From the UHGV virus genome UHGV-1366919: 64,000 nt of DNA, one strand, 5' to 3'. Numbering within the stretch: the first letter of the stretch is position 1; every line of letters begins with the position of its first letter. Both the position numbers and the translations under genes were made by a program. The stretch is from a virus. The notes beneath the pieces were generated by a model. The model was not told where the DNA came from, made no database searches, and saw only the letters and a list, made by a program, of their open reading frames with translations. This document shows positions 1-64,000 of this stretch, in pieces.

Positions 1-475
1 TCCACTCGGGATTTTCAATAAAATCTAAAACGTTATCTAAATCTGCATAAAAATCATTATCAAAAATGATTTCATCATCATATCCATCAGAATATATTGG
101 ACGTTGAATATAGAATTTTTCATTCGAATAATTTAAATTAAGAATATATCCAGACCTAAGTTCTAGACGTCGAATAATTTCTTTATAAGTTTCATTCTCT
201 TGAACCTCGGCATAAGAAATATATCTGTCATAATCTTCCTGATTCTGCCAAAAAGCCGGAATACCTGATAAAACTAAAGCAAGTTTGTTATCTGGGCTAA
301 CATCCCCAGTTTCATCAATCCACCAGTCAAAATCAATATTGACAACCTTATCTTTATCGGCTTTGGAACGAGCCCAACCTTTAAAAGATATTCTTTCAGA
401 CTTAATAGGGCAAGTATAAGAATGAACAGAAGATGAATTAGTTTCAAATACTCCAGAACGAGTTACAATTTTCAT
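1..475 (-). CDS. partial ORF (3' end beyond window edge); third member of the FETNSSS-motif paralog family
   Basis: Hand translation of minus strand from ATG at 473-475 gives MKIVTRSGVFETNSSSVHSYTC..., the same N-terminal motif as 479..1102 and 1519..1944. Absent from ORF track because it runs off the window. Confidence 0.45.
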   Translation of the reverse strand, partial: MKIVTRSGVFETNSSSVHSYTCPIKSERISFKGWARSKADKDKVVNIDFDWWIDETGDVSPDNKLALVLSGIPAFWQNQEDYDRYISYAEVQENETYKEIIRRLELRSGYILNLNYSNEKFYIQRPIYSDGYDDEIIFDNDFYADLDNVLDFIENPEW

Positions 476-478
476 AAT

Positions 479-1102
479 TTAGCAAGAATAATATTCCGTT
501 CTAATAATCATGGACCGATCAAGAAGGAATAGTTTAATAAGATTTTTTAAATTGGTATAAGTTGTACAATGTTTATCAAATAATTCAGGAAAGATAAATG
601 GATTTTCTCCATAACAACCATTATTGATAGGAATCCACCCTAGTATTTCAGTAGGATTTTCTGGTTCTTTGAACATTTCACCTAGTTCAAATCCATTATC
701 ACCGTATTCCTGTTGATAAATTTCTTTAATATCTTTTTGGAATTGAATAAAATCAGAATGATTAATCAATTTATCATAATTTAAACAAAATGATACATCA
801 ACTTCATAGTAATCACTGAAATCATTAGTACTCCATTTGTCTAATTTATTTTGATCATGTTTATTATAAATACAATCTTGATAAAAAGGATAATAAGACT
901 GGCAAAGAGCTAAAAACTTATCAGAAAATGTCCATATTCCTTCAAATTCAGAATAATTAAATTGAATTTCTTTATCTAAAGAACTGACTTTTCCAAAGAA
1001 AAATTCCCAGCCCGGAACTCTTCCTACTTGACATGTATGAGAAAGAACATGTTCTGAAGAACTATTCGTTTCAAATACACAATTACGAATTACTTGTTTC
1101 AT
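479..1102 (-). CDS. hypothetical protein, FETNSSS-motif paralog family
   Basis: 207 aa ORF. N-terminus IRNCVFETNSSSEH matches 1519..1944 (IRKNIFETNSSSCH) and the partial ORF at 1..475. Confidence 0.55.
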   Translation of the reverse strand: MKQVIRNCVFETNSSSEHVLSHTCQVGRVPGWEFFFGKVSSLDKEIQFNYSEFEGIWTFSDKFLALCQSYYPFYQDCIYNKHDQNKLDKWSTNDFSDYYEVDVSFCLNYDKLINHSDFIQFQKDIKEIYQQEYGDNGFELGEMFKEPENPTEILGWIPINNGCYGENPFIFPELFDKHCTTYTNLKNLIKLFLLDRSMIIRTEYYSC

Positions 1103-1103
1103 T

Positions 1104-1454
1104 TTAACTTATTCTGAACCAGGCTTTATAACCAGGATAATTCTGAAGGCGCTTAGAAATAGTTGTAGTATCGCATTCAAAAATATTTGCAACTTCAGCT
1201 TGAGAAAAACCCATGTAATTCAAAGTTGCTGCAACTTCAACCATACGAGGTGTAACAACTACTTTACTTTTACGTCCTCCGTCAAGTAGTTTATTTGTTC
1301 GATTATTAACAGAACTAATTTCTACTTTAGTTTTACCTTTAAGCATATTAGCCTGATTTTTATTAAATCGAAATATATTTGTAACTACTTCAACAGGAAG
1401 TATTTCAGAAAGATTCTTAGCAGCTTGGATGTCTTCTTTATAAATTCTAGCCAT
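1104..1454 (-). CDS. small helix-turn-helix DNA-binding protein (sigma-region-4/terminase-small-like HTH)
   Basis: 116 aa. C-terminal GFSQAEVANIFECDTTTISKRL has HTH character. Tightly packed between two FETNSSS paralogs. Confidence 0.45.
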   Translation of the reverse strand: MARIYKEDIQAAKNLSEILPVEVVTNIFRFNKNQANMLKGKTKVEISSVNNRTNKLLDGGRKSKVVVTPRMVEVAATLNYMGFSQAEVANIFECDTTTISKRLQNYPGYKAWFRIS

Positions 1455-1504
1455 TTTATAAATTAATTTATATTCAATTTAATTGAAATTAATATCTTAA
1501 GATT

Positions 1505-1518
1505 AAAAGGTGCTTAAA
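1505..1518 (-). promoter_or_regulatory. conserved upstream motif (coding-strand TTAAnCACCTTT), about 51 nt 5' of start of 1104..1454
   Basis: + strand aaaaggtgcttaaa. One of at least 11 copies. Confidence 0.4.
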
Positions 1519-1944
1519 TTAATTCCAGTTATTATCATTATCAATCATAATTACATAATGATGTCTTAAGAAATCGACATAATCAATCCCTTCTCTATCC
1601 AATAAATTACTTGATTGATGATCAATTGTAGAAGGTTCAAAAGATTCTTTAATATATATTTCAAAATTATTGCCAAAAGCATTATGAACTACTTCAGAAA
1701 AATGTTCTATTGAATACTCATTGACTATAAAATAAACATATAGATAATTTAATTTTTGTTGAAGTGATTTAATATCATTGCCTACCCATCCGTAAGATCG
1801 AGGATATATGTACAATTTCTCATCTTTTAATAGTTTATTAAATTCTTCGTCAACAGAAATATTTTGATTATCTTGTGCCAAAGATAGCGTATGGCATGAA
1901 GATGAATTTGTTTCAAATATATTTTTTCTAATTTTCTTTTTCAT
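1519..1944 (-). CDS. hypothetical protein, FETNSSS-motif paralog family
   Basis: 141 aa. MKKKIRKNIFETNSSSCH N-terminus. Confidence 0.55.
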   Translation of the reverse strand: MKKKIRKNIFETNSSSCHTLSLAQDNQNISVDEEFNKLLKDEKLYIYPRSYGWVGNDIKSLQQKLNYLYVYFIVNEYSIEHFSEVVHNAFGNNFEIYIKESFEPSTIDHQSSNLLDREGIDYVDFLRHHYVIMIDNDNNWN

Positions 1945-2428
1945 TGTAAATTACTTTAAGAGGATCTACATGATTAACTTTTACAATTCTCCATTTGGAA
2001 CCATCCCAAAAATAATGGTAATCATCAAAATATTCTCCAAGATATTTCATATAAACATCTTCCATTGAAGCATGCTCATGAGCCTTGATATTATTCCATT
2101 CTTCACCTGGACGATTACAATAAAACCTTGAAGCATTTTTATCGTCAGTCTCTTCACCTTTATAAGGAGAATCATAATTTTTATCCCAAATGGCAAGACC
2201 GACGGGTTGATTCAAAAAAGAAACATCACCATGGTTTACAATCCAGTCAGCCAGCTCCTGACTATTAAAATATGTTCTAAGCTGATTAAAAAGCCAGTCC
2301 GGATAACCGTCAGAATGATTATAAACAGAACGATAAATTCCATCCGTTCCCAATACTGTAATACAAGCAGAAGTAGACATTTTAGTTTTTAATTTTGTTA
2401 AAGATTTCTTCAATAGACTTATAATCAT
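1928..2428 (-). CDS. hypothetical protein
   Basis: 166 aa ORF, compact operon-like packing, no recognisable motif. Confidence 0.4.
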   Translation of the reverse strand: MIISLLKKSLTKLKTKMSTSACITVLGTDGIYRSVYNHSDGYPDWLFNQLRTYFNSQELADWIVNHGDVSFLNQPVGLAIWDKNYDSPYKGEETDDKNASRFYCNRPGEEWNNIKAHEHASMEDVYMKYLGEYFDDYHYFWDGSKWRIVKVNHVDPLKVIYNEKEN

Positions 2429-3386
2429 TTAAGTTATATCGATCAACCGATGTAGAATTTTTTGCAAATTCTTCCTTTACCAGATCAATATACATAGTAA
2501 AACTGCCGTCATCGCCCATATAATGGGCTTTCCAATCTTCTGGAGAAACATACTTTTTAATATTAAGTTGTTCAAGTGCAAGATTATCAAATGATAGAAC
2601 CTTAAAAGACTCTAAATATTCTGGTATTTTTGCTTCAAGTTCGGCAATCTTTTTACGAATAGTCGCACCATGACAATTAATAAAATCTTTTCCCCGTCGA
2701 ATTGATTTATATCCAAGAATAAGAACCTTTAATTCTTTTGAGACCAAAGGTTCAAGATTATGAATACCGGCAATAGTATGAATTACTGCATTTTCAGGAA
2801 TATAAAGAGATTTAATTACTTTCTTGAGGTAATCAACAGAACCATTATAAGAAATACCTACGCCATAAACAAGCTTTTCCTTTTGCCATTGGCGAACTTT
2901 ATTAAGGTTTTCTTCAATTTCAATATGATGCTGGTTAACTGTAATATTTGAAATTACTCCAAGATCTTTTAAACGAATAAGAAATTCTTCAAAATCAGGA
3001 TGTTCAAAAATATTGCCTCCACCGATAGCAATTTCCTGTCCTGGATGAAGCATAGACAAAATTGGATGATTGATATTTCCATGAAGTCCGTCGACTACTG
3101 AATTTTCATGACAGAAAGCGCAACCCATATCGCATTTGTTAGTGATTTTGCAATCAATATTCTCTGGGAATTGCGCAATAAATTCATCATCTTCAGTAGT
3201 TCTGACCTTAGTACCATCTGAATAAATTTTTACATCATAATTTCCGTTCTGATACAAGTGAAGAAGGGGAGGTTCTGGAATTTTATAAATCTTCATTATA
3301 TTCTTTGAGTAAATGAAATCATTGAAATTAACCGAGCTTAAGCAATAGGTTTTTTGAGACGAATTCTTAAACATGATTAACATCAT
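2382..3386 (-). CDS. radical SAM domain protein
   Basis: CDMGCAFCHE = CxxxCxxC iron-sulfur cluster-binding motif near the N-terminus of a 334 aa protein. Confidence 0.55.
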   Translation of the reverse strand: MMLIMFKNSSQKTYCLSSVNFNDFIYSKNIMKIYKIPEPPLLHLYQNGNYDVKIYSDGTKVRTTEDDEFIAQFPENIDCKITNKCDMGCAFCHENSVVDGLHGNINHPILSMLHPGQEIAIGGGNIFEHPDFEEFLIRLKDLGVISNITVNQHHIEIEENLNKVRQWQKEKLVYGVGISYNGSVDYLKKVIKSLYIPENAVIHTIAGIHNLEPLVSKELKVLILGYKSIRRGKDFINCHGATIRKKIAELEAKIPEYLESFKVLSFDNLALEQLNIKKYVSPEDWKAHYMGDDGSFTMYIDLVKEEFAKNSTSVDRYNLNDYKSIEEIFNKIKN

Positions 3387-3429
3387 CGATATTGGTATTA
3401 TCTTAATAATACCTTTACTCTCAACTCCT

Positions 3430-3442
3430 GAAGGTGTTTAGA
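3430..3442 (-). promoter_or_regulatory. conserved upstream motif, about 44 nt 5' of radical SAM gene start
   Basis: + strand gaaggtgtttaga. Confidence 0.4.
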
Positions 3443-3540
3443 CATATAATTTAAATTAATTTTTATAAATTATTTTTATAAACTTAGAGGATAATAAGGA
3501 TAAAAATTAAAGAGTTCATAAAAATAATTTTAGAAGATTT

Positions 3541-3580
3541 ATAATAAAAAATCCCGAATCTCTTAACGAAATCCGGGATT
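3541..3580 (-). terminator. intrinsic terminator hairpin downstream of tail-fiber gene
   Basis: aatcccg...cgggatt stem (3550-3556 / 3574-3580) followed by a T-run on the minus strand. Confidence 0.45.
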
Positions 3581-3605
3581 CATATAATCACTGAAACAGA
3601 AAATC

Positions 3606-4601
3606 TTAAGAAATAGGAACTCCTAATTGAACCCAGGTATCGTTAACCCCGATAAAAACTTTACCGTCAGTTTGGAATATCAGGCCGCCATTAACGACTG
3701 TAACAGCAGATGCGTTTGCAACTTGCTGGCTAGTATTACATATCTGAACTTTATCAGATGTAGAAGTTATAGACTGATCTGTCTTAAGGGCATATTTATT
3801 ATCTGACTCAGTTTTTGTATAAGCAGTAGTCAGCAAAGCAAATTTACCATCACATTCAGTTTTTGTGTAGGTTGTAGCTTGCGGTGCAGCTGCATCTGCA
3901 GTGGTTTTAATAGCGGTTACCTCAGTCTTAGTTGCATATTTATTATCCGACTCGGTCTTAGTATAAACATCTGCTGAATTAGCTTTAGAACTTAGACTTG
4001 TATCAACTTCAGTTTTTGTATAGGTAGTAGATTTGGGAGCATATTTATTATCGCATTCAGTCTTAGTATAAGTTGTGGACTGAGGAGCAGCAGCGTCTGC
4101 AGTCGCCTTTACTGCATTTAAAGATGTAATAGTAGCATAGGTTGTTGGAATATTCTGCTCTGCAATTTTAGCATCAATTTGGCTATTAACCCATGCTGTT
4201 TGAGTAAACTTATTATCGCATTCAGTCTTGGTATAAGTTGTGGACTGAGGAGCAGCCGCATTGGCGGTTGTTTCAACAGTCGTTAAAGCAGCCTTGGTGG
4301 CATAAGTTCCAGAAAGATTAAGAGCAGTAATCTTTTTATCAATTTCTGTATCAACTCCATCCATAGTAAGAAGAGGCTGACCATTGGAAAGTAAAGTACC
4401 CTTTAAATCAATTGTACCTGGAGTACTAAGATCAACAACTAACGTATTGTTTAAATCTTTAATATCTTTTGTACTAAGGCCATTAGGAAAAATATCCTCG
4501 GAAGAACCAATCTTATGAAGACGAACTTCATATCCGTCCGGGACAGTCACAATCTTAGTTCTATTTGCCGTTACATCAAAATACCCGTCTGTGCTATTCA
4601 T
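3606..4601 (-). CDS. tail fiber-like protein with internal YTKTE(C/S)DNKY repeats
   Basis: 331 aa, Thr/Ala-rich. At least five copies of the TTYTKTECDNK(F/Y) unit. N-terminal part resembles a virion attachment region. Confidence 0.55.
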   Translation of the reverse strand: MNSTDGYFDVTANRTKIVTVPDGYEVRLHKIGSSEDIFPNGLSTKDIKDLNNTLVVDLSTPGTIDLKGTLLSNGQPLLTMDGVDTEIDKKITALNLSGTYATKAALTTVETTANAAAPQSTTYTKTECDNKFTQTAWVNSQIDAKIAEQNIPTTYATITSLNAVKATADAAAPQSTTYTKTECDNKYAPKSTTYTKTEVDTSLSSKANSADVYTKTESDNKYATKTEVTAIKTTADAAAPQATTYTKTECDGKFALLTTAYTKTESDNKYALKTDQSITSTSDKVQICNTSQQVANASAVTVVNGGLIFQTDGKVFIGVNDTWVQLGVPIS

Positions 4602-4648
4602 AAAGATATTTATTAATACGCCAGACGGAATCCTAAATACAAAACATA

Positions 4649-5014
4649 ATGAAACGAATTAATTTATCGTTATTCAATAATATTTTGAATATGTGCAAAG
4701 TCTTGCACTGGAGTACTCATTCCTATTCTAAGCACATGGCTTTGGACCAGGCTTATGATGCTTTTAAAGATTCTTTTGATGAATATGTAGAATGTGCCCT
4801 TGGAATTTATGGAAGGGAATCTGCGATTACTACAACCATTAATAACAAGATTGTTCCTGAAGATATTATGATTTCTTTTGTGGAAGATGAATTTGTAAAC
4901 TTTAATAATGAAGTTGCAAAGATTACCGGAGAATTTACGCAGCTTCAATCAATTTTTGATGATATTAAAGCTGCCGAATCCCAGCTTGTATATCGTTTAA
5001 GAATGGGCGCTTAA
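4649..5014 (+). CDS. hypothetical protein
   Basis: 121 aa. Preferred over antisense ORF 4670..4948 because a + strand terminator follows it. Confidence 0.4.
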   Translation: MKRINLSLFNNILNMCKVLHWSTHSYSKHMALDQAYDAFKDSFDEYVECALGIYGRESAITTTINNKIVPEDIMISFVEDEFVNFNNEVAKITGEFTQLQSIFDDIKAAESQLVYRLRMGA

Positions 5015-5020
5015 AATTAA

Positions 5021-5057
5021 AAAACTCACCAGATTAAGTTCTGGTGAGTTTTTTATT
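5021..5057 (+). terminator. intrinsic terminator
   Basis: ctcaccag/ctggtgag stem followed by ttttttatt. Confidence 0.55.
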
Positions 5058-5247
5058 AAATCTTCATCATGATAATCGATTTGACATATTCAGAAGCTGC
5101 TTTAAGCTTATCTAATGCCATATCAATGTCAAACCGTTCTCCAATAACCATTTTGCTATTAGCTATCTTCGCCCCAATAACTCGAATAAGGCTTTCTATA
5201 TCTTTAGCAATATGCTTATATTCTTCCTTAGTAATTTCTTTTCTCAT
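5056..5247 (-). CDS. small charged hypothetical protein
   Basis: 63 aa, convergent with 4649..5014. Confidence 0.3.
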   Translation of the reverse strand: MRKEITKEEYKHIAKDIESLIRVIGAKIANSKMVIGERFDIDMALDKLKAASEYVKSIIMMKI

Positions 5248-5263
5248 GGTAAAGTCTCTGAAC

Positions 5264-5515
5264 TTAATAAGTTTTTAATTTAACCCAAGTTTTATTATCT
5301 TGAATATCTTGAATTGTTTGTTGCACTTCAGAAAAATCTTTTAGGGTTAAGGCAGCTCTGACATTGGTGCGAGGCATGGTTGCGAATAATCTATAGAATG
5401 AGCGATTATTAAACCTGTTTTTATAAGCATAAATGATTGCCGAAGTCTCATTTGTACATTCGGCTTTCCAGCAAATTGAGATATTGTAAAAAATATGAAG
5501 AAAGAAATTATCCAT
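5264..5515 (-). CDS. hypothetical protein
   Basis: 83 aa ORF. Confidence 0.35.
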   Translation of the reverse strand: MDNFFLHIFYNISICWKAECTNETSAIIYAYKNRFNNRSFYRLFATMPRTNVRAALTLKDFSEVQQTIQDIQDNKTWVKLKTY

Positions 5516-5516
5516 T

Positions 5517-6308
5517 TTAACTCAATGCGTCCAAATGAATTTTCTTCATCAGGGACTGAATATTTTTTACCCAGTAACGATTTCCGGCTGCATCCCAGCT
5601 TGGAGCATACCGTTTTTGAATTTTATTAATATCAATCAAACCCTTTTCATGATATTTCTCTCGAAGCAACTTACCCATATATATAAGGCACTCGTCCACA
5701 GATTCAAATGACCTGTAAGCATTTTTAGAGCCTTTAATACCGCCCAAATTATTCTTGCTTCTTGCTAATTTGCTTTTTCCATATCCAGATTCAAGAGCGA
5801 TAAGGGCACAAAAGAAATGAGGCGAAATAGAATTAGCTTCCGCAATCTGAACCATTAATTCTCCTTTGCCTTCAAGAACTCCTCCCTTAAACTTCTCATT
5901 GACGACATTTACATCAATCTTAGAAATGACTGAAGTGTCCTTGAGATCAGGAGCATCATCTTTAGTAATTTTGGACTCATATCTCTTAATTTCAGACTTA
6001 AGGACAGAAACTTCCGACTCTAAAGTAAGTAAGTCTTTTTGTTTAATTTCCAGCTCTTTTTTAGCTTTTGAGATTTTATTAATTTGTTTATCTCGTTGAG
6101 CAAGGGTAGATTTATTAGAAAGAAGAAGATTTTTAAGATTATTAATTTCTTTCTTATATTGTTCTTCTTTCGTTTTAAGTTCAAGTTTAGTTTCCAAAAC
6201 TTGAGCCTGAAGCGAACCTGTTGTTTGATTATGATAAGCAAATCCAGATACGATGGAAAAGCTGAGTATAAAGACAACAGCCGTCTTTTTTAATGATTGT
6301 GTAGTCAT
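5517..6308 (-). CDS. membrane-anchored cell-wall hydrolase with coiled coil and C-terminal glucosaminidase-like domain
   Basis: N-terminal hydrophobic segment and a long K/E-rich coiled coil. C-terminal ALIALESGYGKSKLARSKNNLGGIKG resembles the glucosaminidase (FlgJ-type) motif ESGWG. Confidence 0.5.
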   Translation of the reverse strand: MTTQSLKKTAVVFILSFSIVSGFAYHNQTTGSLQAQVLETKLELKTKEEQYKKEINNLKNLLLSNKSTLAQRDKQINKISKAKKELEIKQKDLLTLESEVSVLKSEIKRYESKITKDDAPDLKDTSVISKIDVNVVNEKFKGGVLEGKGELMVQIAEANSISPHFFCALIALESGYGKSKLARSKNNLGGIKGSKNAYRSFESVDECLIYMGKLLREKYHEKGLIDINKIQKRYAPSWDAAGNRYWVKNIQSLMKKIHLDALS

Positions 6309-6385
6309 AATACGATTGTCCAGAAGCTATACGATAGCAAACTGGATAATATGAGGATAAATGACCGAATCCTCAAAGGTTTTTA

Positions 6386-6643
6386 CTATTTATCTGAATT
6401 CAAAATAAGCACAATATTACCATGTGAATCAATCAAATAAATCTTTTTAATATCATTGTTATAGATTTGATTTTTAAACTCAATAAGAGGAATTAAACCA
6501 AAAACATTTTCCAAAATATTAAAGCATTCGGCATCTGACATTGTACCCAGACATTCCCAACTATAAGTTTCACTACACCGGCGGTGAAGGAAATTTCTAA
6601 TTTGATTGATATGTTTTTTTGAAGTAAAATAACGATAATCCAT
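6386..6643 (-). CDS. hypothetical protein
   Basis: 85 aa ORF. Confidence 0.35.
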   Translation of the reverse strand: MDYRYFTSKKHINQIRNFLHRRCSETYSWECLGTMSDAECFNILENVFGLIPLIEFKNQIYNNDIKKIYLIDSHGNIVLILNSDK

Positions 6644-6665
6644 ATTTATATTATAAAAATAGCCT

Positions 6666-7784
6666 TTATATTTGTAAGTGCTTAGAAATTAAATCTTTAA
6701 TTTGTTGATTGTTCTTTTTCCAATCATTTTCCCAAACTTCAATTAATTTGATACCATTTTCTTTACAAGCTTTTCGTTTATTCTTGTGATAACCTGGTTC
6801 TTTCTCTTCGTGAAATTGATGCCAATATTCACCATTATATTCAAAAGCTAATTTAAGTTCGGGAAGATAAATGTCCAATTCTTTTCCGCCAATAAATTTT
6901 CGAGTATTTTCTAAAATCTTGCCAGAATAAAGAGATTTAATATATTGGCAAAGCTCTTTTTCACCCTTAGAACGTTGTATCGCAATGGCACAATTAGGGC
7001 AACCTCTTCCGCTTAAATGAGCATAAGGAGCTTGTTTAAAAATATAATTACATTTATTACATTTAATTATAATTTTCTTATGAGAATGATTATAAGCAGA
7101 TAACGAATAATCATACCTATCTTTATCATGTACTTTTTCAGCTTTTTTAATAAAAGCTTGTAAAGTAGATATACGATTTAAATTTCGACATTTAATGCAT
7201 CCAACACCTTTAAGATGCTGTTTAGGTGTTTGTTTAAAAATATGGCCGCACTTATTACATTTAATAGTAACTTTTATAAGATAACCCTTATAAAGGGTTG
7301 AAGAATAATCAAATCGATTTTTTCCATGAATTTCTTCTGCCTTTTTAATAAATTCATCTATTGATAAATGCTGACGTTCCTTTCCACATTCTGGACAACC
7401 TGCACCGTTTAAATGATTTCCAGCTTTTTGCTCAAATATACTATCATGATAAAGACATTTGATTTTAACATTAGTATCATTATTAATATAGTTGACAAAA
7501 GAATAATCATAAATTCCTTTGCCATGAACAGATTCAGCTTTTTGTATAAATTCTTGAAGAGTTAATCTCGATTTTTCTGCATTTTTTGTTACTGCACATT
7601 TTGGACAGCCATGTCCATACCAATGCATATATGCAGCTTGTTCAAAGGTATGACCACATTTATTACATTTTATTATAAGCTTGGCTTTAGAACCCTGGTA
7701 AACTGATAGAGAATAGTCATACCTATCAGGACCATGCTTTTTTATGGCTTTTTCAATAAACTTTTCAGTTGTAAACTTTACCAT
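6666..7784 (-). CDS. free-standing homing-endonuclease-like protein (paralog 1)
   Basis: 372 aa. About five repeats of the unit FI.KA..HG.KYDYS...Y.N....I.C..HG.F.Q....HL.G.GC..C. C-terminal ELDIYLPELKLAFEYNGEYWH...GIKLIEVW module. Confidence 0.65.
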   Translation of the reverse strand: MVKFTTEKFIEKAIKKHGPDRYDYSLSVYQGSKAKLIIKCNKCGHTFEQAAYMHWYGHGCPKCAVTKNAEKSRLTLQEFIQKAESVHGKGIYDYSFVNYINNDTNVKIKCLYHDSIFEQKAGNHLNGAGCPECGKERQHLSIDEFIKKAEEIHGKNRFDYSSTLYKGYLIKVTIKCNKCGHIFKQTPKQHLKGVGCIKCRNLNRISTLQAFIKKAEKVHDKDRYDYSLSAYNHSHKKIIIKCNKCNYIFKQAPYAHLSGRGCPNCAIAIQRSKGEKELCQYIKSLYSGKILENTRKFIGGKELDIYLPELKLAFEYNGEYWHQFHEEKEPGYHKNKRKACKENGIKLIEVWENDWKKNNQQIKDLISKHLQI

Positions 7785-7789
7785 AAATA

Positions 7790-7834
7790 AAAAATCGCAT
7801 ATATGCCATTATTTGACATATATGCGATTTTTGC
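7790..7834. terminator. hairpin (13-bp stem) serving rIIB on the minus strand
   Basis: atcgcatatatg...catatatgcgat with an 11-nt loop, T-run on the minus strand. Confidence 0.5.
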
Positions 7835-7841
7835 TTAAAAA

Positions 7842-9002
7842 TTAAAGAGTCACAATAAACCGGCTAATTGAGCCTGGAGCCGTAGACACCGAATATCCCA
7901 AACGTAGGACCAAAGCCAGCATGGCAGCTCGAGAGATCTTATTCTTTCGACCAACACTGCCGCAAAGCTGGGCAATATTAGTTCCTTGAATTATAGTGGG
8001 TCCTCCCAGAAAAACTGGAGACAGAGTACCGTCTTCCCTGTTAACGGAATGATTCTGAATATTTCGTTCAATAGCTTCCCGAGTCTTGGAAATGTTGGCA
8101 GGACTGCACATTTCATCAATTATTCCTTGATTAGAAGCTTCAACATTAACCGGAGTACGATCCTTGGAACATTCCTTAACGTCAATGCCCTCAACCTCTA
8201 CATCAGGAGAAGTATAAGCTTCCTTAATTTCATTAAGGACTTTATATTTGCTTACCCGGCACTTTTGACATTCACAATCAGTAGGAACTGAAACAACATC
8301 TTGAGGATTAACTTCTACAGCAACTACGCGCCTTCCAAAACCCTTAGCATAATCATAAGATCCAACATGCAATCCGGCACTACACCAGTTATTTCGATTT
8401 GCATCAACATCTGCAACTACTACTTCAATGACATCGCCGGGATTATTTCGAATTTGGTAATGCCCGTTTACTTTACCTTGAAGCACTCTGGTTTCGGCAT
8501 TACCATGAAGCGAATACATATCTTCTCCAACACCCTTATAGGCAATAAAGGTACCTTCGGAAGTAATAGGCAATTCCTGATAAGAAAGGAAGTCATAAAG
8601 CTCTTCTCTAGAAGTTTCGGAAGGATTAGCCATCAAGTTATCAATAAACTTAAAGTAATGGGTAAAATCAGTACAACCAGACTTCCAAAGAGAAATAAGC
8701 TTTTTTTGAAGACATTTGGGAAGAATCTGAGTCTTATAAGAAGCAATAGTAGTAATTACACCATTTTCATCTCGTTCAACAAATTGGAGATTATCGTAAT
8801 CTTTAATTGTTTCAGAAACGGAATTAATGATATAAGAAGTGGTATTTTCCTTAAGAAGCCTGAGAAGAGTTTTTTCATCATTGGCCATTACCGCATCGAC
8901 AATATCAGTATAGCGAACATCATCGGGAGTAATCTTAACTGCTCGACCATCAACAAAGAAGGTCCAGCCTGAGGCATTCATAATATATGGAATAGAATTC
9001 AT
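7842..9002 (-). CDS. rIIB: rIIB-like protein
   Basis: Segments HYFKFIDNLMANPSETSREELYDFL...ITSEGTFIAYKGV and CSAGLHVGSYDYAKGF...VNPQDVVSVP align with T4 rIIB (FYFPFLENLLENPSQKAVSRLFDFL...ITEDGYFYAWKVV; CSYGLHLCSKDYVDGF...VNPADVVAVP). Confidence 0.8.
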   Translation of the reverse strand: MNSIPYIMNASGWTFFVDGRAVKITPDDVRYTDIVDAVMANDEKTLLRLLKENTTSYIINSVSETIKDYDNLQFVERDENGVITTIASYKTQILPKCLQKKLISLWKSGCTDFTHYFKFIDNLMANPSETSREELYDFLSYQELPITSEGTFIAYKGVGEDMYSLHGNAETRVLQGKVNGHYQIRNNPGDVIEVVVADVDANRNNWCSAGLHVGSYDYAKGFGRRVVAVEVNPQDVVSVPTDCECQKCRVSKYKVLNEIKEAYTSPDVEVEGIDVKECSKDRTPVNVEASNQGIIDEMCSPANISKTREAIERNIQNHSVNREDGTLSPVFLGGPTIIQGTNIAQLCGSVGRKNKISRAAMLALVLRLGYSVSTAPGSISRFIVTL

Positions 9003-9013
9003 ATTTTGTTTAA

Positions 9014-11371
9014 TTAATATAGTTTATAGTTGAGTTTTTTGAGAATTCGCTTAAAGGTTAATTTAACTTTATCTTTTGTTTGAAATCCTGCACCATTTAA
9101 AACCGCTTGTATTTTTTCTTTTACAGAAGAAGTCATAATATTGGTTGAAATATTATCCAAACAAACTGATGACATAGTATAAAAGAAATTCAATATTTCT
9201 TTATCTGAAAGCTTTTTAATTTCAGCATCAAACTCTCTTTGAATATTATAACATTGATTTGCTAAAATTGAAAGATCAAATATATCCATTATGAATCGGT
9301 TAAATCCTCCTCTATAAAGATTAATTTCATATCTTGTAGAGATAACCGGATAATCAGGAGTCGATGCAGAAATTTTTGGAGCTGTATATCCTGTTACAGA
9401 TTTAAAATCAATATCATAAATCCTGCAGATATTAATGATTTGATCTGGAAGATAAACGAGTTTATGCTTTTTACAATATTCAATATAGGTTTCTTTCCAT
9501 TTAATTTCCATAGCTGAAATGCACCCGAGAGAAACAAATTTATCGTAATGGTTTTTATAAAGCTTTGCTATTCGTTTAATGCCAAAATCTGTACAAAGAT
9601 GAGACTGATAAAGCTGCGTCGGACTATTATAATTAACGAAATTTGTACAAAAGGCCAGATAAGAATTAAGGTAGTTATCATTATTCATGAGCATTGAAGG
9701 ATAAAATACTAACGTATTTTTGTATTCTTTCTCATCAATAATTTCACCGGTATAATAATCCCGGAGAACTACCGCTTCACCATCTGAAGACTTTATTCTT
9801 TTAGGCCTGACATATGTTGAATGCTTAACAATATCAGAATAATTAAACCAATCGATATTTTGCCTAAAGCACGGCTTGTCGTTAAAAGTAAAGGCCGTCC
9901 TTAAATTAAGGAAATTTGCTTTTTCTTCTTCATCTTTAACAAAACAAAAAATATGAGTTCTTCGAAGATCAAAGACTTCTGCTCGATAATCATTCCCCCT
10001 AAGGTGAACAAGATAATTATAAAGGGCATTAATTATTTCACCATAAGGAAGCTTGATAGGATCTTTATCTTGAACGATAAAGATTATTTCACCGTCAAAC
10101 TTCTTAATTGTCGGATTTGAATAAAGGCTTTTCGTTTTAAGATTAATATTAGTAATATTGCCTGAACCTACATAATAATTTTTTGCAACTGAGCAAACAG
10201 TATTCAAATAGCAATCCGGCCATTTAATAATTGAACTATTTCGATAAAATAAAGTACTTTTTGAGTTAGCTTTATTGATAATATCTGAACAAAGTAAATC
10301 ACTGTCAATAAGTTTATCGACATAATCATTAATAGTCTTTTCATAATTTTTATTAATGATTTTAAATTTACCCTTAATCCAATCATTTGTGAAATTGTTT
10401 ATTTCAATCGATTCTCTGGTGGGAGAAATCGGAATTTCACCGCGTTTAAAAAATAAAAGAACGGTACAAGCATTTTTAATGATATTATATTCATTAAAGA
10501 TTTCATTAGGAATATCAATCTTGTAAATGTTATCTCCATCATAAGCATAATAATTACAGCTCTTAAAAAATGAAGAATAAAAAGTATTAGAAGACCAGTT
10601 ATTCGGAATCAGCAAAACTGTATCTTTAATATAAAGAACTCGGGATTTGTCAAGAAATTCTTTATCTCGATACTTTGCAAATCTTGGGGTTTTTTCGTAA
10701 GGGACATAATTTTCCCATTTATCCTCCGGTACGTCTTCAATGTCTATTTTTTCCGGATAACTCCTAAGTTCAATGACAGGTTCATCACTATTGAAGCCAA
10801 AAGTAATATACGCATCCTTGATTAAATCAAGGAACTTGTAATAATCATCAGAATTATTAAGAGGAATCTTTACCTCAATACCCGTATCATTCAAATCACA
10901 GGGTTCAGAATGAATCAAAGAAGCAATAGAATCATTACCATCAATGCTTGAAGAAAATGTATATTTTGTTCCTTCAAATCGAGAAATTACCAAATAAAGG
11001 CCTGTATATGCCGCAGGAGCCTTAGACCCGATTCCAAATCCTCCAATGGATGTATTTTCTTGATTCTTGGTAGATTCAAAATATTGAAAGAAAACTTGAA
11101 AAGTATCTTCTTTGCTAAGACCCCTGGCAAAATCACGAATAGAAAGTTCATTTTTTGTAAGATGAATAGAAACAGGCATTTTAATGCCATATTTTACATG
11201 TTCATCCAAAGCATTGCTTAACGTTTCAAAAAGTGTTGCCTTAAATTTGTCTGAATAGATCCTATCGCGCAAAATAGAAATTGCCATTCCTACGCGCTCG
11301 GCCGAGATAGACTGTTTGACCTGTTCGGCTATACCTCCGCAAATACTTTTATTCTCTTCAAAAACCTTCAT
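9014..11371 (-). CDS. rIIA: rIIA-like protein with N-terminal GHKL ATPase fold
   Basis: TSIGGFGIGSKAPAAYT matches T4 rIIA DFIGGFGLGSKSPFSYT. Lies immediately upstream of rIIB, the same order as in T4. Confidence 0.8.
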   Translation of the reverse strand: MKVFEENKSICGGIAEQVKQSISAERVGMAISILRDRIYSDKFKATLFETLSNALDEHVKYGIKMPVSIHLTKNELSIRDFARGLSKEDTFQVFFQYFESTKNQENTSIGGFGIGSKAPAAYTGLYLVISRFEGTKYTFSSSIDGNDSIASLIHSEPCDLNDTGIEVKIPLNNSDDYYKFLDLIKDAYITFGFNSDEPVIELRSYPEKIDIEDVPEDKWENYVPYEKTPRFAKYRDKEFLDKSRVLYIKDTVLLIPNNWSSNTFYSSFFKSCNYYAYDGDNIYKIDIPNEIFNEYNIIKNACTVLLFFKRGEIPISPTRESIEINNFTNDWIKGKFKIINKNYEKTINDYVDKLIDSDLLCSDIINKANSKSTLFYRNSSIIKWPDCYLNTVCSVAKNYYVGSGNITNINLKTKSLYSNPTIKKFDGEIIFIVQDKDPIKLPYGEIINALYNYLVHLRGNDYRAEVFDLRRTHIFCFVKDEEEKANFLNLRTAFTFNDKPCFRQNIDWFNYSDIVKHSTYVRPKRIKSSDGEAVVLRDYYTGEIIDEKEYKNTLVFYPSMLMNNDNYLNSYLAFCTNFVNYNSPTQLYQSHLCTDFGIKRIAKLYKNHYDKFVSLGCISAMEIKWKETYIEYCKKHKLVYLPDQIINICRIYDIDFKSVTGYTAPKISASTPDYPVISTRYEINLYRGGFNRFIMDIFDLSILANQCYNIQREFDAEIKKLSDKEILNFFYTMSSVCLDNISTNIMTSSVKEKIQAVLNGAGFQTKDKVKLTFKRILKKLNYKLY

Positions 11372-11395
11372 GCTTAAATTACAATAACAAAATTA

Positions 11396-12301
11396 CTATA
11401 ATTTTTCTCTAATTTTCTGGAGGTGTTCAGATATTTCTTTTTTAATGGTTTCTGCATTAGTTTTCCATTGGCTGTCCCAAACTTCAATTAAAGTGATTCC
11501 GGCATCTTTACAAAGTTGCCTTTTATTTTCATGATAGCCAGGTTCTTTTTCTTCATGTATTTTATGCCAGTATTCGCCATTATATTCAAGGGCAAGTTTT
11601 AATTCAGGAAGATAAATATCCAATTCTTTTCGACCAATAAATTTTCTTGTATTTTCGAGAATTTCTCCAGGATAAATTGATTTGATAAAATCGCATAACT
11701 CCTTTTCACCCTTAGATTTCTTTTCATGAAGGGCACATTTTAAACATCCCCGCCCAGTTAAGTGATTATACGCCATTTGAGCAAATTTACCATGGACAGG
11801 ACAAATAATAATCACATTTGTTTCTGCATTAATATAAATTGTTTTCGAATAATCGAATTTATGTCCATGCACTTTTTGAGCACGGTTAATAAATTCTTTT
11901 GTGGTTAAACGCTCCAATCCTACGCAACTTTTGCATCCATGCCCCCTTAAATGATTGATGGGATATTGCTGAAAAGGTCCATGAACAGGGCAAATAATAG
12001 GTACTTTTGCATGATTATTTTTATAGTTTACTTTAGAATAATCATATTTGTTCCCATGAACCTCTCTTGCTTTCTTTATAAACTTCTCAGTCGTTAAAGA
12101 TTTTGCATCAACTGCACATTTAAAACATCCCTGACCTCGTAAATGGGCTCCGGCTCTTTGTTGGAAAGGTCCATGAACCGGGCAAATAACAGTTATAGAA
12201 CTATAAGCATTTTTATAATTTACTTCAGAATAATCAAAAAAGTCTCCATGTATTTTTCTAGCCCTGTCAATAAAAATTTCAGTGGTTATTCTGTTGGGCA
12301 T
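11396..12301 (-). CDS. free-standing homing-endonuclease-like protein (paralog 2)
   Basis: 301 aa. Four zinc-ribbon-like repeats (CPVHGPF.Q...HLRG.GC..C) and the C-terminal ELDIYLPELKLALEYNGEYWH module. Inserted between rIIA and GroEL. Confidence 0.65.
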   Translation of the reverse strand: MPNRITTEIFIDRARKIHGDFFDYSEVNYKNAYSSITVICPVHGPFQQRAGAHLRGQGCFKCAVDAKSLTTEKFIKKAREVHGNKYDYSKVNYKNNHAKVPIICPVHGPFQQYPINHLRGHGCKSCVGLERLTTKEFINRAQKVHGHKFDYSKTIYINAETNVIIICPVHGKFAQMAYNHLTGRGCLKCALHEKKSKGEKELCDFIKSIYPGEILENTRKFIGRKELDIYLPELKLALEYNGEYWHKIHEEKEPGYHENKRQLCKDAGITLIEVWDSQWKTNAETIKKEISEHLQKIREKL

Positions 12302-12309
12302 AATAGTTT

Positions 12310-12354
12310 TTATTCAAAAATAAAAAATCCTCAGATCAATTAAGACCTGAGGAT
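12310..12354 (-). terminator. intrinsic terminator downstream of GroEL gene
   Basis: aatcctcag/ctgaggatt stem, followed by tttttattttt on the minus strand. Confidence 0.55.
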
Positions 12355-12376
12355 TTTCGGTTATCATGATTACAAA

Positions 12377-13981
12377 TCACTTTTCAGATTGTTCATCAAC
12401 CAAAAATGTTTCTGTTGTTAGAATCAAACCTGCCGATGCAGCGGCGTTTTCAATTGCGCAACGACATACACTAAATGGATCAATAATTCCCGCTTCTAAC
12501 ATGTCTACTAACTTTTGCGTCTTAATATCAAACCCAATACTGCCTTTAGCTTTTGCGACCTTTTCGATGATAACATCCGGCCGTTCAACTCCGGCATTCT
12601 CAAGAAGAGTCTTAAGAGGAATGTCAAGAACCTTTCGCATCAGGTTAATACCAGCATTAAAAGATTCATCCCCTGTTTCAAACTTAATAGACTTATTCTC
12701 TTTAATCTTAGCAAGAACAGATCCTCCCCCTGGAATAACTCCGGATCGTAAAGCTGCTTGACAGGCACATACCGCATCATCTACCCGGTCCTTAATTTCA
12801 TTTAATTCAGATTCAGAATTACCTCCGATATTAAGAACACATACTCCTTGGGCAAGCTTGGCAATTCGCTTATTAAGCACATCTTCTTCCCATGTGCCGG
12901 GACTGCAATTATCTCGTTCCTCCTTAAGCAAATCAATATGTTCTTTAAGCCTTTGAGGATTTCCTCCGCCTTTTAAGAAAGTTGTATATCGTTTATCACA
13001 AACAATCTTTTCACAGGTGGCAAAATCTTCCTCTCTAATAGAATTAAAATCACGTGAAAGAAGTTCAGTAAAATATGTACCTCCTAAAGTAATTTCAAGA
13101 TCTTCCATTTCCCTCTTCATGCCGTCTCCATATCCTGGACACTTAATGGCACAAATGTTAATAATGCCTTTAATCTTATTAATGACAAGAGTTTGAAGAA
13201 CTTCGGATTCAATATCCGGAGCGATAATAAACAAAGGCCTTCCGCGAAGTTCTTTAGTATTAAAGACTTTCTGAAGAATAGGCATAATTTGCTGATTATT
13301 TGTCAATTTAATTCCAGATAAAAGAATTAAGGGATTTTCAAGAATACATTCTTGTTTAGTCGTATTATTGACAAAATAAGAACTCATCCAGCCTCGAGGA
13401 ACTCGTAAACCTGCAATAAACTGAGAAGAAGATTCATTGCTCCTGCTGTCATTAATAGTAATGGAACCATCCAAACCTACTTTTTCAACAGCTTCAGAAA
13501 CAAGATGTGCAATTTCTTTATCCCAGTTGGTAGAAACTAAAGCAATTTGGTGAATCTGTTCTGGAGAACATTCCTGCTTAATATTTTCTTTAATATAGTT
13601 GGCAATTGTCTTTGCCGCTGAAATAACTCCGCGTTGAATTGAAATCGGATTATAACCTGTTTCAATCAGCTTCATGCCTTCAGATGCAATAGCCTCAGTG
13701 AGGATTGCGCTGGTACTGGTCCCATCACCAGCCTGGTGCGCTGATTGCTCGGATGCTTGACGAATAATATCTGCACCCATTTTTTCAAGTACATCAGGCG
13801 GATTTACATGGCGAGCTACTGTAACGCCGTCTTTTGTAATATATGTCGCATTACCCATTCGATATATTACATTTCTACCGCCAGGCCCGAGCGTCGAAGA
13901 AACTGCATTAGCAAGTTTCTTTACACCATTAAGCAGTTTCTTCCTGCCTTCATTTCCCATATAAATGTTTTGTTGAATCAT
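12377..13981 (-). CDS. groEL: phage-encoded GroEL-family (Hsp60) chaperonin
   Basis: 534 aa. TLGPGGRNVI, ITKDGVTVAR, AGDGTSTSAILTEAI and VIPGGGSVLAK match GroEL TLGPKGRNVV, ITKDGVSVAR, AGDGTTTATVLAQAI and VVAGGGVALIR. No C-terminal GGM tail. Confidence 0.9.
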   Translation of the reverse strand: MIQQNIYMGNEGRKKLLNGVKKLANAVSSTLGPGGRNVIYRMGNATYITKDGVTVARHVNPPDVLEKMGADIIRQASEQSAHQAGDGTSTSAILTEAIASEGMKLIETGYNPISIQRGVISAAKTIANYIKENIKQECSPEQIHQIALVSTNWDKEIAHLVSEAVEKVGLDGSITINDSRSNESSSQFIAGLRVPRGWMSSYFVNNTTKQECILENPLILLSGIKLTNNQQIMPILQKVFNTKELRGRPLFIIAPDIESEVLQTLVINKIKGIINICAIKCPGYGDGMKREMEDLEITLGGTYFTELLSRDFNSIREEDFATCEKIVCDKRYTTFLKGGGNPQRLKEHIDLLKEERDNCSPGTWEEDVLNKRIAKLAQGVCVLNIGGNSESELNEIKDRVDDAVCACQAALRSGVIPGGGSVLAKIKENKSIKFETGDESFNAGINLMRKVLDIPLKTLLENAGVERPDVIIEKVAKAKGSIGFDIKTQKLVDMLEAGIIDPFSVCRCAIENAAASAGLILTTETFLVDEQSEK

Positions 13982-14003
13982 GATTTACAATTATTATAGC
14001 ATG
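13978..14003. repeat. copy B of imperfect 26-bp direct repeat flanking the HEG at 13978..15069
   Basis: tcatgatttacaattattatagcatg. 21/26 identical to 15066..15091 tcacgatttttaatcattatagcacg. Both copies contain TGcTATAAT and end at a start codon (GroEL ATG / HEG GTG). Confidence 0.6.
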
Positions 14004-15069
14004 TTTCTTTGATAAACTTTTTTAATTTTTCCTTATTCTTTCGCCACTGAGTATCTAAAATTTCTATTAATTTTATACCTTTTTTCTCACAATCTTTTTT
14101 CTTTTGAACATGATAGCCTGGATATTTTTCTTCCTTTAACTTATGATGGTAATCACCGTTGTATTCAAAGGCTAGATTTAATTCAGGAAGATAAACATCA
14201 AGTTCTTTTTTTCCAATAATATCTCTTGGGTTTTCTTGAACCTCGCCTGGATAAATTGATTTAATATATTGACAAAGTTCTATTTCACCTTTAGATCTTT
14301 TTGATGCCGCTAAGCATTTAGGGCAACCGCTTCCGCGTAGATGCGTATTGGGCAACTGTAAAAATGGGCCATGTTTTTTACAAGTTATAATAATTTTTGT
14401 TTTTGCATTTTTATAAGCTACCAAAGAATAATCATACTTGTCTCCGTGAGTAGCTCTAGCTTTTTCTATAAATGCTTCAATAGTTCTCTTATTATTTCCG
14501 GCACAAAATGGGCAGCCGGAGCCTGAAAAATGCTTATCAGGGCGTTGTTCAAAAACTCCATGTATGGGACATATAATTTTTACTTTTGTTCTTTTATTTT
14601 TATAAATTACTAAAGAATAATCATATTTGGTTCCATGAACTTCAATAAATCTTTTTCTAATCTCTTCCTCAGTTAAAAACTGATTTTTAATTGCACATTT
14701 TTTACATCCTTTTCCTATTAAATGGCTTGATGGATCTTGCTTAAGAGTACAACCACATTTATTACATTTTATGATTACCTCGGTTGTTGAATTTATATAA
14801 TCAACTAAAGAATAATCATATCGGCCTTTCCCATGAATTTCTTCAGCTTTTTCTATAAATTCTTCTGTAGTCCTGTTAAATCCTTTACATTTAGGACAAC
14901 CATGGCCCATTAAATGAATGTTGGGAATTTGCTCAAAGTAGCCATGTATGGGACAAAATATTTTAATTAATGTTTTTGTGTTAAAATATACAACTTCAGA
15001 ATAACCATACTTATTGCCATGTATTTCAATAGCTTTTTTAATAAACTCTTTAGTTGTTAATCTTTTCAC
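13978..15069 (-). CDS. free-standing homing-endonuclease-like protein (paralog 3), GTG start, overlaps GroEL start codon
   Basis: 363 aa. Five repeat units and the C-terminal ELDVYLPELNLAFEYNGDYHH module. Its 3' end overlaps the GroEL ATG (ATGA overlap). Confidence 0.65.
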   Translation of the reverse strand: MKRLTTKEFIKKAIEIHGNKYGYSEVVYFNTKTLIKIFCPIHGYFEQIPNIHLMGHGCPKCKGFNRTTEEFIEKAEEIHGKGRYDYSLVDYINSTTEVIIKCNKCGCTLKQDPSSHLIGKGCKKCAIKNQFLTEEEIRKRFIEVHGTKYDYSLVIYKNKRTKVKIICPIHGVFEQRPDKHFSGSGCPFCAGNNKRTIEAFIEKARATHGDKYDYSLVAYKNAKTKIIITCKKHGPFLQLPNTHLRGSGCPKCLAASKRSKGEIELCQYIKSIYPGEVQENPRDIIGKKELDVYLPELNLAFEYNGDYHHKLKEEKYPGYHVQKKKDCEKKGIKLIEILDTQWRKNKEKLKKFIKETCYNNCKS

Positions 15070-15091
15070 GATTTTTAATCATTATAGCACG
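15066..15091. repeat. copy A of imperfect 26-bp direct repeat immediately 5' of the HEG start
   Basis: See 13978..14003. Confidence 0.6.
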
Positions 15092-15228
15092 AATTAATAA
15101 ATTTCTGCCCGCAATTTGAATCTAAATCTTCGAAAGATATGGAATTACCGCAAGGAAGATGCTTATATTGAACAGGAAAATATCCTTTCTGGCAGCAGCA
15201 AGAAGACAGAAGAAATATTACTAATAAT

Positions 15229-15651
15229 TTAACCCCAAGTGAATAATCCATAACCCCAGAACCGGCTTATATTAGGAAGAGGATTTGGTGTTTCTTCAAG
15301 GAAAATAGTCTGACCGGGATGCCGCTTTTCATATACTTGCTTTACAAGGAAAATAATAAGAGGTATAAAAAAGTCCAATATAAAATGAACGTTATCTGTC
15401 TGTCCCTGTAAAATATTTTCTATGAGGTCAAATTTATTTTCTTTGAGATAATCAATTAGTTCAGGCGGAAGAATATCATCTTCACCGGCGGCAAAAATAT
15501 TATCGTCAAAATCAAATCCTAGTTCAGATTTAATGCCATCTAAACATTCTTCAAATTCTTCTTTAGTAAGATCAGTCTTTAACCATACTATATCTCTTTC
15601 ATCATGTCCGTCTCCAGACAAATCGCCATATTCAAAACTAAAAATATTCAT
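15229..15651 (-). CDS. acidic hypothetical protein
   Basis: 140 aa, D/E-rich N-terminal half. Confidence 0.4.
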   Translation of the reverse strand: MNIFSFEYGDLSGDGHDERDIVWLKTDLTKEEFEECLDGIKSELGFDFDDNIFAAGEDDILPPELIDYLKENKFDLIENILQGQTDNVHFILDFFIPLIIFLVKQVYEKRHPGQTIFLEETPNPLPNISRFWGYGLFTWG

Positions 15652-15663
15652 ATCAATATAAAT

Positions 15664-15707
15664 GGAAATTCCGCCTAATATTAAATTAGGCGGAATTTCT
15701 TTATTTG
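15664..15707. terminator. perfect 15-bp hairpin between SPFH gene and downstream gene
   Basis: ggaaattccgcctaat / attaggcggaatttc with a 4-nt loop, followed by tttatttg on the + strand. Confidence 0.4.
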
Positions 15708-15711
15708 TTAA

Positions 15712-16761
15712 TTAATTACCAGCAGGTTTAAAATCCGCAATATTCAGAACCTTAAACAAACCATCATTTTGATTAGCTCCTCCCATAATCAGCATTGAAG
15801 GAAGTTTAATATCTTTGAAAGATTCAAAAAACTTAATTCGAGCATAATTACTTCCCATTGCTGCATTCAATTCTCGAATTGCTTCAGCTTCAAGCTTCTT
15901 ACCTTGAGCTTCTGCAGTCTTCATAGCAAGAAGAGCTTCTGCTTCATTTTTCTTTTGAGCAAGCATGGCCAAAGACTCTTGTTCTCGGCGATACCTTGCA
16001 GCATCAGATTCAGCCTTAGCCTGAAGAAGCTTACCTTGAGCTTCTGCAGCCATCTTATTGGCAATTGCCCGGCCTTCTGCATTAGCAATCTCTTCGGAAC
16101 GCTTTGCAATTTCAAGCTGGGTAGCCTGGCGTTCATATTCCTGAGTAGCCTCAACCTTCTTAGTAATACCAAGAGTCACCGATTCAGGCGGAATAGTGGA
16201 ACCAATAGTTACACTTTCAACAATAAATGGAGTACCATTAAGTTGCTTCTTAAGGTTAGTCTCTACCATCTTGGTGATTTCCGGAATCCGGGAAGGAGCT
16301 TCTAGGCCTTTAAACTTAGCAATAGCAGATCGTACTTCAGTACGGAAAGGTTGCTGAATAAATGAAGCATAAGCATCTTGAGCAATAGCTTCCGGGCTTC
16401 GAGCTGTTTCAGAGATAGCTCCATAATTTTCAACAAATTCCTTTACTTTTTCACTGTCGATACGATAAACAAGATAAGATTCAGCCTTCATCTTAAGTTG
16501 GTCCGAACTGCGGACATCATCAAAAGTTTCAGTCTGAGTATAAGGAGTTACGCAAATCTTAATAGAATTCTGCCTCCATACCATACCTGTACTACCGGGT
16601 CCTTTAATTACTTGTTTAAATTCCTTCGAACCAAATATTGGTTCGGAATAAACATAACCCGCATAACCGCCATCAATTTTTTCATTTGAAAAATTAACGG
16701 CAAAAATAATAGCCGCAACAATGGCAATAATTAGAAATAGAGCTGCAAAAAAATCCTTCAT
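15712..16761 (-). CDS. SPFH/band-7 (HflK/flotillin-like) membrane protein
   Basis: N-terminal transmembrane helix (FFAALFLIIAIVAAIIFAV), SPFH-like core, long Ala/Glu/Gln coiled coil (EAQGKLLQAKAESDAARYRRE...). Confidence 0.65.
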   Translation of the reverse strand: MKDFFAALFLIIAIVAAIIFAVNFSNEKIDGGYAGYVYSEPIFGSKEFKQVIKGPGSTGMVWRQNSIKICVTPYTQTETFDDVRSSDQLKMKAESYLVYRIDSEKVKEFVENYGAISETARSPEAIAQDAYASFIQQPFRTEVRSAIAKFKGLEAPSRIPEITKMVETNLKKQLNGTPFIVESVTIGSTIPPESVTLGITKKVEATQEYERQATQLEIAKRSEEIANAEGRAIANKMAAEAQGKLLQAKAESDAARYRREQESLAMLAQKKNEAEALLAMKTAEAQGKKLEAEAIRELNAAMGSNYARIKFFESFKDIKLPSMLIMGGANQNDGLFKVLNIADFKPAGN

Positions 16762-16808
16762 GTTTTATTTTCTTTTTATTTTTTATGTGACTAATATTAA
16801 TATTAATA

Positions 16809-17258
16809 TTATACAGAAATATTATTAATAACTGGAATTCCAACCACTGGAATCTTGGTCTTTAACTTAATCTTATAATCCCCCACAACTAAATCCTTTG
16901 CTTTTATCTTAGAAATAGCATTGGAAACCGTAGTGATATTATATTTTTTACCTCGTTGAGACTTCACAACATCGATAAGATTTCGTTCAACTGCCAACTG
17001 AACTTCTGAATCACTAAGTTCCTCAGGAGCTTGAATAATTACATAAGAACGATCTTGAAATTGTTCGACTTCTGTATCATCCAAAACAATCGGCATTACA
17101 AGAAATCGATTTTTAACTCGATTTTTCTTTTCGGTCAATTCTTTCTCTTGCTCAACAAGAGCCTTTGCTTCCTCCAGAATAATTTTTTGTTTATCCTGAG
17201 GTACTTTAGAAGCCGCAAGAATCATCTCAAGGTCTTCAATATCAATTTTTAGTGCCAT
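16809..17258 (-). CDS. hypothetical protein
   Basis: 149 aa. Confidence 0.4.
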   Translation of the reverse strand: MALKIDIEDLEMILAASKVPQDKQKIILEEAKALVEQEKELTEKKNRVKNRFLVMPIVLDDTEVEQFQDRSYVIIQAPEELSDSEVQLAVERNLIDVVKSQRGKKYNITTVSNAISKIKAKDLVVGDYKIKLKTKIPVVGIPVINNISV

Positions 17259-17261
17259 AGT

Positions 17262-17828
17262 TTATATTTGATATGTGATTAAATCCGTTGTCAATTTATT
17301 AATTGTTTCAATAAATGCTACCGGGATAGCTTCTTCAATTTTTAGTAAAAGTAATTTTAAGTTCTCATTAACTTTAGGGCCAAATAAAATATATTGAGTA
17401 TCATTGTTTAAATCGACAGAATAAGCTTTAAAATTTGCTTGATTAAAACTTATAACTGTAAATCTATCAACAATTAAATTGTTTTTTAAAAAAGTCTCTC
17501 TGACAAAATTCTCAAGATCTCTGGAATAAATTCCTCTATGATGATCTACTTCTACTTCAATTAAAAAAGATTGATTTATATCAATAAAGTGGTCAAATGA
17601 AGCTATTCCTAAAGTATTCCACCAAGTAAAATACCTTTCATTAAGGCCATTCTTTACTTTAATGATTTTGCTTTTATTGGCAAATGGAGAGTAAATTGTA
17701 AAAGCATGTTTAAAATCTTCAATAGTCCTGTAAGCAGGATCTTCAAAGAATTCTTCTTCAAATAAATCGACTTGGTAAGTTTTACCATTACCAAGTCGAT
17801 CAATAAGTTTGAAAACTGCTTGTTTCAT
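17262..17828 (-). CDS. hypothetical protein
   Basis: 188 aa, 1-nt overlap with next gene. Confidence 0.4.
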   Translation of the reverse strand: MKQAVFKLIDRLGNGKTYQVDLFEEEFFEDPAYRTIEDFKHAFTIYSPFANKSKIIKVKNGLNERYFTWWNTLGIASFDHFIDINQSFLIEVEVDHHRGIYSRDLENFVRETFLKNNLIVDRFTVISFNQANFKAYSVDLNNDTQYILFGPKVNENLKLLLLKIEEAIPVAFIETINKLTTDLITYQI

Positions 17829-18502
17829 TAACTCTCAGCAACACGAGCCTTCAAACGGGCAAGAGCATCTTCTTTAGATACAGATTCAATAAATTCATTC
17901 ATTTCATCTTTAGTATCATTAAGAGTTCCGCTTACTTCAATTGAAGCATCGGCCTTAGAATCTTTCTTTTCAAGAATCTTATCTACATCTGCCAGCATCC
18001 CGTTAAAATCATTTTTGCCTGAAATATTCGCAATATCCTTCAAAGCAGCAAGATCTTCCTTCATAGCAGCAGATGCAGCCTTCAACTTAATCTGTTCAAT
18101 TCGAGAATCATAAGAATTAAGAACAACTCTTTGATTACTAATCAACTTATCATAAGTTGCAGTTGCTTCTTCAAGAGCCTTTTCAGCCATATCAAGCTGT
18201 GCCTTAGTATTTTCATATTGAAGAGAAAATTCGGCGGCAAGACTTTCCTTGCCATTCTTAAGAGCAAGAATGGCTCGTTCATTGAGAACTTGAACCTTTT
18301 GCTTAAGACTCTTTACATTTTTAGTCATGTTGTTTACTGTAGTCTTTACAGCAACCAATCGTTCATAAATTTCTTGCTCGGCCTTGCTCTTTTCATCTTC
18401 GAGAGACGCAATAAGAGCATCAACATTCTTACTTTCAAGTGAATTTACACCAAGATTAAGCCAGCCAAACAAAACACGTCCCAAACGTCCAATAATTCTC
18501 AT
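17828..18502 (-). CDS. PspA/IM30 (Vipp1)-like coiled-coil protein
   Basis: N-terminus MRIIGRLGRVLFGWLNLGVNSLESKNVDAL parallels PspA [25 protein letters not shown]. Predicted all-helical coiled coil of about 220 aa. Confidence 0.5.
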   Translation of the reverse strand: MRIIGRLGRVLFGWLNLGVNSLESKNVDALIASLEDEKSKAEQEIYERLVAVKTTVNNMTKNVKSLKQKVQVLNERAILALKNGKESLAAEFSLQYENTKAQLDMAEKALEEATATYDKLISNQRVVLNSYDSRIEQIKLKAASAAMKEDLAALKDIANISGKNDFNGMLADVDKILEKKDSKADASIEVSGTLNDTKDEMNEFIESVSKEDALARLKARVAES

Positions 18503-18508
18503 ATATTT

Positions 18509-18778
18509 TTAAATTTTAATTTTTTGATTTTCGTCCAAATATTTGTATTCGTTAAGTATTACAAATTGATTTTTAATACTTTCTTTATCCCAATTAACTC
18601 CAATTTCTTTGAATTTATTAACGCTTAATTTAATTTCAGTCTGCCCGTTTCTTATTAACCAAAACTTGGCTTTTTCATCAATTGTTATTTCTCCATCAGA
18701 AGGAATTAAAGTATGGTAATAATTTTCAAGAAATGCTTTTTGATTGCGCGTCCAAAGCCATTTAGGATAATCAAGCAT
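18509..18778 (-). CDS. hypothetical protein
   Basis: 89 aa. Confidence 0.35.
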   Translation of the reverse strand: MLDYPKWLWTRNQKAFLENYYHTLIPSDGEITIDEKAKFWLIRNGQTEIKLSVNKFKEIGVNWDKESIKNQFVILNEYKYLDENQKIKI

Positions 18779-18806
18779 ATTAAAATAATAAACTTTTACT
18801 ATTCTT

Positions 18807-18820
18807 TTAAAGGTGATTAA
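18807..18820 (-). promoter_or_regulatory. conserved upstream motif, about 29 nt 5' of 18509..18778
   Basis: + strand ttaaaggtgattaa. Confidence 0.4.
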
Positions 18821-19281
18821 TTTCCTGCGTATTCAACTAAAAGAACAGAAATATCATGCTTTGTTCGAAAATTATACAAAAGATTTTCAAATTCTTTTGG
18901 TTTTACTCGTCCTATACCGCATCCCAAAAAAGGCATTACAACAGTATTAAGATGATGAGTGTTCATAACTTCAAACAAATCGCAAAGAGACAAAGAAATA
19001 TCTCCCAAATTTGCTATTGAACCAGGATAAAACATGGTTGGAACATTGGCAATCATTTTCCAATTATCTTCATCGGACAAATAAAAATAATGGCCTTTAC
19101 CAATATTAACCATTTTAGAATTACAAGAGTTCTGATAACTCCAGTACATTTCAGGAAATTTATCGGCAAAAGCTTTTGCAACTCCTGCTCCCATTACTCC
19201 GATACAATTGACGGCATTGCAAATTACATCCGCCTTTGTATCAAAGATATTTCCTTTTGTTTTAATAACTTTAAGAGACAT
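18817..19281 (-). CDS. macro-domain (ADP-ribose binding/processing) protein
   Basis: GNIFDTKADVICNAVNCIGVMGAGVAKAF matches the macro-domain signature (..ADaIVNAAN..l..GgGVa.ai). Confidence 0.7.
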   Translation of the reverse strand: MSLKVIKTKGNIFDTKADVICNAVNCIGVMGAGVAKAFADKFPEMYWSYQNSCNSKMVNIGKGHYFYLSDEDNWKMIANVPTMFYPGSIANLGDISLSLCDLFEVMNTHHLNTVVMPFLGCGIGRVKPKEFENLLYNFRTKHDISVLLVEYAGN

Positions 19282-19586
19282 TATAACTCTGGTTCATATT
19301 CAATATTACGAAGAATGAATTCTTCCAACCATTCTTGTGAAAGAACTCCAGTGTAGGATTCAAGCTTGTCATAGTTCTCATCACAAGCAACAAAAGTAGG
19401 AACAGATCGAATTTCGAACTTTTTAACATAAGGCATTGCCGAATTATCCTGATCGACAACAAAACTCATGAATTCGATTTCAGGATCTTTTTTATATTTT
19501 TCAACTACACGTTCCCAGGCTGGTTTCATCATACGGCATGGACCACATGTAGAAGAAGAAAAAAGTAAAAATTTAGTCATTATCAA
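19281..19586 (-). CDS. thioredoxin-fold protein (CGPC active site)
   Basis: FSSSTCGPCRMMKP contains the canonical CGPC dithiol motif. 101 aa. Confidence 0.7.
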   Translation of the reverse strand: MIMTKFLLFSSSTCGPCRMMKPAWERVVEKYKKDPEIEFMSFVVDQDNSAMPYVKKFEIRSVPTFVACDENYDKLESYTGVLSQEWLEEFILRNIEYEPEL

Positions 19587-19797
19587 AAATAATAATAGTT
19601 AGTAGAGCGATAATTCCCCCGAAAATAATTCCAAGAATAGTAGCAGCAATAGAAATCCAAGTTGGAGAAAATAACTGAATCCAATTCCAATTAGTAAAAG
19701 GCTCATAACCAAACCAATACCAAAATAGAATCATCATCTGAAGAAATCCTCCAACAGATAAACCATTATTAATAGCTTTATTTGTTATATTCTTCAT
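19573..19797 (-). CDS. small membrane protein
   Basis: 74 aa with two hydrophobic helices. Confidence 0.4.
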   Translation of the reverse strand: MKNITNKAINNGLSVGGFLQMMILFWYWFGYEPFTNWNWIQLFSPTWISIAATILGIIFGGIIALLTIIIFDND

Positions 19798-19819
19798 TAA
19801 AAATATAATATGAAAATTC

Positions 19820-20155
19820 TTAGTTATCGAAAGTGCTCAACTCTGAAGTTTGAAGTTCTGCATTCCAAATTGGTTTCCAACTATATTTGTCATCATAAGG
19901 AGTCATAGGAATAATCCTGGGAGCTTCTTTATTATTAATAACTTTTTCTTTATTAATAATATCTTGAGCCTCTTTATAACATTTCTCCATAATAGATGAA
20001 ATATTATCAGACTTAATAGTTGCTATCGGCTTCTTTTCCTCTTCAATAATAATATTAATAATCTTCCTAAGTTTAAAATCTGACAACTTGGAAAGATCAA
20101 TTTGTTTTACCATTTTGATAAGGATTTCTCTTTGAGTTTCAGTTTCCGAGCTCAT
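19820..20155 (-). CDS. hypothetical protein
   Basis: 111 aa. Confidence 0.35.
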   Translation of the reverse strand: MSSETETQREILIKMVKQIDLSKLSDFKLRKIINIIIEEEKKPIATIKSDNISSIMEKCYKEAQDIINKEKVINNKEAPRIIPMTPYDDKYSWKPIWNAELQTSELSTFDN

Positions 20156-20369
20156 CTTTAAATTTGTTTAAAAGTTTTTGTTGCTGTTCTTTTGTCAAGG
20201 AATTAAAGAATTTAAGAAAAGGATTTTCTCGAATCTTCTTAAATTCTTCCCCAATAGTCTTGAATGTTTCATCAAGCTCTTTTTTGAAATTAGAAATTTC
20301 GGCCGATTGAATCTTTTTTCGAAGATCTTCTACTGGTTTTGGATCACGTGGTTTAAATTTTAAGCTCAT
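20139..20369 (-). CDS. hypothetical protein
   Basis: 76 aa, lysine-rich. Confidence 0.3.
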   Translation of the reverse strand: MSLKFKPRDPKPVEDLRKKIQSAEISNFKKELDETFKTIGEEFKKIRENPFLKFFNSLTKEQQQKLLNKFKDELGN

Positions 20370-20671
20370 GAATATTTTCCGTTTCTTTTCTTAATGGTTC
20401 TTAATTCTTGAATACTAGCTAATTCTTTTTCTTCGTTAATATAATAATTAAAAATTAACTTTGCAGCTTTATATTGTGCATCCATATCATTCCATTTATA
20501 TGGAAAAATCGCAAGAATTGTATTCCCTGTAATTATTCTAAATTCAGAATTAAAATGAACTCCTCCCCAATCATCGACATAACTATCTTCAAATCTAACT
20601 AATTCAATCGATCCCGATTTTTTGTCGTGCTTCTCTATATTTTTCATCAATTTTTTTCGAGGATTTCTCAA
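20366..20671 (-). CDS. hypothetical protein
   Basis: 101 aa. Confidence 0.35.
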   Translation of the reverse strand: MRNPRKKLMKNIEKHDKKSGSIELVRFEDSYVDDWGGVHFNSEFRIITGNTILAIFPYKWNDMDAQYKAAKLIFNYYINEEKELASIQELRTIKKRNGKYS

Positions 20672-20936
20672 GAAATGCTTTTATCTTATCTTCAAAAAGA
20701 CTTTCAAGACAAATTATTAATGCCACTAATAATGATATAGGCCAAAATATAGATAAGAATAATTTAAAAAATAAAGATTCCTTTATTCCTTCATATAAAA
20801 AACAATATAAAAAACTAAATGGATGCTTTATTGCTTTTTTAAAACTAAAATTTAAATTAAAATCTATAAAATCATAAAGATTAAATCCTAAAAAAGATAA
20901 AAAAGCAATAATGATATATCCTGCTAATATATTCAT
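20604..20936 (-). CDS. hypothetical membrane protein
   Basis: 110 aa, hydrophobic. Overlaps previous ORF by 68 nt, so the start may be further downstream. Confidence 0.3.
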   Translation of the reverse strand: MNILAGYIIIAFLSFLGFNLYDFIDFNLNFSFKKAIKHPFSFLYCFLYEGIKESLFFKLFLSIFWPISLLVALIICLESLFEDKIKAFLEKSSKKIDEKYREARQKIGID

Positions 20937-21268
20937 AATTCTTTAATTTCTTCGGGAAGAACTTTTTTACGAAGCAAACTTTCTTTAAACCATTTGAAGT
21001 TTTTAATAGAAAACCAGCTAAATTTTTCATCAGGCTTAAAAAATTCTTTCTTAAAAGATAGAAGATCGTTAAATATTTCCACCCTCATCTGATTATAAAA
21101 TTTATCATCTGTAACTACAATAATTTGACCATTTTCCTTTTCATAAAGAGTCAAAATATCTCCTTCTGTTTGACCAAAATAAATTTCTTTGGCGTTAAAC
21201 TTATATGTTATTCCATCAGATCTATTGACAATAGTCCGATTAATACAGTCTTTACAGTCTTTATCCAT
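20933..21268 (-). CDS. hypothetical protein
   Basis: 111 aa. Confidence 0.35.
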   Translation of the reverse strand: MDKDCKDCINRTIVNRSDGITYKFNAKEIYFGQTEGDILTLYEKENGQIIVVTDDKFYNQMRVEIFNDLLSFKKEFFKPDEKFSWFSIKNFKWFKESLLRKKVLPEEIKEL

Positions 21269-21285
21269 AATTTATTAAATATTAA

Positions 21286-22428
21286 TTATTTTCTAATTGC
21301 TTTAAACTTCCCAAACCTAGGTACATTAAGATCAGGAGTTAAATCCTGATAAATGATAGTTGCCATCTTGCCTTCATAAAGTGCTCGATTTTTGAAAAAT
21401 TCACGTTTAGCAGGTTCATCCCAGCCTTTACCCATACCTACTGAAAATTGAACTCCATTTTCATCTTCACAAATTATTTGTGCTGCTTGTCCGGCATGAT
21501 TACCCCGTCCATCAAGAATTTGAACAATCTTATATTCGCTATCTTGAAATCGCTTATACTTTACAAGATTAGAAGAACGTCCTTCATCATAAGTCATCTC
21601 GGGATTACGAAGCATAATTCCTTCAAATCCATTTTCGATTGCATCATCTAAATAAGCTTCTACCTCTTCAAAAGAATTAACTTCAAATTGAGTAACACCC
21701 AAACTATACTTTAATGTAATATTATTAATCTGAAGGGGATAAAGATGATGACAACATTGATTAAGCTTGGTATGCTTATTACGGTCCTTATAAGGAATCT
21801 TTGTATTTCGTTCCGCAAAATCAAAAGCATGAAATTTAATAATGCTTTTTGTTTTTGCCAGGAATTCTTCAGTAATATTCTTAGTTCTAGAAATCAAAGA
21901 TGCAACTTGATTAAAATCATCTCTAAGTTCATGAGAATATAATTCTCCATCAATAATTGCATTAGGATTAGCAATGAAATAAGGTTTCAACTCCTCAAAT
22001 ACATGAGGGCATGAAAGAATCTCATGATGAGTCCTTGAAAACATTCCTTTAGCACAAATATAACATCTAAAGCCATCTAATTTGGCAGAAGCAAATTGAG
22101 GAAATTTAATAAATTTCTTTCTTGCTTTAAATTCTTTGGCAAGAGTTACTTCAAATTGTTTTTCAGTTGGAATAGTATCTTGAAACCCCCTTTTCCTTTG
22201 CTTTTCAATTCGAGATTGTACTTCTAAAGCACATTGCTGTTCAGGAGTAGTAGCATTAGAACGACCTTCATTCTTACCTTCACAATAAGTCGGTTCAGTC
22301 GTAGTAATAGCTCCCCCTACTCGACCAGAAGACATAGTATACCAATTACTGGAATCGTCATAAGATATACTCCATGTAATAGGATTGCCTTTCTTATCGA
22401 GATTAAACAATTCGAAAGATTTAATCAT
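21286..22428 (-). CDS. ATP-dependent DNA ligase
   Basis: AKLDGFRCY = KxDGxR nucleotidyltransferase motif I. EGIMLR and LVKYK resemble ligase motifs IV and V. Confidence 0.65.
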   Translation of the reverse strand: MIKSFELFNLDKKGNPITWSISYDDSSNWYTMSSGRVGGAITTTEPTYCEGKNEGRSNATTPEQQCALEVQSRIEKQRKRGFQDTIPTEKQFEVTLAKEFKARKKFIKFPQFASAKLDGFRCYICAKGMFSRTHHEILSCPHVFEELKPYFIANPNAIIDGELYSHELRDDFNQVASLISRTKNITEEFLAKTKSIIKFHAFDFAERNTKIPYKDRNKHTKLNQCCHHLYPLQINNITLKYSLGVTQFEVNSFEEVEAYLDDAIENGFEGIMLRNPEMTYDEGRSSNLVKYKRFQDSEYKIVQILDGRGNHAGQAAQIICEDENGVQFSVGMGKGWDEPAKREFFKNRALYEGKMATIIYQDLTPDLNVPRFGKFKAIRK

Positions 22429-22457
22429 TATTTTTTAATAAATTATTTCTTAAAAAT

Positions 22458-22471
22458 CGATGGTGTTTAAA
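22458..22471 (-). promoter_or_regulatory. conserved upstream motif variant (CACCAT), about 30 nt 5' of DNA ligase gene
   Basis: + strand gatggtgtttaaac. Confidence 0.35.
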
Positions 22472-22790
22472 CTATCTCCTTAAAGTCAAAAGTCTCATCA
22501 TCCTCATTGATAAATGAAACAAGATGGTAAGTTTCATCAGAAAATCCGTCTGAAACTTTTACTTTAATTTCCCACCCTTCCCCGAACAATCCTCCATAAG
22601 TACCCCAGAAAATTTGAGAAGCACAAAATTTAGCAGCATCCGCCATATTTTGGATATTGTTAGCTTTAATATCATATTTGTTAACAATCAAATAACCATG
22701 TTTCTTAACTTTTCCGTCATCCCAAAGTTCTTTAGCAATGCAAACATAATTTGCATCCTTAAGAAGTGACATATTAATCTTTTTACTCAT
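22467..22790 (-). CDS. hypothetical protein
   Basis: 107 aa. Confidence 0.35.
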   Translation of the reverse strand: MSKKINMSLLKDANYVCIAKELWDDGKVKKHGYLIVNKYDIKANNIQNMADAAKFCASQIFWGTYGGLFGEGWEIKVKVSDGFSDETYHLVSFINEDDETFDFKEIV

Positions 22791-23829
22791 AAAAATTTAA
22801 AATATAATTCTTAAAAAATTCCTTATCAGGTTTTTCAGGTAATTTTGACTTATTAAACAATTCTTTTAATTCTAAAGATTTTTCATTTGCCAACTTCATT
22901 AGATAATCATATTCAAAATCGCCATTTCTAATCTTTAAAAGAAATTGTCTTAAAATAGGATTACATTTAACCGTTAATGTTCCATCTTTTAAAATCTCTC
23001 TGCAAAGACTCATAAGACGGAAAAGATGCATCATATTCTTTGTATCATAAAAGGTTTTATCAGACGTCTTTTCTACATTTGTTGCATATCTTTTTTCATT
23101 CCTTTTAGCAACCCAATCCCAGTATTCTTTATATTCTTTACAATATTTCTGATAAGCCGGAATATTAATAATCACATAGGCTGCGGTATTTGCATTTTTT
23201 GGAACCGATGTAATATTAATGTTCATGTCTAAAATAGGTCCGGCTTTACAAGGATGATTATAAAGTACATAAACATTTTCAGCATGATTCATTTTACAAA
23301 GAGATAAATTAGTCTCTTTAATACCACAGCATTCCAACCAGTCTCGATAAGGAATAGAATGTTGATAGCACAACACCCAGCTAAAATCTTTTAACGTTTT
23401 TCTTTCTTTAGGAAAAGGATTAGCTGACTTTTTATTAACGTTTTTGGCCTTTAAAATTTGAGATTCAGCATAAGCTCCAAAAGTATAAAAACATTTCTTG
23501 GAAAGAACTTTTTCAATTAGGGGATCAAATCGTTTATCCCTAATTTTAACATGTTCAGGATCAGTAGTAAACAAAACTTCAAGAGCCGAAGGAGTATTCT
23601 TTCTTAGTTGTTCAAGGAAGAATCCAATCTCGGTATAGATAGTATCATTATTATTCTCCTGGATTACCTTTTCATATTCACCAACTAATATATCTTTAAC
23701 AGGATGAGCAAAAACACCTCTAATATCAACATCCGAATCTTTAGTATTCAACCCATAAGAAATACTTCCCGCAATAACGCTCAATAATACTTCTTTACCC
23801 TTCAGAGGTCCTTCTCCACTTAAACACAT
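22783..23829 (-). CDS. polymerase-beta-superfamily nucleotidyltransferase-domain protein
   Basis: GSISYGLNTKDSDVDIRGVF = GS...G......SD.D minimal nucleotidyltransferase signature. Followed by a roughly 280 aa extension. Confidence 0.5.
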   Translation of the reverse strand: MCLSGEGPLKGKEVLLSVIAGSISYGLNTKDSDVDIRGVFAHPVKDILVGEYEKVIQENNNDTIYTEIGFFLEQLRKNTPSALEVLFTTDPEHVKIRDKRFDPLIEKVLSKKCFYTFGAYAESQILKAKNVNKKSANPFPKERKTLKDFSWVLCYQHSIPYRDWLECCGIKETNLSLCKMNHAENVYVLYNHPCKAGPILDMNINITSVPKNANTAAYVIINIPAYQKYCKEYKEYWDWVAKRNEKRYATNVEKTSDKTFYDTKNMMHLFRLMSLCREILKDGTLTVKCNPILRQFLLKIRNGDFEYDYLMKLANEKSLELKELFNKSKLPEKPDKEFFKNYILNFYE

Positions 23830-23859
23830 GAATTCATTTTATAAATTTCCTTAAAACTT

Positions 23860-23874
23860 GAAGGTGTTTAATGG
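23860..23874 (-). promoter_or_regulatory. conserved upstream motif, about 31 nt 5' of nucleotidyltransferase gene; 17 nt before a TATAAAAT element
   Basis: + strand gaaggtgtttaatgg. Confidence 0.4.
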
Positions 23875-23947
23875 TAAAAATAAAAGAGAGAAATGCTTGA
23901 AAAATAAAGCATTTCTCTCAAGTTATATAGCTTTTTCTAAGCTTCTT

Positions 23948-24388
23948 TTACGCTTTAGGGACGACTTTTACCGGACGTCCGGTCTTAATCGCCAATTGAA
24001 TGCCAGAGTCAATAGCAGACTTGATAGATTCTAAAGCCATCATCAATTTTTCATTATCATGAATCTTTGCCATATTTTCGTCATATACATTCATGATTTC
24101 AGAAACAACCTTATCTACAATTTGCTTCGAGAACAATTTAGACAAAGCTTCTGTCAGCTTGGCCTGAAGTTCATCCCGGGTAACTTGATCGTTCTTAATA
24201 ATAGTTCCAATAATGTCAGAAGCCTTTTGGAAAGCCGCCAATGTTTCAGCATCCTTTCGAATAGACGAGGACACAACACATGCTCCGGAACAAACCATCA
24301 AATCTTCTTTTCCTTGCTTATCTAAAAGCATATTTTGAGAACAGGAACACATAATTCCCCCTACCAGCAATGATAAAATAATTTTCAT
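23948..24388 (-). CDS. putative lipoprotein
   Basis: MKIILSLLVGGIMCSCSQN signal peptide with lipobox-like Cys. Confidence 0.45.
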   Translation of the reverse strand: MKIILSLLVGGIMCSCSQNMLLDKQGKEDLMVCSGACVVSSSIRKDAETLAAFQKASDIIGTIIKNDQVTRDELQAKLTEALSKLFSKQIVDKVVSEIMNVYDENMAKIHDNEKLMMALESIKSAIDSGIQLAIKTGRPVKVVPKA

Positions 24389-24398
24389 ATAATTTTAA

Positions 24399-25235
24399 TT
24401 AATTTACTTCTTCAAGAACTTCAAATCTATTTGTGCGAATCTTTCCATCCTTGAAAGAGATATAATGAAGATCTTTAAAAAATATTCTTACTTTGATAAT
24501 TTTTTCAGAACAATATACTTTGGCATTTATATAATCCCAAACACTTAATCCAAAAGAATTATCTACATCATCCTTGTCGCATATATCCGTATATGTGTTG
24601 CCTACTTCATATGTTATACGTGATGTCATAGTAGAAGTATTATCTTTCTTAATTCCCTTATAAGCTATAAAAGAATGTTCATCGTAATCTTCATACTTAA
24701 TACCTGATGTTTTTTCCGCAAATCTTAGTGTTTCCTTCTTATTTTCTTCAGGCTCATGAGCTTTATTATATTCTCTCCAGAGCGTTTCTGCCAAAAACTC
24801 GGGCTTGTTGTCATAAGCTTGAAGCAATTCTAAAATAGTCAACAAAGTTTCTTTATCTAAAGTTTCATCTTGAACAATAATAGCTTTGGCAATTTTTAAA
24901 GCAATGTTAAATTGTGCAATAGCCGTTAAACCACTGTTGTTAATCTTTGCAAAAAACTTATAAAGAAAAGGAACACAAAATAATTGATAGTTTACATCAG
25001 ATTTATAATAAGATTTATAAAACTTTTCTATAAACTTTGTTCTAAATGCTTCATTTTCAAATCTTGGATTTATATGATAAAGAATAATACTTTCAAATAA
25101 TCCATATTTGTCAAGCAAAGAAAAAATCTGATTGTCATTTAAACAATCAGATTTTTTAGAAGCACAAAATAATCTTGCAAAATATTCGTTAGATGTACAA
25201 TCTTGAAATGTTTTATTTTCAAAAAGGAAATCCAT
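24399..25235 (-). CDS. hypothetical protein
   Basis: 278 aa. Confidence 0.4.
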   Translation of the reverse strand: MDFLFENKTFQDCTSNEYFARLFCASKKSDCLNDNQIFSLLDKYGLFESIILYHINPRFENEAFRTKFIEKFYKSYYKSDVNYQLFCVPFLYKFFAKINNSGLTAIAQFNIALKIAKAIIVQDETLDKETLLTILELLQAYDNKPEFLAETLWREYNKAHEPEENKKETLRFAEKTSGIKYEDYDEHSFIAYKGIKKDNTSTMTSRITYEVGNTYTDICDKDDVDNSFGLSVWDYINAKVYCSEKIIKVRIFFKDLHYISFKDGKIRTNRFEVLEEVN

Positions 25236-25241
25236 ATATTA

Positions 25242-25928
25242 TTAACGAAGAGTAGAATCGATAATATCTTTTGTTCTTGGAGGAAGCCATCCTTCTGGCT
25301 TAATTACATCAAAAGTACTTCCGCGCTTTCCGACATTATCTTTAGTTGCACGAATCTTTTGCATGTTCCTGGCCTGAACATCATTCCACAAAGCCTGGGC
25401 AGGCATGTTCATGAGATTTAACAAGCCCGACGCAACATAAATCAGATCGGTTAAACCATCTGAAATTTCATAAATATTACCTTCCTTGTGCGCTTTATCA
25501 ATTTCTGCAAGTTCTTCATAAAGATGGCCGATCTTTACTTTCATTTCCTCTTCAGGGAGAATACCAAATTGATCCTTTCTCCAAAGACCATATTTTTGCT
25601 GAAAAGCCATTGTATCATCAAAAATATTAGTACTCCAAGTATTCATCAAAGAATGATATTCTTGTGCGTCAAGATCTTCATCATTAATATATTCAAAATA
25701 ACCAGTTAACATTACTTCCACTAAAGTAGATGGAATCCATGTACGAATAGTCATTTGCTTATTTTCTTCAATATTTTTAATGGGATCTCCTTCCAGCATA
25801 GGAGTCTTTGCTCCATTGCCCCATAGATAAAATTGAAGGTCGCCATCTTCAGTAACAAAATTACTGCTCTTCCTGTTTACCACATATCGATTGTGGTCCT
25901 GCTCGCAATGAAAAATTAGATATTTCAT
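25242..25928 (-). CDS. MazG-like nucleoside triphosphate pyrophosphohydrolase
   Basis: KIGHLYEELAEIDKAHKEGNIYEISDGLTDLIYVASGLLNLM is the typical MazG EEL-type helix pair. Confidence 0.65.
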   Translation of the reverse strand: MKYLIFHCEQDHNRYVVNRKSSNFVTEDGDLQFYLWGNGAKTPMLEGDPIKNIEENKQMTIRTWIPSTLVEVMLTGYFEYINDEDLDAQEYHSLMNTWSTNIFDDTMAFQQKYGLWRKDQFGILPEEEMKVKIGHLYEELAEIDKAHKEGNIYEISDGLTDLIYVASGLLNLMNMPAQALWNDVQARNMQKIRATKDNVGKRGSTFDVIKPEGWLPPRTKDIIDSTLR

Positions 25929-25934
25929 ATAAAA

Positions 25935-26441
25935 TTAAAGTGTTTTAAGATAATCATATCGAACTACCTTATATTGAAGATCAGGATGACATGACTTAAA
26001 GGTTAGATAAATGTCCTGATACTTGTCATAAATTTTTGACATAACATCAACATTAGAAATATATTCTTCTTTAGTCTTCATACAATTGACATAGTTTTTA
26101 AGGTAAATCCCCTTATCCATAGGAAGACAAAAAATAATAAGGTCAAAAGCATTTAATAGGTCATTAATAAAATCTTTACCTCCATCCAGGTCCGGACAAA
26201 AATGAATACGCGGTTCATTTCGAACTACTGATCCATAAACATATTCTGAAATAAGATGACGATCAATAATTACATTATCATGTTCTTTTAAGAACTCAAA
26301 AGACTGTTTAATTTGATCCGCATATTCAAAGTCATCCTCATTATAAGAATAATGAATATATTCGCATTTCAAAGCCTCTTGCAAAACTTTTGCCAAATGT
26401 GTTTTCCCGCCTGAATCGGGACCATCCAAATAAATTTTCAT
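25935..26441 (-). CDS. P-loop nucleotide/nucleoside kinase-like protein
   Basis: MKIYLDGPDSGGKTHLAKVL Walker-A at the N-terminus, about 170 aa, as in dNMP/thymidylate-type kinases. Sits in a nucleotide-metabolism cluster. Confidence 0.45.
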   Translation of the reverse strand: MKIYLDGPDSGGKTHLAKVLQEALKCEYIHYSYNEDDFEYADQIKQSFEFLKEHDNVIIDRHLISEYVYGSVVRNEPRIHFCPDLDGGKDFINDLLNAFDLIIFCLPMDKGIYLKNYVNCMKTKEEYISNVDVMSKIYDKYQDIYLTFKSCHPDLQYKVVRYDYLKTL

Positions 26442-26442
26442 A

Positions 26443-26709
26443 TTAATCTTGAGAGGTAAAATTATAACTTATATTATTTTCTAATAGAATCTTAACAAAT
26501 GTTTTTATAATTCCATCATCTTCTTTTCGTTCTCTTGAAAAGAAAATAATAGAATTTTTAAAAATAACAAGATGATCTGTCTCATTATCATCTTTCTTAA
26601 AGATAATAGAAATATCATCTTCATGTTCAAGATGATATAAATTTTGATCTTCTGTTAAAAGAAAAATCTCTTTTTCATCTTGTTCAAAATTAAAAATTTG
26701 GTATTTCAT
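26443..26709 (-). CDS. hypothetical protein
   Basis: 88 aa. Confidence 0.3.
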   Translation of the reverse strand: MKYQIFNFEQDEKEIFLLTEDQNLYHLEHEDDISIIFKKDDNETDHLVIFKNSIIFFSRERKEDDGIIKTFVKILLENNISYNFTSQD

Positions 26710-27635
26710 ACAGCTACGGGCATATTAATAATCTTGGCTGGCTTATAATTTTCAATAGAAAACCAATCTAATTGAAAATTTTCTAATTTTTCTACATAAT
26801 CAGGACCGGAATAAATTAAATTTGGAGGTACATTAATTGTTGAAGAAATCATTTCCCTTACTCCCTCAATCTGATTTACATAAATGTGACTATCCCCAAA
26901 TAGCCCATAAACAGTTCCCACTTCATGATTTGTCATTTTAGACATCATAAAAAGAAGCAAAGAATAAAGGCAGATATCAAAAGGAACCCCAACAGGCATA
27001 TCACAAGACCTTTGAATCCATCGAAGATGCAAGCGCCGTTTACCATTTTCCAAAGGTTCAGAATAAAACTCTCCGCCCCAATGACAAGGGGGAAGCGCCA
27101 TATCATTTAGTTCTCCCGGATTCCACATTGAAAATACTAATCGCCTATCATCAGGATTAGTTCTAAGAGTATTAATGATATTTTGAATTTGATTAACAGT
27201 CGCCCGTTCTAAAATATCATTTTTAGAAACATTAAAATAACCGCAATCCCATTCCATTAATTGCTTGCCATATACAGGACCCAAATCACCTTTTTCATCA
27301 GCCCATTTATCCCAGTAATGTACATTTTCATTTTTAAGATACATTACATTATTCCTATCAGTATTAGGAATAGGATTTTGAGCTTGAAGAATGCCAAGAA
27401 TCCAGAATAATTCTACTAATGCCCCTTTAAAAAAGATTTTTCGCATTGTAATTAATGGAAAATAACCTTTGGTCAGTAATTTTCCAGAATTCCAGCTAGT
27501 ATTAAAAATACTTTTAGTATCAATACCCGTTCTATTAGATTTAAGAACCCCCTTCTCAAGGATCTCCAGCAAAATCCTGCGATAACAACTCTCAGGCTTG
27601 TGTAAGAAGCCTATTTCCTTTATATCTCCACTCAT
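26706..27635 (-). CDS. td: thymidylate synthase (ThyA type)
   Basis: MALPPCHWGGEFY...RSCDMPVGVPFDICLYSLL matches ThyA ALPPCH...RSCDVFLGLPFNIASYALL. Confidence 0.85.
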   Translation of the reverse strand: MSGDIKEIGFLHKPESCYRRILLEILEKGVLKSNRTGIDTKSIFNTSWNSGKLLTKGYFPLITMRKIFFKGALVELFWILGILQAQNPIPNTDRNNVMYLKNENVHYWDKWADEKGDLGPVYGKQLMEWDCGYFNVSKNDILERATVNQIQNIINTLRTNPDDRRLVFSMWNPGELNDMALPPCHWGGEFYSEPLENGKRRLHLRWIQRSCDMPVGVPFDICLYSLLLFMMSKMTNHEVGTVYGLFGDSHIYVNQIEGVREMISSTINVPPNLIYSGPDYVEKLENFQLDWFSIENYKPAKIINMPVAV

Positions 27636-27658
27636 TTCTTTTTATCTTATCAGTATTC

Positions 27659-28207
27659 TCAATTATCCATGGTGTTTTGCCATCTTATAAATTTCTCAAT
27701 AGCGAGCCTGTAATCACCTACTGTATGAATTTCTAATTGAGCTGGAATAAATTTCCAAAGCAGATAAAGACTGCTAATATCTGAAAAATAGGTATCATGA
27801 TAAATGTCCATCAATTCTTCAATATAAAAAATAGAACGGTAGACAACTTTGGAATATTTTAAAAGCGTATCATAAAGCATACTTCCGCCAATGCAAACCA
27901 CCTCTTCTTCGGAATCTTTAAATTTATCTATAAAATCGCATATATTAATTTTAATAACATTATCAGGCAGATTAAGAGGCAAATCCCGGGAAGTAATAAT
28001 AAAATGATTTAAGCGATTTTTTAAAGGTTTAAAATTCAAACTTTCAAAAGTGTTATAACCCATCACAACACTTTTTCCTTCGGTAACATTTTTAAAATGT
28101 TCCATATCTCTTCTAGCTATTTCTTTATATTTTTGACCTTTCCAGGGAAGAGAATTTTTATGTCCAATAGAACCATTGGGAAGCATTGCAAAAATTGAAG
28201 AAATCAT
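27659..28207 (-). CDS. frd: dihydrofolate reductase
   Basis: LPW, VVMGYNTFESL, IGG motifs. Immediately upstream of td, as in T4 (frd-td). Confidence 0.75.
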   Translation of the reverse strand: MISSIFAMLPNGSIGHKNSLPWKGQKYKEIARRDMEHFKNVTEGKSVVMGYNTFESLNFKPLKNRLNHFIITSRDLPLNLPDNVIKINICDFIDKFKDSEEEVVCIGGSMLYDTLLKYSKVVYRSIFYIEELMDIYHDTYFSDISSLYLLWKFIPAQLEIHTVGDYRLAIEKFIRWQNTMDN

Positions 28208-28275
28208 TGTTTTTTAATATTTTATTACTTTTTTAGGCTCAGCTATAATCTTAAATAAACTTATATTTTAAAAAG

Positions 28276-28917
28276 ATGAATAGCTATAGTTACGATGAGG
28301 AGAAAGATAAATGGGGGGCAGAATTAGTTGCAACTAAGGACCGTATAGCTAGACGAATTTATTCAACAAAAGATTATTACTATTGTTGCTGGAAAATGGC
28401 AAGGCATGGATTATTAATTCTTGATTACCGGGGGTTAATTATAGATGTTAACCCGTATTTTTGTGAAAAAATTGGATATTCTCGAGAAGAATTATTGGGA
28501 AAAAATATTAATGATTTTTGTGTTAAAGCTGAAGATCTTCATGCTTCTGATTCTATTAATATTTTAACTTTACTTCAATCGATTAATCAACAAAGTACAA
28601 ATCAATGCGAATTAAAAACTAAAGAAACTAAATTATTTCGTGTAAGATGGGTCGCAACCAGAATTCCAGCATCATTATCTAGTCCATTCTCACATAGTTT
28701 AGTATGTGTATACTTTTTAAGTGAAACTAATTATTCTAAAATTATTGATGAGATTAATAAAATTAAAAAGAAAGAATCGAATATCCTTTGGAAGATACTC
28801 GATTCTCTTTGGGCAAAATGCTTAATTTTTTTAATTATTATTCTTACAGCTATTGGTGGAAGTTTACCAGATATTGTCTCAAAGATAATATCTTTATTTG
28901 CAAATTCTCCACTTTAA
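28276..28917 (+). CDS. membrane-anchored protein with PAS-like N-terminal domain
   Basis: HGLLILDYRGLIIDVNPYFCEKIGYSREELLGKNINDF resembles a PAS sensory fold. C-terminal hydrophobic helix LIFLIIILTAIGGSL. Confidence 0.35.
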   Translation: MNSYSYDEEKDKWGAELVATKDRIARRIYSTKDYYYCCWKMARHGLLILDYRGLIIDVNPYFCEKIGYSREELLGKNINDFCVKAEDLHASDSINILTLLQSINQQSTNQCELKTKETKLFRVRWVATRIPASLSSPFSHSLVCVYFLSETNYSKIIDEINKIKKKESNILWKILDSLWAKCLIFLIIILTAIGGSLPDIVSKIISLFANSPL

Positions 28918-29091
28918 TAAAGTAAGCTCTTCATATAAAAATCAGAACATTCAATATCAAAATCTTTCTGAGTTTCAATATTTTCCGCTGGATAAAAAGT
29001 TGTTACAATTGTTAAACTATTCTTTTGATAAACGGAAATTGATCCGTTATCATTCAAAGAAAATTTAAATTTATCAATGGTACATTCCATA

Positions 29092-29358
29092 TTATTCGTC
29101 CTCGTTTTCTTCTTCGTCGTCTCGTTCTTCTAATTCTTCAAGCAGCTCATTAAGTCGAGATAATGAACACTCGGGAATATATTCTTCTTCATCAGGTTCC
29201 ACAATAGCAGTTGTAATATTAGCTACAATACCTTGAACCATATCAGCTAAAGAATCATCTACATCTGTATCTTCAATATCGGCAATTAATTTATTACAAA
29301 TTACTTCAACCTGAGTTTGATAATTTTTAAATCGTCGTTTAAATTGTTTAAGAGTCAT
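29092..29358 (-). CDS. small highly acidic protein
   Basis: 88 aa ending in EELEERDDEEENEDE. Confidence 0.4.
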   Translation of the reverse strand: MTLKQFKRRFKNYQTQVEVICNKLIADIEDTDVDDSLADMVQGIVANITTAIVEPDEEEYIPECSLSRLNELLEELEERDDEEENEDE

Positions 29359-29443
29359 GTGTGTTACTTATGGTTTCTAATTTTATTAGAAATTATTTTA
29401 CTGAACAAAATTCAAAAATTTCTTTTATTTTTTGAATGATAAT

Positions 29444-30163
29444 TCATTGAGGGGTATTTATATTTTTCTTATAATGATTAAGCATCAGAATAATCTCATG
29501 CTTCATAAAATTTGTTGGAATAACTTCCCAATTTCCGGTATTCATATCTAACCAGAAAATGAGCAGTCCTTTGCATTTCTTCTTAGTCAGAATTTCATTC
29601 ATAAATCCATAAATTCCTAACTGAAGAGCATATATATTAAATTCACATTCAGATAAATGATTTAATGGAGCTTTCATCCATTTACCATAATCTGAACCAA
29701 ATCTAAATTTTTTATTTGTTTTAAAATCGCCAATGATAAATGTACCATCTTCTAACTCAAATAGAAGATCACTAGTACCGGCGATTTTAAAATCATGATT
29801 ATATAACAACTTTTCAGAATATATTTCTGAAATATTTGGAATATATTTTTCTACTTTTAATTGAAATTTTTCAATGATCTTCTTATATAAAGGATCAACT
29901 TCTCCATACTTTACATAATTTTCAAGAGCAGCATGAAAATCAGTACCTCTATCACATGCAAAATTTTTATTATCTTCCCATTCTTTAAGAATTTCTTCTT
30001 GACTTACTCCTCTTTTCTTTGCAACCCATTTAGAAATATTTTCTGCATCAAACTTTTCCTTATATCGCCCCAATAATTTAGAAACTGAGCAATATTCTTC
30101 ATTTGTTTCAATATTAATATATTGATGAGTATCTTCTAAAAATTTAATCGGACTATTATCCAT
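29444..30163 (-). CDS. PD-(D/E)XK-family nuclease (recombination exonuclease / Cas4-like fold)
   Basis: GTSDLLFELEDGTFIIGDFKTNKK gives a D-x(n)-E-x-K arrangement typical of this fold. Confidence 0.45.
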   Translation of the reverse strand: MDNSPIKFLEDTHQYINIETNEEYCSVSKLLGRYKEKFDAENISKWVAKKRGVSQEEILKEWEDNKNFACDRGTDFHAALENYVKYGEVDPLYKKIIEKFQLKVEKYIPNISEIYSEKLLYNHDFKIAGTSDLLFELEDGTFIIGDFKTNKKFRFGSDYGKWMKAPLNHLSECEFNIYALQLGIYGFMNEILTKKKCKGLLIFWLDMNTGNWEVIPTNFMKHEIILMLNHYKKNINTPQ

Positions 30164-30221
30164 TTTTAAATTTAAAATAAATTTTTCCTAAACTTAAAAA
30201 AGTGTTTTAATTAATTTTAAA

Positions 30222-30899
30222 ATGATATTAAAATTAACAGAAAAAAATAGCTTTGTAATTTCTATAAATGATAAACGTTATAAATTATTTAAAAAGATTT
30301 TTAATTATTATCAATTACCTTTACCTAAACTGTTTAATGGAGTTAAACATAATAATCCTGTTTTAGGATGTTTATTAAGTCATTACAATATTTTAAAATT
30401 AGCAACATTATGGTCTTTACCTTATATATTTGTTTTTGAAGATGATGTATTACCAAATAAAAATATTATTCATTACCTGAATGAAGCCTTAAAAAACGTT
30501 CCAGATAATTTTAATATCTTAAAATTAGAAAATATATATTTTAATAATGAATATGATAATAATATATTATCTGAAAATAATTGGATTAAACATTGTAAAA
30601 ATGCTCCAATAATAGGAAGAGGAACTGGGGCAATTGTTATTAATATAACATCATCTTTTCAATTAATTTAATTAATTGAAAAGATGATCCCAAATATTAC
30701 ACCAATTGATGTAATACTAGAATTAGCAAATAAAATATTTCATAATTTTAATATGTATATTTCAAAAAATATTTTATTTGTACAACATAATCTACATAAA
30801 GAAAAAACTATTCATAATAATTTTATGAATAATTCATTAAAAAGAATTAATCCTAATTTAGGAATAATTTCAGATTTTGAACCAAATATATTTGAATAA
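30222..30899 (+). pseudogene. family-25 glycosyltransferase interrupted by an in-frame TAA (ORFs 30222..30671 and 30684..30899 share one frame)
   Basis: GCLLSHYNIL...VFEDDV and GRGTGAIVI motifs of GT25 in the first ORF. Homology continues (PIDVIL) in the second ORF in the same reading frame after a single stop. Confidence 0.5.
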
Positions 30900-30901
30900 T
30901 T

Positions 30902-31246
30902 TTAATCCAAATAAGATTGTTCTCCTCCAAATAATTGTTCTTTAATATCTTCATTTAAATCAAATACTTCAACCTCTAAACTATCATAATCATTAAACCA
31001 TCCTTTATAATAAACATTTGACTGTAGAAATATTTTATCATAAGATATTTTATTAGATTTAATGTTGTTTATATCATTTTGTGTAATAGGAACTGCAATA
31101 ATAATTAAATTATTTTCAGATTTTAATCTACATTTAATGCAAATATATTCATCATGATGTCCAATATTATTTCGATTAAGATCTTCTGATATGAATAAAA
31201 ATGGACCATCATACCACATTAATATATCTATTATATTTAATATCAT
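30902..31246 (-). CDS. hypothetical protein
   Basis: 114 aa. Confidence 0.4.
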   Translation of the reverse strand: MILNIIDILMWYDGPFLFISEDLNRNNIGHHDEYICIKCRLKSENNLIIIAVPITQNDINNIKSNKISYDKIFLQSNVYYKGWFNDYDSLEVEVFDLNEDIKEQLFGGEQSYLD

Positions 31247-31274
31247 ATATTAATATTAATTAATGACATAAAAT

Positions 31275-31289
31275 TTAAAGGTGATTAAT
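31275..31289 (-). promoter_or_regulatory. conserved upstream motif, about 29 nt 5' of 30902..31246
   Basis: + strand tttaaaggtgattaa. Confidence 0.4.
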
Positions 31290-31340
31290 TATTATATTCA
31301 TTTTAATAATATTAAAATAATTTAACATTCATAAGAATGA

Positions 31341-31353
31341 TATTAACACCTAT
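31341..31353 (+). promoter_or_regulatory. conserved upstream motif, + orientation, 5' of holin gene (divergent partner of 31275..31289)
   Basis: attaacacctatc. Confidence 0.35.
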
Positions 31354-31367
31354 CTGAATTTTTAAAG

Positions 31368-31655
31368 GTGTTCCGATTATCTTTAAATATTAATATGGCT
31401 GAAGATAATAAAATTGATCCTACCCTTTGGGTAAAACTTATTGCTTGGTTAAAGGCTCGTTTAAGTGAAAGTTCTACCTGGTCTGCTTTAGTAGTTTTAG
31501 GATCCTACCTAGGATATGTTTGGGATCCTGCGCTAATTGAACAAATTTGTTTAATTGGTGTAAGTTTACTGGCAGTTATCCAAATTATTCGTAAAGATCC
31601 TGTAACAGCGGTTAAAGAATTAACTCCTGAAGAATCTAAAAAAGAAAAAGAATAA
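31368..31655 (+). CDS. putative holin (small two-helix membrane protein); probable true start at the internal ATG (MAEDNK)
   Basis: Two hydrophobic helices and a charged C-terminus. Directly upstream of the endolysin. Confidence 0.45.
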   Translation: MFRLSLNINMAEDNKIDPTLWVKLIAWLKARLSESSTWSALVVLGSYLGYVWDPALIEQICLIGVSLLAVIQIIRKDPVTAVKELTPEESKKEKE

Positions 31656-31703
31656 AGAATTTTTTATTTGTATGGATAAAAAAGAAGTCTTGAGAATAAA
31701 ATC

Positions 31704-32432
31704 TTGAGACTTCTTTTTTGTATGAATGTAACTATTATTAGTATGGAACAAAAAGAACGAATTAAAAGAATTCAAAAAGCTTTGAATGTCAACGCAGATG
31801 GTATTATTGGAGATAAAACTCTTACAGCTATTGAAGGGCTGCTGAATTTAAATAAACCCATAGAGGATAACATGGGATATTCCGTAGTCATAAGTATAGG
31901 TCATTCTACTGCAGATAAAGGCGCAGTAGCATCGGATGGTCATATTGCCGAATATGACTATAATAAAAAGCTGGCAGATATTATTAAAAAGGAACTTGAA
32001 AGTACAAAAAGTCTTTCTGTTCATGTCGTTAATCGCTTAACTGACGGAGGAGGGAAAGGTGTTTCTGCTTCCGTTAAAGCTATAAACATGTATAAAAGTG
32101 ATTGTGCTATTGAGCTTCATGCAAATGCCTATAATGGTACTGCTTCTGGCTCTGAAGTTCTTTATTGGCATACTTCAACTAAAGGCAAGAAACTTGCGAC
32201 CGACCTTCAAGAAGCTATTATTAAAGTTTTAAATCTTCCAAATAGAGGTATTAAGCCATTATCCGGTGAAGATCGAGGTGGGGGAATTCTTAAAGGAACA
32301 GTTGCGCCGACAGTAATAACTGAACCGTTTTTCATCGATAATCCTAAGGACCTTAAATTAGCTGAAGATAAAATTGAACAGTTAGGAGTAGCTATGGCTA
32401 ATGCTATTATCAAATATCTTTATACAAATTAG
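31704..32432 (+). CDS. endolysin: PG-binding domain + N-acetylmuramoyl-L-alanine amidase (Amidase_3 type); TTG start in track
   Basis: IQKALNVNADGIIGDKTLTAI (peptidoglycan-binding repeat). GHSTADKGA...ELHANAYNG...GSEVLYW (Amidase_3 signatures). Confidence 0.7.
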   Translation: MRLLFCMNVTIISMEQKERIKRIQKALNVNADGIIGDKTLTAIEGLLNLNKPIEDNMGYSVVISIGHSTADKGAVASDGHIAEYDYNKKLADIIKKELESTKSLSVHVVNRLTDGGGKGVSASVKAINMYKSDCAIELHANAYNGTASGSEVLYWHTSTKGKKLATDLQEAIIKVLNLPNRGIKPLSGEDRGGGILKGTVAPTVITEPFFIDNPKDLKLAEDKIEQLGVAMANAIIKYLYTN

Positions 32433-32450
32433 GATGATTTCTATCATCCT
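32431..32450 (+). terminator. short hairpin after endolysin gene
   Basis: aggatgat ttct atcatcct. No strong T-run, so weak. Confidence 0.3.
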
Positions 32451-32464
32451 TAAATATACTCTAT

Positions 32465-33994
32465 ATGAACCTTTCTTTATTGACAGTATTATGTCATGGC
32501 AAAAATAATAGCCAACTTAAAGAATTATTAAAAAATAATAAAATATTAAATTTTATTAATACTTTTATTAAAGATAAACCTTATTATGAAACACCCTTTA
32601 GATTTTTAAAATTGTTGAGTAAAAATGCAACATTACCTGCCTGTATTATATGTGGAAATATTATTTCTTATAGTATTTGGAATAGACGTAATAATGCTAA
32701 ATTTTGTTCTAAAACTTGCAAATATTCTAAAGAAGGTAAAGAAAATACTAGAAAAAATATTGAAAAAACATTAATTGAAAAATATAAGGTTAAAAATATT
32801 TTACAACATAAAAAGTTTAAAGAAAAACAAGAATTAACTTGTTTAGCAAAATACGGAACTAAATTTTATTCAAAAACTTCAGAATGTAAAGAAAAAGTTA
32901 AGAAGACGTCATTAGAAAAATTTGGTACAAATAATGTGATGTTCAATAAAAAGGTTTTAAAAAATATAAAAAATAATAATTTATTAAAATTTGGGGTTGA
33001 ATGGCCTTTATCAGATAAAACTATTCATAAAAAAACTATGAATAGTCTTGTTAAAAAACATTTAGAAAAGCTTAAAAAGTTTAATTTAACTTTGTTAGAT
33101 GAATATCAATCCACAAAAGAATACTATAATTTTAAATGTGCTACATGTGGTAATACATTTAAAGATCATTTAAAAAATGGTAGAATTCCTATATGCAAAC
33201 ATTGCTTTCCTTCTAATACTTCTATTGGGGAAAAAGAATTATCAAACTTTATTAAACAATTTTCTTCTAATATTAGCTTAAATGATAGAACATTAATAAA
33301 TCCTTTAGAATTAGATATTGTTATTCCAGAAAAACATTTAGCAATAGAATTTAATGGGCTATATTGGCATTCTGAAGAACATGGTAAAAATGAAAATTAT
33401 CATATTAATAAATCATTATTATGTAAATCTAAAAACTTTAATTTAATTCATATATTTGAAGATGAATGGCTTTTTCAAAAAAATATAATAAAAGGTATTA
33501 TAAAAGATTATTTTAATAGCAAAAAAATAAAAACAAATTTTATTACATTTAAAAAAATCGATAATAAATTAGCTAAAAAATTTAATGAAAAATATAATAT
33601 TCTTGGACATATTACTACAAAAAATAATTTTGGACTTTTTTATAAAAATAGATTAATACATGTATTATCTGTTGGAAAACCAAGATTTAATAAAATTTAC
33701 AAATATGAAATTTATCGATTATCCTCAACATTTAATTTTAAAATTGAAAATTATTTTAAAGTTTTAATTGATAATTTACCTTTATCAATTAAAGAATCAT
33801 TAATATTTTATGAAAATAAACGTTTTCCTATTATTAATAAAACATTATTAGATAATTTGATATTTTTATCAAATTCTAAGCCAAGCTATTTTTTTGTCAA
33901 AAATAAAAATAGATATTCAAAATATAATAAAATAAATAGATTTGATTATAAAATTTGGGATTGCGGATCAACACTTTATCAGGTTAAATATTAA
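32465..33994 (+). CDS. divergent homing-endonuclease-like protein (paralog 6) with C-terminal extension
   Basis: 509 aa. Cys-pair zinc-ribbon repeats. Shares GEKELSNFIKQF...ELDIVIPEKHLAIEFNGLYWH...FNLIHIFEDEW with the other paralogs. Confidence 0.5.
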   Translation: MNLSLLTVLCHGKNNSQLKELLKNNKILNFINTFIKDKPYYETPFRFLKLLSKNATLPACIICGNIISYSIWNRRNNAKFCSKTCKYSKEGKENTRKNIEKTLIEKYKVKNILQHKKFKEKQELTCLAKYGTKFYSKTSECKEKVKKTSLEKFGTNNVMFNKKVLKNIKNNNLLKFGVEWPLSDKTIHKKTMNSLVKKHLEKLKKFNLTLLDEYQSTKEYYNFKCATCGNTFKDHLKNGRIPICKHCFPSNTSIGEKELSNFIKQFSSNISLNDRTLINPLELDIVIPEKHLAIEFNGLYWHSEEHGKNENYHINKSLLCKSKNFNLIHIFEDEWLFQKNIIKGIIKDYFNSKKIKTNFITFKKIDNKLAKKFNEKYNILGHITTKNNFGLFYKNRLIHVLSVGKPRFNKIYKYEIYRLSSTFNFKIENYFKVLIDNLPLSIKESLIFYENKRFPIINKTLLDNLIFLSNSKPSYFFVKNKNRYSKYNKINRFDYKIWDCGSTLYQVKY

Positions 33995-34070
33995 ACATAA
34001 ACATGTTTAAAAATATTCTTCGATTTATCGTCTTTATCGCTTATAAATGGATTGAAGGAACTAAACGAAA

Positions 34071-34089
34071 GTAAAGCACCTTTTTAAAT
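34071..34089 (+). promoter_or_regulatory. conserved upstream motif 5' of 34154..34657
   Basis: gtaaagcacctttttaaat. Confidence 0.35.
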
Positions 34090-34153
34090 CCAGTTAATCT
34101 TTAAACTAAAATCAATGGAGGTCAATAAAGGCTTTCACTGATTTTTATTTTTT

Positions 34154-34657
34154 ATGAAATTAAAACTTTCCAGTGTTGATAGAATTGCTGCAAGTATTAT
34201 AAAACAAGAAGATATTGACGGATATAATCTTGTAAAGTATATTATGTATTTTACCTACTGTTTTCTTTTAAGTTTTTATGATATTGACTGTATTCCGGTG
34301 AAGTTTAAAACATCCAAAGGATCAATTATAATTGATAGAAAACGTCCTATTGATTTAAGTGTTGAACCAATTCAGCAAGGTTGTCTTATATCTTATGTAA
34401 TTAAATGTGTTTGTAAAAACTTAAAAGGGCTAAAAGCAGATGAAATTAATAAAATGATTACTGTAATTGGAAGCCCGTATCATACAGTGATCTCTCAAGG
34501 TAAGACAAAAATTAAAAAGAAAATCATTAAAGAATATTTTAATAATTTCTATAATATACTTCCAAAATACGAAGTTATGGAAGATAGAATTACAACAACA
34601 TTTAATATTCTTAGACTTTTAGCTGGTATTAAATCAAAGCCTTTTCATCATAGCTAA
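34154..34657 (+). CDS. hypothetical protein
   Basis: 167 aa. Confidence 0.35.
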   Translation: MKLKLSSVDRIAASIIKQEDIDGYNLVKYIMYFTYCFLLSFYDIDCIPVKFKTSKGSIIIDRKRPIDLSVEPIQQGCLISYVIKCVCKNLKGLKADEINKMITVIGSPYHTVISQGKTKIKKKIIKEYFNNFYNILPKYEVMEDRITTTFNILRLLAGIKSKPFHHS

Positions 34658-35263
34658 ATTTAATTTGGAATAATCTTCCATCCAAGGAATAATCTTTACG
34701 TCTAATCCAAGCTTATTTTTCATTACCTTAATATCTCCAGATAATTCATAAGCTAAATCTTCACTAAAGTAAATTGTTTTAATAAGATTAGAAAGATTAT
34801 ATTTTGGAGGAAGTTTAATAGATTTACTTTTAGAATAAAGTCGATCCTCCATTTCATTACCTTTATGAGCACGGCCATAAGGCTGGTAATCAATAGCTGT
34901 AATCTGAGTATTTCTTAAATTAGACAATGCCTCTTTATCAAATTCAACAATAACAGAAGTATCTGGATCAAAATGATTTTGAATTAATCCAGGCCGTAAA
35001 GATCTTGCAAAACTTCTGGAATAAGGATATTCTTTATTTTTTTTATAAACTAGAGAATTCTGAAGCTTTTTAATATTTTCCTGAGAATCATCCATAACAT
35101 TATCGTCAATATCTATATTCTCAAATTTATTATCTGTTAATTCCCATTCTTTATCTCGTAATAAATGAACTAGTTCTTCAATATCCATAACTCGATAAAT
35201 TGAGCCTGGACTTTTAGATTCGATTAAAAATTTAGAAAATTTTAAATGTTGGGATAGCTTCAT
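34634..35263 (-). CDS. hypothetical protein
   Basis: 209 aa. Confidence 0.4.
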   Translation of the reverse strand: MKLSQHLKFSKFLIESKSPGSIYRVMDIEELVHLLRDKEWELTDNKFENIDIDDNVMDDSQENIKKLQNSLVYKKNKEYPYSRSFARSLRPGLIQNHFDPDTSVIVEFDKEALSNLRNTQITAIDYQPYGRAHKGNEMEDRLYSKSKSIKLPPKYNLSNLIKTIYFSEDLAYELSGDIKVMKNKLGLDVKIIPWMEDYSKLNLAMMKRL

Positions 35264-35865
35264 ATAATCAATTTATCGTCAGGAATTTTTGTATACATTT
35301 GGGCAAAGGCAAAAGCACAAGAACATTCAATAGGTCCTGTTTGAGAATAGTCATAAGAAAATCCATTTAAGGAAGTTGGAAAGGCTTCCGAAAAGATGAA
35401 TTGAATCTTTGGCTTATTATATTCATCTAAGCCAATTGCACTAACATTTGTCCAATATGACTCTAATCTAAAATAATCTTGTTTAGAAATTAAATTATTT
35501 GGGTCAGGAATTGCGAGTTTCTCATCATGAATAAGATTTAACCAATTATAAAGAGTAATATAGTTAGTATAATCTCCATTAATCTCAAATGAAAAAGTTA
35601 ATAAAGGAAATGGTTCTTTAGAATGAGAGGAAACATAAACATTTCCAGAAGCATATCGTTGTGAAATTGCTTTAATGGTAATATCAGGAATTTTAATTTT
35701 ACTAAGAGCAAACTGAACTGAATTTTTATTAACAGATTCTTTGGAAATATTAAGAGTTGTCTTATTCAGACGCATTAAAGGCTGTGGCATATTAAAAAGA
35801 AATATCCACTTATCGGCCCTTGTCTTATTAAGGGGACTTTGAATAATCGGTTGTTCAGTATTCAT
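35260..35865 (-). CDS. hypothetical protein (possibly virion-associated)
   Basis: 201 aa, translationally coupled to the tail-fiber-like gene upstream. Confidence 0.4.
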   Translation of the reverse strand: MNTEQPIIQSPLNKTRADKWIFLFNMPQPLMRLNKTTLNISKESVNKNSVQFALSKIKIPDITIKAISQRYASGNVYVSSHSKEPFPLLTFSFEINGDYTNYITLYNWLNLIHDEKLAIPDPNNLISKQDYFRLESYWTNVSAIGLDEYNKPKIQFIFSEAFPTSLNGFSYDYSQTGPIECSCAFAFAQMYTKIPDDKLII

Positions 35866-36869
35866 TAAACAATGTCTACTCTGGATAAAAGATTTAAATT
35901 AGATACCATGAATGATGCTGGATATTTTTCAAACCGGCAAAATGCAGTTTTATTAGCGCTTATTTTGGTAATAACATTTTCCGCTTTAGGAAATGTAATG
36001 CTTATTTCAGTATTTCCAGAATTTTTAATAGCAACCGTATAAGAAAATATATTAATATCTGGCATATTAGTAAAATTCCAATCTACAGTTTTATCAGCAT
36101 TAGTTTGAATAATATAACAAGGATCAATGCCGTCTGAAGCATAATCAAAATTCATATTATCGGTATAATTAATGATTTTATTATGACTTATTTCAGAAGC
36201 ACTAATAGCATCATCAACATATTTTTTAGTTGCTGCATGATTATCATTAGTAGGTGTTACAATTGTAACAGGTTTACCTTCAATTGATGGACCGCTATCT
36301 CTTACATAGAAACCATTTTCTACACTATCAACATTTGCATACATTGCTACTACATCAGCCTTACAAACCCAGGTATAATAATTTCCTTCATTTGAACCAT
36401 ACTGTACAGAACGATATGTTGGATAGATTTCCTCTTTCCAGGTCCTATCATTATTAAAAATTATGCCTCCTTGCCAAGAGGCAGATAATCCGCCTCCACT
36501 GGCAATATTTGCAATTACTTGCTGATAAGTTACTGTATGAGGATTAGACTTATTATCAATATGTGCAGTTAAATCTGTAGATTTGGCAAATGTATCTGAA
36601 ATAAGATCATCAGGAACTATACCGGAAGTAGGAATTAATAATACTTCATTAGGAGAAGTACCAGCATTATAATTTACTGCAGTTCCAAAATCTTTTTTAA
36701 AATAATTAGAAACTGTTCCTAAAGTAACTTTATTAGCTTCTTCCTCATAAACAGAATTAACTGAATCAAATTGTAAAACATAAAATAGACTAGTGTCTGC
36801 TAAAGGATCAGTAAGCGCCGGTAACTGATCTAATGTTACTAAATTAAATTCTGAAGGTGACGAAGCCAT
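35865..36869 (-). CDS. tail-fiber-like protein
   Basis: HAATKKYVDDAI motif common in phage fibre proteins. Ser/Thr/Asn-rich. Confidence 0.4.
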   Translation of the reverse strand: MASSPSEFNLVTLDQLPALTDPLADTSLFYVLQFDSVNSVYEEEANKVTLGTVSNYFKKDFGTAVNYNAGTSPNEVLLIPTSGIVPDDLISDTFAKSTDLTAHIDNKSNPHTVTYQQVIANIASGGGLSASWQGGIIFNNDRTWKEEIYPTYRSVQYGSNEGNYYTWVCKADVVAMYANVDSVENGFYVRDSGPSIEGKPVTIVTPTNDNHAATKKYVDDAISASEISHNKIINYTDNMNFDYASDGIDPCYIIQTNADKTVDWNFTNMPDINIFSYTVAIKNSGNTEISITFPKAENVITKISANKTAFCRFEKYPASFMVSNLNLLSRVDIV

Positions 36870-36886
36870 TGTTAAAATATTTAAAG

Positions 36887-38824
36887 TTAGAACCAGTTAG
36901 GTAAATCTCTGACACCAAATTGGTCAAAGCTATTCGGAAGGGTAATCTGGTTTCGATATTCATCTAAACTAAGGGTTTCTCCAAAATCTAAAAGATTCAT
37001 TTGCTTTTTTTGTTTAAAATCATTACTTGATGTAATGGTATTAATTTGACCTCTGCTAAATCCAGCCATCACTCCGATAAATGGAGATTCCATATCCAAC
37101 TCTTTATAAAGAGTATTAGCCCAATCAGTCCTGGGATCCATTTCCCATCGTTTTTTAATAACAAGAGGAATATTATTGACGTCTTTTTTATCAACAATAA
37201 GATAATTGTTAATTACTTTCTTATAAAGAGCAAAAAGACTCCAACATAAAGCCAAAACATGGTCATCATGGAATCCTGGTTGAGCACACCATCGAATATT
37301 ATTACTTTGATTACGAATGCAAGTAAATGTTCTTAATTCTTCAATAGTTTTTTTATCATAAATTTTGACAACTCGACGGTCATGAATATAATATTTCATA
37401 TTATGAACGCCTTCGCTTTTTGTCACTCTATTAGTAATAATACCCGGGAGAACTTTTCGCCCTGGGGTTTGCGGCCCGTATCCTGAACCGAAATTAATAA
37501 ATCTCGGATAATTATTTTCATAGAACAGCTTTTCACAAACATGGGCCCCAGGGCCGTTTCGTTCAACTGACATAATAGGAGAATACCACTGTTTTGCAAT
37601 TTCCAAGACTTTAGCCGCAAAAGTAGTAATATCCATTGTATTAGTTGAATATCTGGCGACCTGCTCAATATTCAGGGGGTCAGTAATATCAAAAATTTGA
37701 ATAACTGAATAGTCTTGTCCTACGCCTTCAGAAGTATCAACTCCCATGGTATAGATTTTTTCGGAATCAGGTTTTTTCCAAATATAATAATTTCCATCTT
37801 CTAATATGTTTAATGGTTCAATTAATTCTTTTGTGAACTTATCAAACATGTTAGGATCAAATGGAGAGCCCGAATTATTAAGAAACCTACATTCATATTC
37901 TTGAGTAAATGTATCATAGCTCATTGTGCTCAATTCAGCATCTTTCCAAGCTTCTGTTCTGCCAGGGAAATCAAACCAAAAAGCTTTCTCTAACGCAAAA
38001 TCGTTTCTTCCTTCTTCCGCCTTAGATACCAATTCATGAAATTTATTACCTACGCCCTTAGGAGTAGATGCCACAATAAGCTTTGCATTTTTATTATTAT
38101 TAAAACGAGAAGCAAGAGTAGGAGTAACAGCAGCCCAGAAAGCTTCAGCATCTTTAGGAGGAATAATAGCAAACTCGTCAAGAAGAAGAACATCAATAGC
38201 TAAACCACGAATAGCATCAGGTGAAGTAGCTGATGTTAAGATACGAGAACCATTCGCTAATGTAAAGAATGTTTTATTAAATTCAAGAACACCGCCCTTA
38301 ATCCAGTTTTCCATCATTTGGAAAGCCAGACGAACACGCATAAAAATTTCGGTTGCTGTTGACTGTTTGTTAGCGACAATACATACAGTTTGGTCAGGAT
38401 GAAATACTGCAACCCATGTAGCAACGATAGTCATTAAGGTCGTATTATGGGAAAGAATACCGTTGGCATAATATAAATGATTTGAATCTTTAGCTAATTC
38501 AAAATCATACATATTTTCCCATTCAGATGTTGCAATTACATCAACAACTTTATCTCCTCCATAATTAGTTGCAATATCTTCGCCAAGTGAATCTTTAGCA
38601 AAGACTTGCTCATCTTTCATAGTAATTAAAATATGATTATCGGCACATTCGAGAATATTACCTGTCTTGAATTTAATAATATATTTTTGATAAGGGACAG
38701 TTTTATTAATAGTTTTAATATCTGTCCATCCCTGATTTGAAGAAATTTGCCAATTTGAAGCATCAAGAACTTCTTCAAATTTTCTAAAAATTGTTTTAGA
38801 TAAATCTTTAAATTTTTTAAGCAT
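36887..38824 (-). CDS. terL: large terminase subunit, C-terminal ORF (intein C-half + ATPase remainder + nuclease)
   Basis: After HN at residues 126-127, TTLMTIVATWVAVF...DAIRGLAIDVLLLDEFAIIPP aligns with T4 gp17 TTVVAIFLAHFVCF...[20 protein letters not shown]. Confidence 0.8.
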   Translation of the reverse strand: MLKKFKDLSKTIFRKFEEVLDASNWQISSNQGWTDIKTINKTVPYQKYIIKFKTGNILECADNHILITMKDEQVFAKDSLGEDIATNYGGDKVVDVIATSEWENMYDFELAKDSNHLYYANGILSHNTTLMTIVATWVAVFHPDQTVCIVANKQSTATEIFMRVRLAFQMMENWIKGGVLEFNKTFFTLANGSRILTSATSPDAIRGLAIDVLLLDEFAIIPPKDAEAFWAAVTPTLASRFNNNKNAKLIVASTPKGVGNKFHELVSKAEEGRNDFALEKAFWFDFPGRTEAWKDAELSTMSYDTFTQEYECRFLNNSGSPFDPNMFDKFTKELIEPLNILEDGNYYIWKKPDSEKIYTMGVDTSEGVGQDYSVIQIFDITDPLNIEQVARYSTNTMDITTFAAKVLEIAKQWYSPIMSVERNGPGAHVCEKLFYENNYPRFINFGSGYGPQTPGRKVLPGIITNRVTKSEGVHNMKYYIHDRRVVKIYDKKTIEELRTFTCIRNQSNNIRWCAQPGFHDDHVLALCWSLFALYKKVINNYLIVDKKDVNNIPLVIKKRWEMDPRTDWANTLYKELDMESPFIGVMAGFSRGQINTITSSNDFKQKKQMNLLDFGETLSLDEYRNQITLPNSFDQFGVRDLPNWF

Positions 38825-38963
38825 TTTTAAAGGTAATTTTGTTAATAAACTTTTTAAGCTTATTTTGAATTTTAATTAATTTAAAAAAGATTCCAACGTT
38901 AATCTTAAAGGATAAATTTAAAGGCTTATAGCGCACGCAAATTGGCACACTTGGAGAAAGACA
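38444..38963 (-). other. mini-intein inserted in terminase Walker-A (GK|C...HN|TT), disrupted by a 1-nt frameshift in an A5 run near 38822-38830
   Basis: Block A-like CLSPSVPICV directly after SRQWGK. Block B GNILECADNHILIT. Blocks F/G MYDFELAKDSNHLYYANGILSHN followed by Thr. Extein resumes in register with T4 gp17. Confidence 0.7.
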
Positions 38964-39272
38964 TTTGCCCCACTGACGAGAGCTTATAAGCAGTGTCTTC
39001 TTATTGCGCTGAATTGTTTTTAAGATTTTTTTCTGTTTTTCAAAAAGGGTAATATGTTCTTTTTGACCGCTTAACGCAGAAATAATATAAAAGTGATTTT
39101 CAGCAAAATAGATAATATCTTTCTTACACCGGGCAATCTCTTTAATCATCGCCGGAGTATAGGTATAAGTTGTAGTATTCTTAGGTAAATTAGGATTATT
39201 AAGATAATATTCCTCATTTGCTACTACTTCTTCACCCCTGAAATCAATGATCTTTGTAGCTTTTTTAGGCAT
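38817..39272 (-). CDS. terL: large terminase subunit, N-terminal ORF ending inside intein
   Basis: CKKDIIYFAENHFYI...TLLISSRQWGKC aligns with T4 gp17 CRDDIVYFAETYCAI...CNLSRQLGKTT. Stop codon overlaps the ATG of the next ORF in another frame. Confidence 0.75.
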   Translation of the reverse strand: MPKKATKIIDFRGEEVVANEEYYLNNPNLPKNTTTYTYTPAMIKEIARCKKDIIYFAENHFYIISALSGQKEHITLFEKQKKILKTIQRNKKTLLISSRQWGKCLSPSVPICVRYKPLNLSFKINVGIFFKLIKIQNKLKKFINKITFKNA

Positions 39273-39275
39273 AAC

Positions 39276-39875
39276 TTACAGAATTTTATTGATGAAAGAA
39301 TCAGGATGAATCAAAGTATTAGTAACACTCATAATCAATAATTCTTTAAAAGTACTATTGATAATAGTATAAAGATATTCATCCATAGAATGAGCATTAT
39401 CAACAATAATCAAATCATAGGTTTGTCCTCTTAGAGCAAATTCTGCAGAGTTCATTGATTTAAACCTAATAAGAGAATTATTACCGAAATAAAATTCAGA
39501 TTTATTGTAATCACGAACACAACCTATAATTTCATTGTTAAGTTCATTTAATGTATCAAGAGCAATACCCAATTCATTAATCATTAAATCAGCCATTTTC
39601 CTATTCTCGGTAATGAATAAAATTCTGGAATTTGGATTATAATAAGCCTGGGCAAGAGCAAGGGCGATACAAGTTACTGATTTATTAGACTTTCGATTAT
39701 CAGAAGATAATAATAATTTTAAACGTTTTTTATTAGACCGCTTAAGAACTTCCATAGTGAATAAAGAAGATTCAAATGGAATTGCCCGTTCTTTAGAATT
39801 AATCACAAAAATTTCATTTTCATTTAAGGCATCTTCTAAAGCTTTGATGATATTTTCATTATTAAACATATACAA
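39276..39875 (-). CDS. hypothetical protein upstream of terminase (possible small-terminase position)
   Basis: 199 aa. Occupies the position of a small terminase gene but has no similarity to T4 gp16 that I can see. Confidence 0.35.
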   Translation of the reverse strand: MYMFNNENIIKALEDALNENEIFVINSKERAIPFESSLFTMEVLKRSNKKRLKLLLSSDNRKSNKSVTCIALALAQAYYNPNSRILFITENRKMADLMINELGIALDTLNELNNEIIGCVRDYNKSEFYFGNNSLIRFKSMNSAEFALRGQTYDLIIVDNAHSMDEYLYTIINSTFKELLIMSVTNTLIHPDSFINKIL

Positions 39876-39923
39876 TTAATTAAAGCCCTGGAACTGATTT
39901 AATTCCTTTAAATATTAAACATA

Positions 39924-41486
39924 ATGATGAAAAGCTCTAATATTGGAGATATAGCTGAAGAAATTTTCGCTGAAAGTTATGGTACAGTTGGTAATTTAGT
40001 ACCCGAAGAACCAATTACTAAGAAAATTCCTTGTCCTGAAAAGACTAAAAATAAAGTAAAAATTCCGCCTCGTTTCAAAGGTTCTCCTTTCGATTCTTCT
40101 GTTGAAAAGGATTACTATAAAAATGAAACAAATTGTTTTGATGAAGACGAAGAAGACTTTGAAACAGACGATCAGGAAATTCAAGATATTATTCTTCAGC
40201 AATATGAAGGTATTGGTCCTAGGACTAATGGAATGGCATTATCTGATATTCTCGGTTATTTCTCCGTTTCTGATGGAGTTTATCCTAAGAATGAAGTCAT
40301 GCGGGTTCTGCAAGATATGATTAATAAAAATATTCTTGAAATTGATCCTATCACCAAAAAGATCTTTAAATCTTTAGAAGAAGATGAAGAGGATGAATTT
40401 ATTACTCCTGAAGAAATTACTGATGAAGAAAAAGGAAATGATTTAATTGATTCTGTTATCGATTATTTTGAACAATCTACTTCCGGTTCTATAGGAGGTA
40501 TTAATCTTTCTCAAATCTTAAAGGACGTAACTTCTAATACCGGCGCTTCCCGAGCTGAAGTAGTTCAGGCTATCAAAGACCTGCTTCAAAGTAATATTCT
40601 TAAAAAGGGTGTTACTGAAGGTACCATCATTTTAAATTCTACTTCCAAAACAGATGAAGTAGAAGAAGATGCAGAAGGACCTATTCCAGTTATTAATCAA
40701 GAAACCCCCGAAACGCTTCGAGCTAAAGGCTGGACAGAAACAGCACCTGGTATTTTTGTTGGCCCTGACGGCGTTCAAAAATATGCTTTAACTGGAGAAT
40801 CATATAATACTAAGCTAAATAAACATATGAGTAATTTTAACGATGATAATTTCAGCAAGTTATGCGAAGAATTTGAAAAAGAATTCGATAATGTGGATGT
40901 GAGTCTTGACGATTCTACTGAAGGCCTTGATGAATTTGCTGATGAAACTGAAGTATCTGATGAAGAAGGCGAAACTGTGACCATGGAAATTCCTCGTCAC
41001 CTGGTTGATGCTATTACAGAACTTGCAGCTATTTTTAGTGGTTCTGAAGATGAACCTGTCGATGATCTCGCTACCGATGAAGAAGCTACGATCGACCTTA
41101 TGGACGGAGACGGCGATGAAGCCGAAGTTTCTGTTGAAGAAACTGATGAAGATGAAGAAGGTTGCGAAGATGATGAAGAATTCAACTTTGACGAAGACGA
41201 AGAAACCATTGCTGATACGGCTGGTTCTATCTTTGATGCTTCTTTTGGACCTAATGAAGGCGGAGCTTCTGTAACCAAGGCTTCTACTACTCTTCCGGAA
41301 AAACGCCGTAAGCCGATTGAAGGAGCTTATAAGCCCAATGCCGGCGGACAAGCTTATGATGCTTCTACCCGCAATGGCGGTGCTTCTGTGACTAAGGCTA
41401 CTCCTGCTTTTGATAAGTCTGGAAAGCCAGTTGCTTCTAAGGTAAGTCAGAAAGCCAAATCTAAGAATTCTATTTTTGATTTGTAA
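39924..41486 (+). CDS. highly acidic low-complexity protein (possible scaffold/internal head protein)
   Basis: 520 aa. Long D/E runs. Tandem ...GGASVTKA(S/T)... near the C-terminus. Confidence 0.4.
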   Translation: MMKSSNIGDIAEEIFAESYGTVGNLVPEEPITKKIPCPEKTKNKVKIPPRFKGSPFDSSVEKDYYKNETNCFDEDEEDFETDDQEIQDIILQQYEGIGPRTNGMALSDILGYFSVSDGVYPKNEVMRVLQDMINKNILEIDPITKKIFKSLEEDEEDEFITPEEITDEEKGNDLIDSVIDYFEQSTSGSIGGINLSQILKDVTSNTGASRAEVVQAIKDLLQSNILKKGVTEGTIILNSTSKTDEVEEDAEGPIPVINQETPETLRAKGWTETAPGIFVGPDGVQKYALTGESYNTKLNKHMSNFNDDNFSKLCEEFEKEFDNVDVSLDDSTEGLDEFADETEVSDEEGETVTMEIPRHLVDAITELAAIFSGSEDEPVDDLATDEEATIDLMDGDGDEAEVSVEETDEDEEGCEDDEEFNFDEDEETIADTAGSIFDASFGPNEGGASVTKASTTLPEKRRKPIEGAYKPNAGGQAYDASTRNGGASVTKATPAFDKSGKPVASKVSQKAKSKNSIFDL

Positions 41487-41504
41487 TTTAAAAATAAAAT
41501 TAAA

Positions 41505-41541
41505 AAGGGAGTAAGGATGTTTATCCTTACTCCCTTTTTAA
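41505..41541 (+). terminator. intrinsic terminator
   Basis: gggagtaagga/tccttactccc 11-bp stem followed by ttttta. Confidence 0.6.
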
Positions 41542-41542
41542 T

Positions 41543-41591
41543 AATTTGATTGCATAAACATGCACTTTTTATATGTTTATGCAATCAAATT
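41543..41591. repeat. perfect 19-bp inverted repeat (aatttgattgcataaacat / atgtttatgcaatcaaatt) with 11-nt loop
   Basis: Read directly. Lies between convergent genes next to the terminator above. Confidence 0.55.
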
Positions 41592-41597
41592 ATTTTA

Positions 41598-42206
41598 TTA
41601 ATTAATCCATCTAATTATTGGTTCATTTTTTATCTCCTTTTGCCACACATACATACAATAAGCAGCCGCACCACTATTTTTAAAATTATCGGTTCCTTTA
41701 CCGCAACCTTGCCTGTTTACATATACATATACATATTTTGGTGGATATTTTTTAAAAAAATTATAACGTTTGGCTGATTCAAGAAAGGTGAGTTTCATAA
41801 ACATAATGACCAAACCATTATTTTTAACAGTTTTTATTGCTTTTTCTGTAATTTCAACTGCATATCTGTAAGGAGGATTTGTAAAAATACAATCAAATTG
41901 ATTATCCCATTTATTAGTTTTTAAAAAATCAATACCAGTTTCTTCCCCATATCCTCTGTCAATTAAATCAGAAGAATAAACTGAATATCCATTTTCTTTT
42001 AATATTTTGGATATCGAACCTATACCACAGCATGGTTCTAAAATATTATTAGGAATTATTAAATTAGTATTTTTAGCTGCTTTTAAAAATAATTTTATTG
42101 ATTCAGGATGAGTACAATAAAAATCATATTCTTCTACTTCAATCTCCTTTTTTCGATGATTTACTGAATAAAATCCTGAATTTCCGCCTGTCCAATCTTT
42201 AATCAT
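41598..42206 (-). CDS. DNA N6-adenine methyltransferase
   Basis: EPCCGIGS (SAM-binding motif I) and FTNPPY (motif IV). Confidence 0.65.
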   Translation of the reverse strand: MIKDWTGGNSGFYSVNHRKKEIEVEEYDFYCTHPESIKLFLKAAKNTNLIIPNNILEPCCGIGSISKILKENGYSVYSSDLIDRGYGEETGIDFLKTNKWDNQFDCIFTNPPYRYAVEITEKAIKTVKNNGLVIMFMKLTFLESAKRYNFFKKYPPKYVYVYVNRQGCGKGTDNFKNSGAAAYCMYVWQKEIKNEPIIRWIN

Positions 42207-42228
42207 AAATGTATTTTAAATAATTTTT

Positions 42229-42711
42229 ATGAAATTATATGAAGTAAAAAAATTATCTTTAAAAGTATTAAAAGAATATGCTTCTAATGATGCTATTTTT
42301 ACTTCTATTTCTGGTAAAAAAGGAATAAAAGGTTCTGGGAAAAAAGCCGATAATATTGCTTTAGGAACTACTCGGGCATATCAAGATAATACATATCTTA
42401 CAAAATATGAAAAACAATTGCCCCATTTATCTAAACTTACCCAACAATTAAAAATTGGAGAAAATTCTGGAGCGCTGGAAGTGATAGGGCCGGCATTGGA
42501 AGAACTTCTTGTTCTGATTAAAGCTACAAAGCCGCTAACTTCTTATAAAGGCTTAGGATGGAAATTACCTCTTGGCGACAATATCTATTTGACTCAATCT
42601 GGTAAACAATACTTTATAAAGTATAATGGGCCTAAAGAAAAAGATCCTAATAAAAATGATTTAACCTCTACTGAACATCATGACAAAGCCATACTGTCCT
42701 CTCCTGCCTAA
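42229..42711 (+). CDS. hypothetical protein
   Basis: 160 aa. Confidence 0.4.
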   Translation: MKLYEVKKLSLKVLKEYASNDAIFTSISGKKGIKGSGKKADNIALGTTRAYQDNTYLTKYEKQLPHLSKLTQQLKIGENSGALEVIGPALEELLVLIKATKPLTSYKGLGWKLPLGDNIYLTQSGKQYFIKYNGPKEKDPNKNDLTSTEHHDKAILSSPA

Positions 42712-43501
42712 AGATTTACCGGAAGGTTCTTTGGATGAATCATTACCTTGGATGGATGTATCTGATGCTTGTAATGATTATAATAATTTAGAAAATTTAG
42801 GCGGCCAGCAAGTAGTTGTTGATTCTGCCTGGAAGGATCTTATTAATTCTGCGGGAATGCCGATTTATTATTTTGTTTATAAATTTAATATAAAGCGTTC
42901 TGATAAAATTTGGGGTGAAGATATTCTTGCAGAATATGAAGAACCGTTTCAAATTAAAGCATATGTAGAAGTAAAAGATGTTCCTAAAATTTTAGGACCA
43001 ATGGGCGGCTTCTTCGCTGATGATACGATTACGGCTTATATTCATATTAAAACCTTTAATCGAAAGACTAAAGGAATGAAAGTTTTTGAAGATTTAAAAC
43101 TTAGATATGAGCCTAAACCCTCTGATTTGATTCAAATTATTGAATTCGGATGTGACAGGCCTGGAGGAAGAGGGGCTAAACTATTTGAGGTTACAAATAA
43201 AGAAGACGAGTTAATCTCTCAAAATTTGAATATGGGATTTGCCCATTATGTCTGGAAAATAACTGCGAAAAGATTTCAGTATAGTTATCAGGATGGCGCA
43301 ATTACTCCTTTCGGAGAAGAAAAGAATTGTCAAGTTTACGATAATCGCGTAGCGGGAATAATTGATACTCCAGAAGAAGTCAGAGATATGAATGCTCCTT
43401 CTGATAAGTCTTATGAATGGAATATTGATAAAAAATCCAAAGAAGAAATCTTTAATCAGAATGTAAATGACCAAACGGACATTTATGGTGGATATTATTA
43501 A
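42680..43501 (+). CDS. hypothetical protein
   Basis: 273 aa. Confidence 0.4.
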   Translation: MTKPYCPLLPKDLPEGSLDESLPWMDVSDACNDYNNLENLGGQQVVVDSAWKDLINSAGMPIYYFVYKFNIKRSDKIWGEDILAEYEEPFQIKAYVEVKDVPKILGPMGGFFADDTITAYIHIKTFNRKTKGMKVFEDLKLRYEPKPSDLIQIIEFGCDRPGGRGAKLFEVTNKEDELISQNLNMGFAHYVWKITAKRFQYSYQDGAITPFGEEKNCQVYDNRVAGIIDTPEEVRDMNAPSDKSYEWNIDKKSKEEIFNQNVNDQTDIYGGYY

Positions 43502-43506
43502 AATTA

Positions 43507-43541
43507 AAAAAGCTGAATCAAATTAATGATTCAGCTTTTTT
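43507..43541 (+). terminator. intrinsic terminator (member of a three-copy hairpin family)
   Basis: aaaagctgaatca...tgattcagctttttt. Embedded in the 3' end of the convergent HEG ORF. Confidence 0.5.
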
Positions 43542-44618
43542 AATCTCTTCTTGAATTAAAAGTTTTATTTGATCTTTATTTTTCTTCCATTTACTTTCCC
43601 AAATTTCTATCAATGTAATTCCCCTTTCAATACATTGATTTCTTTTATTTTCATGATAACCCAGATTTCGATCTTCGTGTAATTTATGCCAGTAATCTCC
43701 ATTATATTCAAAGGCTAATTTTAATTCGGGGAGATAAATATCAAGCTCTAATTGATTATCAAGTTGATTTCTAGAATTTTTTATAATTTTTCTTGAATAT
43801 ATCGAATTAATATATTCAAAAAGTTCTTTTTCACCTTTAGATCTTTTCGAAGCTTTTACACATTTAATACAGCCACTTCCATTTAAATGAATATATGCTC
43901 TTTGTCGAAAGACACCATGCCTTGGACAAATAATATTCACATAATCACGAGCACTTTTATAGATAACTAAGGAATAATTATATTTGTCTCCATGAACTTC
44001 TTGAGCTCTTTTAATAAATTCTTCAGTTGTTAAAAATTGCTTTTCTCTTTTACATTCTGGACATTCATTGCCTTGTAAATGTGACCCTGCATGTTGTCGA
44101 AATAATCCATGCTTAGGACATATTATTGTTATATGATTTTTTACGCCATTATAAATCACTTTAGAATAATCATAATAATTTCCATGCACTTTTTTAGCTT
44201 TTTCAATAAATTCTTCTCTTGATAAAAGATCTTTTATTTTAGCACAATAAGGACACCCACTTCCATTTAAATGGCTGCCAGCCATTTGTTCAAATTTATG
44301 CCCGCATTTATTACAAATAATCCAAATTTTTGATTTACAATTTACGTATATCGATATTGAATAATTATACTTATCACCATGAACTTTTCTTGCTTTTTCT
44401 ATAAATTTTTCTGTTGTTAACTGTGCCGTGGGAATACATTTAGGACATCCACATCCTCTTAAATGTTCTGATGCTTTTTGCCAAAAATATCCATGCTCAG
44501 GACAACCAATTTCTATTTTTGCAAGACTACTTTTATATTCAACTCTTGAATAATCATATTTGTCACCATGTATTTCTTTAGCCCTTTGTATAAATTCTTC
44601 AGTTGTTAGCTTTTTCAT
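43518..44618 (-). CDS. free-standing homing-endonuclease-like protein (paralog 4)
   Basis: 366 aa. Five repeat units (CPEHGYFWQ...HLRGCGCPKC etc.). C-terminal ELDIYLPELKLAFEYNGDYWH...GITLIEIW module. Confidence 0.65.
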   Translation of the reverse strand: MKKLTTEEFIQRAKEIHGDKYDYSRVEYKSSLAKIEIGCPEHGYFWQKASEHLRGCGCPKCIPTAQLTTEKFIEKARKVHGDKYNYSISIYVNCKSKIWIICNKCGHKFEQMAGSHLNGSGCPYCAKIKDLLSREEFIEKAKKVHGNYYDYSKVIYNGVKNHITIICPKHGLFRQHAGSHLQGNECPECKREKQFLTTEEFIKRAQEVHGDKYNYSLVIYKSARDYVNIICPRHGVFRQRAYIHLNGSGCIKCVKASKRSKGEKELFEYINSIYSRKIIKNSRNQLDNQLELDIYLPELKLAFEYNGDYWHKLHEDRNLGYHENKRNQCIERGITLIEIWESKWKKNKDQIKLLIQEEIKKAESLI

Positions 44619-44725
44619 AACTAAACTTTAATTTTATATAATAATTCTCAATTTTATTTGGTACTAAATTAATAGTAAGTGTATTAATGATTTTTATACA
44701 ATCTATACGCTAATAAATAATTACT

Positions 44726-45220
44726 ATGAAAAAGTTTAAAGTAAAAGAACTTAGATTTTCTAATTTACTCGTTGAAGATATAAATGTTCCCAAAAATCTT
44801 ATTGTTCGAATTAAGAATATTCCTAGATCTAAAAAGGCTTTACTTGAAGAAGTTGCTAAGAAAATTAGCGAAAAATATGGAAAAGATGTTAAACACTTTA
44901 TTCTTGAAGATTTAGAAATAGAAGGGCCAAAGAATTTTGCTAAAAATCCTACTATTACAAAGCGTCTTCAAAAACGTCGAAAAGTTTTGAAAAACTATAT
45001 TGATGAAATAGGTGAAGAAGATAGTCAATTAAGTTATGAAGTTACAAAAGCTATTATAAATGTTTTTGGTGAAAAATTTTTAGACAAATATAGTGTTAAT
45101 ATTCGCGATCAAATTGAAAAATTTAGTAAAAAATTGCGGGTCTTAAAACACTTGCTGATAGGCCAAAAGATGATCCTTATAAAAAGCGGTTGGATAACTG
45201 GAGGATTGGTTAACCTTTAA
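44726..45220 (+). CDS. hypothetical protein
   Basis: 164 aa, lysine-rich. Confidence 0.4.
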   Translation: MKKFKVKELRFSNLLVEDINVPKNLIVRIKNIPRSKKALLEEVAKKISEKYGKDVKHFILEDLEIEGPKNFAKNPTITKRLQKRRKVLKNYIDEIGEEDSQLSYEVTKAIINVFGEKFLDKYSVNIRDQIEKFSKKLRVLKHLLIGQKMILIKSGWITGGLVNL

Positions 45221-45221
45221 A

Positions 45222-45260
45222 AGAAAAAGCTAAGTCATTGATCTGACTTAGCTTTTTCTT
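45222..45260 (+). terminator. intrinsic terminator (hairpin family member)
   Basis: aaagctaagtca...tgacttagctttttc. Confidence 0.55.
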
Positions 45261-45289
45261 TAAATTCTTCTAATGTTAATTTTCTCATA

Positions 45290-45335
45290 TAAATTTTAAG
45301 GGTTTCCATAGAAAATATGGAAACCCTTAAAATTA
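45290..45335 (-). terminator. perfect 15-bp hairpin downstream of tail-sheath gene
   Basis: ttaagggtttccata gaaaa tatggaaacccttaa. Confidence 0.5.
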
Positions 45336-45358
45336 TTCGGTGTTAATTTAGTGCAGTA

Positions 45359-48205
45359 TTAAGCGCTAAATTCTGTTGAAATCACGCCAGATCTAGAAGC
45401 GGTCAAGTCAATGAGAATGCGTTCTGCACTACGCGTTGGAGCTGCATATGTTGAGATACGCATTACACCGGCATCGATCTCAGTTTCCGTATTATTCCTT
45501 TCATCGCAAACAAGAACATAAGAATAGATTGCTCGTTGTTCTTGTAGTGCATCAAATGCTGGAGTTAACACATTTGTTACATTCAAACGGGTGTACAAAG
45601 TATTACCTTCAAACAGCCATTGCTTGGCAGTATCACGCAACAGTTTAAGAATGTAAAGCATTGTTCTTCGGGCAGAAATTTGATCTAACGCTGAGTCGCG
45701 CTTTATCATAGTTCTAATTCCGTACAACATTGTTCCGGAAGAAGGAGATACGATAATCGGATTAAGAGAAATACGATATAAATCATCTCGTTGCTTTTGC
45801 TGAGTGGAGAAGGAAATATCAAGCACAGAACTTAGTACACCATTATTCATTCCAGCGGCGGCTTGCCATGGACCATATAAGGCATCCGTAGCAGCAATCT
45901 TTTGAGCGACAAATCCAGAAGCAGGAGCCCAGAATTGAGTACTGTTTACAGGATCTTGTACCTTTAAGAAATACGGATAAACAGCCATATAAGAGGAAGC
46001 TAATCCATCATATAAATGCCTGTTAGGCCAGTAGATTGAAGTCGAGAAAGAATGCTTAACATTATCCAGAGCAGTATAAGCTGCATTGACTAAGGGCATT
46101 CCAAATTGTTTTTCAATCTTATTATCCTTGCCTTCAACGGAAATTTGACGAATTGTATCACCAATGAAGAATACATCGCCTCGTCCGCCTTCTTGCTGAG
46201 CAGAAGCTAATTTTAAGAAAGCCGATTGAATAGCTCGATGATTAGCGATTACTTGTTCAGCTGTGGAAGATAATGTAGACTTACCAGTACGCATATCCGT
46301 TACACCTTGAATAACTTTGGTATCATCGAATAATGCAGCTTCTGGATCATAGCCATTCGGATATTGCTCCTTAACTTTATCTTGTTCAGTTGTTTGGCCA
46401 TCCCCACGCTCGGTATCAGCCCTAATTGCAGCCTGGAGCTTTTCTTCATAGCTTTGATAAGCCACATCCATAGCTCCGACATAGATAGTTCCCATACCGC
46501 CTTCCAACAGAAGGTCAACGTCATAGAGTTCTTCATTTTCGACTAATTCAAGGGCAGCCTCGATTTTCTTGGGAAGATTACCAATGATTTTAGAAGCATT
46601 ATTGGAACGGGCATATAAACCTAACGGATACATGGAATCACCCATTTCAAAGGTCGGATAATCAGTTGGAATACTTTGAAGAACAGCCTTTGAAATACCG
46701 GCCGGAGAAGCCATGATGTCTTCGATGGAACCCGCCATTTCATCATCAGTCAATGCAATGTCAAGCAATTGCTGGGCATAAATACGAACCTTAATCTTCG
46801 GAGAACCGTCAACATATAGTCCGCGAGAATTTAACGCTCCTGAGAAGTTCGGATTAACAAACATGCGAACTAAAGTATCATTAGCCGTTGTATTCTCAAT
46901 AAAGAAGTTAACTGCAGATGTAGTATACTTGGAAGTAGTCTGTCGTCCATATTCTAAGGAAGCATTATATCCTTGAGTAATCAGGGCAGAAAGTTTAAGA
47001 GCATCTCCAGAATTAGTAGCCTGGCGAACCTTAAAGACGCCTACATTTAATGTATCATTCCATTGAGCTCCGGAAATATCAAAATCAGTGATGGATTCTT
47101 CCATAACCTGAGAGATACATCCTTTCAACGGAGAAGAAAGCTTAAAGTCAAGGCGTTCATTAGGAACAGTCGTATACTGAAGACCCGTAAGACCTTCTTC
47201 AATAGAAGCAGGAAGCTGAGTTACAGTCTTAAGCTTGCGCACGGCCGCATAAGAAGTACCAGGATCAGAGAAAGCATTATCGGATAACGCAAGATAAAAA
47301 CCTTCAAAAAGATCATTTGTTACCGTCTTGCCAAAGTTAAGAGCTAAGAAAGCAAACTGCCCCAAATCGGCAAGCTGAGTAGAAATAGTTTGAGGAATTG
47401 CATCGGACCAGTTAAATTCTCCAGAACCATCCAAAGCTTGTCCATTTAAAAATCGATAATACTGTTCAATAGAAATATTAAACTGAACAGGTTCACCGAT
47501 TAAAAATGTAGCGGAATCTTCATATTCACCTTTGATACCGGCGGAACCATCTGAATAATTCGTAATAGGCTTAAAGGAATTATTAGCAGATTGAACATAA
47601 TAAGTTGCAAAGACAGCATTCTGAGTTGGAACATCTGTTACCTCAGTATATTCAGATCCATTCTTAGTATAGATCGTAACCTTATTGGTGAAATTAGTTA
47701 ACGGAGTTCCGGCCTGGTCCGTATAATATTGAACCTGCACTTTAGCAGCAATATCAGGAGAAACAGGAGTATAAGAAGTAGAACGGGTTACCTTGGTATA
47801 AAGCTGAACAGATGTATCAATACGTTGTTCAGGGGTAGCTTCATTATAAACTTCTTCAGAATCAATAGCATATCCAAGAGCCGGATAAGCAAGAATAGAA
47901 ACGGAAGCAGATTTAGTATCTCCTAAGTCTACACCATAAGGAAGTCGGGAAACACTTACATAAGCAGCAGAATTTAATGCTGCGTCTACTGTTGCATAAG
48001 AATAGCGCTCAGAACTTGTAACAGGTTCTCCGAATATTTCAACATATTCACTGATTGTCGAAACAGAAGTAACTTCAGAAGTAGGTCCTTGTTGGCTGAA
48101 AATTGGTATAAAGACCGACGTTCCGGCAGACTGCGCCGCTCGTGTCGATTGGTCGCGTTCCAAAATTTCGACGCCCGGGCTGATAATTGTGGGTGTAATT
48201 GCCAT
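45359..48205 (-). CDS. tail sheath protein (gp18-like), unusually long
   Basis: N-terminus MAITPTIISPGVEILERDQS matches T4 gp18 MTLLSPGIELKETTVQS. C-terminus ...YSYVLVCDERNNTETEID...RISTYAAPTRSAERILIDLTASRSG matches EYRVVCDTTNNTPSVID...TFYIQPARSINYITLNFVATATG. Confidence 0.85.
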   Translation of the reverse strand: MAITPTIISPGVEILERDQSTRAAQSAGTSVFIPIFSQQGPTSEVTSVSTISEYVEIFGEPVTSSERYSYATVDAALNSAAYVSVSRLPYGVDLGDTKSASVSILAYPALGYAIDSEEVYNEATPEQRIDTSVQLYTKVTRSTSYTPVSPDIAAKVQVQYYTDQAGTPLTNFTNKVTIYTKNGSEYTEVTDVPTQNAVFATYYVQSANNSFKPITNYSDGSAGIKGEYEDSATFLIGEPVQFNISIEQYYRFLNGQALDGSGEFNWSDAIPQTISTQLADLGQFAFLALNFGKTVTNDLFEGFYLALSDNAFSDPGTSYAAVRKLKTVTQLPASIEEGLTGLQYTTVPNERLDFKLSSPLKGCISQVMEESITDFDISGAQWNDTLNVGVFKVRQATNSGDALKLSALITQGYNASLEYGRQTTSKYTTSAVNFFIENTTANDTLVRMFVNPNFSGALNSRGLYVDGSPKIKVRIYAQQLLDIALTDDEMAGSIEDIMASPAGISKAVLQSIPTDYPTFEMGDSMYPLGLYARSNNASKIIGNLPKKIEAALELVENEELYDVDLLLEGGMGTIYVGAMDVAYQSYEEKLQAAIRADTERGDGQTTEQDKVKEQYPNGYDPEAALFDDTKVIQGVTDMRTGKSTLSSTAEQVIANHRAIQSAFLKLASAQQEGGRGDVFFIGDTIRQISVEGKDNKIEKQFGMPLVNAAYTALDNVKHSFSTSIYWPNRHLYDGLASSYMAVYPYFLKVQDPVNSTQFWAPASGFVAQKIAATDALYGPWQAAAGMNNGVLSSVLDISFSTQQKQRDDLYRISLNPIIVSPSSGTMLYGIRTMIKRDSALDQISARRTMLYILKLLRDTAKQWLFEGNTLYTRLNVTNVLTPAFDALQEQRAIYSYVLVCDERNNTETEIDAGVMRISTYAAPTRSAERILIDLTASRSGVISTEFSA

Positions 48206-48320
48206 AATATATTTTTAAGTTAAATTATTAAATCTTAGAAAGTTTAACAAAAGATATTTACATTTATAACGGCTAGTTCAGGTTCTATTTTACTTCTTGG
48301 ATAAATAAACACTCTTCAAT

Positions 48321-48349
48321 TTAGCACCAAAATAAAATCAGGATAAAAT
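48321..48349. repeat. 29-bp perfect direct repeat, copy 1 (5' of HEG 48362..49711)
   Basis: ttagcaccaaaataaaatcaggataaaat, identical to 49686..49714. Confidence 0.8.
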
Positions 48350-48361
48350 AATATCCAATTT

Positions 48362-49711
48362 ATGGCAATTAAACGACTTACGACAGAAATTTTTATAGAA
48401 AGGGCCAAAGCAAAACACGGTATAGACAGGTATGATTACTCGGCAACCAATTATACCCATTGTAATAATAAAATTATAATCAAGTGTTTAATACATAATT
48501 TAATATTTGAAACCTACCCCCATAATCATTTAAGAGGGAATGGAGGTTGCCCTCTATGTGCTAAAGAAGGACGATCTTTATCATGGCAATCTTTTTTAGA
48601 AAAAAGCATCGAAGCTCACGGGCAAAATCGATATGATTATTCATATGCTAAAAAAGAGTATAAAGGAACCAAATCAAAAATTACAATAATATGTAAAAAA
48701 TGTGGACATAGATTTGTTCAATTACCTTCTAATCATATAAAAGGCCATGGTTGTATAAATTGTGTAAATTTAGCTAAATCATTTGATAAAAATTTCTTTA
48801 TTAAAGAGGCAGAAAAGAAACATGGTATTGGGAGATATGATTACTCAAAAATAAAATATAAAAATTCATATACTCCCATTTATATTATTTGTAATAAATG
48901 TAATAAAAAATTTTATCAGCAGCCACGAATACATTTAAAAGGAATTGGATGTTCTCATTGTTATTATAAAAGTAAAACATTAACTAAGGAAGAATTTATT
49001 AAAAGAGCTGAAGAAATACATGAAAAAGGAAAATATGATTATTCTAATGTAGAATATATACAGTCTAACATTAAGATTAAAATTAAATGTAATAAATGTA
49101 ATAATATTTTTTGGCAATATCCCCATGAACATTTAAAAGCCAAAGGATGCCGAATTTGTGCAATTAAAGATATTACTGATACAAAAGAAACATTTATTAA
49201 AAAGGCAAAGAAAGTTCATAAGGATTTTTATGATTATTCAAGTATAAAATATATAAATTCTCAAACTTTAATTTATATTAATTGTCCAAAACATGGTTTT
49301 TTCGCACAACGGCCAAATGCTCATCTAAGAGGTCATGGATGTCCGAATTGTGCACTCGCTGCACAAAGATCTCGAGGAGAAATAGAACTTGGAGAATTTA
49401 TTAAATCAATTTATTCCAATAAAATTTTAAAAAATTCTAAAACACAACTTGGAAATAAAATGGAATTGGATATATATCTTCCTGAATTAAAACTCGCCAT
49501 TGAGTATAATGGCGATTATTGGCATAATTTGAAAGAGGCCAAACATCCTGGCTGCCATGAAGATAAAAGAAACCGATGTAAAGAAAGAGGAATTAAACTT
49601 ATTGAAGTTTTAGATACGGAATGGCAAAAGAATAAAGATCAAATTAAAGAATCTCTTAAAAAACAAATTGGAGAACTTATCAAAATTAGCACCAAAATAA
49701 AATCAGGATAA
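48362..49711 (+). CDS. free-standing homing-endonuclease-like protein (paralog 5) inserted between tail sheath and tail tube genes
   Basis: 449 aa. Six repeat units. C-terminal ELDIYLPELKLAIEYNGDYWH...GIKLIEVLDTEW module. Its last 8 codons (ISTKIKSG) are encoded by the flanking repeat. Confidence 0.7.
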   Translation: MAIKRLTTEIFIERAKAKHGIDRYDYSATNYTHCNNKIIIKCLIHNLIFETYPHNHLRGNGGCPLCAKEGRSLSWQSFLEKSIEAHGQNRYDYSYAKKEYKGTKSKITIICKKCGHRFVQLPSNHIKGHGCINCVNLAKSFDKNFFIKEAEKKHGIGRYDYSKIKYKNSYTPIYIICNKCNKKFYQQPRIHLKGIGCSHCYYKSKTLTKEEFIKRAEEIHEKGKYDYSNVEYIQSNIKIKIKCNKCNNIFWQYPHEHLKAKGCRICAIKDITDTKETFIKKAKKVHKDFYDYSSIKYINSQTLIYINCPKHGFFAQRPNAHLRGHGCPNCALAAQRSRGEIELGEFIKSIYSNKILKNSKTQLGNKMELDIYLPELKLAIEYNGDYWHNLKEAKHPGCHEDKRNRCKERGIKLIEVLDTEWQKNKDQIKESLKKQIGELIKISTKIKSG

Positions 49712-49714
49712 AAT
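49686..49714. repeat. 29-bp perfect direct repeat, copy 2 (3' end of HEG ORF)
   Basis: See 48321..48349. Confidence 0.8.
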
Positions 49715-49779
49715 GAATATATTTTAAAAAGTTAAAAACATACTTAACTAAGTGCGCAATATATATATATATTAATACT

Positions 49780-51243
49780 ATGAGTAATATTACTGAAGAA
49801 CAAAAAGCTGAATTCCTGAAATATTATCCCGACCATGAAGATAAGCTAGAAGAAATTATCGAATACAATTGTTTATCTTCCTGCGAAGATGATCGTATAT
49901 TTTGTTTTTATGATGTTAAATTTGATCCGAATAAGTCAACACTAGAAAAGGTTGATTATTTGAATCCAATGGGAATATATAGCAATTTAGTCTGTTATAT
50001 TGAACGAGGAGATATGAGGAGATCTGATAACTCTATCATCTCTTCTATTGAAGAATTAGTAAAAACTATTAAAGAATTTCCTTATGTTATTTTTGATGCA
50101 AATACTGCAGTTATTAAAATTCAAGGAGTTATAGAAAATAGTGAAGATCCTGACCTTAGCGGAATTAAAATTAACATTTATAAATTTGATAAAAAGAAAA
50201 ATAAATTTATTAATGAACAAGCTGGATTTCATTCTTACCATCATGAATTAAATGATTTTATTGAATTCATTTATCAATTTGTAAATGATGCAATAAAAGA
50301 ATATGTTAGAGTTAGAGGTAAAGACGGTAATAATTATTTCATGCTTCATCCTAATGTCTATAAGAATAATGAAGAAAAACCTGAAAGCAATAATTCAAAA
50401 TCTCTTAAATCTATTATAGACGAATGGAAACAGAAGGTTGATAAAGATCTCGTTATGATTGGAGGCGATCTAAGATTTAAGGATGAAATTAAAAATAAAA
50501 TTGAGGAAGATAAATTATACCTTGAACGTCTTATTGCAGAAGCTGACCAGCAAAGGGAAGTAATAGAGGAAAATCCTGACAATGATATTGAAGAAAAAAT
50601 AAATCAAGCTATTATTAATGCTCGTAAGGAGCCTCCTGTTGATCTACCGGAAGAACTTCAAGAAGAGCTTATTGAAAGCATGAAAGATTATAACGATTAT
50701 TTTCATAATCCAAATAATAAGCTTCGAGGAGAATATTTTGATGATTTAATCGAACAGCTTAATAATTCTAAAAAGAACTGCTGTTTAATGAAACTTAATA
50801 AAGATACTGCTACTTGGCTTACCGTTACTGATTTCTTTGAAGAACAAGAAGATACGCTTTTAAGCAAGCTTCTTGAATTTGATCCGGTCATTGAAAAACA
50901 TGATGAAAATTATACGTTAATCAAATTTAAACGAGAAGTATTTGACCAGAATAAAGAAAAGATTGAGAAGATTCAACATCAGTATTTTGCCAGGGCTAAT
51001 TCTTTTACTGATTTTGATTTTGACCTTGATTTTAAAATAGTTAGTTTAACCAAAGATGAACATAACTTTATCGTTAGTAATTTAAAGAAACATGCAATTA
51101 TTTCCTCAAATGCAGAACCTGAATTTAAAGGATTTTTCAGGAATATTGTTCAGTATGCTCCTGAATTAGAAAATGAAGATATTGAATATATCTTTGAGAT
51201 AACTGATAAATGTTTGCCAACATCTGTTAAAAATAGACTTTAA
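49780..51243 (+). CDS. acidic hypothetical protein
   Basis: 487 aa, E/D/K-rich, no recognisable motif. Confidence 0.4.
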   Translation: MSNITEEQKAEFLKYYPDHEDKLEEIIEYNCLSSCEDDRIFCFYDVKFDPNKSTLEKVDYLNPMGIYSNLVCYIERGDMRRSDNSIISSIEELVKTIKEFPYVIFDANTAVIKIQGVIENSEDPDLSGIKINIYKFDKKKNKFINEQAGFHSYHHELNDFIEFIYQFVNDAIKEYVRVRGKDGNNYFMLHPNVYKNNEEKPESNNSKSLKSIIDEWKQKVDKDLVMIGGDLRFKDEIKNKIEEDKLYLERLIAEADQQREVIEENPDNDIEEKINQAIINARKEPPVDLPEELQEELIESMKDYNDYFHNPNNKLRGEYFDDLIEQLNNSKKNCCLMKLNKDTATWLTVTDFFEEQEDTLLSKLLEFDPVIEKHDENYTLIKFKREVFDQNKEKIEKIQHQYFARANSFTDFDFDLDFKIVSLTKDEHNFIVSNLKKHAIISSNAEPEFKGFFRNIVQYAPELENEDIEYIFEITDKCLPTSVKNRL

Positions 51244-51368
51244 AAATATGATTAGTAAGAAATTACCACCTCTTTGGAAGCAACAACTCGTCTGGTGCTT
51301 ATGTAAACTATTGAATATAAATTTTCGAATTTATCCAAATCGGCCCAAAGATGAAAAAGTTGATTAAT

Positions 51369-51408
51369 AAAAAAGCTGAGTCATTAATTTGACTCAGCTT
51401 TTTCTTTT
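51369..51408 (+). terminator. intrinsic terminator (hairpin family member)
   Basis: aaaagctgagtca...tgactcagctttttc. Confidence 0.55.
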
Positions 51409-51430
51409 GTTAGTTATGTAATAAAAACTA

Positions 51431-51997
51431 TTATTGAGCTACAGCAACATTAGATATTCCGTCACTTGTATCATAGTACACATAGGCAAAAGTAACGTCG
51501 CAAGTTACTAGCGCACCGCTCCCATCCTCATAGTTAAATGTGATTGGATTAACATTTCTTATGGAAGCATGACGCAAATTATATGTTACTAAAGGATTAA
51601 GTTTTGAGTCAATTGTACTTATCGACACGTATTGATCTGCGCTTGGAAATCTATAATCACCGGTAGATGTTGTATCATTGAAAGTGATTCGAGAAGCCCG
51701 TTCTAATTTCTGGCGCGCTGTTCCTTCGGCATCCATAAAAAATTTAATCGTATATTCAGAGCTGCCGGTATATTTTACCGAGCCTGGATAATGTACTTCA
51801 AGCCCCATGTATTGTTGCGTTTGATTTACAATTTGACGGGCTGGAAGTTGAGTCGCAGTACAATAAATTATTTCATCACTAGTCAAAGCCAAAGCATCAG
51901 TATTAACGGCTACAAGACGAAAATTAAAGTCTCGTAAGAACTGGCGTTTTTGAGCTTGGGAAATGAAATCACGAATTCCTGGGATATTTCCGTTCAT
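51431..51997 (-). CDS. probable tail tube protein
   Basis: 188 aa. Size and position next to the sheath gene. Beta-rich composition typical of tube proteins. No strong motif, so positional inference. Confidence 0.45.
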   Translation of the reverse strand: MNGNIPGIRDFISQAQKRQFLRDFNFRLVAVNTDALALTSDEIIYCTATQLPARQIVNQTQQYMGLEVHYPGSVKYTGSSEYTIKFFMDAEGTARQKLERASRITFNDTTSTGDYRFPSADQYVSISTIDSKLNPLVTYNLRHASIRNVNPITFNYEDGSGALVTCDVTFAYVYYDTSDGISNVAVAQ

Positions 51998-52033
51998 ATA
52001 TCTCTATTTAGATCAACTAAATATTAAAACATA

Positions 52034-53008
52034 ATGGCTAAGAAGATAGGTCCAATTCCAAGTTTTCTCAATAAGATCTCTAATAATTGGGGTCTATCTT
52101 TTATTTTTACTAAAATATGGGGAATTACTTTTCATCCGTCCAGAGGATTAAATTCTTTGGCTAGTTCCATTCAAAATGTTCTTACCAAATATGATGATAT
52201 AAATGATTTTCTTTCTTTTATCAATTCAGATGGAAACATTTATCGAAATATTTTAGGCAATAATGAGGCAATTTCAAATAGAATCGCTGAAATTGAAAGT
52301 TTTATTTTAGCTAATAAAATTTCTATTCCGAATGAAAATGTCAGTATTTCATTCCCAGCTTCTGTTCAAATTCCTAATGCCGGAGGGTTAATTCAGGGAA
52401 GAGTAGGAGAAGGACGTCGTTCTAATTTTAACGATTTGTCTATTACATTCCTTGATACTAACCGAGAATTAGTTGAATATATTATTAAACCATGGATTAT
52501 TGCCGTTGCACATCAAGGCTTAATTGAAGATCCGCAACTGGATAATTTAAAAGCAGATATTAAATGCTATTTCTTTGCAAAATCTTCTCCTAATTTTCAA
52601 GTAAAAAGAAATGGCGAACGATTAGTGCAAACTTCATTTTATCCTCAATATACCAATTCACAAAATTTGACTACTCAACCATATGTCTGGGGATCTAAGT
52701 CGACGGAATATATGGTTTCGAAAGCCAATGAAGAACAGCCGTATCTTAGGAAAATTATTACTTTTAGAGGTTGTGTTCCGCTTTCAATTCCTGATAAATC
52801 TTACAACTATGCAGGAGATATGGGAGCTGATGAAATGATGACTCCGATTAAATTTTCCTATGAATGGTATGAAGTTCAGGAAATGGCCGGAAAACCGTTT
52901 TCTTTAGGAGATGCTCTTGTTACTGAGGGGAAAACGACAACTTTGCCAACTATATATGATAATAGTATCGACCCCGAAACAAGTCTAAGAGGCGGAAATA
53001 TAGTTTAA
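52034..53008 (+). CDS. hypothetical tail-module protein
   Basis: 324 aa. First gene of a + strand block that ends with the tape-measure and baseplate genes. Confidence 0.35.
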   Translation: MAKKIGPIPSFLNKISNNWGLSFIFTKIWGITFHPSRGLNSLASSIQNVLTKYDDINDFLSFINSDGNIYRNILGNNEAISNRIAEIESFILANKISIPNENVSISFPASVQIPNAGGLIQGRVGEGRRSNFNDLSITFLDTNRELVEYIIKPWIIAVAHQGLIEDPQLDNLKADIKCYFFAKSSPNFQVKRNGERLVQTSFYPQYTNSQNLTTQPYVWGSKSTEYMVSKANEEQPYLRKIITFRGCVPLSIPDKSYNYAGDMGADEMMTPIKFSYEWYEVQEMAGKPFSLGDALVTEGKTTTLPTIYDNSIDPETSLRGGNIV

Positions 53009-53012
53009 CAGC

Positions 53013-53849
53013 ATGTTTAAATTTAAATGTAAGTTACCTTCCAAAAAGGTTGTTTATTGTGAAGAGATTACTAATGAAACTTATATTTCTCTTCACAAAT
53101 ATGTAATGAATAATGACCTTCTTGGATTTTATAAAGAATTAGATGGGCATATTGCAAAAACTGTACCTGAAATCTATTCCTTAAATTTATTAGATAAAGT
53201 TTACATTTATTTGAGTATTCGAGCTTATTCTATTTCTGATGCTATTGAATTAAAAACAGATAATTTCTTCAATAAAGACTTATACAGTTTATTTGATACT
53301 TTAGATAATCTTCGAGAAACCTTTTTTGAACCTATTGAAACAATTATTGAAACCAAATCAGGGAATGCAAAATTTAAAATTAATTGTCCATTTCTATTTG
53401 AAGAAATAGATGATGAATTACTTCCTGATATTTTATCGGGAGTTAAAAATATTAATTTAAATTCACAAGAATTTTGTTTAGAAACTTCTAAAGATTTATT
53501 AGCTCTAAACTATCTTATTACTCCTGAAAATTATAATAAATTAAATGATTTAATTCTTCAGAAATACAATATTAATATTATTTTTGCTAAGGGTAAAATA
53601 GAACTTCCTTTACTAAGCCATCTGACATATAGATTTATTGCTGAAAGCCTTTTCTTTAATGATTTAGACGGACTTTATACTCTTTCTTACTCTCTTTTAA
53701 GGCATCTTAATTTATCTCTCTCGGATTTTAATAAAATGTCTCCCATTGAATCAACTATTTTTATGTCTAAGCTCATCAAAGAGAAAGAAGAAGAGAGAGA
53801 AGCTGAAGAAAAAAATAACTCAAATAATAAGAATGAGTTTATCTTTTAG
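53013..53849 (+). CDS. hypothetical tail-module protein
   Basis: 278 aa. Confidence 0.35.
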   Translation: MFKFKCKLPSKKVVYCEEITNETYISLHKYVMNNDLLGFYKELDGHIAKTVPEIYSLNLLDKVYIYLSIRAYSISDAIELKTDNFFNKDLYSLFDTLDNLRETFFEPIETIIETKSGNAKFKINCPFLFEEIDDELLPDILSGVKNINLNSQEFCLETSKDLLALNYLITPENYNKLNDLILQKYNINIIFAKGKIELPLLSHLTYRFIAESLFFNDLDGLYTLSYSLLRHLNLSLSDFNKMSPIESTIFMSKLIKEKEEEREAEEKNNSNNKNEFIF

Positions 53850-53866
53850 CTGATTAATTAAATCAT

Positions 53867-54664
53867 ATGGCACAACATTTATCCACTTTATTCAGTTCTC
53901 TTGAAAATATTAAAAAGACTACTGAATTAGATGAAAAGTATAAAATTTCTGAACTTACTCTTGCTCAACAACGGGAATTAATTGTTTCCGTTTTTGACCC
54001 CTTTGAAACTCCGGCGAAACTTGGAATTGCCTTTAATAATATTATTAATTCCTGTGTTGAAACAACTGACGGAACTAATAAAGATATTACTATTGTTGAA
54101 AAACCGATGCTTCTTCGTGCACTTCGGGATTTAACAATCGGAGATAAGTTTACCAAAAAGGTTATCGATGATGAAGGAAATGAAAAAACTGAAAATTATC
54201 AGTTCAATACTCTTAATCCTAAAGCTTTTCATAAAATTAAAAAAGAAAAAGAGATTCGTTTAGATGGAGTTATCAAAATTACTCTTTGTGCTCCGACTCT
54301 TTCCCGCGATACTGAAGTTAATAAAACTATTATTCAGAAAATCAACAATTATCGAAGAAATATTGAAAGCAGACGTCATCAGCCTGACCCGGGAGAGATT
54401 GCGGCTCAATATCTTATTTGTGAATTAACAAAGTATATTAAGTCTATTCAAATCAATGAAGAAATTTTTAACTTTACTGATTTAATTGTTGATGAACAAA
54501 TTAAAGTAATCAATAGCCTTCCTCAGGAACATATTAATAAAATTACTGATTTTATTGAAGAAGTTAAAAAGGGTGAAGAATTAGCTTTTACTGCTACTAA
54601 TTTAGAGACCGGAAAACAAGAGAAAATCAGTATTGAACATAATATTTTCTCGAAGGAGCTCTAA
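53867..54664 (+). CDS. hypothetical protein (possible tail assembly chaperone position)
   Basis: 265 aa, directly upstream of tape measure. Confidence 0.35.
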   Translation: MAQHLSTLFSSLENIKKTTELDEKYKISELTLAQQRELIVSVFDPFETPAKLGIAFNNIINSCVETTDGTNKDITIVEKPMLLRALRDLTIGDKFTKKVIDDEGNEKTENYQFNTLNPKAFHKIKKEKEIRLDGVIKITLCAPTLSRDTEVNKTIIQKINNYRRNIESRRHQPDPGEIAAQYLICELTKYIKSIQINEEIFNFTDLIVDEQIKVINSLPQEHINKITDFIEEVKKGEELAFTATNLETGKQEKISIEHNIFSKEL

Positions 54665-54666
54665 GG

Positions 54667-54681
54667 TTTTCACCTTTAAAT
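54667..54681 (+). promoter_or_regulatory. conserved upstream motif 5' of tape-measure gene
   Basis: ttttcacctttaaat. Confidence 0.35.
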
Positions 54682-54683
54682 AA

Positions 54684-56912
54684 TTGCTAATACAGGCAAT
54701 TATCATGGCAGAAGCTCTTGAAATAAAACTTCCACAGTCTTTCTTTGATGCTCTTGAAGAAATTAAAGAAAGTTCTGAAGAAAGAAATGACAATAGAAGT
54801 GATTCAGACTTTTATGCCAAAAATATTTTAAATGGTGGAAATATTCAAAAAGTTGCTCCAACTTTTACAAGTCAATTAGCTAAAGGTTATGAAGATATTG
54901 GTGCCGCTATTTTTAAAGGCGGTACTAAAATCTTTTTTGAATATTGGGATAAGATTAAAAAACAAGAGGAATATAAAAAAGTAGATAAATCTCCTGCAAA
55001 ACAAATCAATCCCATCATCAATGTTAATCTTCCAAAGGAAAAAGTTCCTAAATTACCTCCGACTGGGTCATTGTCTGATCTTGCTCTTTTAGCCCTTTTA
55101 TTATTGGGATTAGCTGGAAGAACTGGTCCTCTTGGACAAATTGTTGAGTCTATTGCTTATCTCCCTGAAGCTTTAAGGGGATTAGTAGGAGCTAAATGGG
55201 TTAAAAGTATTATTGAAAAAATTAAAGAGCCTCTTAAAGCTTTTAAAAATGGCTTAAAAGCTATTCCTAAATTTTTTGAAAGTTTTGGTAAGTTAGGAAA
55301 CTTTATTGGTAAAACTATTAGTAGGCTGGGTAAAATCACTGGAAATATTTTTTCATTATTGGGAAAAACCGGAATAGGTATTATTACTAAAACAGTTGGG
55401 CCCTTCTTAAAAAAGCTTCCTTTAATCGGAACAGTAATGTCATTATATCAGGCTTATCTTCGATATAATGAAGGAAACTATAGCCAGGCAATTATGGAAT
55501 TATTTGCCGGGATTTTACCATTCTTCGGACCGGTTGGTGCCGGGGTAGCAATAGGTATTAATGTACTTCAAATGCTTTGGGATGGTAATGTTGGGGGAAG
55601 CGGAGTTGCAAAAGCCGCATTAAAGGGTGGAGCAACACTTGCTCGGAATTTTATATCGATGTTTCCGAAAACCCTTGTCAAGCTATTAAAGCCAGTAAGT
55701 ACCGCACTTAGAAGAATTCCAATTTTTGGTGGCTTAATAGGTCTTGGATTTGCTATTAATGATTTTAAAAATGGCAATAATTTATCCGGAGCATTAAATT
55801 TAGTCTCAGGTATTGCAACATTTCTTGACTTATTAATTCCTGGTTTGGGAACAGGTATTGCTATTGGAATAGATGCAATAAATTATTGGGTTAATAATAC
55901 TGAAAGTGGTAAAAATTTTACCAATAATACTTCTGATTGGTTGGGAAAAGCCTGGACTTGGATGAAAGATCTTTCCAAATATATCTGGGATGGTATTTTA
56001 GCTGGCTATAAATGGCTCGAAGATATTTTAGGAAAAGCCTGGCAAGGTATTAAATCTTTCTTTAATGATATTATTAATTGGTATAAAGACGCATTTAAAA
56101 TTATCGGTAAGAAATTAGATGATACCTGGAATTTTATTTTAGGTTCCGTTAAAAAATCTATTTCTAATACTATTGATACTGTTAAAAGCGGATTTGATAG
56201 AATAACTGAAACTTTTAATACTGTTAAAGGTTTTGTTAATGATAAAATTATTAAGCCGTTTAAATCTTTAGTAAATCATGTTCTTATTCCTGTTCTTAAA
56301 CTTAAGGATAAGATTATGGGAACTAGTACAGCTGAAGAATATCAAAAAAGCTTAAATCAATTTTCTGCTGAAATTAAGTCTGTCTCTGATTTAGATACTC
56401 AACAATTAAGAGCTTTGCAAATTGCTCGAGCCGAAGCTTTTAAAAAGTTTGGTACCGATTCGTTAAACGATTCTTCCAAGAAATATAAAGAAGCAATGGA
56501 GTATATTAAAGCCAGACAGGCTGAGCTTAATAATACTTCTGCTGATAGTCTTAGTAAGATTCAATCTGATTTAGAAAAAAGTTCTACCACTACTGTTATT
56601 GATAAACGCTTGGAAAAAGCTAATGTTAATACAAAGATTGAATTAGAAAATACCAAAACAACTTTAGATGCTCAAAAGATTTCTCTTCAAGAAGCTTTAA
56701 AGAAAAACAACCTGCAAACTAATAACATTGCTACTGACCAAGCTACATATATGAATAAACTTCTTTCGGGAATTGACCGTTTAATTGATACGGTCAAGGA
56801 TAAACCTGTTGCTTTTGCTAATCTTAATATGCCTCAGGTAAATGTTAATAATATAGGTAATGGAGGTTCTTATCAAGGAGCTTCCGATCCTAGATATGGA
56901 TATAGGTATTAA
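54684..56912 (+). CDS. tail tape-measure protein
   Basis: 742 aa. Central Gly-rich hydrophobic segments (GLAGRTGPLGQIVE..., GPVGAGVAIGINV..., GLGTGIAIGIDA). C-terminal coiled coil. Likely true start at the internal ATG (MAEALEIKL). Confidence 0.6.
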   Translation: MLIQAIIMAEALEIKLPQSFFDALEEIKESSEERNDNRSDSDFYAKNILNGGNIQKVAPTFTSQLAKGYEDIGAAIFKGGTKIFFEYWDKIKKQEEYKKVDKSPAKQINPIINVNLPKEKVPKLPPTGSLSDLALLALLLLGLAGRTGPLGQIVESIAYLPEALRGLVGAKWVKSIIEKIKEPLKAFKNGLKAIPKFFESFGKLGNFIGKTISRLGKITGNIFSLLGKTGIGIITKTVGPFLKKLPLIGTVMSLYQAYLRYNEGNYSQAIMELFAGILPFFGPVGAGVAIGINVLQMLWDGNVGGSGVAKAALKGGATLARNFISMFPKTLVKLLKPVSTALRRIPIFGGLIGLGFAINDFKNGNNLSGALNLVSGIATFLDLLIPGLGTGIAIGIDAINYWVNNTESGKNFTNNTSDWLGKAWTWMKDLSKYIWDGILAGYKWLEDILGKAWQGIKSFFNDIINWYKDAFKIIGKKLDDTWNFILGSVKKSISNTIDTVKSGFDRITETFNTVKGFVNDKIIKPFKSLVNHVLIPVLKLKDKIMGTSTAEEYQKSLNQFSAEIKSVSDLDTQQLRALQIARAEAFKKFGTDSLNDSSKKYKEAMEYIKARQAELNNTSADSLSKIQSDLEKSSTTTVIDKRLEKANVNTKIELENTKTTLDAQKISLQEALKKNNLQTNNIATDQATYMNKLLSGIDRLIDTVKDKPVAFANLNMPQVNVNNIGNGGSYQGASDPRYGYRY

Positions 56913-56914
56913 TT

Positions 56915-58147
56915 ATGGCCCTTACACCTCAAGAAGAAGCTGGAATTCGTGAAAGAGCTGCCATTGCAGTAGCCGAGGCAGAAGCAGCAAAAGAAAAAGC
57001 AGCTAAGTCAAAAACTCAGGCTGCTGCAAATACTATCCCAAAAACATCTAATGGGGTACAAGAAAAAAATTCAGCTCGGTATTCTCAAATGGAGAATACT
57101 TATAATGAACTTCTTTCAAATGTTACTTCTGATGTTAAAAATGATATTAAGAATGGAGATATTGTTAATATTTTAAAGGATTATGACTGGATTGTCAATA
57201 AGGCAAAAACAGAAGATCTTTTACCGTGTGCCTATGTTAGAGAATTTCGCCAAAATGTCTCTACATTTGCAATGTCCATGAAATGGCTGCTAAACAATGT
57301 TTCAACAGGATTTATTGATACTTTTGCTAAAGTTGTCGGGCAATTTAGCGAAGCTGGAGGAGAAGCTTTAAAAAAAATAGGAAATAGTTTAGGAGATGCT
57401 GTATCAAATGCAACTTCCAGTACAAATATCTATAATACTATTGTTACAGGAAATAATCATCTGAGTCCATATGAAAATATGTATTCGTATGATACTACTA
57501 ATTGTTTAAAATATGTATTTCCATATTTTGATAATGATTATATCAGTCTTTCTAATTCATTTTCTGATTCTCCTCAAACTAGATCATGGTTTCAGACATC
57601 TTTAGCAAATAACCTTGATGTTATTGCTGGTATTTCTGGTAATCTGCAAGGAGCTTCTAATGTCGGTGATATGATCGGTAATATGCTCAATAAAGATAAT
57701 AGCTTTACTTGGTCAAATGACGGAATTTATCTTGAAAAACCAAAATATTTCCAATATGAAAGCTCTCAGGATGCAGTAGCTATTAATTTTATTCTTTATA
57801 ATACGGTTAATCATGGAGGTTTAGAAGATACTGCTTGGAAGAAAAATTATCGATTTATCAAGAATATTGCTCTTAAAAATCTTCCATACAGGTTAGATGC
57901 TTTCAAATATAAAACTCCAGCTCTCTATGAAGTGTCAGTTCCGGGAACAAAATATTTCCCAGTCTCTTTTGTCTCTAAATTAGAAGTTAAAAATTTAGGT
58001 ACAAGAAGATTTCTCCAATATAAAAGTAATCAAAAAGTATTAGTTCCGGACGCCTGGCAAATAACTATTGTTTTTCAATCATTATTGTATAAATCAGCTA
58101 ACCTTTATGCAACAGCATTAGAAAAAGGTCCAACTATCATAAAGTAA
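56915..58147 (+). CDS. putative baseplate/distal tail protein
   Basis: 410 aa, immediately after tape measure. Confidence 0.4.
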   Translation: MALTPQEEAGIRERAAIAVAEAEAAKEKAAKSKTQAAANTIPKTSNGVQEKNSARYSQMENTYNELLSNVTSDVKNDIKNGDIVNILKDYDWIVNKAKTEDLLPCAYVREFRQNVSTFAMSMKWLLNNVSTGFIDTFAKVVGQFSEAGGEALKKIGNSLGDAVSNATSSTNIYNTIVTGNNHLSPYENMYSYDTTNCLKYVFPYFDNDYISLSNSFSDSPQTRSWFQTSLANNLDVIAGISGNLQGASNVGDMIGNMLNKDNSFTWSNDGIYLEKPKYFQYESSQDAVAINFILYNTVNHGGLEDTAWKKNYRFIKNIALKNLPYRLDAFKYKTPALYEVSVPGTKYFPVSFVSKLEVKNLGTRRFLQYKSNQKVLVPDAWQITIVFQSLLYKSANLYATALEKGPTIIK

Positions 58148-58150
58148 ACC

Positions 58151-58462
58151 ATGTTATATTCTTCAATTTTTAATACATATTATACTCAGGATAATGTACC
58201 TTTTTATAATATTCTGAAGAAAATTCAGTTGCCTGAAGACAAGACAAGTGAATTATATACGACATATATTGTTCCTTACAGCATGCCCTGGACAACATTA
58301 AGTTATCTAATTTATGGCGATTTAACTTATTATTGGTTAATTTTATTGGCAAATACTAATAAAAAATTAAATCCAATGTATGCCAGTGTAAGCGATAAGA
58401 TTTTTATTGTTAAACCCGAATATCTGTCAATGGTTGTTGAAGCTATTGAAAATGAAATATGA
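58151..58462 (+). CDS. hypothetical baseplate-module protein
   Basis: 103 aa, overlapping the next gene by 4 nt. Confidence 0.35.
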   Translation: MLYSSIFNTYYTQDNVPFYNILKKIQLPEDKTSELYTTYIVPYSMPWTTLSYLIYGDLTYYWLILLANTNKKLNPMYASVSDKIFIVKPEYLSMVVEAIENEI

Positions 58463-60057
58463 GAATTATTAAGTCAAATCCTAATATCATAGAAAATATT
58501 GAAATTCAGACCATTAACGGGGCTGATTACAGGATTGGTTTATTCTTTGAGTCGAAAGATGATAAAAATGCTTTCATGGTAATTCCATGGGGGATTATTA
58601 ATAGTTTTACCTATGCAGATGATATTCGTAATGTTGGATTAACTGGGGAAATTATTCTTGATAATATTTCTAATGTTTTTGATCCAATTCTTAATAATAC
58701 TGATAAATTTTATTTGGGATTTTATTCTTATAATACCTATACAAATTATGAAGAAAATGTTTATTTTAGCATTTTCTCTTCATCAATGATTGGCAATAAA
58801 ACATCTTCTACTTCTTCTATCTATTCTTTAAAAATTGAAGAAGCTTTTATGGTAGAAGGAGCTAATAGAAATCTTAGTACTTTAAGTTTGGCTAATGGAG
58901 GGTCAAATCTTACGACAACTCCCGCTCCTATTAGAACTACTGATAATCTTCAAATTACTACGCCGGTTCCTAAAGCTGAAATAACATCTACCACTCTTGA
59001 AGATTTAATTGAATTTGCTTATGACTTTTTGTTATTAGATTTAAAAATTGCAGAAAGCGGAGAATCTACAAATAGTTTATATACGGTTGCATCTAAATCA
59101 ACTCCCAGAATTATTGATGTAGATAAACATTCATTTGAATATTTTAAATCTAATTGTCCTTCTGGACAAATTGGAGAAGCGATTTATAAAAATATTGATG
59201 ATACTACATCTGTTACAATACTGCTTAATACTATTAACAAGAACGTTTACTTTCCAAAAGCTATTGAGCATGATGGAGGAAAAACTACCAAAGTAGACCT
59301 GTTAATTGGAGATGTCGGCACAGCTCGTTCTGAAAATTTATCTTTTATTAAAACAAATAATAAAAACATTTATAAAAATGATGTTTTGTTTGGAGAACGA
59401 AAAATAACTATTCGTAATATTAAAGATACTTTTACCGCCTGTTTTCAGGATAATCAAATTTATGAAGCAATAATTAACCAGACAGATAGGACCGTTCCAA
59501 ATGATATTGCAAAACCTGCTTTCTATAGTCCGTCATTTATCTATAATGTTCAGACATTTCCGGTCACTACCATTTTGATTAATAATGAATGGTGTGATTG
59601 TGTAGTGGCTCCAATTAACCAACCTGATACGTTTTCAACTACCCTTTATAAGTTTAATGATCTGGTTGAAACATTTGAGAAGGAATATCTCCATCAAAAA
59701 ACAAAATCTAATATTTCTATTTCAACTGCCGAAAGTCGGGGAATTACTAGAAAAGTACCTCCCTTTAATGATAATAATGTAAATTTTGCAGTATCAGCAA
59801 GACTCATTAGAACAATGTTTACAATGAATAAGTCTATTCAATTATCATTACCGGGCAATTCATATCGAAAGGCAAATGAAATCATTTATGTCGATAAAAA
59901 TTTAGTTTCAGCAAATAATGATAAAAATGGTACACAAACAATTTTTTCTAATTTAATTGAGAGTAACTATTATTTTGTTACTCGAGTTGTTCATACCTTT
60001 AAAGGCCAACAATATAGTAATGAACTATTTCTAAGCTCTTTCTGTAATCCTCTATAA
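58459..60057 (+). CDS. putative baseplate protein
   Basis: 532 aa. Confidence 0.4.
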   Translation: MRIIKSNPNIIENIEIQTINGADYRIGLFFESKDDKNAFMVIPWGIINSFTYADDIRNVGLTGEIILDNISNVFDPILNNTDKFYLGFYSYNTYTNYEENVYFSIFSSSMIGNKTSSTSSIYSLKIEEAFMVEGANRNLSTLSLANGGSNLTTTPAPIRTTDNLQITTPVPKAEITSTTLEDLIEFAYDFLLLDLKIAESGESTNSLYTVASKSTPRIIDVDKHSFEYFKSNCPSGQIGEAIYKNIDDTTSVTILLNTINKNVYFPKAIEHDGGKTTKVDLLIGDVGTARSENLSFIKTNNKNIYKNDVLFGERKITIRNIKDTFTACFQDNQIYEAIINQTDRTVPNDIAKPAFYSPSFIYNVQTFPVTTILINNEWCDCVVAPINQPDTFSTTLYKFNDLVETFEKEYLHQKTKSNISISTAESRGITRKVPPFNDNNVNFAVSARLIRTMFTMNKSIQLSLPGNSYRKANEIIYVDKNLVSANNDKNGTQTIFSNLIESNYYFVTRVVHTFKGQQYSNELFLSSFCNPL

Positions 60058-60063
60058 AGCAAC

Positions 60064-61734
60064 ATGTTCATTTATAAGCTAAATTCAATCGAAAAATTAT
60101 TAACCGTAGCTAAAAATCGGGAATATGTACAAAATAATCCTGAACTTTGTAAGCTGCTTGAAAATCCTTTAATTAAGGATGATACTGAATTAGCTATTCA
60201 TTATAATGAATATAAGTTGAATTATCCTAATTCAGCTAAAAAGTTTGTAGATTATTTTTATATGCACGGGCCTGAACTTGATGTTGGGTCCTTGGATGAA
60301 TGGCGTACCATTATTCAAAATGATCCTGAACTTTTAGAGGAAGCAAATAAGAATGATTGTCGAATTGACGAGATTTGGGCTGAAAAACAAGCAGATAAAG
60401 AAAAGAATTATTCTTGGTCAACATTAGCAGATTTATATGACTGCTTATCTAAGCCATGTCAATATACTAATATGATTTCTCCTTCTATTGGTACAATTGG
60501 AGATAATCAGCCAAAATATAATCTTAAAAATACAAGTGGTTCTGATGAAGCAACTACTTTATTAGGTATTCCGGCATATATGATTAATAAAATGCCCCGG
60601 TATTTGCTTCAAGGTATTACCCAGTTAACTGACATGATTTCTTTGCAGTCTTCTGATATTTTTAATAAGATATTAGGCAGTAAAAAAGCTGTTAAAGAGG
60701 ACCCATATATTCTTAAAGATGTTGAAACTATTGGAGGAGACGTACTTGGTACTATTGCTTCAAGGATGGGTGATTGCTTCCGTCTTTATGAATATAAAAG
60801 ACGTTATAACCCATATGATTATGAACAAAATATGACCAGATCTGACCGATTTGGTACAGTAGTTTATGATGAGAATGGTAATCCCCATGTAAAAACACCA
60901 AATGGCAATAGTATGGAAAGTAAAACTGCCATTTTCTCGGATAATAGTCGTCTTAATCCAAATGTGAGCATAAACGATATTCGATTAAAAAATATTGGAG
61001 AAGTATCTCAGGATAATACTCTTCCAATAAAAATTACTGCTTATAATCCTATCTTTCTTCCGGACGGGCGTTATTATATTGATGCTAATACTTCTAATTA
61101 TGATAATGTTGGAATAGTCAGTGGAACTAATGAATCTGGAGTACGTCTTTTGCCGAATAGTGCATCTGGTATTGAACAATTGTCTAAAGAAAATAAAATA
61201 CTTCACGTCGGGTGTGCAACGCGTCCTAGAGATGTGATAAAATATTATCAGGCTTTTCTTATTAAAAATTATCCAAATCTTTCTCTTCCAAAGAACTTCT
61301 CAACATTAGTATCAAGAGCAATCAAATATTCTGATTTAAATGTTGTTCTTTTCTTCCCTAATGGACAACGTGTACTTCCAGTTTTTGATACTGGTGGTGG
61401 CCAACCTGAATCTCCTTGGATTGATATAACTGCCCAATATTTCTTTACTAAAGAAGGATGGGGGTTAGCTACACTCTATGATTCTTCCGGTAAAGCTATA
61501 ACAAGCGATGCCAATAATCCGATGCCAGAATTATTGGCATCTTCTGAACTTTCTAAAGCTAAGATTCAGCCTTATAAAATTAAGGCAATGAAGATTAACG
61601 GTGCTCCTAATAATAATGGGATAATTAACGGAAAATATTTCTTTTCTGAAAGTTTCTGTCAAACTAATGGATTAGATCCTCAAGTATATGCTCAAGTTGA
61701 TCAGGGAGCTCGCTTGGCTGGACTTCAAACTTAA
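60064..61734 (+). CDS. putative baseplate/tail protein
   Basis: 556 aa. Confidence 0.4.
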   Translation: MFIYKLNSIEKLLTVAKNREYVQNNPELCKLLENPLIKDDTELAIHYNEYKLNYPNSAKKFVDYFYMHGPELDVGSLDEWRTIIQNDPELLEEANKNDCRIDEIWAEKQADKEKNYSWSTLADLYDCLSKPCQYTNMISPSIGTIGDNQPKYNLKNTSGSDEATTLLGIPAYMINKMPRYLLQGITQLTDMISLQSSDIFNKILGSKKAVKEDPYILKDVETIGGDVLGTIASRMGDCFRLYEYKRRYNPYDYEQNMTRSDRFGTVVYDENGNPHVKTPNGNSMESKTAIFSDNSRLNPNVSINDIRLKNIGEVSQDNTLPIKITAYNPIFLPDGRYYIDANTSNYDNVGIVSGTNESGVRLLPNSASGIEQLSKENKILHVGCATRPRDVIKYYQAFLIKNYPNLSLPKNFSTLVSRAIKYSDLNVVLFFPNGQRVLPVFDTGGGQPESPWIDITAQYFFTKEGWGLATLYDSSGKAITSDANNPMPELLASSELSKAKIQPYKIKAMKINGAPNNNGIINGKYFFSESFCQTNGLDPQVYAQVDQGARLAGLQT

Positions 61735-61770
61735 TATAGTCATCTATTATCAAATTAAAAAGAGGAAAAT

Positions 61771-62268
61771 TTATTCATCTTCCTCTTTTTCTTCATTTTC
61801 AGGAGTTACTGTCCTTATTTCAGGAATAATATCATCGTCCAATAACTTCATAACTTCTTCTCGTGTCATTGGGGGACGAGTCATAGACATATTAATCTGT
61901 TGAAGCTTAGCCGCCTGTTTAAATTCTTCAAGTTCTTTTGCTTGTTTTAATTTTTCATTATTAAGAAAGATCTTTGTTAAATTTTCTACTGCTTTAGTCT
62001 TAGAACCAATCATTTCTGCAACAGATGTAATTAATTCTGCATCAGGAGTAGATCTAATTTGCTGCAGTAAAACATTAATAATATCTTGAGTAGTAGATAC
62101 AGTTTCTACACCACTTTTAATAATGTAATCTTCCAATTGTTCCCTATCTAAATGTTCAATTTCTTGATTTTCAATTTTAGCTGGAACTAAACTAGGTTGA
62201 GCTGATTCTTTGGATAATTCATCCAGAATCATTTGTAAAGAATCATCAGCATAATCTTGATTTAACAT
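61771..62268 (-). CDS. acidic hypothetical protein
   Basis: 165 aa, ends EEKEEDE. Confidence 0.4.
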   Translation of the reverse strand: MLNQDYADDSLQMILDELSKESAQPSLVPAKIENQEIEHLDREQLEDYIIKSGVETVSTTQDIINVLLQQIRSTPDAELITSVAEMIGSKTKAVENLTKIFLNNEKLKQAKELEEFKQAAKLQQINMSMTRPPMTREEVMKLLDDDIIPEIRTVTPENEEKEEDE

Positions 62269-62281
62269 TATTGATAGTTAA

Positions 62282-62299
62282 TAGTGCACCTTTTAAAAT
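62282..62299 (+). promoter_or_regulatory. conserved upstream motif about 45 nt 5' of clamp-loader gene
   Basis: tagtgcaccttttaaaat. Confidence 0.4.
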
Positions 62300-62343
62300 T
62301 AAGAAATTAATTACAAATCTATTAAAAGAATATATTATAAATT

Positions 62344-63303
62344 ATGGAGGATATAGATTATACTGATGATATTTTTGACAATCTTTGGATTAAAAAATAT
62401 GCGCCAAAAAGTATTAGTGAAATGGTTCTTTCTGAAGAAAATAGAACCAAGGTAGAGGGATATATTAGAGATAATGATATTCCTTCATTATTATTTTGCG
62501 GTAAACCTGGTCAAGGTAAGACTACTTTAGCCACTCTTCTTTGTAAAGAAATTGATGCAACTACATTAATGATTAATGCCAGTTTTGATAATGGTATTGA
62601 TGTAATTCGCGGACGAATTAATAATTTTGTCCAAACAATGTCACCAACTGGCTCATTAAAGGTTGTTATTCTCGATGAAGCTGATCGTTTGTCTCCTTCT
62701 TCCCAAGATGCCCTTAGGGGAATGATTGAAGATAATGCGGAACATACTCGTTTTATTTTAACCGCAAACGAACAGGCGAGAATTTCTGATGCTTTGCAAT
62801 CTCGTTGTATTTCTTTGAATATTACTCCTCCGAAAGCAGGATTTGCACAATATGTGATGGGAATCCTTAAAAAAGAACGAGTAGTCGTCCCTAAAGAACA
62901 TTTTTCTGGATTAAAAACTGTTTTAGAGCAGTATTATCCAGATCTTCGTAAAACAATTGGTATTATTCAATCTAATATTACCAATAATACTCTTATCATT
63001 GAAAACAAACTTATCAATAATGAATTCATTAAAAGCATTTATGAAAAGTTTGATGAAATGAATCCTATCGATCTTCGTGAAGTATGGATAAAATCTGAAA
63101 ATGAATTTCAAGGAGATTATGTTTATCTTCTTAAAAGCTTCCATGAATTTATCTATAAAAAAGATGATATTAGTCCGAATGAACGAGCTAATATCATCTT
63201 AGAGATTGCGAACGGTCTGCGAGATAGTGTATTTGTAATAGATCAGGAAATTAACTTTTATGCGACCATTCTCAGAATTTTAAAGCAACTTGGAAAGTTT
63301 TAA
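62344..63303 (+). CDS. sliding-clamp loader AAA+ subunit (gp44-like)
   Basis: 319 aa (T4 gp44 is also 319 aa). LLFCGKPGQGKTTLATLLC, VVILDEADRLS, FILTANE, SRC (SRC arginine finger). Aligns with T4 gp44 HIILHSPSPGTGKTTVAKALC...VIVIDEFDRSG...IIITANN...SRC. Confidence 0.8.
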   Translation: MEDIDYTDDIFDNLWIKKYAPKSISEMVLSEENRTKVEGYIRDNDIPSLLFCGKPGQGKTTLATLLCKEIDATTLMINASFDNGIDVIRGRINNFVQTMSPTGSLKVVILDEADRLSPSSQDALRGMIEDNAEHTRFILTANEQARISDALQSRCISLNITPPKAGFAQYVMGILKKERVVVPKEHFSGLKTVLEQYYPDLRKTIGIIQSNITNNTLIIENKLINNEFIKSIYEKFDEMNPIDLREVWIKSENEFQGDYVYLLKSFHEFIYKKDDISPNERANIILEIANGLRDSVFVIDQEINFYATILRILKQLGKF

Positions 63304-63923
63304 GCTTTAGCTTTTGTATCTACTTTGCCTCTAAGCTCCATCTTAGATTTGATAGCCTTTTTAGGATCAATCTCAGTTGGAGCTTTTTCATTTCCTAATT
63401 TATTATCTTTGACAGGCATTTTATGAACAGGCTGTTTGGTAGGAACTGCTTTTACATCTTCGCCTTCTTCATCTTCGGTATCTACCACTTCATGAACGTC
63501 AGGTTCATTAGAATAGGTAAATTTACGATTTGCTGGAATAGTATCGGGAAGATTAATACCGTCATTATTAATTCGTTCAATTTCCTTAATCATTGGGCCC
63601 GGGAGAGTAAGAACAGTCAAATAACGGCCTCCCCCTCCGTCTAAGCCAATATCGAAAGACATTGGAATAGCTTCTGGAGATCCTTGTACAAATGGAGTCT
63701 GATTAATGGAAACAATTTTAACAATAGCATCTCCATTTCTTTGTTGATTAATAATATCCTGAAGAATTTCCTTTTCAGTTACAGGAAGATTCTTAAAAAT
63801 TTCACTTTTTTCAATCGAATCTAAGAATCTGATTTGATCGCCAACTAAGAAGCTACCTAAGCGGTAACGAGTCATTAACGATTCAAATAGAACATCTAGT
63901 TTAGAGTCTTTAAGCATAAGCAT
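63300..63923 (-). CDS. hypothetical protein
   Basis: 207 aa. Confidence 0.4.
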   Translation of the reverse strand: MLMLKDSKLDVLFESLMTRYRLGSFLVGDQIRFLDSIEKSEIFKNLPVTEKEILQDIINQQRNGDAIVKIVSINQTPFVQGSPEAIPMSFDIGLDGGGGRYLTVLTLPGPMIKEIERINNDGINLPDTIPANRKFTYSNEPDVHEVVDTEDEEGEDVKAVPTKQPVHKMPVKDNKLGNEKAPTEIDPKKAIKSKMELRGKVDTKAKA

Positions 63924-64000
63924 ATTTAATGTCCATTAAATAAATGAGACGTGGCCAATATTAAGTTATCAAACTTAGCCAAGACTTTTGAAGATAAAAC

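What the first reader, a model, noticed from the sequence alone, without database searches (positions are those of the whole stretch)
1505..62299. Recurrent upstream motif TTAAnCACCTTT(AAA) 25-80 nt 5' of at least 11 genes on both strands
Copies in gene orientation:
- 1505..1518: tttaagcacctttt
- 3430..3442: tctaaacaccttc
- 18807..18820: ttaatcaccttta
- 22458..22471: tttaaacaccatc
- 23860..23874: attaaacaccttc
- 31275..31289: ttaatcacctttaaa
- 31341..31353: ttaacacctatc
- 34071..34089: taaagcacctttttaaat
- 54667..54681: ttttcacctttaaat
- 62282..62299: tagtgcaccttttaaaat
- 30197..30213: variant ttaaaacactt
- 9051..9066: variant TTAACCTTTAAG, upstream of rIIB
- 39898..39915: variant TTAATTCCTTTAAAT

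Every copy is oriented with the downstream gene. In several, a TATAAT-like element follows 17-19 nt later (for example 23860: CACCTT-17nt-TATAAAAT). This looks like a phage-specific promoter element, -35-like or an activator box analogous to the T4 MotA box, marking one temporal class of genes. CACCTT on the mRNA strand equals the 16S anti-SD, so an alternative reading is that it pairs with ribosome-binding sites in cis.
Basis: seen in the sequence. Interest (0 to 1): 0.6.

Follow-up and report, generated by a model that had tools for sequence, protein, structure and literature searches.

The report
Conserved early-gene promoter, gut T4-like phage
The recurring CACC sequence is the upstream part of a three-block promoter placed in front of the early (DNA-metabolism) genes of an uncultured, very common ~200-kb T4-like phage, and in about half the cases it sits so that the mRNA would begin at or within four bases of the start codon.

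Summary
CACCTT is at chance frequency genome-wide. However, 9 copies lie in the 4.6% of intergenic DNA, against about 1.1 expected.

Aligned on CACC, the sites share three blocks at rigid spacing:
- TTAArCAC(C/T)TTT
- (T/A)AAG, 12 nt later
- a sigma70-like -10 (TAnnnT), 21 nt after CAC(C/T)

The composite pattern occurs 16 times in 82.8 kb against 1.4 expected.

A matrix trained only on this phage finds about 18 further sites in four diverged relatives, against about 0.9 expected. All of them lie on the early-gene strand. In rIIA-upstream alignments only the three blocks are invariant.

The window holds 14 sites. All point at their downstream gene, and those genes are non-structural: rIIA, ligase, thyA, clamp loader, exonuclease and small ORFs.

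In eight sites the start codon lies at the predicted +1 to +5, implying leaderless or near-leaderless mRNAs. This fits the absence of Shine-Dalgarno sequences.

Sites 39898 and 54667 carry the separate late-promoter core TAAATA, and 9051 has no CAC box. A fourth, 31341, is ambiguous.

The anti-SD/RNA reading is rejected. The box does not match the T4 MotA box in sequence or spacing. Which protein reads the box, and what the host is, remain unresolved.

The parts
1482..1517 (-). Promoter for ORF 1104-1454 (116 aa, unknown function). Box TTAAGCACCTTT, mid block TTAAGA, weak -10 TTCAAT. ATG at position 59 from C1, giving a leader of about 21 nt.
Evidence: Matrix score 29.6; leave-one-out score 20.4.
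3406..3441 (-). Promoter for 2382-3386 (Fe-S / radical-SAM oxidoreductase). Box CTAAACACCTTC, mid block TTGAGA, -10 TATTAT. ATG at position 51. A terminator hairpin at 3549-3581 lies upstream.
   Evidence: Full composite-pattern match; score 32.9; gene function; terminator.
6650..6685 (-). Promoter for 6386-6643 (85 aa). Box CTAAGCACTTAC, mid block TAAAGG, -10 TATAAT. ATG at position 38, the predicted +1, so leaderless.
   Evidence: Composite-pattern match; score 28.6.
11395..11430 (-). Promoter for rIIA (9014-11371). Box CTGAACACCTCC, mid block ATTAGA, -10 TATAGT. Leader of about 17 nt. It lies in the 3' end of the upstream HNH gene.
   Evidence: Composite-pattern match; score 30.5. In the four-phage alignment of rIIA-upstream regions, the invariant columns are almost entirely CAC, AGA and TATA.TA.
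18785..18820 (-). Promoter for 18509-18778 (89 aa). Box TTAATCACCTTT, mid block AATAGT, -10 TATTAT. ATG at position 38 (leaderless).
   Evidence: Composite-pattern match; score 26.4.
19805..19840 (-). Promoter for 19573-19797 (74 aa). Box TTGAGCACTTTC, mid block CTAAGA, -10 TATTAT. ATG at position 39. It lies in the 3' end of the upstream ORF. Positional counterpart: L013 14297 = L019 2040.
22435..22470 (-). Promoter for the ATP-dependent DNA ligase (21286-22428). Box TTAAACACCATC, mid block TTAAGA, -10 TATTAA. ATG at position 38 (leaderless).
   Evidence: Score 30.3; leave-one-out score 25.3; gene function.
23836..23871 (-). Promoter for the RlaP-type nucleotidyltransferase (22783-23829). Box TTAAACACCTTC, mid block TTAAGG, -10 TAAAAT. 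ATG at position 38. It lies 20 nt after the terminator hairpin at 23886-23919.
   Evidence: A strain variant (L006) changes only spacer positions.
27644..27679 (-). Promoter for thymidylate synthase (26706-27635). Box CAAAACACCATG, mid block TTGAGA, -10 TAAGAT. ATG at position 40. The same spacing is seen at thyA of the relative L013 (site 3123).
30174..30209 (-). Promoter for the PD-(D/E)XK exonuclease (29444-30163). Box TAAAACACTTTT, mid block TTTAGG, -10 TATTTT. ATG at position 42.
Evidence: Composite-pattern match; score 25.7; gene function.
31253..31288 (-). Proximal promoter for 30902-31246 (114 aa). Box TTAATCACCTTT, mid block TTATGT, -10 TAATAT. ATG at position 38 (leaderless).
   Evidence: Score 27.8.
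31340..31375 (-). Second, tandem promoter 87 nt upstream of the previous one. Box CGGAACACCTTT, mid block TTCAGA, -10 TAATAT.
   Evidence: Composite-pattern match; score 30.2.
34072..34107 (+). Promoter upstream of 34154-34657 (167 aa). Box TAAAGCACCTTT, mid block TCCAGT, -10 TAAACT. An 8-codon mini-ORF starts at position 39 (34115) and overlaps a terminator-like hairpin at 34116-34137.
   Evidence: Composite-pattern match; score 24.9; hairpin.
62282..62317 (+). Promoter for the clamp-loader subunit (62344-63303). Box TAGTGCACCTTT, mid block TTAAGA, -10 TACAAA. Leader of about 20 nt.
   Evidence: Score 28.7; leave-one-out score 22.1; gene function.

Best explanation
**What it is.** The CACC motif is the upstream block of a tripartite promoter for the pre-replicative (early/middle) genes of an uncultured ~203-kb T4-like phage.

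**Anatomy.** Positions are counted from C1, the first C of CAC(C/T).
- TTAArCAC(C/T)TTT at positions -4 to 7.
- (T/A)AAG at positions 14-17.
- TAtaAT at positions 26-31.
- A pyrimidine-purine step at positions 37/38.

**How it would work (inferred).**
- The third block has the sequence and placement of a sigma70-family -10 element.
- Initiation is therefore predicted 7 nt downstream, at position 38.
- That places the CACC box at -37 to -31, where a -35 element sits, and AAG at -23 to -21 in the spacer.
- A sigma70-family RNA polymerase holoenzyme is inferred to read the -10.
- The CACC and AAG blocks supply class specificity. They could be read by region 4 of the host sigma, by a phage sigma, or by a phage adaptor. 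Which one is not resolved.

**Consequence for the mRNAs.**
- At 5 of 14 window sites the ORF's start codon is exactly at position 38. Two more sites in the 12 kb just left of the window (ext -8245 and L024 1613) do the same.
- At 3 more window sites the start codon is at positions 39-42.
- These mRNAs would be leaderless or nearly so. This fits a genome with no Shine-Dalgarno sequences.

**Shown versus inferred.**
- Shown: the anatomy, its statistics, its conservation across relatives, its strand and gene-class association, and the geometry relative to start codons.
- Inferred: promoter function, the start-site position, the reading factor, and the timing of expression.
For: **Enrichment in this phage.**
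- Intergenic CACCTT is enriched and is the top hexamer in an unbiased scan.
- The composite pattern CAC[CT]-N11-AG-N8-TAnnnT occurs 16 times against 1.38 expected.
- The matrix gives 16 hits against 0.12 expected at score >=16, and the seeds score well when left out.
- Columns that were not used to select the sites are also conserved: T-4, T-3, A-2, A-1, T5-T7, T13, T14, T37 and A38.

**Independent test in relatives.**
- A matrix trained only on this phage finds 2, 6, 7 and 4 hits in L013, L019, L020 and L021. Null expectation is 0.08-0.33 per locus.
- All of these hits are on the early-gene strand.
- There are no hits in more distant phages or in the Akkermansia contig.

**Phylogenetic footprint.** In the rIIA-upstream alignment of four phages, 11 of the 15 invariant columns are CAC, AGA and TATA.TA.

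**The -10 tracks the box, not the start codon.** The -10 block keeps its distance to CAC whatever the distance to the ATG, which ranges from 38 to 125.

**Start-codon geometry.** An ATG at position 38 recurs in this phage and in relatives. There it coincides with independently called gene starts: L013 14334, L019 21249, L020 10159 and L021 14368.

**Gene class and orientation.**
- 14 of 14 window sites are co-oriented with the downstream gene.
- All precede non-structural genes.
- There are no sites in the tail, baseplate or head modules.

**Context.**
- Terminator hairpins lie just upstream of sites 23866 and 3436.
- Six strain-level substitutions across three sites all fall outside the blocks.
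Against: - There is no transcript 5'-end data, so promoter function and the +1 position are inferred from sequence only.
- The -35-position box resembles no known sigma specificity. It is not TTGACA, not the T4 GTTTAC, and not the Bacteroidota TTTG.
- A conserved AAG in the spacer has no established reader.
- The host is unknown. There are only weak hints toward Verrucomicrobiota/Akkermansia. The absence of SD sequences would also fit Bacteroidota, where TATAAT-type promoters are not the host norm and leaderless mRNAs are rare (PMC7366714).
- Some -10 hexamers are weak: TTCAAT at site 1512 and TACAAA at site 62287.
- In 31%-GC DNA, TAnnnT arises easily by chance at any single site.
- Only about 95 kb of the ~203-kb genome could be read.
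Confidence: 0.75

Rival explanations
1. It is a T4 middle-promoter analogue. The CACC box is the binding site of a phage-encoded MotA-like activator working with a sigma-remodelling AsiA-like protein, so the class would be 'middle' rather than 'early'. This is a specific version of the unresolved reading-factor step in the best explanation.
For: - A sigma70-like -10 is combined with a non-canonical upstream element, as in T4 middle promoters (PMC1524935).
- The element is clade-specific. The AAG block is missing in the 40%-GC relatives, and the whole motif is absent from more distant relatives.
- The box matches neither canonical sigma70 nor Bacteroidota host consensus.
Against: - The box ends 18 bp from the -10 and sits at -37 to -31. 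The Mot box is 11-13 bp from the -10, with GCTT at -30 to -27. The sequence CACC is not GCTT.
- No MotA, AsiA or sigma hit was found among about 80 window ORFs scanned with PHROGs or Pfam.
- No other promoter class was seen in front of early-type genes that could provide the earlier transcription an activator would require.
Confidence: 0.2
2. The start site is at the conserved AAG, not at position 38. In this reading CACCTTTAAA acts as an extended -10-like element related to the late core TTTAAATA. Transcripts would start at A15-G17. The TATAAT block 6 nt before the ATG would be an A/U-rich translation-initiation region within a fixed 5' UTR of about 21-23 nt.
For: - The most common 5' UTR length in SD-less Bacteroides thetaiotaomicron is 23 nt (PMC7366714).
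- The box shares TTTAAA with the late-type core.
- The invariant AG could be the initiating nucleotides.
Against: - The TAnnnT block stays 21 nt from CAC even when the ATG is 50-125 nt away. In the rIIA alignments the ATG distance varies while the three blocks stay fixed. The block is therefore tied to the box, not to the start codon.
- Member sites lack the full TAAATA core that is strongly counter-selected inside genes.
- Positions 5-12 vary widely (TTCAGGAG, TCCAGAAA, ATCGATTT), which is poor for a -10 element.
Confidence: 0.07
3. It is an RNA-level element. CACCUU would mimic the 16S anti-SD and pair with ribosome-binding sites in cis, or it would be a 5' UTR operator or processing site.
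For: CACCTT is identical to the anti-SD core. One site (31347/31370) forms an AACACCT...AGGTGTT inverted repeat.
Against: - There are no SD-like sequences upstream of the genes (2 of 26).
- No AAGGTG partner lies downstream, apart from the one inverted repeat.
- Folding z-scores range from -0.72 to +0.72 at eight sites.
- There is no Rfam match.
- The rigid spacing to a -10-like DNA block and the DNA-strand specificity fit protein-DNA recognition.
- In the leaderless sites the box lies upstream of the predicted transcript.
Confidence: 0.03
4. It is a chance or compositional artefact. AT-rich intergenic DNA would simply make any C-containing word stand out.
For: The genome-wide CACCTT count equals expectation. 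The TTAA and TTTAAA flanks are common in 31%-GC DNA.
Against: - The composite pattern is more than 10-fold over local-shuffle expectation.
- A matrix trained on this phage recovers about 18 strand-consistent sites in four diverged relatives against about 0.9 expected.
- Conservation is confined to the blocks.
Confidence: 0.01

Closest known systems
T4-type early promoters (sigma70-dependent; -35 GTTTAC at -36 to -31, -10 TATAAT)
   Same: - There is an upstream element at the -35 position (-37 to -31 here) and a TAnnnT -10.
- The promoters lie 5' of early-gene orthologues (rIIA, ligase, clamp loader, thyA) and of small novel ORFs.
- All are co-oriented with their genes.
- A separate late class exists alongside (PMC1524935).
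   Different: - The box sequence is CAC(C/T)TT, not GTTTAC or TTGACA.
- There is an extra invariant AAG at -23 to -21.
- The start codon is often at +1 (leaderless), whereas T4 mRNAs carry SD-containing leaders (the latter from my own knowledge).
T4 MotA/AsiA-dependent middle promoters ((a/t)3TGCTTtA-N11-13-TAtaAT)
   Same: A host-type -10 is combined with a phage-specific upstream box in place of a canonical -35. The class drives DNA-metabolism genes.
   Different: - The box lies 5-7 bp further upstream.
- The sequence differs.
- The upstream signal is bipartite (CACC plus AAG).
- No motA or asiA homologue was detected in the part of the genome examined.
T4-type late promoters (gp55; TATAAATA, or CTAAATA in Aeromonas phage Aeh1)
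   Same: This phage has such a class: (C/T)TAAATA lies 5-10 nt before late genes. Both classes share a TTTAAA-like stretch, which probably caused the conflation.
   Different: CACC-class sites lack the full TAAATA core, have a distal box and a separate -10, and precede non-structural genes.
Bacteroidota primary-sigma promoters (TTTG at -33, TAnnTTTG at -7)
   Same: There is a long gap of 19-21 nt between the upstream element and the TA of the downstream element. Both occur in an SD-less translation context.
   Different: Neither TTTG nor TAnnTTTG is present at the sites. TAnnTTTG is not concentrated in intergenic DNA (5 of 164). In B. thetaiotaomicron only 3.7% of 5' UTRs are shorter than 10 nt.
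Phage-sigma-specific promoter classes (e.g. SPO1 gp28 middle promoters, phiEco32-like phage sigma) and leaderless phage transcripts (lambda cI from PRM; Thermus phage P23-45). These comparisons are recalled from my own knowledge and were not tested here.
   Same: They share the idea of a phage-specific bipartite promoter read by a replacement sigma, and of phage mRNAs that begin at the AUG.
   Different: No phage sigma was found in the window. Only distant relatives (L026, L027) encode a sigma70 homologue, and those relatives lack the motif (for L026; L027 was not scanned).

Membership tests
Sigma70-family (-35/-10) bacterial promoter | A -10 hexamer TAnnnT at a fixed distance from the upstream element | tested here: met
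   T26 in 15/17 sites, A27 in 16/17, T31 in 14/17. CAC[CT]-N21-TAnnnT occurs at 9 intergenic sites against 1.35 expected. The block is invariant in the rIIA footprint.
Sigma70-family (-35/-10) bacterial promoter | A TTGACA-like -35 hexamer 16-18 bp upstream of the -10 | tested here: not met
   The element is CAC(C/T)TT. The spacing is 19 bp, or 17 bp if the hexamer is taken as CCTTTA. Canonical TTGACA/TATAAT pairs are not enriched: 90 against 91.7, and 154 against 124 +/- 13.
Sigma70-family (-35/-10) bacterial promoter | A mapped transcription start 6-8 nt downstream of the -10 | not testable with these tools
   Only sequence proxies are available: Y37/R38 in most sites, and start codons at positions 38-42 in 8 of 14 window sites.
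T4 MotA-dependent middle promoter | A Mot box (a/t)3TGCTTtA with GCTT at -30 to -27, lying 11-13 bp upstream of the -10 | tested here: not met
   The box CACCTTT occupies -37 to -31 and ends 18 bp before the -10. The core is CACC, not GCTT.
T4 MotA-dependent middle promoter | motA and asiA orthologues in the genome | tested here: inconclusive
   No hit among about 80 window ORFs. However, more than half of the ~203-kb genome could not be read.
T4-type early promoter | GTTTAC at -36 to -31 plus TATAAT, located 5' of early genes and novel ORFs | tested here: inconclusive
   Position, the -10 and the gene class are met. The box sequence is not met. Early timing was not testable.
T4-type late promoter (gp55) | TATAAATA or CTAAATA at -13 to -6 with no -35 element, upstream of late genes | tested here: not met
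No member site contains TAAATA within its box, mid block or -10; at site 6680 a TAAATA lies just downstream of the -10, overlapping the start codon. All member sites precede non-structural genes.
Bacteroidota sigma-ABfr promoter | TAnnTTTG at -7 and TTTG at -33 | tested here: not met
   Neither is present at the sites. TAnnTTTG is intergenic in only 5 of 164 occurrences.
Anti-SD mimic / cis-acting RNA element | A complementary SD-like partner and a stable or covarying structure | tested here: not met
   SD-like sequences in 2 of 26 upstream regions. Folding z from -0.72 to +0.72. No Rfam family matched.

The most novel reading that the evidence does not exclude
A clade of highly prevalent, uncultured ~200-kb T4-like phages runs its whole pre-replicative programme from a promoter type with no known counterpart. 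A bipartite CACC/AAG specificity signal would be read by a phage-encoded sigma or adaptor, not by the host sigma alone. It would be coupled to wholesale leaderless mRNAs with the AUG at +1, in a host that does not use Shine-Dalgarno pairing. The host would possibly be Akkermansia or another Verrucomicrobiota member, for which no virulent phage had been characterised according to a 2026 paper (PMC13184272).
Probability: 0.3. Interest if true: 0.7.

Novelty: new variant of a known kind. Interest (0 to 1): 0.5.

Why it matters
- The phage is among the more prevalent in public metagenomes. One of its proteins is indexed in 977 assembly blocks, many on contigs of 201-204 kb. It has no cultured relative.
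- A validated promoter model gives a sequence-only way to partition its genes into temporal classes: the CACC class against the TAAATA late class. It also helps to correct start codons and to pick out host-takeover ORFs.
- If the predicted +1 positions hold, this would be a T4-like phage whose early mRNAs are largely leaderless. That bears on how translation starts in hosts that do not use SD pairing.
- The unusual -35-position box and the conserved spacer AAG are concrete handles for finding the reading factor, whether host sigma, phage sigma or an adaptor. Through that factor they may also help identify the host.

Tried and rejected
**Close cultured relatives.**
- Megablast of 20 kb against 50,697 phage records found no match.
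- Tail sheath, GroEL and TerL reach at most 39% identity to cultured phages. No annotated relative could be borrowed from.

**IMG/VR.**
- It holds only the source contig, one 98% twin and distant phages.
- Walking the contig by pattern search stalled at the stored-data boundary.

**Known promoter types.**
- Canonical sigma70 pairs are not enriched.
- The Bacteroidota -7 motif is not concentrated in intergenic DNA.
- TGnTATAAT extended -10 elements are not enriched: 9 against 15 expected.
- TATAAT depletion seen under local shuffles largely vanished under a synonymous-codon null. It remains only on the antisense strand, z = -3.0.

**RNA readings.** There is no Rfam family match and no excess folding.

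**Regulators.** No sigma, MotA or AsiA was found among about 80 window ORFs.

**Host.** Only two indirect hints were found, and neither is decisive.
- A TnpB in strain variants is 80% identical to one inside a low-GC island of an Akkermansia metagenome-assembled genome.
- A sigma70 gene in distant relatives is closest to Verrucomicrobiota RpoD.
- Literature searches found no description of this phage group, of its promoters or of Akkermansia promoters.

**Sites considered and set aside.**
- Site 48325 has CACCAAAA and a leave-one-out score of 0. It is part of a direct repeat flanking an HNH gene.
- Site 44681 has its AG shifted by 1 nt and scores 1.3.
- Site 31347 scores -3.4.
- Site 54671 scores -13.4.
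- Site 9051 has no CAC box.

Full report
**Provenance and context**

- The window is 31.3% GC.
- It matches IMG/VR contig IMGVR_UViG_3300045988_182131, which is 107 kb.
- The same phage occurs on ENA contigs of 201-204 kb. One of its proteins is indexed in 977 assembly blocks. The genome is therefore about 203 kb and the phage is very prevalent.
- The study-style sample names suggest human-gut metagenomes. This is my inference only.
- The gene content is T4-like:
  - rIIA, rIIB and GroEL
  - ATP-dependent DNA ligase, thymidylate synthase, DHFR and clamp loader
  - tail sheath and tube, baseplate hub, and TerL
- No cultured phage is close. Megablast finds nothing, and protein identities are at most 39%.
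- Start codons are not preceded by Shine-Dalgarno sequences (2 of 26), and the upstream region is depleted in G.

**Checking the observation**

- All 13 quoted strings are at the stated coordinates.
- CACCTT is at chance frequency overall: 20 copies in the window, and 26 against 26.8 expected in an 82.8-kb extended sequence.
- However, 9 copies lie in the 4.6% of the window that is intergenic. Expected is 1.13, with a maximum of 4 in 200 local shuffles.
- In an unbiased scan of intergenic hexamers, CACCTT ranks first: 10 observed against 2.1 expected.

**The real unit**

Aligning the intergenic copies on CACC showed two further conserved blocks at rigid spacing.
- An (T/A)AAG at positions 14-17. 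A16 is present in 16 of 17 sites and G17 in 17 of 17.
- A TAnnnT at positions 26-31. T26 is present in 15 of 17, A27 in 16 of 17, and T31 in 14 of 17.
- Columns that were not used for selection are also conserved: T-4, T-3, A-2, A-1, T5-T7, T13, T14, T37 and A38.

Statistics for the composite pattern and the matrix:
- CAC[CT]-N11-AG-N8-TAnnnT occurs 16 times in 82.8 kb against 1.38 expected.
- Several hits lie in the last codons of the upstream ORF.
- A position matrix gives 22 hits at score >=12 against 0.70 expected, and 16 at score >=16 against 0.12.
- 15 of 17 seeds score above 10 when left out of the matrix, and 14 of those above 12.
- The window holds 14 confident sites.

- Nine are members.
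- 31341 is ambiguous (score -3.4).
- 54667, 9051 and 39898 are not members.

**Independent test in relatives**

- Ligase and rIIA homologues at 30-64% identity led to contigs of related phages.
- The matrix, trained only on this phage, finds 2, 6, 7 and 4 hits in L013, L019, L020 and L021. Null expectation is 0.08-0.33 per locus.
- That is about 18 distinct sites, all on the strand of the early genes.
- There are none in more distant T4-like phages (L003-5, L017, L025, L026) or in an Akkermansia contig.
- In an alignment of the rIIA-upstream regions of four phages, 11 of the 15 invariant columns are CAC, AGA and TATA.TA.
- Relatives at about 40% GC (L014-16) keep CACC-N21-TATAAT but lack the AAG block.
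- Six strain-level substitutions at three sites all fall outside the three blocks. This is weak support, p about 0.07.

**Gene class**

- All 14 window sites point at the downstream gene.
- Those genes are rIIA, DNA ligase, an RlaP-type nucleotidyltransferase, thymidylate synthase, a PD-(D/E)XK exonuclease, a radical-SAM-like enzyme, the clamp loader and small unknown ORFs.
- No site at score >=16 lies in the head, tail or baseplate block at 34.6-61.7 kb.
- The roughly 20 kb of structural genes to the right gave no hit at score >=12 in L022. L023 gave two weak hits, 12.7 and 13.0.
- Strong terminator hairpins precede sites 23866 and 3436.

**Mechanism**

- The third block has the sequence and placement of a sigma70-family -10 element.
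- With the usual 7-nt distance, transcription would start at position 38, where a pyrimidine-purine step is conserved.
- That puts the CACC box at -37 to -31 and AAG at -23 to -21.
- The start codon of the longest ORF lies exactly at position 38 at 6680, 18815, 22465, 23866 and 31283. The same holds at two sites just outside the window (ext -8245 and L024 1613).
- It lies at positions 39-42 at 19835, 27674 and 30204.
- The same geometry recurs in relatives, at gene starts called independently by the source databases: L013 14334, L019 21249, L020 10159 and L021 14368. For thyA the ATG is at position 40 in both this phage and L013.
- Where the ATG is further away (positions 51-125), the -10 block keeps its distance to CAC, not to the ATG. 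The module is therefore a promoter rather than a translation-initiation signal.
- I infer leaderless or near-leaderless early mRNAs, which fits the lack of SD sequences.

**What it is not**

- Not a canonical sigma70 promoter. TTGACA/TATAAT pairs are not enriched.
- Not a Bacteroidota promoter. TAnnTTTG is intergenic in only 5 of 164 occurrences and is absent from the sites. The consensus is taken from PMC7366714.
- Not a T4 late promoter, because the box, mid block and -10 of the sites lack TAAATA.
- Not a Mot box. The T4 Mot box has GCTT at -30 to -27 and lies 11-13 bp from the -10 (PMC1524935). Here the box ends 18 bp from the -10.
- By position, the closest known element is the T4 early -35 (GTTTAC at -36 to -31).
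- The RNA / anti-SD idea fails on four counts:
  - There is no SD partner.
  - There is no excess structure.
  - There is no Rfam family match.
  - The box lies upstream of the predicted transcript.

**Who reads the box**

This is unresolved.
- No sigma, MotA or AsiA was found among about 80 window ORFs. More than half of the genome is out of reach.
- Two hints point to a Verrucomicrobiota host:
  - A TnpB in strain variants is 80% identical to one inside a low-GC island of an Akkermansia metagenome-assembled genome whose flanks are 59% GC.
  - Distant relatives (L026, L027) encode a sigma70 homologue of about 510 aa. Its named cellular best hits are Verrucomicrobiota RpoD.
- The phage's tRNAs for A/U-ending codons fit a GC-richer host.
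- Under either a Verrucomicrobiota or a Bacteroidota host, the CACC box is not the expected host -35. This keeps a phage-encoded specificity factor plausible.

**A second, separate signal**

- Under a synonymous-codon shuffle, TAAATA is the most depleted hexamer inside ORFs, in both orientations:
  - sense: 13 observed against 62.8 expected, z = -8.2 and -9.5;
  - antisense: 11 observed against about 80 expected, z about -10.
- 23 of its 47 copies are intergenic.
- They typically lie 5-10 nt before the ATG of structural genes and at divergent gene pairs.
- This matches T4-type late promoters: TATAAATA, or CTAAATA in phage Aeh1.

**Verdict**

The motif is a real, clade-conserved promoter with a new upstream specificity signal and a striking leaderless geometry. 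It is a new variant of a known kind. Promoter function and timing remain inferred.

Noticed in passing
Window-wide. Examples: 4634+, 4612-, 31384+, 32451+, 36883-, 39909+, 42217+, 44714+, 48260-, 52010-, 52018+, 54677+, 63937+: TAAATA is the most depleted hexamer inside ORFs under a synonymous-codon shuffle. On the sense strand it is 13 observed against 62.8 expected (z -8.2 to -9.5); on the antisense strand 11 against about 80 (z about -10). 23 of its 47 copies are intergenic, usually 5-10 nt before the ATG of structural genes. This looks like the gp55-type late-promoter core (compare CTAAATA in phage Aeh1), again with very short leaders.
   Followed up: partly
All gene starts in the window: There are no Shine-Dalgarno sequences (2 of 26 scanned). 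The upstream regions are A/T-rich and depleted in G. The string AAACATAATG recurs at starts 4649, 39924 and 52034.
   Followed up: partly
Coding sequences, window-wide: Several palindromic hexamers are strongly avoided in ORFs: GATATC 2 against 20.6 expected, TGATCA 5 against 20.9, ATGCAT 4 against 15.3. This may reflect avoidance of host restriction sites.
   Followed up: no
6666-7784, 11396-12301, 13978-15069, 32465-33994, 43518-44618, 48362-49711: There are six paralogous HNH/homing-endonuclease genes (five with best hit phrog_559; 32465-33994 best hits phrog_3339 and also hits 559). Two are preceded by strong terminator hairpins. 48362-49711 is flanked by a direct repeat TTAGCACCAAAATAAAATCAGGATAAAAT at about 48320 and 49685. 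The GroEL and HNH starts share TGCTATAATnATTnnAAATC(A/G)TG at 14001 and 15089.
   Followed up: partly
L007, L008 and L012 (strain variants); corresponds to window ~6666-7784 and to DNA left of the window: Some strains carry IS605-type TnpB/OrfB genes where the window has an HNH gene. One TnpB is 80% identical to a copy in a low-GC island of an Akkermansia metagenome-assembled-genome contig (L018, flanks about 59% GC). This is a weak host hint.
   Followed up: partly
L026 5814-7355; L027 10001-11521: Distant relatives (rIIA about 30% identical) encode a sigma70 of about 510 aa with regions 1.2-4. Its named cellular best hits are Verrucomicrobiota RpoD. L026 lacks the CACC motif; L027 was not scanned.
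   Followed up: partly
34115-34141 (+), hairpin 34116-34137: The 34077 promoter would start transcription at an 8-codon mini-ORF (MEVNKGFH*) whose ATG is at position 39. The mini-ORF overlaps a terminator-like hairpin followed by a T-run, upstream of gene 34154-34657. This could be a leader-peptide attenuator.
   Followed up: no
31345-31371: An inverted repeat AACACCT-N14-AGGTGTT is formed by two CACC boxes on opposite strands in the divergent 31247-31392 region.
   Followed up: partly
36887-38824, 38817-39272, 39276-39875 (all -): Terminase large-subunit similarity is spread over three consecutive ORFs. The gene may be split or interrupted.
   Followed up: no
19024-19111 (-); L024 3793-4923: The ARAGORN tRNA-Asp call inside ORF 18817-19281 has no Rfam support and is probably false. 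A genuine cluster of five tRNAs (Gln-UUG, Gly-UCC, Pro-UGG, Ile-UAU, Lys-UUU) lies about 8 kb left of the window.
   Followed up: partly
23836-23871 and 27644-27679 compared with L006: The window differs at a few bases from the IMG/VR contig that it otherwise matches. All six differences seen at promoter sites lie outside the three conserved blocks.
   Followed up: partly

Follow-up and report, generated by a model that had tools for sequence, protein, structure and literature searches.

Six genes in a 64,000-nt stretch of viral DNA (the window) are very probably free-standing homing endonuclease genes of the Hef/EDxHD family, which encode Vsr-like PD-(D/E)xK nucleases and occupy intergenic gaps. 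The phage is T4-like, with a genome of ~200 kb, and is common and widespread in the human gut. Megablast of the window returned no match and a close cultured relative is absent; GroEL and the tail sheath of the phage are at most 39% identical to their counterparts in cultured phages. The six genes constitute a clear but ordinary case of a known family. Arrays of repeated units followed by an EDxHD nuclease have already been described (NAR 2025, PMC12350094), and multicopy Hef-like genes have been recorded in Campylobacter, Dickeya, and jumbo phages. All six ORFs, designated H1-H6, were confirmed where an earlier annotation made from the letters of the window (the sequence-only reading) had placed them. 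Its estimate that they fill about 11% of the window was accurate, the genes summing to 7098 nt (11.09%). A tblastn search of the window with all six proteins as queries found zero additional copies. The genes and their predicted parts are as follows.

6666..7784, minus strand: H1, 372 aa, between an 85-aa ORF and rIIB; four zinc-finger units at nt 6990-7760, Vsr-like nuclease at nt 6669-6971
11396..12301, minus strand: H2, 301 aa, between rIIA and GroEL; three zinc-finger units at nt 11735-12274, nuclease at nt 11399-11716
13978..15069, minus strand: H3, 363 aa, GTG start, directly upstream of GroEL, the stop and start codons overlapping as ATGA; four units at nt 14314-15045, nuclease at nt 13981-14295
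32465..33994, plus strand: H4, 509 aa, directly after the amidase endolysin, canonical Hef-type; DUF7487 helical-repeat region with Cys pairs at nt 32642-33205 (N-terminal part), Vsr-like nuclease at nt 33221-33514, Mom-like GNAT-fold domain at nt 33521-33991 (C-terminal part)
43518..44618, minus strand: H5, 366 aa, flanked by a head-closure-like gene and a 164-aa ORF; four units at nt 43860-44594, nuclease at nt 43521-43841
48362..49711, plus strand: H6, 449 aa, adjoining the tail sheath gene; five units at nt 48392-49351, nuclease at nt 49370-49708

All six genes are intergenic, and their neighbours include rIIB, rIIA, GroEL, an amidase-type endolysin, a head-closure protein, and the tail sheath. 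The neighbours named in the sequence-only reading stand for rIIB, rIIA, GroEL, endolysin, and tail sheath; the tail tube gene that it also named is unconfirmed after H6, where the gene at 49780-51243 gave no match in a PHROG search.

H1, H2, H3, H5, and H6 are true paralogs with pairwise identities of 46-53%. Each consists of an array of tandem zinc-finger units of about 65 aa (core of 53-56 aa, period of 63-70 aa) related to Pfam DUF4379/DUF723, followed by a nuclease of ~100 aa. Matches of these unit-array proteins in Pfam comprise DUF4379 (up to E=6.5e-20, in H1), DUF723, and CapR. The number of units is four in H1, three in H2, four in H3, four in H5, and five in H6, so that the counts first proposed (4-6 units; 4, 5, 5, 5, 6) were off by one. 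A profile of the C-terminal module matches all six proteins with E=7e-41 to 3e-51 (H1, E=8e-51), a similarity far above chance. Three PHROGs whose labels are endonuclease or homing endonuclease (559, 681, and 3339) are also matched, with E-values down to 1e-100 (H1 against PHROG 559, E=1.6e-100).

The single architecture first ascribed to all six proteins holds for these five and fails for H4, which gave zero matches to the zinc-finger-unit profile and carries Pfam DUF7487 instead (E=2.4e-13). H4 is 36-41% identical to the other five across 100-151 aa, essentially the nuclease core, the only part held in common. It also bears a C-terminal extension of ~160 aa with a Mom-like GNAT fold, a domain absent from H1, H2, H3, H5, and H6. 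The GC content of H4 is 19.4% compared with 31.3% for the window, an AT-rich composition that suggests a foreign origin.

The resemblance of the C-terminal module to Vsr and DUF559 nucleases, recognized at the outset from residue spacing, was borne out by structural comparison. A profile search matched the catalytic domain of I-Bth0305I (3r3p) with E=0.004, and Foldseek with an AlphaFold model of H5 retrieved the same structure with a probability of 1.00 and a TM-score of 0.75, as well as the DUF559 protein 3hrl with a TM-score of 0.79. As modelled, the catalytic domain has the Vsr-like PD-(D/E)xK fold found in the EDxHD family, to which Hef-type enzymes were assigned by Taylor et al. 2011 (PMC3239194). 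Five candidate catalytic residues (E, D, N, H, and H) do not vary among the six proteins, and the first four lie in the motifs GEkEL, ELDI, EYNG, and YWH, respectively. The second His (H333 in H1 numbering), likewise found in six of six, aligns with D222 of I-Bth0305I, the Asp that closes the EDxHD motif, and the active site therefore differs from that of the crystallised enzyme. An alignment of H4 with Hef of phage U5 indicates that this enzyme apparently also has a His at the equivalent position (ETYHLMK). If so, the His would be a trait shared across the Hef branch and would not signify failed membership.

Two other assignments were considered and rejected. PHROG 559 bears the label 'HNH endonuclease', which is a misnomer for these proteins: none of the six has a match to an HNH-family Pfam at E<=1, and the fold is Vsr-like instead. 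A very-short-patch repair enzyme is suggested by the JGI names of homologs ('very-short-patch-repair endonuclease'), which reflect the shared fold only; Pfam Vsr (PF03852) finds none of the proteins, and these are multidomain with long arrays, unlike the single-domain Vsr enzymes that nick T:G mismatches.

The closest characterized relative is Hef of the T-even phage U5 (GenBank AY262133.2), a homing endonuclease whose free-standing gene lies between nrdA and nrdB (Sandegren, Nord & Sjoberg, 2005). Its endonuclease activity, with cleavage sites close to its own gene, is reported in PMC3322345, and the activity is cited again in PMC2988022. H4 aligns with U5 Hef over nearly its full length (aa 13-508, 25% identity, E=1e-32; E=2e-21 by tblastn). 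The two proteins share an N-terminal Cys pair, an ELDIxIPE...LAIExxGxYWH...YH core, and a C-terminal domain that ends with IWDCG. Each is encoded by a free-standing gene flanked by conserved phage genes, that of U5 Hef in the nrd region and H4 after the endolysin gene. For H5, by comparison, the match to U5 Hef is limited to the nuclease core (111 aa, 36% identity, E=2e-11), and the N-terminal region and GNAT-like C-terminal domain of U5 Hef are missing in all five unit-array proteins, which have the zinc-finger array instead. By these alignments, H4 appears as a full-length member of the Hef family, and the other five as members through the nuclease domain only. What had been taken for a divergent paralog is thus better described as the canonical Hef-type member, alignable with Hef from end to end. 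Of these proteins, activity has been demonstrated for U5 Hef only.

I-Bth0305I (Dassa et al., 2009, PMC2677866; PMC3239194; PDB 3r3p) shares with the six proteins the Vsr-like fold, the conserved E, D, N, and H, and the order of a C-terminal nuclease behind an N-terminal DNA-binding region, the latter predicted for the window proteins. It is, however, intron-encoded and contains NUMOD/HTH motifs in place of zinc-finger units; its last motif residue is Asp (D222) where all six have His. The domain plan of H1, H2, H3, H5, and H6 is that of the homing endonuclease genes with CapR-like arrays, a large and previously unrecognised group (NAR 2025, PMC12350094). In that plan, three to five CapR/DUF4379/DUF723-related units of ~60 aa precede an EDxHD/Vsr-like nuclease of ~100 aa; H4 has no such units. 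The published genes sit in group II and group I introns of phages, unlike the free-standing, intergenic genes of the window. Population data on presence/absence or unit number, which PMC12350094 does not contain, are given here.

Several free-standing Hef-like genes per T4-related genome, located beside structural and replication genes, are a trait that the window phage shares with Campylobacter fletcherviruses, Dickeya LIMEstone-like phages, and the jumbo phage PA5oct. Protein identity to the window genes is low, no more than ~33%. A fletchervirus genome has as many as 12 matching places, and proteins of Campylobacter F356 display the same weak Pfam pattern (DUF4379, MTES_1575/Vsr, Mom) as the window proteins. 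Together with the H4-U5 Hef match, these places substantiate the link to Campylobacter Hef-like genes that the first annotation had suggested. LIMEstone1 encodes four Hef-like genes (PMC3296691). Five places in the PA5oct record match H1, the best of which is annotated 'putative Hef-like homing endonuclease'. The Seg (GIY-YIG) and Mob (HNH) enzymes of T4, which spread by cutting near their own locus with co-conversion of the flanks (PMC2988022), share the lifestyle of the window genes, being intergenic, beside conserved genes, and present or absent between related phages, but their catalytic folds are unrelated.

The six loci were compared with related loci (numbered L001 onwards) whose flanking DNA is 93-99% identical. 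H3 is a clean 1088-nt presence/absence polymorphism. Among 11 loci with both flanks, it is present in four (L011, L012, L017, L018) and absent from seven (L001, L013, L014, L016, L020, L021, L023), with identical breakpoints in all genomes without it; L015 has H3 but was left out of the count because its contig ends before the flank. In the junction alignment, the insert is bounded by a 24-nt imperfect direct repeat.

15066..15089, minus strand: upstream copy, GTGCTATAATGATTAAAAATCGTGA, which includes a TATAAT box along with the GTG start of H3
13978..14001, minus strand: downstream copy, ATGCTATAATAATTGTAAATCATGA, which includes the ATG of GroEL and the stop codon of H3

The downstream copy is the same as the single copy in H3-less genomes. 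Over ~700 nt on each side, the only fixed differences between genomes with and without H3 are at 15069, 15075, 15076, and 15080, all in the upstream repeat, and no substitution in the flanking genes tracks the presence or absence of H3. Because only the duplicated 24-nt junction differs, it provides no independent pointer to the H3 target.

H4 is present in six of the ten contexts compared and absent at six related loci on five contigs (L007, L008, L038, L040, L042, L044), with the same breakpoints in all H4-less genomes.

32427..33997, plus strand: H4 indel block, 1571 nt, in place of which genomes without H4 have 6 nt

To the left of the insert, six fixed differences between H4-bearing and H4-less genomes, mostly synonymous, form a short tract in the final ~77 nt of the amidase gene; none occurs in the other ~1.1 kb on the left or in 1.6 kb to the right. 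The amidase gene and H4 show almost no nucleotide diversity, compared with 0.5-1.6% farther right, in a set that is biased by having been chosen for the exact H4 protein. The collection index lists that exact sequence (100% identical) in 811 blocks. All H4 copies seen occupy one locus and so give no sign of movement between loci or phages.

The remaining four loci are the variable spots in DNA that is otherwise 93-99% identical. H1 exists in at least five states among the relatives. It is intact in L013 and L024, frameshifted in L001 and L014, internally deleted in L011 and L017, and split by a 1353-nt TnpB element in L012, L015, and L020. Alleles of H2 differ by in-register gain or loss of units, with two units in L001 (237 aa) and four in L016, L019, and L020 (364-365 aa); H2 is frameshifted in L014. 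The H5 locus is occupied by another family member of 51% amino acid identity in L003 and by a split pseudogene (212+90 aa) in L039. At the H6 locus, L002, L003, L038, and L042 carry a 377-aa allele with four units, which shares with H6 only ~20 residues at the start and ~28 at the end, the interior being 51% identical.

The sequence-only reading had held that a C-terminal module without a nuclease fold, or genes fixed at identical positions in all relatives, would speak against homing. Both points were examined and neither was found; the comparison revealed presence/absence of H3 and H4, pseudogenes, unit changes, and allele replacement. Presence/absence with decay and replacement is the signature expected of homing, and the interpretation is supported by the nuclease fold, the Hef homology, the intergenic sites, clean presence/absence, decay, in-register gain and loss of units, locus replacement, and the tract of fixed differences beside H4. 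That tract and the diversity trough around H4 are indirect signs of cleavage near the locus and of homing. By analogy with U5 Hef and I-Bth0305I, the N-terminal array (three to five treble-clef-type units, presumably zinc-binding, in H1, H2, H3, H5, and H6; DUF7487 helical repeats with Cys pairs in H4) would direct the protein to a long DNA site close to the gene that encodes it. The units may, as the sequence-only reading proposed, set target length and specificity. The C-terminal Vsr-like domain, with its E, D, N, H, and H residues, would then cut a co-infecting genome without the gene, and recombinational repair from the gene-bearing genome would transfer the gene, together with a short stretch of flanking DNA, to the cut site.

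The presence/absence polymorphism could alternatively stem from plain deletion of dispensable genes. On another reading, which is improbable, the genes would be relics, once mobile but now immobile, without empty targets, and polymorphic through deletion only. The many degenerate alleles of H1, H2, and H5, the loss of units by in-register deletion, and the confinement of H4 to one locus fit such relics. Empty H3 and H4 sites are nevertheless common in the same population, so targets are available, and the identical H4 protein in very many samples, with its diversity trough, is more in keeping with recent spread than with old decay. The identical breakpoints of gene-less genomes at H3 and H4 are also as expected of one empty-site allele and not of repeated independent deletions.

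Homing by these genes is likewise preferred to a role mainly as weapons in phage-phage or phage-host conflict (marker exclusion, restriction-like attack), which would make them not purely selfish and is unlikely, though it could coexist with homing. For H4, such a role would take the form of single-chain modification plus restriction, in which the GNAT domain acyl-modifies the phage's own adenines and the nuclease cuts unmodified DNA. Iyer et al. count five such enzymes in PA5oct (PMC7824862), and hhalign places the family motif YADRR on D149 and R151 of Mom, albeit weakly (E=0.0067); R111, S124, D149, and R151 are essential for Mom activity (PMC13219725). In H4 itself, however, the equivalent of D149 is Asn (N451), as in U5 Hef, and NY replaces the GG of the cofactor-loop motif IxGGAxKLL, so that the GNAT domain looks degenerate. 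H1, H2, H3, H5, and H6 have no GNAT domain at all, and frequent pseudogenes and clean absence in near-identical, widespread genomes speak against a needed defence. It is very improbable that the proteins are domesticated DNA-binding regulators or replication/packaging factors with an inactive or repurposed nuclease, their variation being accessory-gene turnover. Five intact paralogs are held in one genome, each beside an important gene, and the ATGA overlap of H3 with GroEL, along with the TATAAT box of its own upstream repeat copy, could couple its expression to that of GroEL. Against this stand the invariance of the candidate catalytic E, D, N, H, and H in all six proteins and the prototype Hef, an active endonuclease (PMC3322345). 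Clean loss, frameshift, and exchange for a 51%-identical relative are, moreover, not expected of such factors in genomes that are 95-99% identical.

Six Hef-like, homing-endonuclease-like ORFs (H1-H6) lie exactly where the sequence-only reading had placed them, and their 7098 nt make up 11.1% of the window, in keeping with the earlier estimate of about 11%.

Hef-like genes of the window (coordinates, strand, product)
H1: 6666-7784, minus strand, 372 aa
H2: 11396-12301, minus strand, 301 aa
H3: 13978-15069, minus strand, 363 aa, GTG start
H4: 32465-33994, plus strand, 509 aa
H5: 43518-44618, minus strand, 366 aa
H6: 48362-49711, plus strand, 449 aa

No further copies of these genes are found in the window by tblastn. 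H1, H2, H3, H5, and H6 share 46-53% pairwise identity over their full length, whereas H4 matches the other five over only 100-151 aa, at 36-41% identity. All six are matched by a profile of the C-terminal ∼100 aa (E=7e-41 to 3e-51). H4 has a GC content of 19.4% compared with 31.3% for the window. The adjoining genes are rIIB, rIIA, GroEL, an Amidase_3 endolysin, a head-closure-like protein, and the tail sheath; the neighbors first proposed are recovered apart from the tail tube, which was not confirmed beside H6.

The C-terminal module gives only sub-threshold Pfam matches, to REase_MTES_1575, and a profile of the six proteins matches a single solved structure, that of the EDxHD-family enzyme I-Bth0305I in its catalytic domain (PDB 3r3p, E=0.004). 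In the AlphaFold model of H5 (pLDDT 88.7), an alpha/beta domain comes after four units that each consist of a helix and a beta-hairpin. Foldseek superposes this domain on 3r3p (probability 1.00, TM 0.75) and on 3hrl, a DUF559 protein (TM 0.79), which confirms the guessed Vsr/DUF559-type nuclease fold. Conserved residues that are candidates for catalysis are E (GEkEL), D (ELDI), N (EYNG), and H (YWH), while the position of the last Asp of I-Bth0305I (D222) is occupied by His in the window proteins. As Pfam detects no HNH domain in H1-H6, PHROG 559 mislabels these genes as ‘HNH endonuclease’, one of the database labels corrected here, along with ‘very-short-patch-repair endonuclease’.

The tandem unit described in the sequence-only reading is real, but its copies number 4, 3, 4, 4, and 5 in H1, H2, H3, H5, and H6 rather than 4-6, and no zinc-finger-like units are found in H4. 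The unit has a core of 53-56 aa, a period of 63-70 aa, and the consensus FI..A...HG.kYDYS.v.Y.....ki.IiC..hG..F.Q....HL.G.GCp.C, in which the predicted first metal-ligand pair comes in two flavors, C-x2-H (CPxHG) and C-x2-C (CNKCG). The units match Pfam DUF4379 (up to E=6.5e-20), described there as a ‘probable treble clef zinc finger’, as well as DUF723 and, weakly, CapR. A Foldseek search with the whole H5 model gave no informative match for the unit, being dominated by the nuclease domain and spurious low-TM matches, so the treble-clef assignment comes from Pfam DUF4379. In some homologs (P0095, P0118, P0120) the same units are joined to a T5orf172-type domain, which supports the view of the array as a portable module.

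H4 had been regarded as a divergent paralog. It does differ from the other five, but it is a canonical Hef-type gene, since it aligns with Hef, the prototype free-standing homing endonuclease of phage U5, from residue 13 to 508 (E=1e-32), whereas H5 aligns over the nuclease core only (E=2e-11). Tblastn with H4 finds the U5 record carrying hef, which is located between nrdA and nrdB. H1, H2, H3, H5, and H6 thus share the Hef nuclease but carry a different, presumably DNA-binding, array. The EDxHD/Vsr-like family typified by I-Bth0305I includes Hef-type enzymes (Taylor et al. 2011, PMC3239194), and Hef itself is credited, in the summaries of PMC3322345 and PMC2988022, with endonuclease activity, cleavage near its own locus, and nrdB as target.

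Thousands of unannotated relatives have been reported for the combination of unit array and EDxHD nuclease (PMC12350094), a group whose architecture is that of H1, H2, H3, H5, and H6. The family is very large, with 923 phage records matching H1 and at least 7560 protein clusters matching H5. Dickeya phage LIMEstone1 carries four Hef-like genes (PMC3296691). Five places in PA5oct match H1, and Campylobacter fletcherviruses hold multi-copy Hef-like genes at up to 12 places per genome, in line with what the sequence-only reading had proposed for phages of this host. The window genes, from a gut phage that is uncultured, add a set of members to a known kind and represent no new kind of system: Hef reportedly dates from 2005, the EDxHD family is known from 2009-2011, the unit-array architecture from 2025, and multi-copy Hef-like genes from T4-related phages. 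What is new here is the population picture, together with the exact empty sites.

Because a megablast search with 11 kb of window sequence matched no cultured phage, relatives were taken from IMG/VR and metagenome contigs; no close cultured relative of the window phage was found. Many contigs from IMG/VR and human-gut metagenomes are 93-99% identical to the window at the DNA level, with genomes of ∼195-206 kb, and it is the HEG loci that vary against this background. The contigs of 200-206 kb appear to represent complete genomes. Metagenomes of the human gut contain the phage very commonly, and 2984 indexed collection blocks hold the exact 160-aa protein encoded at 42229-42711. A seeming interruption of GroEL in one metagenome contig (L022 1-2531) was discarded, as murA-like, aldolase-like, and membrane-protein genes of bacterial origin are fused there to the phage GroEL gene at a short peptide common to both, KMGADI; the contig is taken to be an assembly chimera and not evidence of the host.

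The presence/absence polymorphism named beforehand as a homing signature is seen at two loci. Among the 11 loci that have both flanks, 4 carry H3 and 7 lack it, the difference being a clean indel of 1088 nt. On either side of the insert lies a copy of an imperfect 24-nt direct repeat holding a TATAAT box and start codon, so that H3 (GTG) and GroEL (ATG) keep the same upstream sequence. Outside this duplicated junction, no substitutions in GroEL or the upstream gene track the presence of H3, and for this reason a target could not be proposed. H4 is likewise a clean indel, with 1571 nt replaced by 6 nt in H4-less genomes; it is missing from six loci with identical breakpoints and present in six of ten contexts returned for a neighboring gene. 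Six fixed, mostly synonymous differences separate H4-bearing from H4-less genomes, all within ∼77 nt of the amidase gene abutting the insert, and none occurs in the remaining ∼1.1 kb to the left or in 1.6 kb to the right. Nucleotide diversity is about zero over the amidase gene and H4 and 0.5-1.6% further right; this contrast lends weak support to a recent spread, as the loci were found by exact match to the H4 protein and the set is biased accordingly.

The other four loci vary in different ways. H1 is intact in some relatives, frameshifted in others (L001, L014), internally deleted (L011, L017), or interrupted by a 1353-nt element that, from its translation, encodes a 390-aa TnpB-like protein (L012, L015, L020). 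H2 alleles contain two, three, or four units, with four in the translations from L016 and L020, and the gene is frameshifted in L014; the shorter forms arose by in-register deletions between adjacent units, at ARKIHG and ICPVHGPFQQ. Four of the related H6 loci carry instead a 377-aa, 4-unit gene that has only the first ∼20 and last ∼28 residues in common with H6, the interior being 51% identical. At the H5 locus, one relative has a gene 51% identical to H5 and another a split pseudogene.

Invasion, fixation, decay, loss, and replacement are all visible in the population, and this is the pattern expected of HEGs rather than of a core gene family. Given the observed fold, homology, genomic behavior, and flank signature, it is likely, by analogy, that H1-H6 act by homing as Hef and I-Bth0305I do. 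The N-terminal array would bind a long site near the gene's own position, the Vsr-like domain would then cut a co-infecting genome without the gene, and recombinational repair would copy the gene and a short flank into the break. That the genes have become a domesticated DNA-binding family is very improbable, being contradicted by clean absences, pseudogenes, and allele swaps. Immobile relics undergoing loss only would sit poorly with the abundance of empty sites, their identical breakpoints, and the near-identity of H4 over a very large number of samples (the exact protein is indexed in 811 collection blocks), and this account is improbable as well.

A role in conflict or restriction, with H4 as a single-chain ‘momylation plus restriction’ enzyme, has a precedent in the Mom-REase fusions of jumbo phages, which are predicted to combine these activities (Iyer et al., PMC7824862). 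Scanned in isolation, the C-terminal domains of H4 and of U5 Hef gave no meaningful Pfam match; the Mom/GNAT link of H4 comes from a predicted fold and a weak profile alignment. H4 has Asn in place of the Asp that is essential in Mom (D149) and lacks the GG of the cofactor loop, and the GNAT domain is absent from the other five genes, all of which make such a role unlikely.

With homing as the preferred reading, the window phage offers a well-resolved natural case of the HEG life cycle, in which one nuclease family occupies six or seven sites in a phage that is very widespread in the human gut and HEG-bearing and HEG-less alleles are both available as sequence. For H3 and H4 the empty sites are located with single-base precision, which makes mapping of the putative target sites straightforward. 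It is also conceivable, if rather doubtful, that the ∼65-aa units form a modular DNA-reading array with a fixed number of base pairs per unit, so that in-register loss, gain, or swap would re-target the nuclease. Material for such change is present in the population, as H2 occurs with two, three, or four units and the array at the H6 locus has either five units or, in an unrelated form, four. Were this modular reading true, the family would constitute a natural programmable-nuclease scaffold, and these gut-phage genomes would provide array and empty site in matched pairs for reading the code. Natural unit-number variants are now on offer for the poorly studied, predicted DNA-binding DUF4379/DUF723/CapR-like array.

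The terminase large-subunit gene (36887-39272, minus strand) is broken within an intein inserted at the P-loop (GK|C...SHN|TT) into ORFs of 151 aa and 645 aa, which lie in different frames and overlap by 8 nt at 38817-38824; an ATG of its own is present in the downstream ORF. Two independent IMG/VR contigs keep the junction, the surrounding 250 nt being 99.6-100% identical, and 13 of the 14 related loci that have both flanks keep its spacing. The split recalls that of the atypically split AceL-TerL intein. In one relative (L039 5333-6481) the terminase halves are separated by a gene of 382 aa whose C-terminus is that of a canonical EDxHD nuclease (LIEFDGEYWHGE...ERDRIRDE), a seventh EDxHD-type HEG in this phage population. 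The locus resembles a ‘fractured gene’ whose intein is split, an arrangement described by Dassa et al. 2009 (PMC2677866), with the window in the HEG-less state.

Also polymorphic in the phage population are TnpB-type elements, an IS1595-type transposase with cargo, and a DNA methyltransferase gene. TnpB-like (IS605-family OrfB) candidates of 256-390 aa, recognized by reading their translations, are absent from the window and occur in relatives at positions corresponding to 6972-6998, 18830/18831, and 21167-21205 (L020 17170-18522, L013 1974-3209, L011 1565-2815); the insertion at 6972-6998 splits H1 between the unit array and the nuclease domain. Two relatives have a 4.4-5 kb insertion at ∼12208-12290, between GroEL and the start of H2 (L018 4590-9035, L019 1464-6449), which, as read from the sequences, encodes a candidate IS1595-type transposase of 341 aa together with cargo resembling membrane proteins, a small lipoprotein, and a regulator of the XRE type. 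The 202-aa DNA methyltransferase gene (ORF 41598-42206, minus strand, region 41499-42212; PHROG 799, E=5.5e-57) is missing from L003/L008 and truncated or split in L042, L044, and L047, and a 164-aa ORF (44726-45220, region 44601-45247) is also missing from L003/L008. A Glyco_transf_25-like gene (30152-30898) is split into 149 and 71 aa (ORFs 30222-30671 and 30684-30899) in the window and in some relatives, is intact (225 aa) in others, and is elsewhere replaced by an unrelated 178-aa ORF on the opposite strand; this locus is the peak of nucleotide diversity, at up to 0.20 per site.

Follow-up and report, generated by a model that had tools for sequence, protein, structure and literature searches.

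The phage GroEL gene described here appears, on comparative sequence evidence, to be an old, vertically inherited core gene held at a fixed position in its lineage, while the two homing endonuclease genes (HEGs) that now flank it appear to be late invaders. The gene lies in a stretch of viral DNA of 64,000 nucleotides (the window) from an uncultured, prevalent T4-like lineage, whose genome is estimated at about 197 kb (195-203 kb) and whose database names (MAG and TPA records) suggest the human gut as its habitat. With moderate confidence, we favor an account in which this inherited GroEL would act as a folding cage closed by a GroES-type lid, with the HEGs having arrived later. Both parts are known in kind, since GroEL-only viral clades have already been described, as have phage GroEL genes with no GroES gene adjoining and free-standing HEGs peppering a T4-like genome. 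The features of the conserved locus are as follows:

12377 to 13981, minus strand: phage GroEL (Cpn60), group I type, 534 aa, from the ORF and profile matches
12323 to 12358, minus strand: intrinsic-terminator-like hairpin with a 15-bp stem and a T-run, located after the GroEL stop and before the gene that follows
9014 to 11371, minus strand: rIIA homologue, the downstream neighbor of GroEL conserved in the lineage
7842 to 9002, minus strand: rIIB homologue
15712 to 18502, minus strand: conserved upstream neighborhood, consisting of the next four entries
15712 to 16761, minus strand: SPFH/Band7 gene
16809 to 17258, minus strand: w149, a lineage-specific protein of 149 aa
Minus strand, listed between w149 and PspA/IM30: ORF of 188 aa
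17828 to 18502, minus strand: PspA/IM30 gene

The assignment of the chaperonin is secure at the family level. Its product matches Pfam Cpn60_TCP1 (E=2e-59 in a profile search; PF00118 at 201.9 bits against a cut-off of 34.3) and PHROG 5725 'chaperonin groEL' (E=2e-131), and it passes two NCBIfam GroEL subfamily models, NF009487 (499 bits, cut-off 352) and NF000592 (494 bits, cut-off 397). It falls short of the equivalog model TIGR02348 (483.5 bits, cut-off 582.1) and is a divergent member of the family: identity to E. coli GroEL is 34%, and the nearest cellular GroELs reach 40-48%. The residues of the ATP/Mg/K site are kept (T30-P33, K51, D52, D87-T91, D398, G415-G416 and D495), the sole change being T90S. 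An earlier reading, made from the letters of the DNA alone (the sequence-only reading), had called a full-length GroEL of 534 aa with all its hallmark motifs, and the ORF coordinates and profile matches agree with that call. It had also described the lack of a Gly-Gly-Met tail and the presence of a dedicated terminator, and both descriptions hold. Inspection of the C-terminus (...TETFLVDEQSEK) reveals no GGM repeats; the protein ends ...LVDEQSEK, and acidic tails occur throughout the phage clade to which it belongs. The hairpin has its counterpart, again with a T-run, at the equivalent position after GroEL in four related contigs (L104, L007, L008 and L009). The suggestion that phage-encoded GroEL is rare has fared less well, in that a search of the phage collection gives 261 records at E<=1e-5, including a few bacterial ones.

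Does GroEL belong to the phage lineage, or is it a newcomer? The clade of phage GroELs is distinct and deep, with at least 49.9% identity inside it and at most 48% to anything outside. Relatives with a 50-59% identical GroEL are represented by six contigs (L003/L004, L007, L008, L009 and L104), and in all six the order GroEL-terminator-rIIA-rIIB is found without any HEG. The wider surroundings of the clade GroELs include a PspA-SPFH-thioredoxin-macro neighborhood. One might imagine instead that GroEL was recently captured from a host, or that bacterial DNA was mis-assembled into a phage contig. MAGs of Bacteroidaceae and Puniceicoccales are indeed among the best cellular matches, at about 40-42%, the PDB entry that matches best is an ancestral chaperonin reconstructed for the Fibrobacteres-Chlorobi-Bacteroidetes (FCB) group, and the identical HEG2 sequence has once been binned in a Gastranaerophilales MAG. 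However, an identity gap separates the phage clade (50-59%) from cellular GroELs (<=48%), GroEL is embedded among phage genes on numerous independent contigs, some as long as about 200 kb, and the GTDB species genomes scanned contain no close relative, so that recent capture or mis-assembly is barely credible.

The position of the HEGs can now be set against that of the vertically inherited GroEL. The window contains six paralogs of one HEG family, and the features bearing on their insertion are these:

11396 to 12301, minus strand: HEG1, free-standing and homing-endonuclease-like, 301 aa, with three tandem CxxH...CxxC zinc modules of about 64 aa and a C-terminal Vsr-like nuclease
13978 to 15069, minus strand: HEG2, free-standing and homing-endonuclease-like, 363 aa, with four zinc modules, a Vsr-like nuclease and a GTG start
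6666 to 7784, minus strand: third HEG-family paralog, 372 aa, directly downstream of rIIB
43518 to 44618, minus strand: HEG paralog, 366 aa
48362 to 49711, plus strand: HEG paralog, 449 aa
32465 to 33994, plus strand: HEG4, a distant paralog of 509 aa with the nuclease domain in common
13993 to 15080, minus strand: the HEG2 insertion, a segment of 1,088 bp in the window, missing in L012
15075 to 15251, minus strand: w58, a small ORF, rich in Cys and hydrophobic at its N-terminus, truncated here to ...SCYND*

The sequence-only reading had placed a HEG on each side of GroEL, with one overlapping its start codon, and this arrangement is borne out: both genes match PHROG endonuclease/homing-endonuclease families (E=4e-61 for HEG1 and E=2e-76 for HEG2), and the TGA stop of HEG2 overlaps the GroEL ATG (ATGA). 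HEG1 lies between the GroEL terminator and a promoter-like sequence of rIIA, TAATTTTG, and its allele in L012, a contig about 97% identical to the window, encodes 237 aa with two zinc modules, the two alleles differing by a 192-bp in-frame indel. The history of HEG2 can be read more closely. Its sequence is found in identical form on 486 contigs, yet it is missing from L012 and from all of the 50-59% relatives examined. L012 shows the exact empty site (...AATTCGTGCTATAATAATTGTAAATCATGATTC...), where w58 itself overlaps the GroEL ATG; w58 in HEG-less genomes has 61 aa (...SCYNNCKS*), with its stop overlapping that ATG. The inserted segment in the window is flanked by a 9-bp direct repeat, TGCTATAAT (15081-15089 and 13993-14001). 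HEG2 thus appears to have inserted in-frame in the last codons of the 58-61-aa w58, inheriting the overlap that w58 had with GroEL.

Because the same position is occupied in the six HEG-free relatives, GroEL should be older than the HEGs. The sequence-only reading had proposed that GroEL sits in a hot spot of HEG-driven exchange, or was itself mobilized along with the HEGs, and had named a GroEL universal and syntenic among the phage's relatives as the finding that would count against this. Since GroEL stands at the same place without HEGs in the six relatives, that is the arrangement found, and mobilization with the HEGs is contradicted, the more so as L012 retains GroEL without HEG2. The hot spot fares little better. 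Three HEGs do lie within the 8.4-kb stretch from rIIB to GroEL, and a tract of 3.7 kb centered on HEG1 (9781-13450) is about 99.8% identical to L012, against a background of about 97%, as would fit co-conversion. Clustering of three HEGs in 8.4 kb nevertheless has a rough Poisson P~0.05 when the stretch is fixed in advance, and loses significance once scanning is allowed for; tracts near-identical to L012 also occur clear of any HEG (16500-17500, 20000-20500 and 24500-25070); and the family is scattered over the window and polymorphic at other sites too, HEG4 being missing from two near-identical contigs (L105 and L106). Taken as a whole, exchange or import of GroEL through the HEGs seems quite improbable.

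What kind of nuclease do these genes encode? The AF2 model of the nuclease domain (pLDDT 90.3) was compared with known structures by Foldseek, whose best compact matches were the catalytic domain of I-Bth0305I (3r3p), with probability 1.00 and a TM of 0.79 over the target, and also NGO0050 (3hrl; TM 0.72) and Vsr (1vsr; TM 0.51). The domain is accordingly predicted to be a Vsr-like PD-(D/E)XK nuclease of the I-Bth0305I/EDxHD type. E97, D99, N112 and H117 are invariant in the six paralogs, and I-Bth0305I has nearly the same spacings (from D to N, 13 here versus 12; from N to H, 5 in both); the fifth EDxHD residue, an Asp, is unplaced, and H128 is invariant instead. The PHROG label of HNH was considered as well, but there is no Pfam or NCBIfam HNH match and the C-terminal domain folds Vsr-like in the model. 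Free-standing occurrence in phages and a C-terminal Vsr-like fold are shared with the EDxHD/Vsr-like homing endonucleases (I-Bth0305I and T-even 'Hef'). The difference is at the N-terminus, where that family has NUMOD/HTH motifs; no NUMOD/HTH DNA-binding region is present in the HEG N-termini here, which consist instead of two to five tandem treble-clef zinc modules (Pfam DUF723, DUF4379 and CapR-like). Such proteins would bind DNA through their tandem zinc modules, to which a Vsr-like nuclease is fused, and their activity is inferred from the presence/absence polymorphism together with the fold.

The free-standing seg genes of phage T4 encode GIY-YIG nucleases and the mob genes HNH nucleases. 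They lie between conserved genes, are polymorphic in presence or absence among close relatives, and are flanked by tracts of altered identity. The HEGs described here resemble them in intergenic insertion, polymorphic presence and altered-identity flanks, and differ in nuclease family. By analogy with their family, HEG-less alleles would be cut during co-infection and the HEG copied in by repair. In this way HEG1 may have invaded the spacer that separates the rIIA promoter from the GroEL terminator, and HEG2 the last codons of w58, in-frame, taking over the stop/start overlap with GroEL; neither would have any part in GroEL function.

In the mechanism we favor, GroEL would be cotranscribed with its upstream genes, ending at its own terminator just before rIIA-rIIB, and its product would use ATP to fold phage proteins within a cage that a GroES-type lid closes. 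The apical groove of helices H and I, which is hydrophobic, would bind unfolded substrate as well as the mobile loop of GroES, while the short acidic tail in place of GGM may give the cavity a larger, charged floor. The apical Fenton positions (Y199, Y203, F204, L234, L237, L259, V263 and V264) read WYFMLLVI, hydrophobic at 8/8; viral GroELs with an adjacent GroES have 7-8/8, W199 included, and many of them also lack GGM tails. The length and alignment of the protein give no sign of a large apical insertion. With the ATP residues and groove kept and a built-in lid insertion absent, GroEL is most likely a lidded ATP-driven cage, and conservation of the groove makes a GroES-type lid, probably the host's, the likeliest partner. 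The sequence evidence therefore leans toward GroES competence, and host GroES itself may tentatively be named as the lid.

The search for a phage-encoded lid covered about 54% of the estimated 195-203-kb genome, namely the window and about 106 kb of a near-identical contig, with 38 other viral GroEL loci as positive controls. The sequence-only reading had seen no GroES near GroEL, and the window bears this out: a GroES HMM, iterated with 38 viral sequences and run on all six translated frames, gave a best E=9, and Pfam and PHROG scans found no Cpn10 or gp31 families among 38 small ORFs. No gp31 or CocO family match was obtained among 87 small ORFs, the near-identical contig yielded neither GroES nor gp31 over about 106 kb (iterated HMM, Pfam, PHROGs), and the same was true of the GroEL flanks of the relatives, over 3-12 kb on either side.

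A phage-encoded co-chaperonin, of GroES, gp31/CocO-type or unrecognised fold, might still be encoded in the other 46% or so of the genome, making the system self-sufficient. T4-like phages typically encode gp31, and about 90 kb lies beyond the searched part. Moreover, most viral GroELs in viromes belong to GroES-linked clades (PMC5649160). Yet viral GroES, where present, nearly always adjoins GroEL (38 loci), none turned up in the 106 kb, and the conserved neighbor w149 has a predicted alpha/beta structure with no GroES barrel, in a model of moderate quality (pLDDT 70); a lid encoded elsewhere by the phage is thus possible but unlikely. The C-terminal tail of w149, KTKxPVxGIPVxN, is invariant and probably disordered, and bears a loose resemblance to the Gly and hydrophobic tripeptide in the mobile loop of GroES. 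Perhaps the GroEL clade beside rIIA/rIIB works without a canonical GroES, being lid-less or using an unrecognised partner for which w149 is one candidate, a scenario we regard as improbable.

A further alternative is that GroEL functions independently of any co-chaperonin, as an open-ring ATP-dependent holdase/foldase like EL gp146, OBP gp246 and AR9 gp228. The GroES gene is absent beside every clade member examined as well as from the 106 kb searched, phage chaperonins of this sort are documented (PMC7185714, PMC9598537), and besides the missing GGM tail the clade shows several changes: most other members have K/R where E. coli has L234, a residue that contacts GroES and substrate, the Asp of the D83-K327 salt bridge is missing clade-wide, and inter-ring contact residues vary. 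Either altered allostery or GroES independence could accompany these changes. The documented examples are far more diverged, however, being 22-25% identical to GroEL and having an occluded H/I groove, while the present protein keeps a groove hydrophobic at 8/8 positions, much like GroES-partnered viral GroELs, which often lack GGM themselves, and it stands much closer to E. coli and cellular GroELs; the absence of GroES, moreover, refers to about half of the genome. We judge the co-chaperonin-independent mode rather unlikely and retain the lidded cage.

The sequence of this GroEL is identical to NCBI DAO62697.1 ('MAG TPA: GroEL [Ackermannviridae sp.]') and occurs on 616 contigs. The phage is thus very common in public metagenomes, and its chaperonin is probably made often in its environment, the human gut by database names. 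A phage that supplies the cage is a convenient system in which to ask what a phage gains by owning one. The empty and filled sites of HEG2, defined to the base, are likewise a ready substrate for studying the uncharacterised architecture of zinc modules joined to a Vsr-like nuclease.

How does this chaperonin compare with others from viruses? Marine et al. 2017 (ISME J, PMC5649160) described a 'GroEL-only' viral clade in marine viromes and offered two hypotheses for such viruses, that they use no co-chaperonin or use the host's. The present case is alike in having a full-length group I GroEL on a phage contig with no GroES gene adjoining. The likeness rests on gene content; the environment differs, being human gut by database names, and here the gene belongs to a T4-like lineage of about 197 kb with a fixed GroEL-rIIA-rIIB synteny that is unmentioned in that paper. 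The best matches in the phage collection, at 38% identity, come from GroES>GroEL operons such as that of Flavobacterium phage vB_FspM_immuto (MW353176). These share with it the group I type, the hydrophobic apical groove and, often, the lack of GGM, but they have GroES directly upstream, where w58 and HEG2 are found here. EL gp146, OBP gp246 and AR9 gp228 are phage GroEL homologues without a phage GroES (PMC7185714, PMC9598537), and they have an occluded groove and do not bind GroES; the protein described here, unlike the gp146 type, retains the groove residues and is 34% identical to E. coli GroEL. Finally, T4 gp31 acts with host GroEL in chaperonin-assisted folding (PMC6318259). In both cases a T4-like phage would intervene in chaperonin-assisted folding, presumably of the capsid protein, and the arrangement is inverse: T4 supplies the lid, whereas the phage described here supplies the cage.

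The region around the chaperonin gene contains the following features:

12377..13981 (-): GroEL, 534 aa (Pfam Cpn60_TCP1, E=2e-59; PHROG 5725 'chaperonin groEL', E=2e-131)
12358..12323 (-): terminator-like hairpin, 15-bp stem plus T-run, directly 3' of the GroEL stop
11396..12301 (-): HEG1, flanking ORF on the 3' side of GroEL (PHROG endonuclease / homing-endonuclease families, E=4e-61)
13978..15069 (-): HEG2, flanking ORF on the 5' side (the same families, E=2e-76)

The sequence-only reading had described a 534-aa GroEL that lacks the Gly-Gly-Met tail, has its own terminator and is flanked by two homing endonuclease genes (HEGs), one overlapping its start codon; the ORF call, the Pfam, PHROG and NCBIfam matches and the hairpin uphold each of these points. 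The protein ends in ...LVDEQSEK, with Gly-Gly-Met repeats absent, and the TGA of HEG2 overlaps the GroEL ATG; rIIA and rIIB lie downstream. Several NCBIfam GroEL subfamily models exceeded their own cut-offs, and the strict equivalog model fell below its own (483.5 versus 582.1 bits). About 110 chaperonins in the PDB match by sequence, the top one being a reconstructed ancestral FCB-group GroEL. A sigma-70 promoter scan returned 41 hits against a shuffled expectation of 34.8 +/- 6.7, which is no excess, and the model is probably irrelevant to the host type.

Was GroEL itself mobilised with the HEGs, as had been proposed? A protein search with GroEL returned 99% matches, then 13 cluster representatives at 50-59% identity, and then cellular GroELs at 42% or less; in a 120-sequence alignment, identity inside this clade is at least 49.9%, and clade versus outside identity is at most 48%. 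Genomic context could be retrieved for the clade loci L003/L004, L007, L008, L009 and L104 (the last on a 203-kb contig), and in all of them GroEL, a hairpin with T-run, rIIA and rIIB follow in order on the same strand, with a HEG beside GroEL in none. The upstream order thioredoxin - w89 - w149 - (w58) - GroEL, where the w names denote small proteins, also recurs in the clade, and a macro - PspA - w149 - SPFH/Band7 block is common to L104 and the window. Because GroEL holds the same, HEG-free position in these relatives, it was not brought in by HEGs, and its synteny makes it an ordinary gene of the lineage, the outcome that the sequence-only reading had itself named as a refutation. Nor does the supposed rarity of phage GroEL hold up, since 261 phage-collection records, a few of them bacterial, match the window protein.

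The conserved block occupies 15712-19586 (-) in the window and 7923-11528 in L104, a 203-kb relative that is ~58% identical and shares its PspA/IM30, SPFH/Band7, macro-domain and thioredoxin genes; together with GroEL and rIIA/rIIB these could form an envelope/proteostasis module. A perfect 15-16-bp palindromic hairpin at 15665-15700, between the SPFH/Band7 gene and a 140-aa ORF, is rated a terminator in either orientation. Within the macro-domain ORF (18817-19281) ARAGORN called a tRNA-Asp (88 nt, 19024-19111 (-)); Rfam at gathering score finds no tRNA at this place, which makes the call a probable false positive.

The history of the HEG2 overlap can be read from the IMG/VR contig IMGVR_UViG_3300045988_182131 (107,464 bp, ~97% identical to the window; loci L012, L092, L094, L099, L100, L103 and L106), from which HEG2 is missing. 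The two HEG sites are:

L012 ~9960-10030: HEG-less allele at the HEG2 site, ...AATTCGTGCTATAATAATTGTAAATCATGATTC...
HEG1 site: between the GroEL terminator and the TAATTTTG motif, which precedes the rIIA start by 24 nt

On that contig w58 is 61 aa long with the C-terminus ...SCYNNCKS, and its stop codon, TGA, overlaps with the GroEL ATG. The window carries a 1,088-bp insertion (13993-15080) placed after TGCTATAAT, and a second copy of this 9-mer marks the other junction. After the insertion w58 ends in ...SCYND*, the GTG start of HEG2 follows five bases on, and HEG2 exits through the former final codons of w58 (NNCKS*), inheriting the ATGA overlap with GroEL. Since HEG2 reads out via the old w58 end, the start-codon overlap is an ancestral feature that the HEG has taken over.

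Other HEGs vary as well. The HEG1 allele of L012 (11681-12394) encodes 237 versus 301 aa, with one 64-aa zinc module fewer (192 bp in frame, window 11973-12164), which implies recombination between tandem modules and possibly altered target specificity. The window and L012 form an identity mosaic, with a 3.7-kb tract centred on HEG1 (9781-13450) showing 7 mismatches, ~3% divergence beyond HEG2, and rIIB identity down to 87-95%. Such a tract might reflect co-conversion, a reading we keep as suggestive only because similar tracts exist away from any HEG. A 509-aa distant HEG paralog, 32465-33994 (+), is cleanly absent in two near-identical IMG/VR contigs (L106 4059-4075, L105 1569-1576), a second presence/absence polymorphism, and the regions of the remaining paralogs are diverged; the turnover of HEGs thus extends over the whole genome. 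In the relative L003 (58% identity) the GroEL-rIIA spacer, the HEG1 site of the window, contains a 133-aa ORF (6567-6968) that is unrelated and without a Pfam match, and this spacer may receive insertions repeatedly.

The HEG1 and HEG2 proteins are ~52% identical to each other, and the window encodes six proteins of their family:

6666-7784: HEG family member
11396-12301 (-): HEG1
13978-15069 (-): HEG2
43518-44618: HEG family member
48362-49711: HEG family member
32465-33994 (+): more distant member

Each consists of two to five tandem ~64-aa CxxH...CxxC modules (Pfam DUF723, DUF4379, CapR) followed by a conserved C-terminal domain of ~105 aa. The AlphaFold model of that domain (pLDDT 90.3) has as its best compact PDB matches the I-Bth0305I catalytic domain (3r3p, TM 0.79 on target), the DUF559-like NGO0050 (3hrl) and Vsr, and on the strength of these matches the nuclease is predicted to be Vsr-like, of the 'EDxHD' family (Taylor et al. 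2011, PMC3239194). The PHROG label of HNH nuclease does not apply. Residues E97, D99, N112 and H117 are invariant in the family, and the fifth motif residue has no clear counterpart; the D-to-N spacing is 12 in I-Bth0305I versus 13 here, and N-to-H is 5 in both. At its N-terminus I-Bth0305I has NUMOD/HTH, where the HEG family has zinc modules instead. A PDB sequence search with HEG2 gave no match, and its NCBIfam match, a thioredoxin-like CxxC, is spurious. Rfam models at gathering score had no match anywhere in the window, and thus no intron-type RNA lies around the HEGs. By analogy with their family, the HEGs would cut HEG-less alleles during co-infection and then be copied in via repair, as passengers presumably unrelated to GroEL function.

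What, then, might the chaperonin do? All ATP/Mg/K-site residues are conserved with the sole change T90S, as are the hinge glycines and the R197-E386 pair. Mutation at eight apical positions of E. coli GroEL reportedly abolishes substrate and GroES binding, as Fenton et al. are said to have found in 1994. In the window protein these positions read WYFMLLVI, hydrophobic in 8/8, and viral GroELs adjacent to a GroES gene have the same 7-8/8 hydrophobic pattern, with W199 in one group. Many of the latter also lack the GGM tail, so its absence is no evidence of GroES independence. The best-supported reading is that the phage would supply a group I cage able to work with GroES, in which its own proteins are folded; a likely substrate would be the major capsid protein of T4 type, the classical client of chaperonins. 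The main rival, lid-less action like that of phage EL, seems unlikely to us: the characterised lid-less phage chaperonins (PMC7185714, PMC9598537) are much more diverged, at 22-25% identity versus 34% to E. coli GroEL here, and have an occluded groove and no GroES binding. On its side are the loss of D83 of the D83-K327 salt bridge (H or F clade-wide, G in one member), K or R at position 234 in most if not all of the other clade members, and variable inter-ring contact residues, which together make altered allostery or ring dynamics plausible in the clade. The window GroEL has no apical insertion that could serve as a built-in lid.

If the cage is GroES-competent, what closes it? A GroES HMM, built on five sequences and iterated twice with 38 viral GroES genes adjoining other viral GroELs as positive controls, gave a best E of ~0.4 across the six-frame translation of the window, ~106 kb of near-identical contig, and 3-12 kb on each side of GroEL in clade relatives. 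When 38 small ORFs of the window and 49 from the remainder of the contig were scanned with Pfam and PHROG, no Cpn10, GroES, gp31 or CocO family came up, in agreement with the earlier statement that no GroES is recognisable in the window. The search covered ~54% of the estimated ~197-kb genome. Closure by host GroES is a fair candidate, if somewhat short of probable, and a phage co-chaperonin encoded in the rest of the genome is rather unlikely. Two candidates were rejected: a 111-aa ORF (20933..21268) with a first-round HMM E=7.3 vanished on iteration as noise, and w149 as a GroES-fold co-chaperonin has an alpha/beta AF2 model (moderate, pLDDT 70) for which Foldseek returned nothing at E<1 and no GroES or gp31. 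The w149 family is lineage-restricted and absent in the examined flanks of clade members L007 and L008. The C-terminal tail of the w149 protein (16809-17258 (-), 149 aa), KTKxPVxGIPVxN, is invariant; it is modelled at low confidence, is probably flexible, and bears a loose resemblance to the mobile-loop motif of GroES.

As to the phage itself, a near-identity DNA search with the region found no match in the phage collection, and identity to T4-like phages, the closest cultured ones, is just 26-31% in rIIA and the tail sheath; terminase, tube, baseplate-wedge, DHFR and thioredoxin proteins are also encoded. The terL gene appears to be split over three consecutive ORFs at 36887-39875 (-), namely 39276-39875, 38817-39272 and 36887-38824 (199 + 151 + 645 aa), each with a terminase PHROG match, which suggests an insertion, an intron/intein or a frameshift. 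The exact GroEL sequence is NCBI DAO62697.1, 'MAG TPA: GroEL [Ackermannviridae sp.]', and occurs on 616 contigs; that of HEG2 occurs on 486, one binned as a human-gut Gastranaerophilales MAG ('Candidatus Gastranaerophilales bacterium HUM_18'). The long contigs that encode these proteins, or near-identical ones, have lengths concentrated at 195-203 kb, hence the genome estimate of ~197 kb. A Shine-Dalgarno-like motif precedes 2/71 window genes, and upstream regions are A/T-rich; this scarcity would fit weak-SD hosts, among them Bacteroidota and the cyanobacterial/Melainabacteria lineage. Candidate hosts would be a gut lineage with few Shine-Dalgarno motifs, for instance Bacteroidota, or else Gastranaerophilales. 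The motif TAnnTTTG, which we take to be the Bacteroidota -7 promoter consensus, occurs at 12315-12322 and 11388-11395 (-), 21 nt before the HEG1 start and 24 nt before the rIIA start, and lies within 80 nt upstream of only 5/42 minus-strand gene starts. A GTDB genome scan with GroEL gave no match and hence no host clue, and a literature search found nothing specific on this phage lineage.

Parts of this picture have precedents. Marine et al. 2017 (PMC5649160) described a viral GroEL clade whose contigs lack GroES and put forward the two alternatives of no co-chaperonin or use of the host's, and T-even phages were already known to carry free-standing HEGs, Vsr-like 'Hef' genes among them (PMC3239194). 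New here are the present GroEL clade, whose place in the order GroEL-rIIA-rIIB is fixed in a prevalent T4-like phage, presumably of the gut, the definition of the HEG2 insertion to the base, and the fusion of zinc modules to a Vsr-like nuclease as an architecture.
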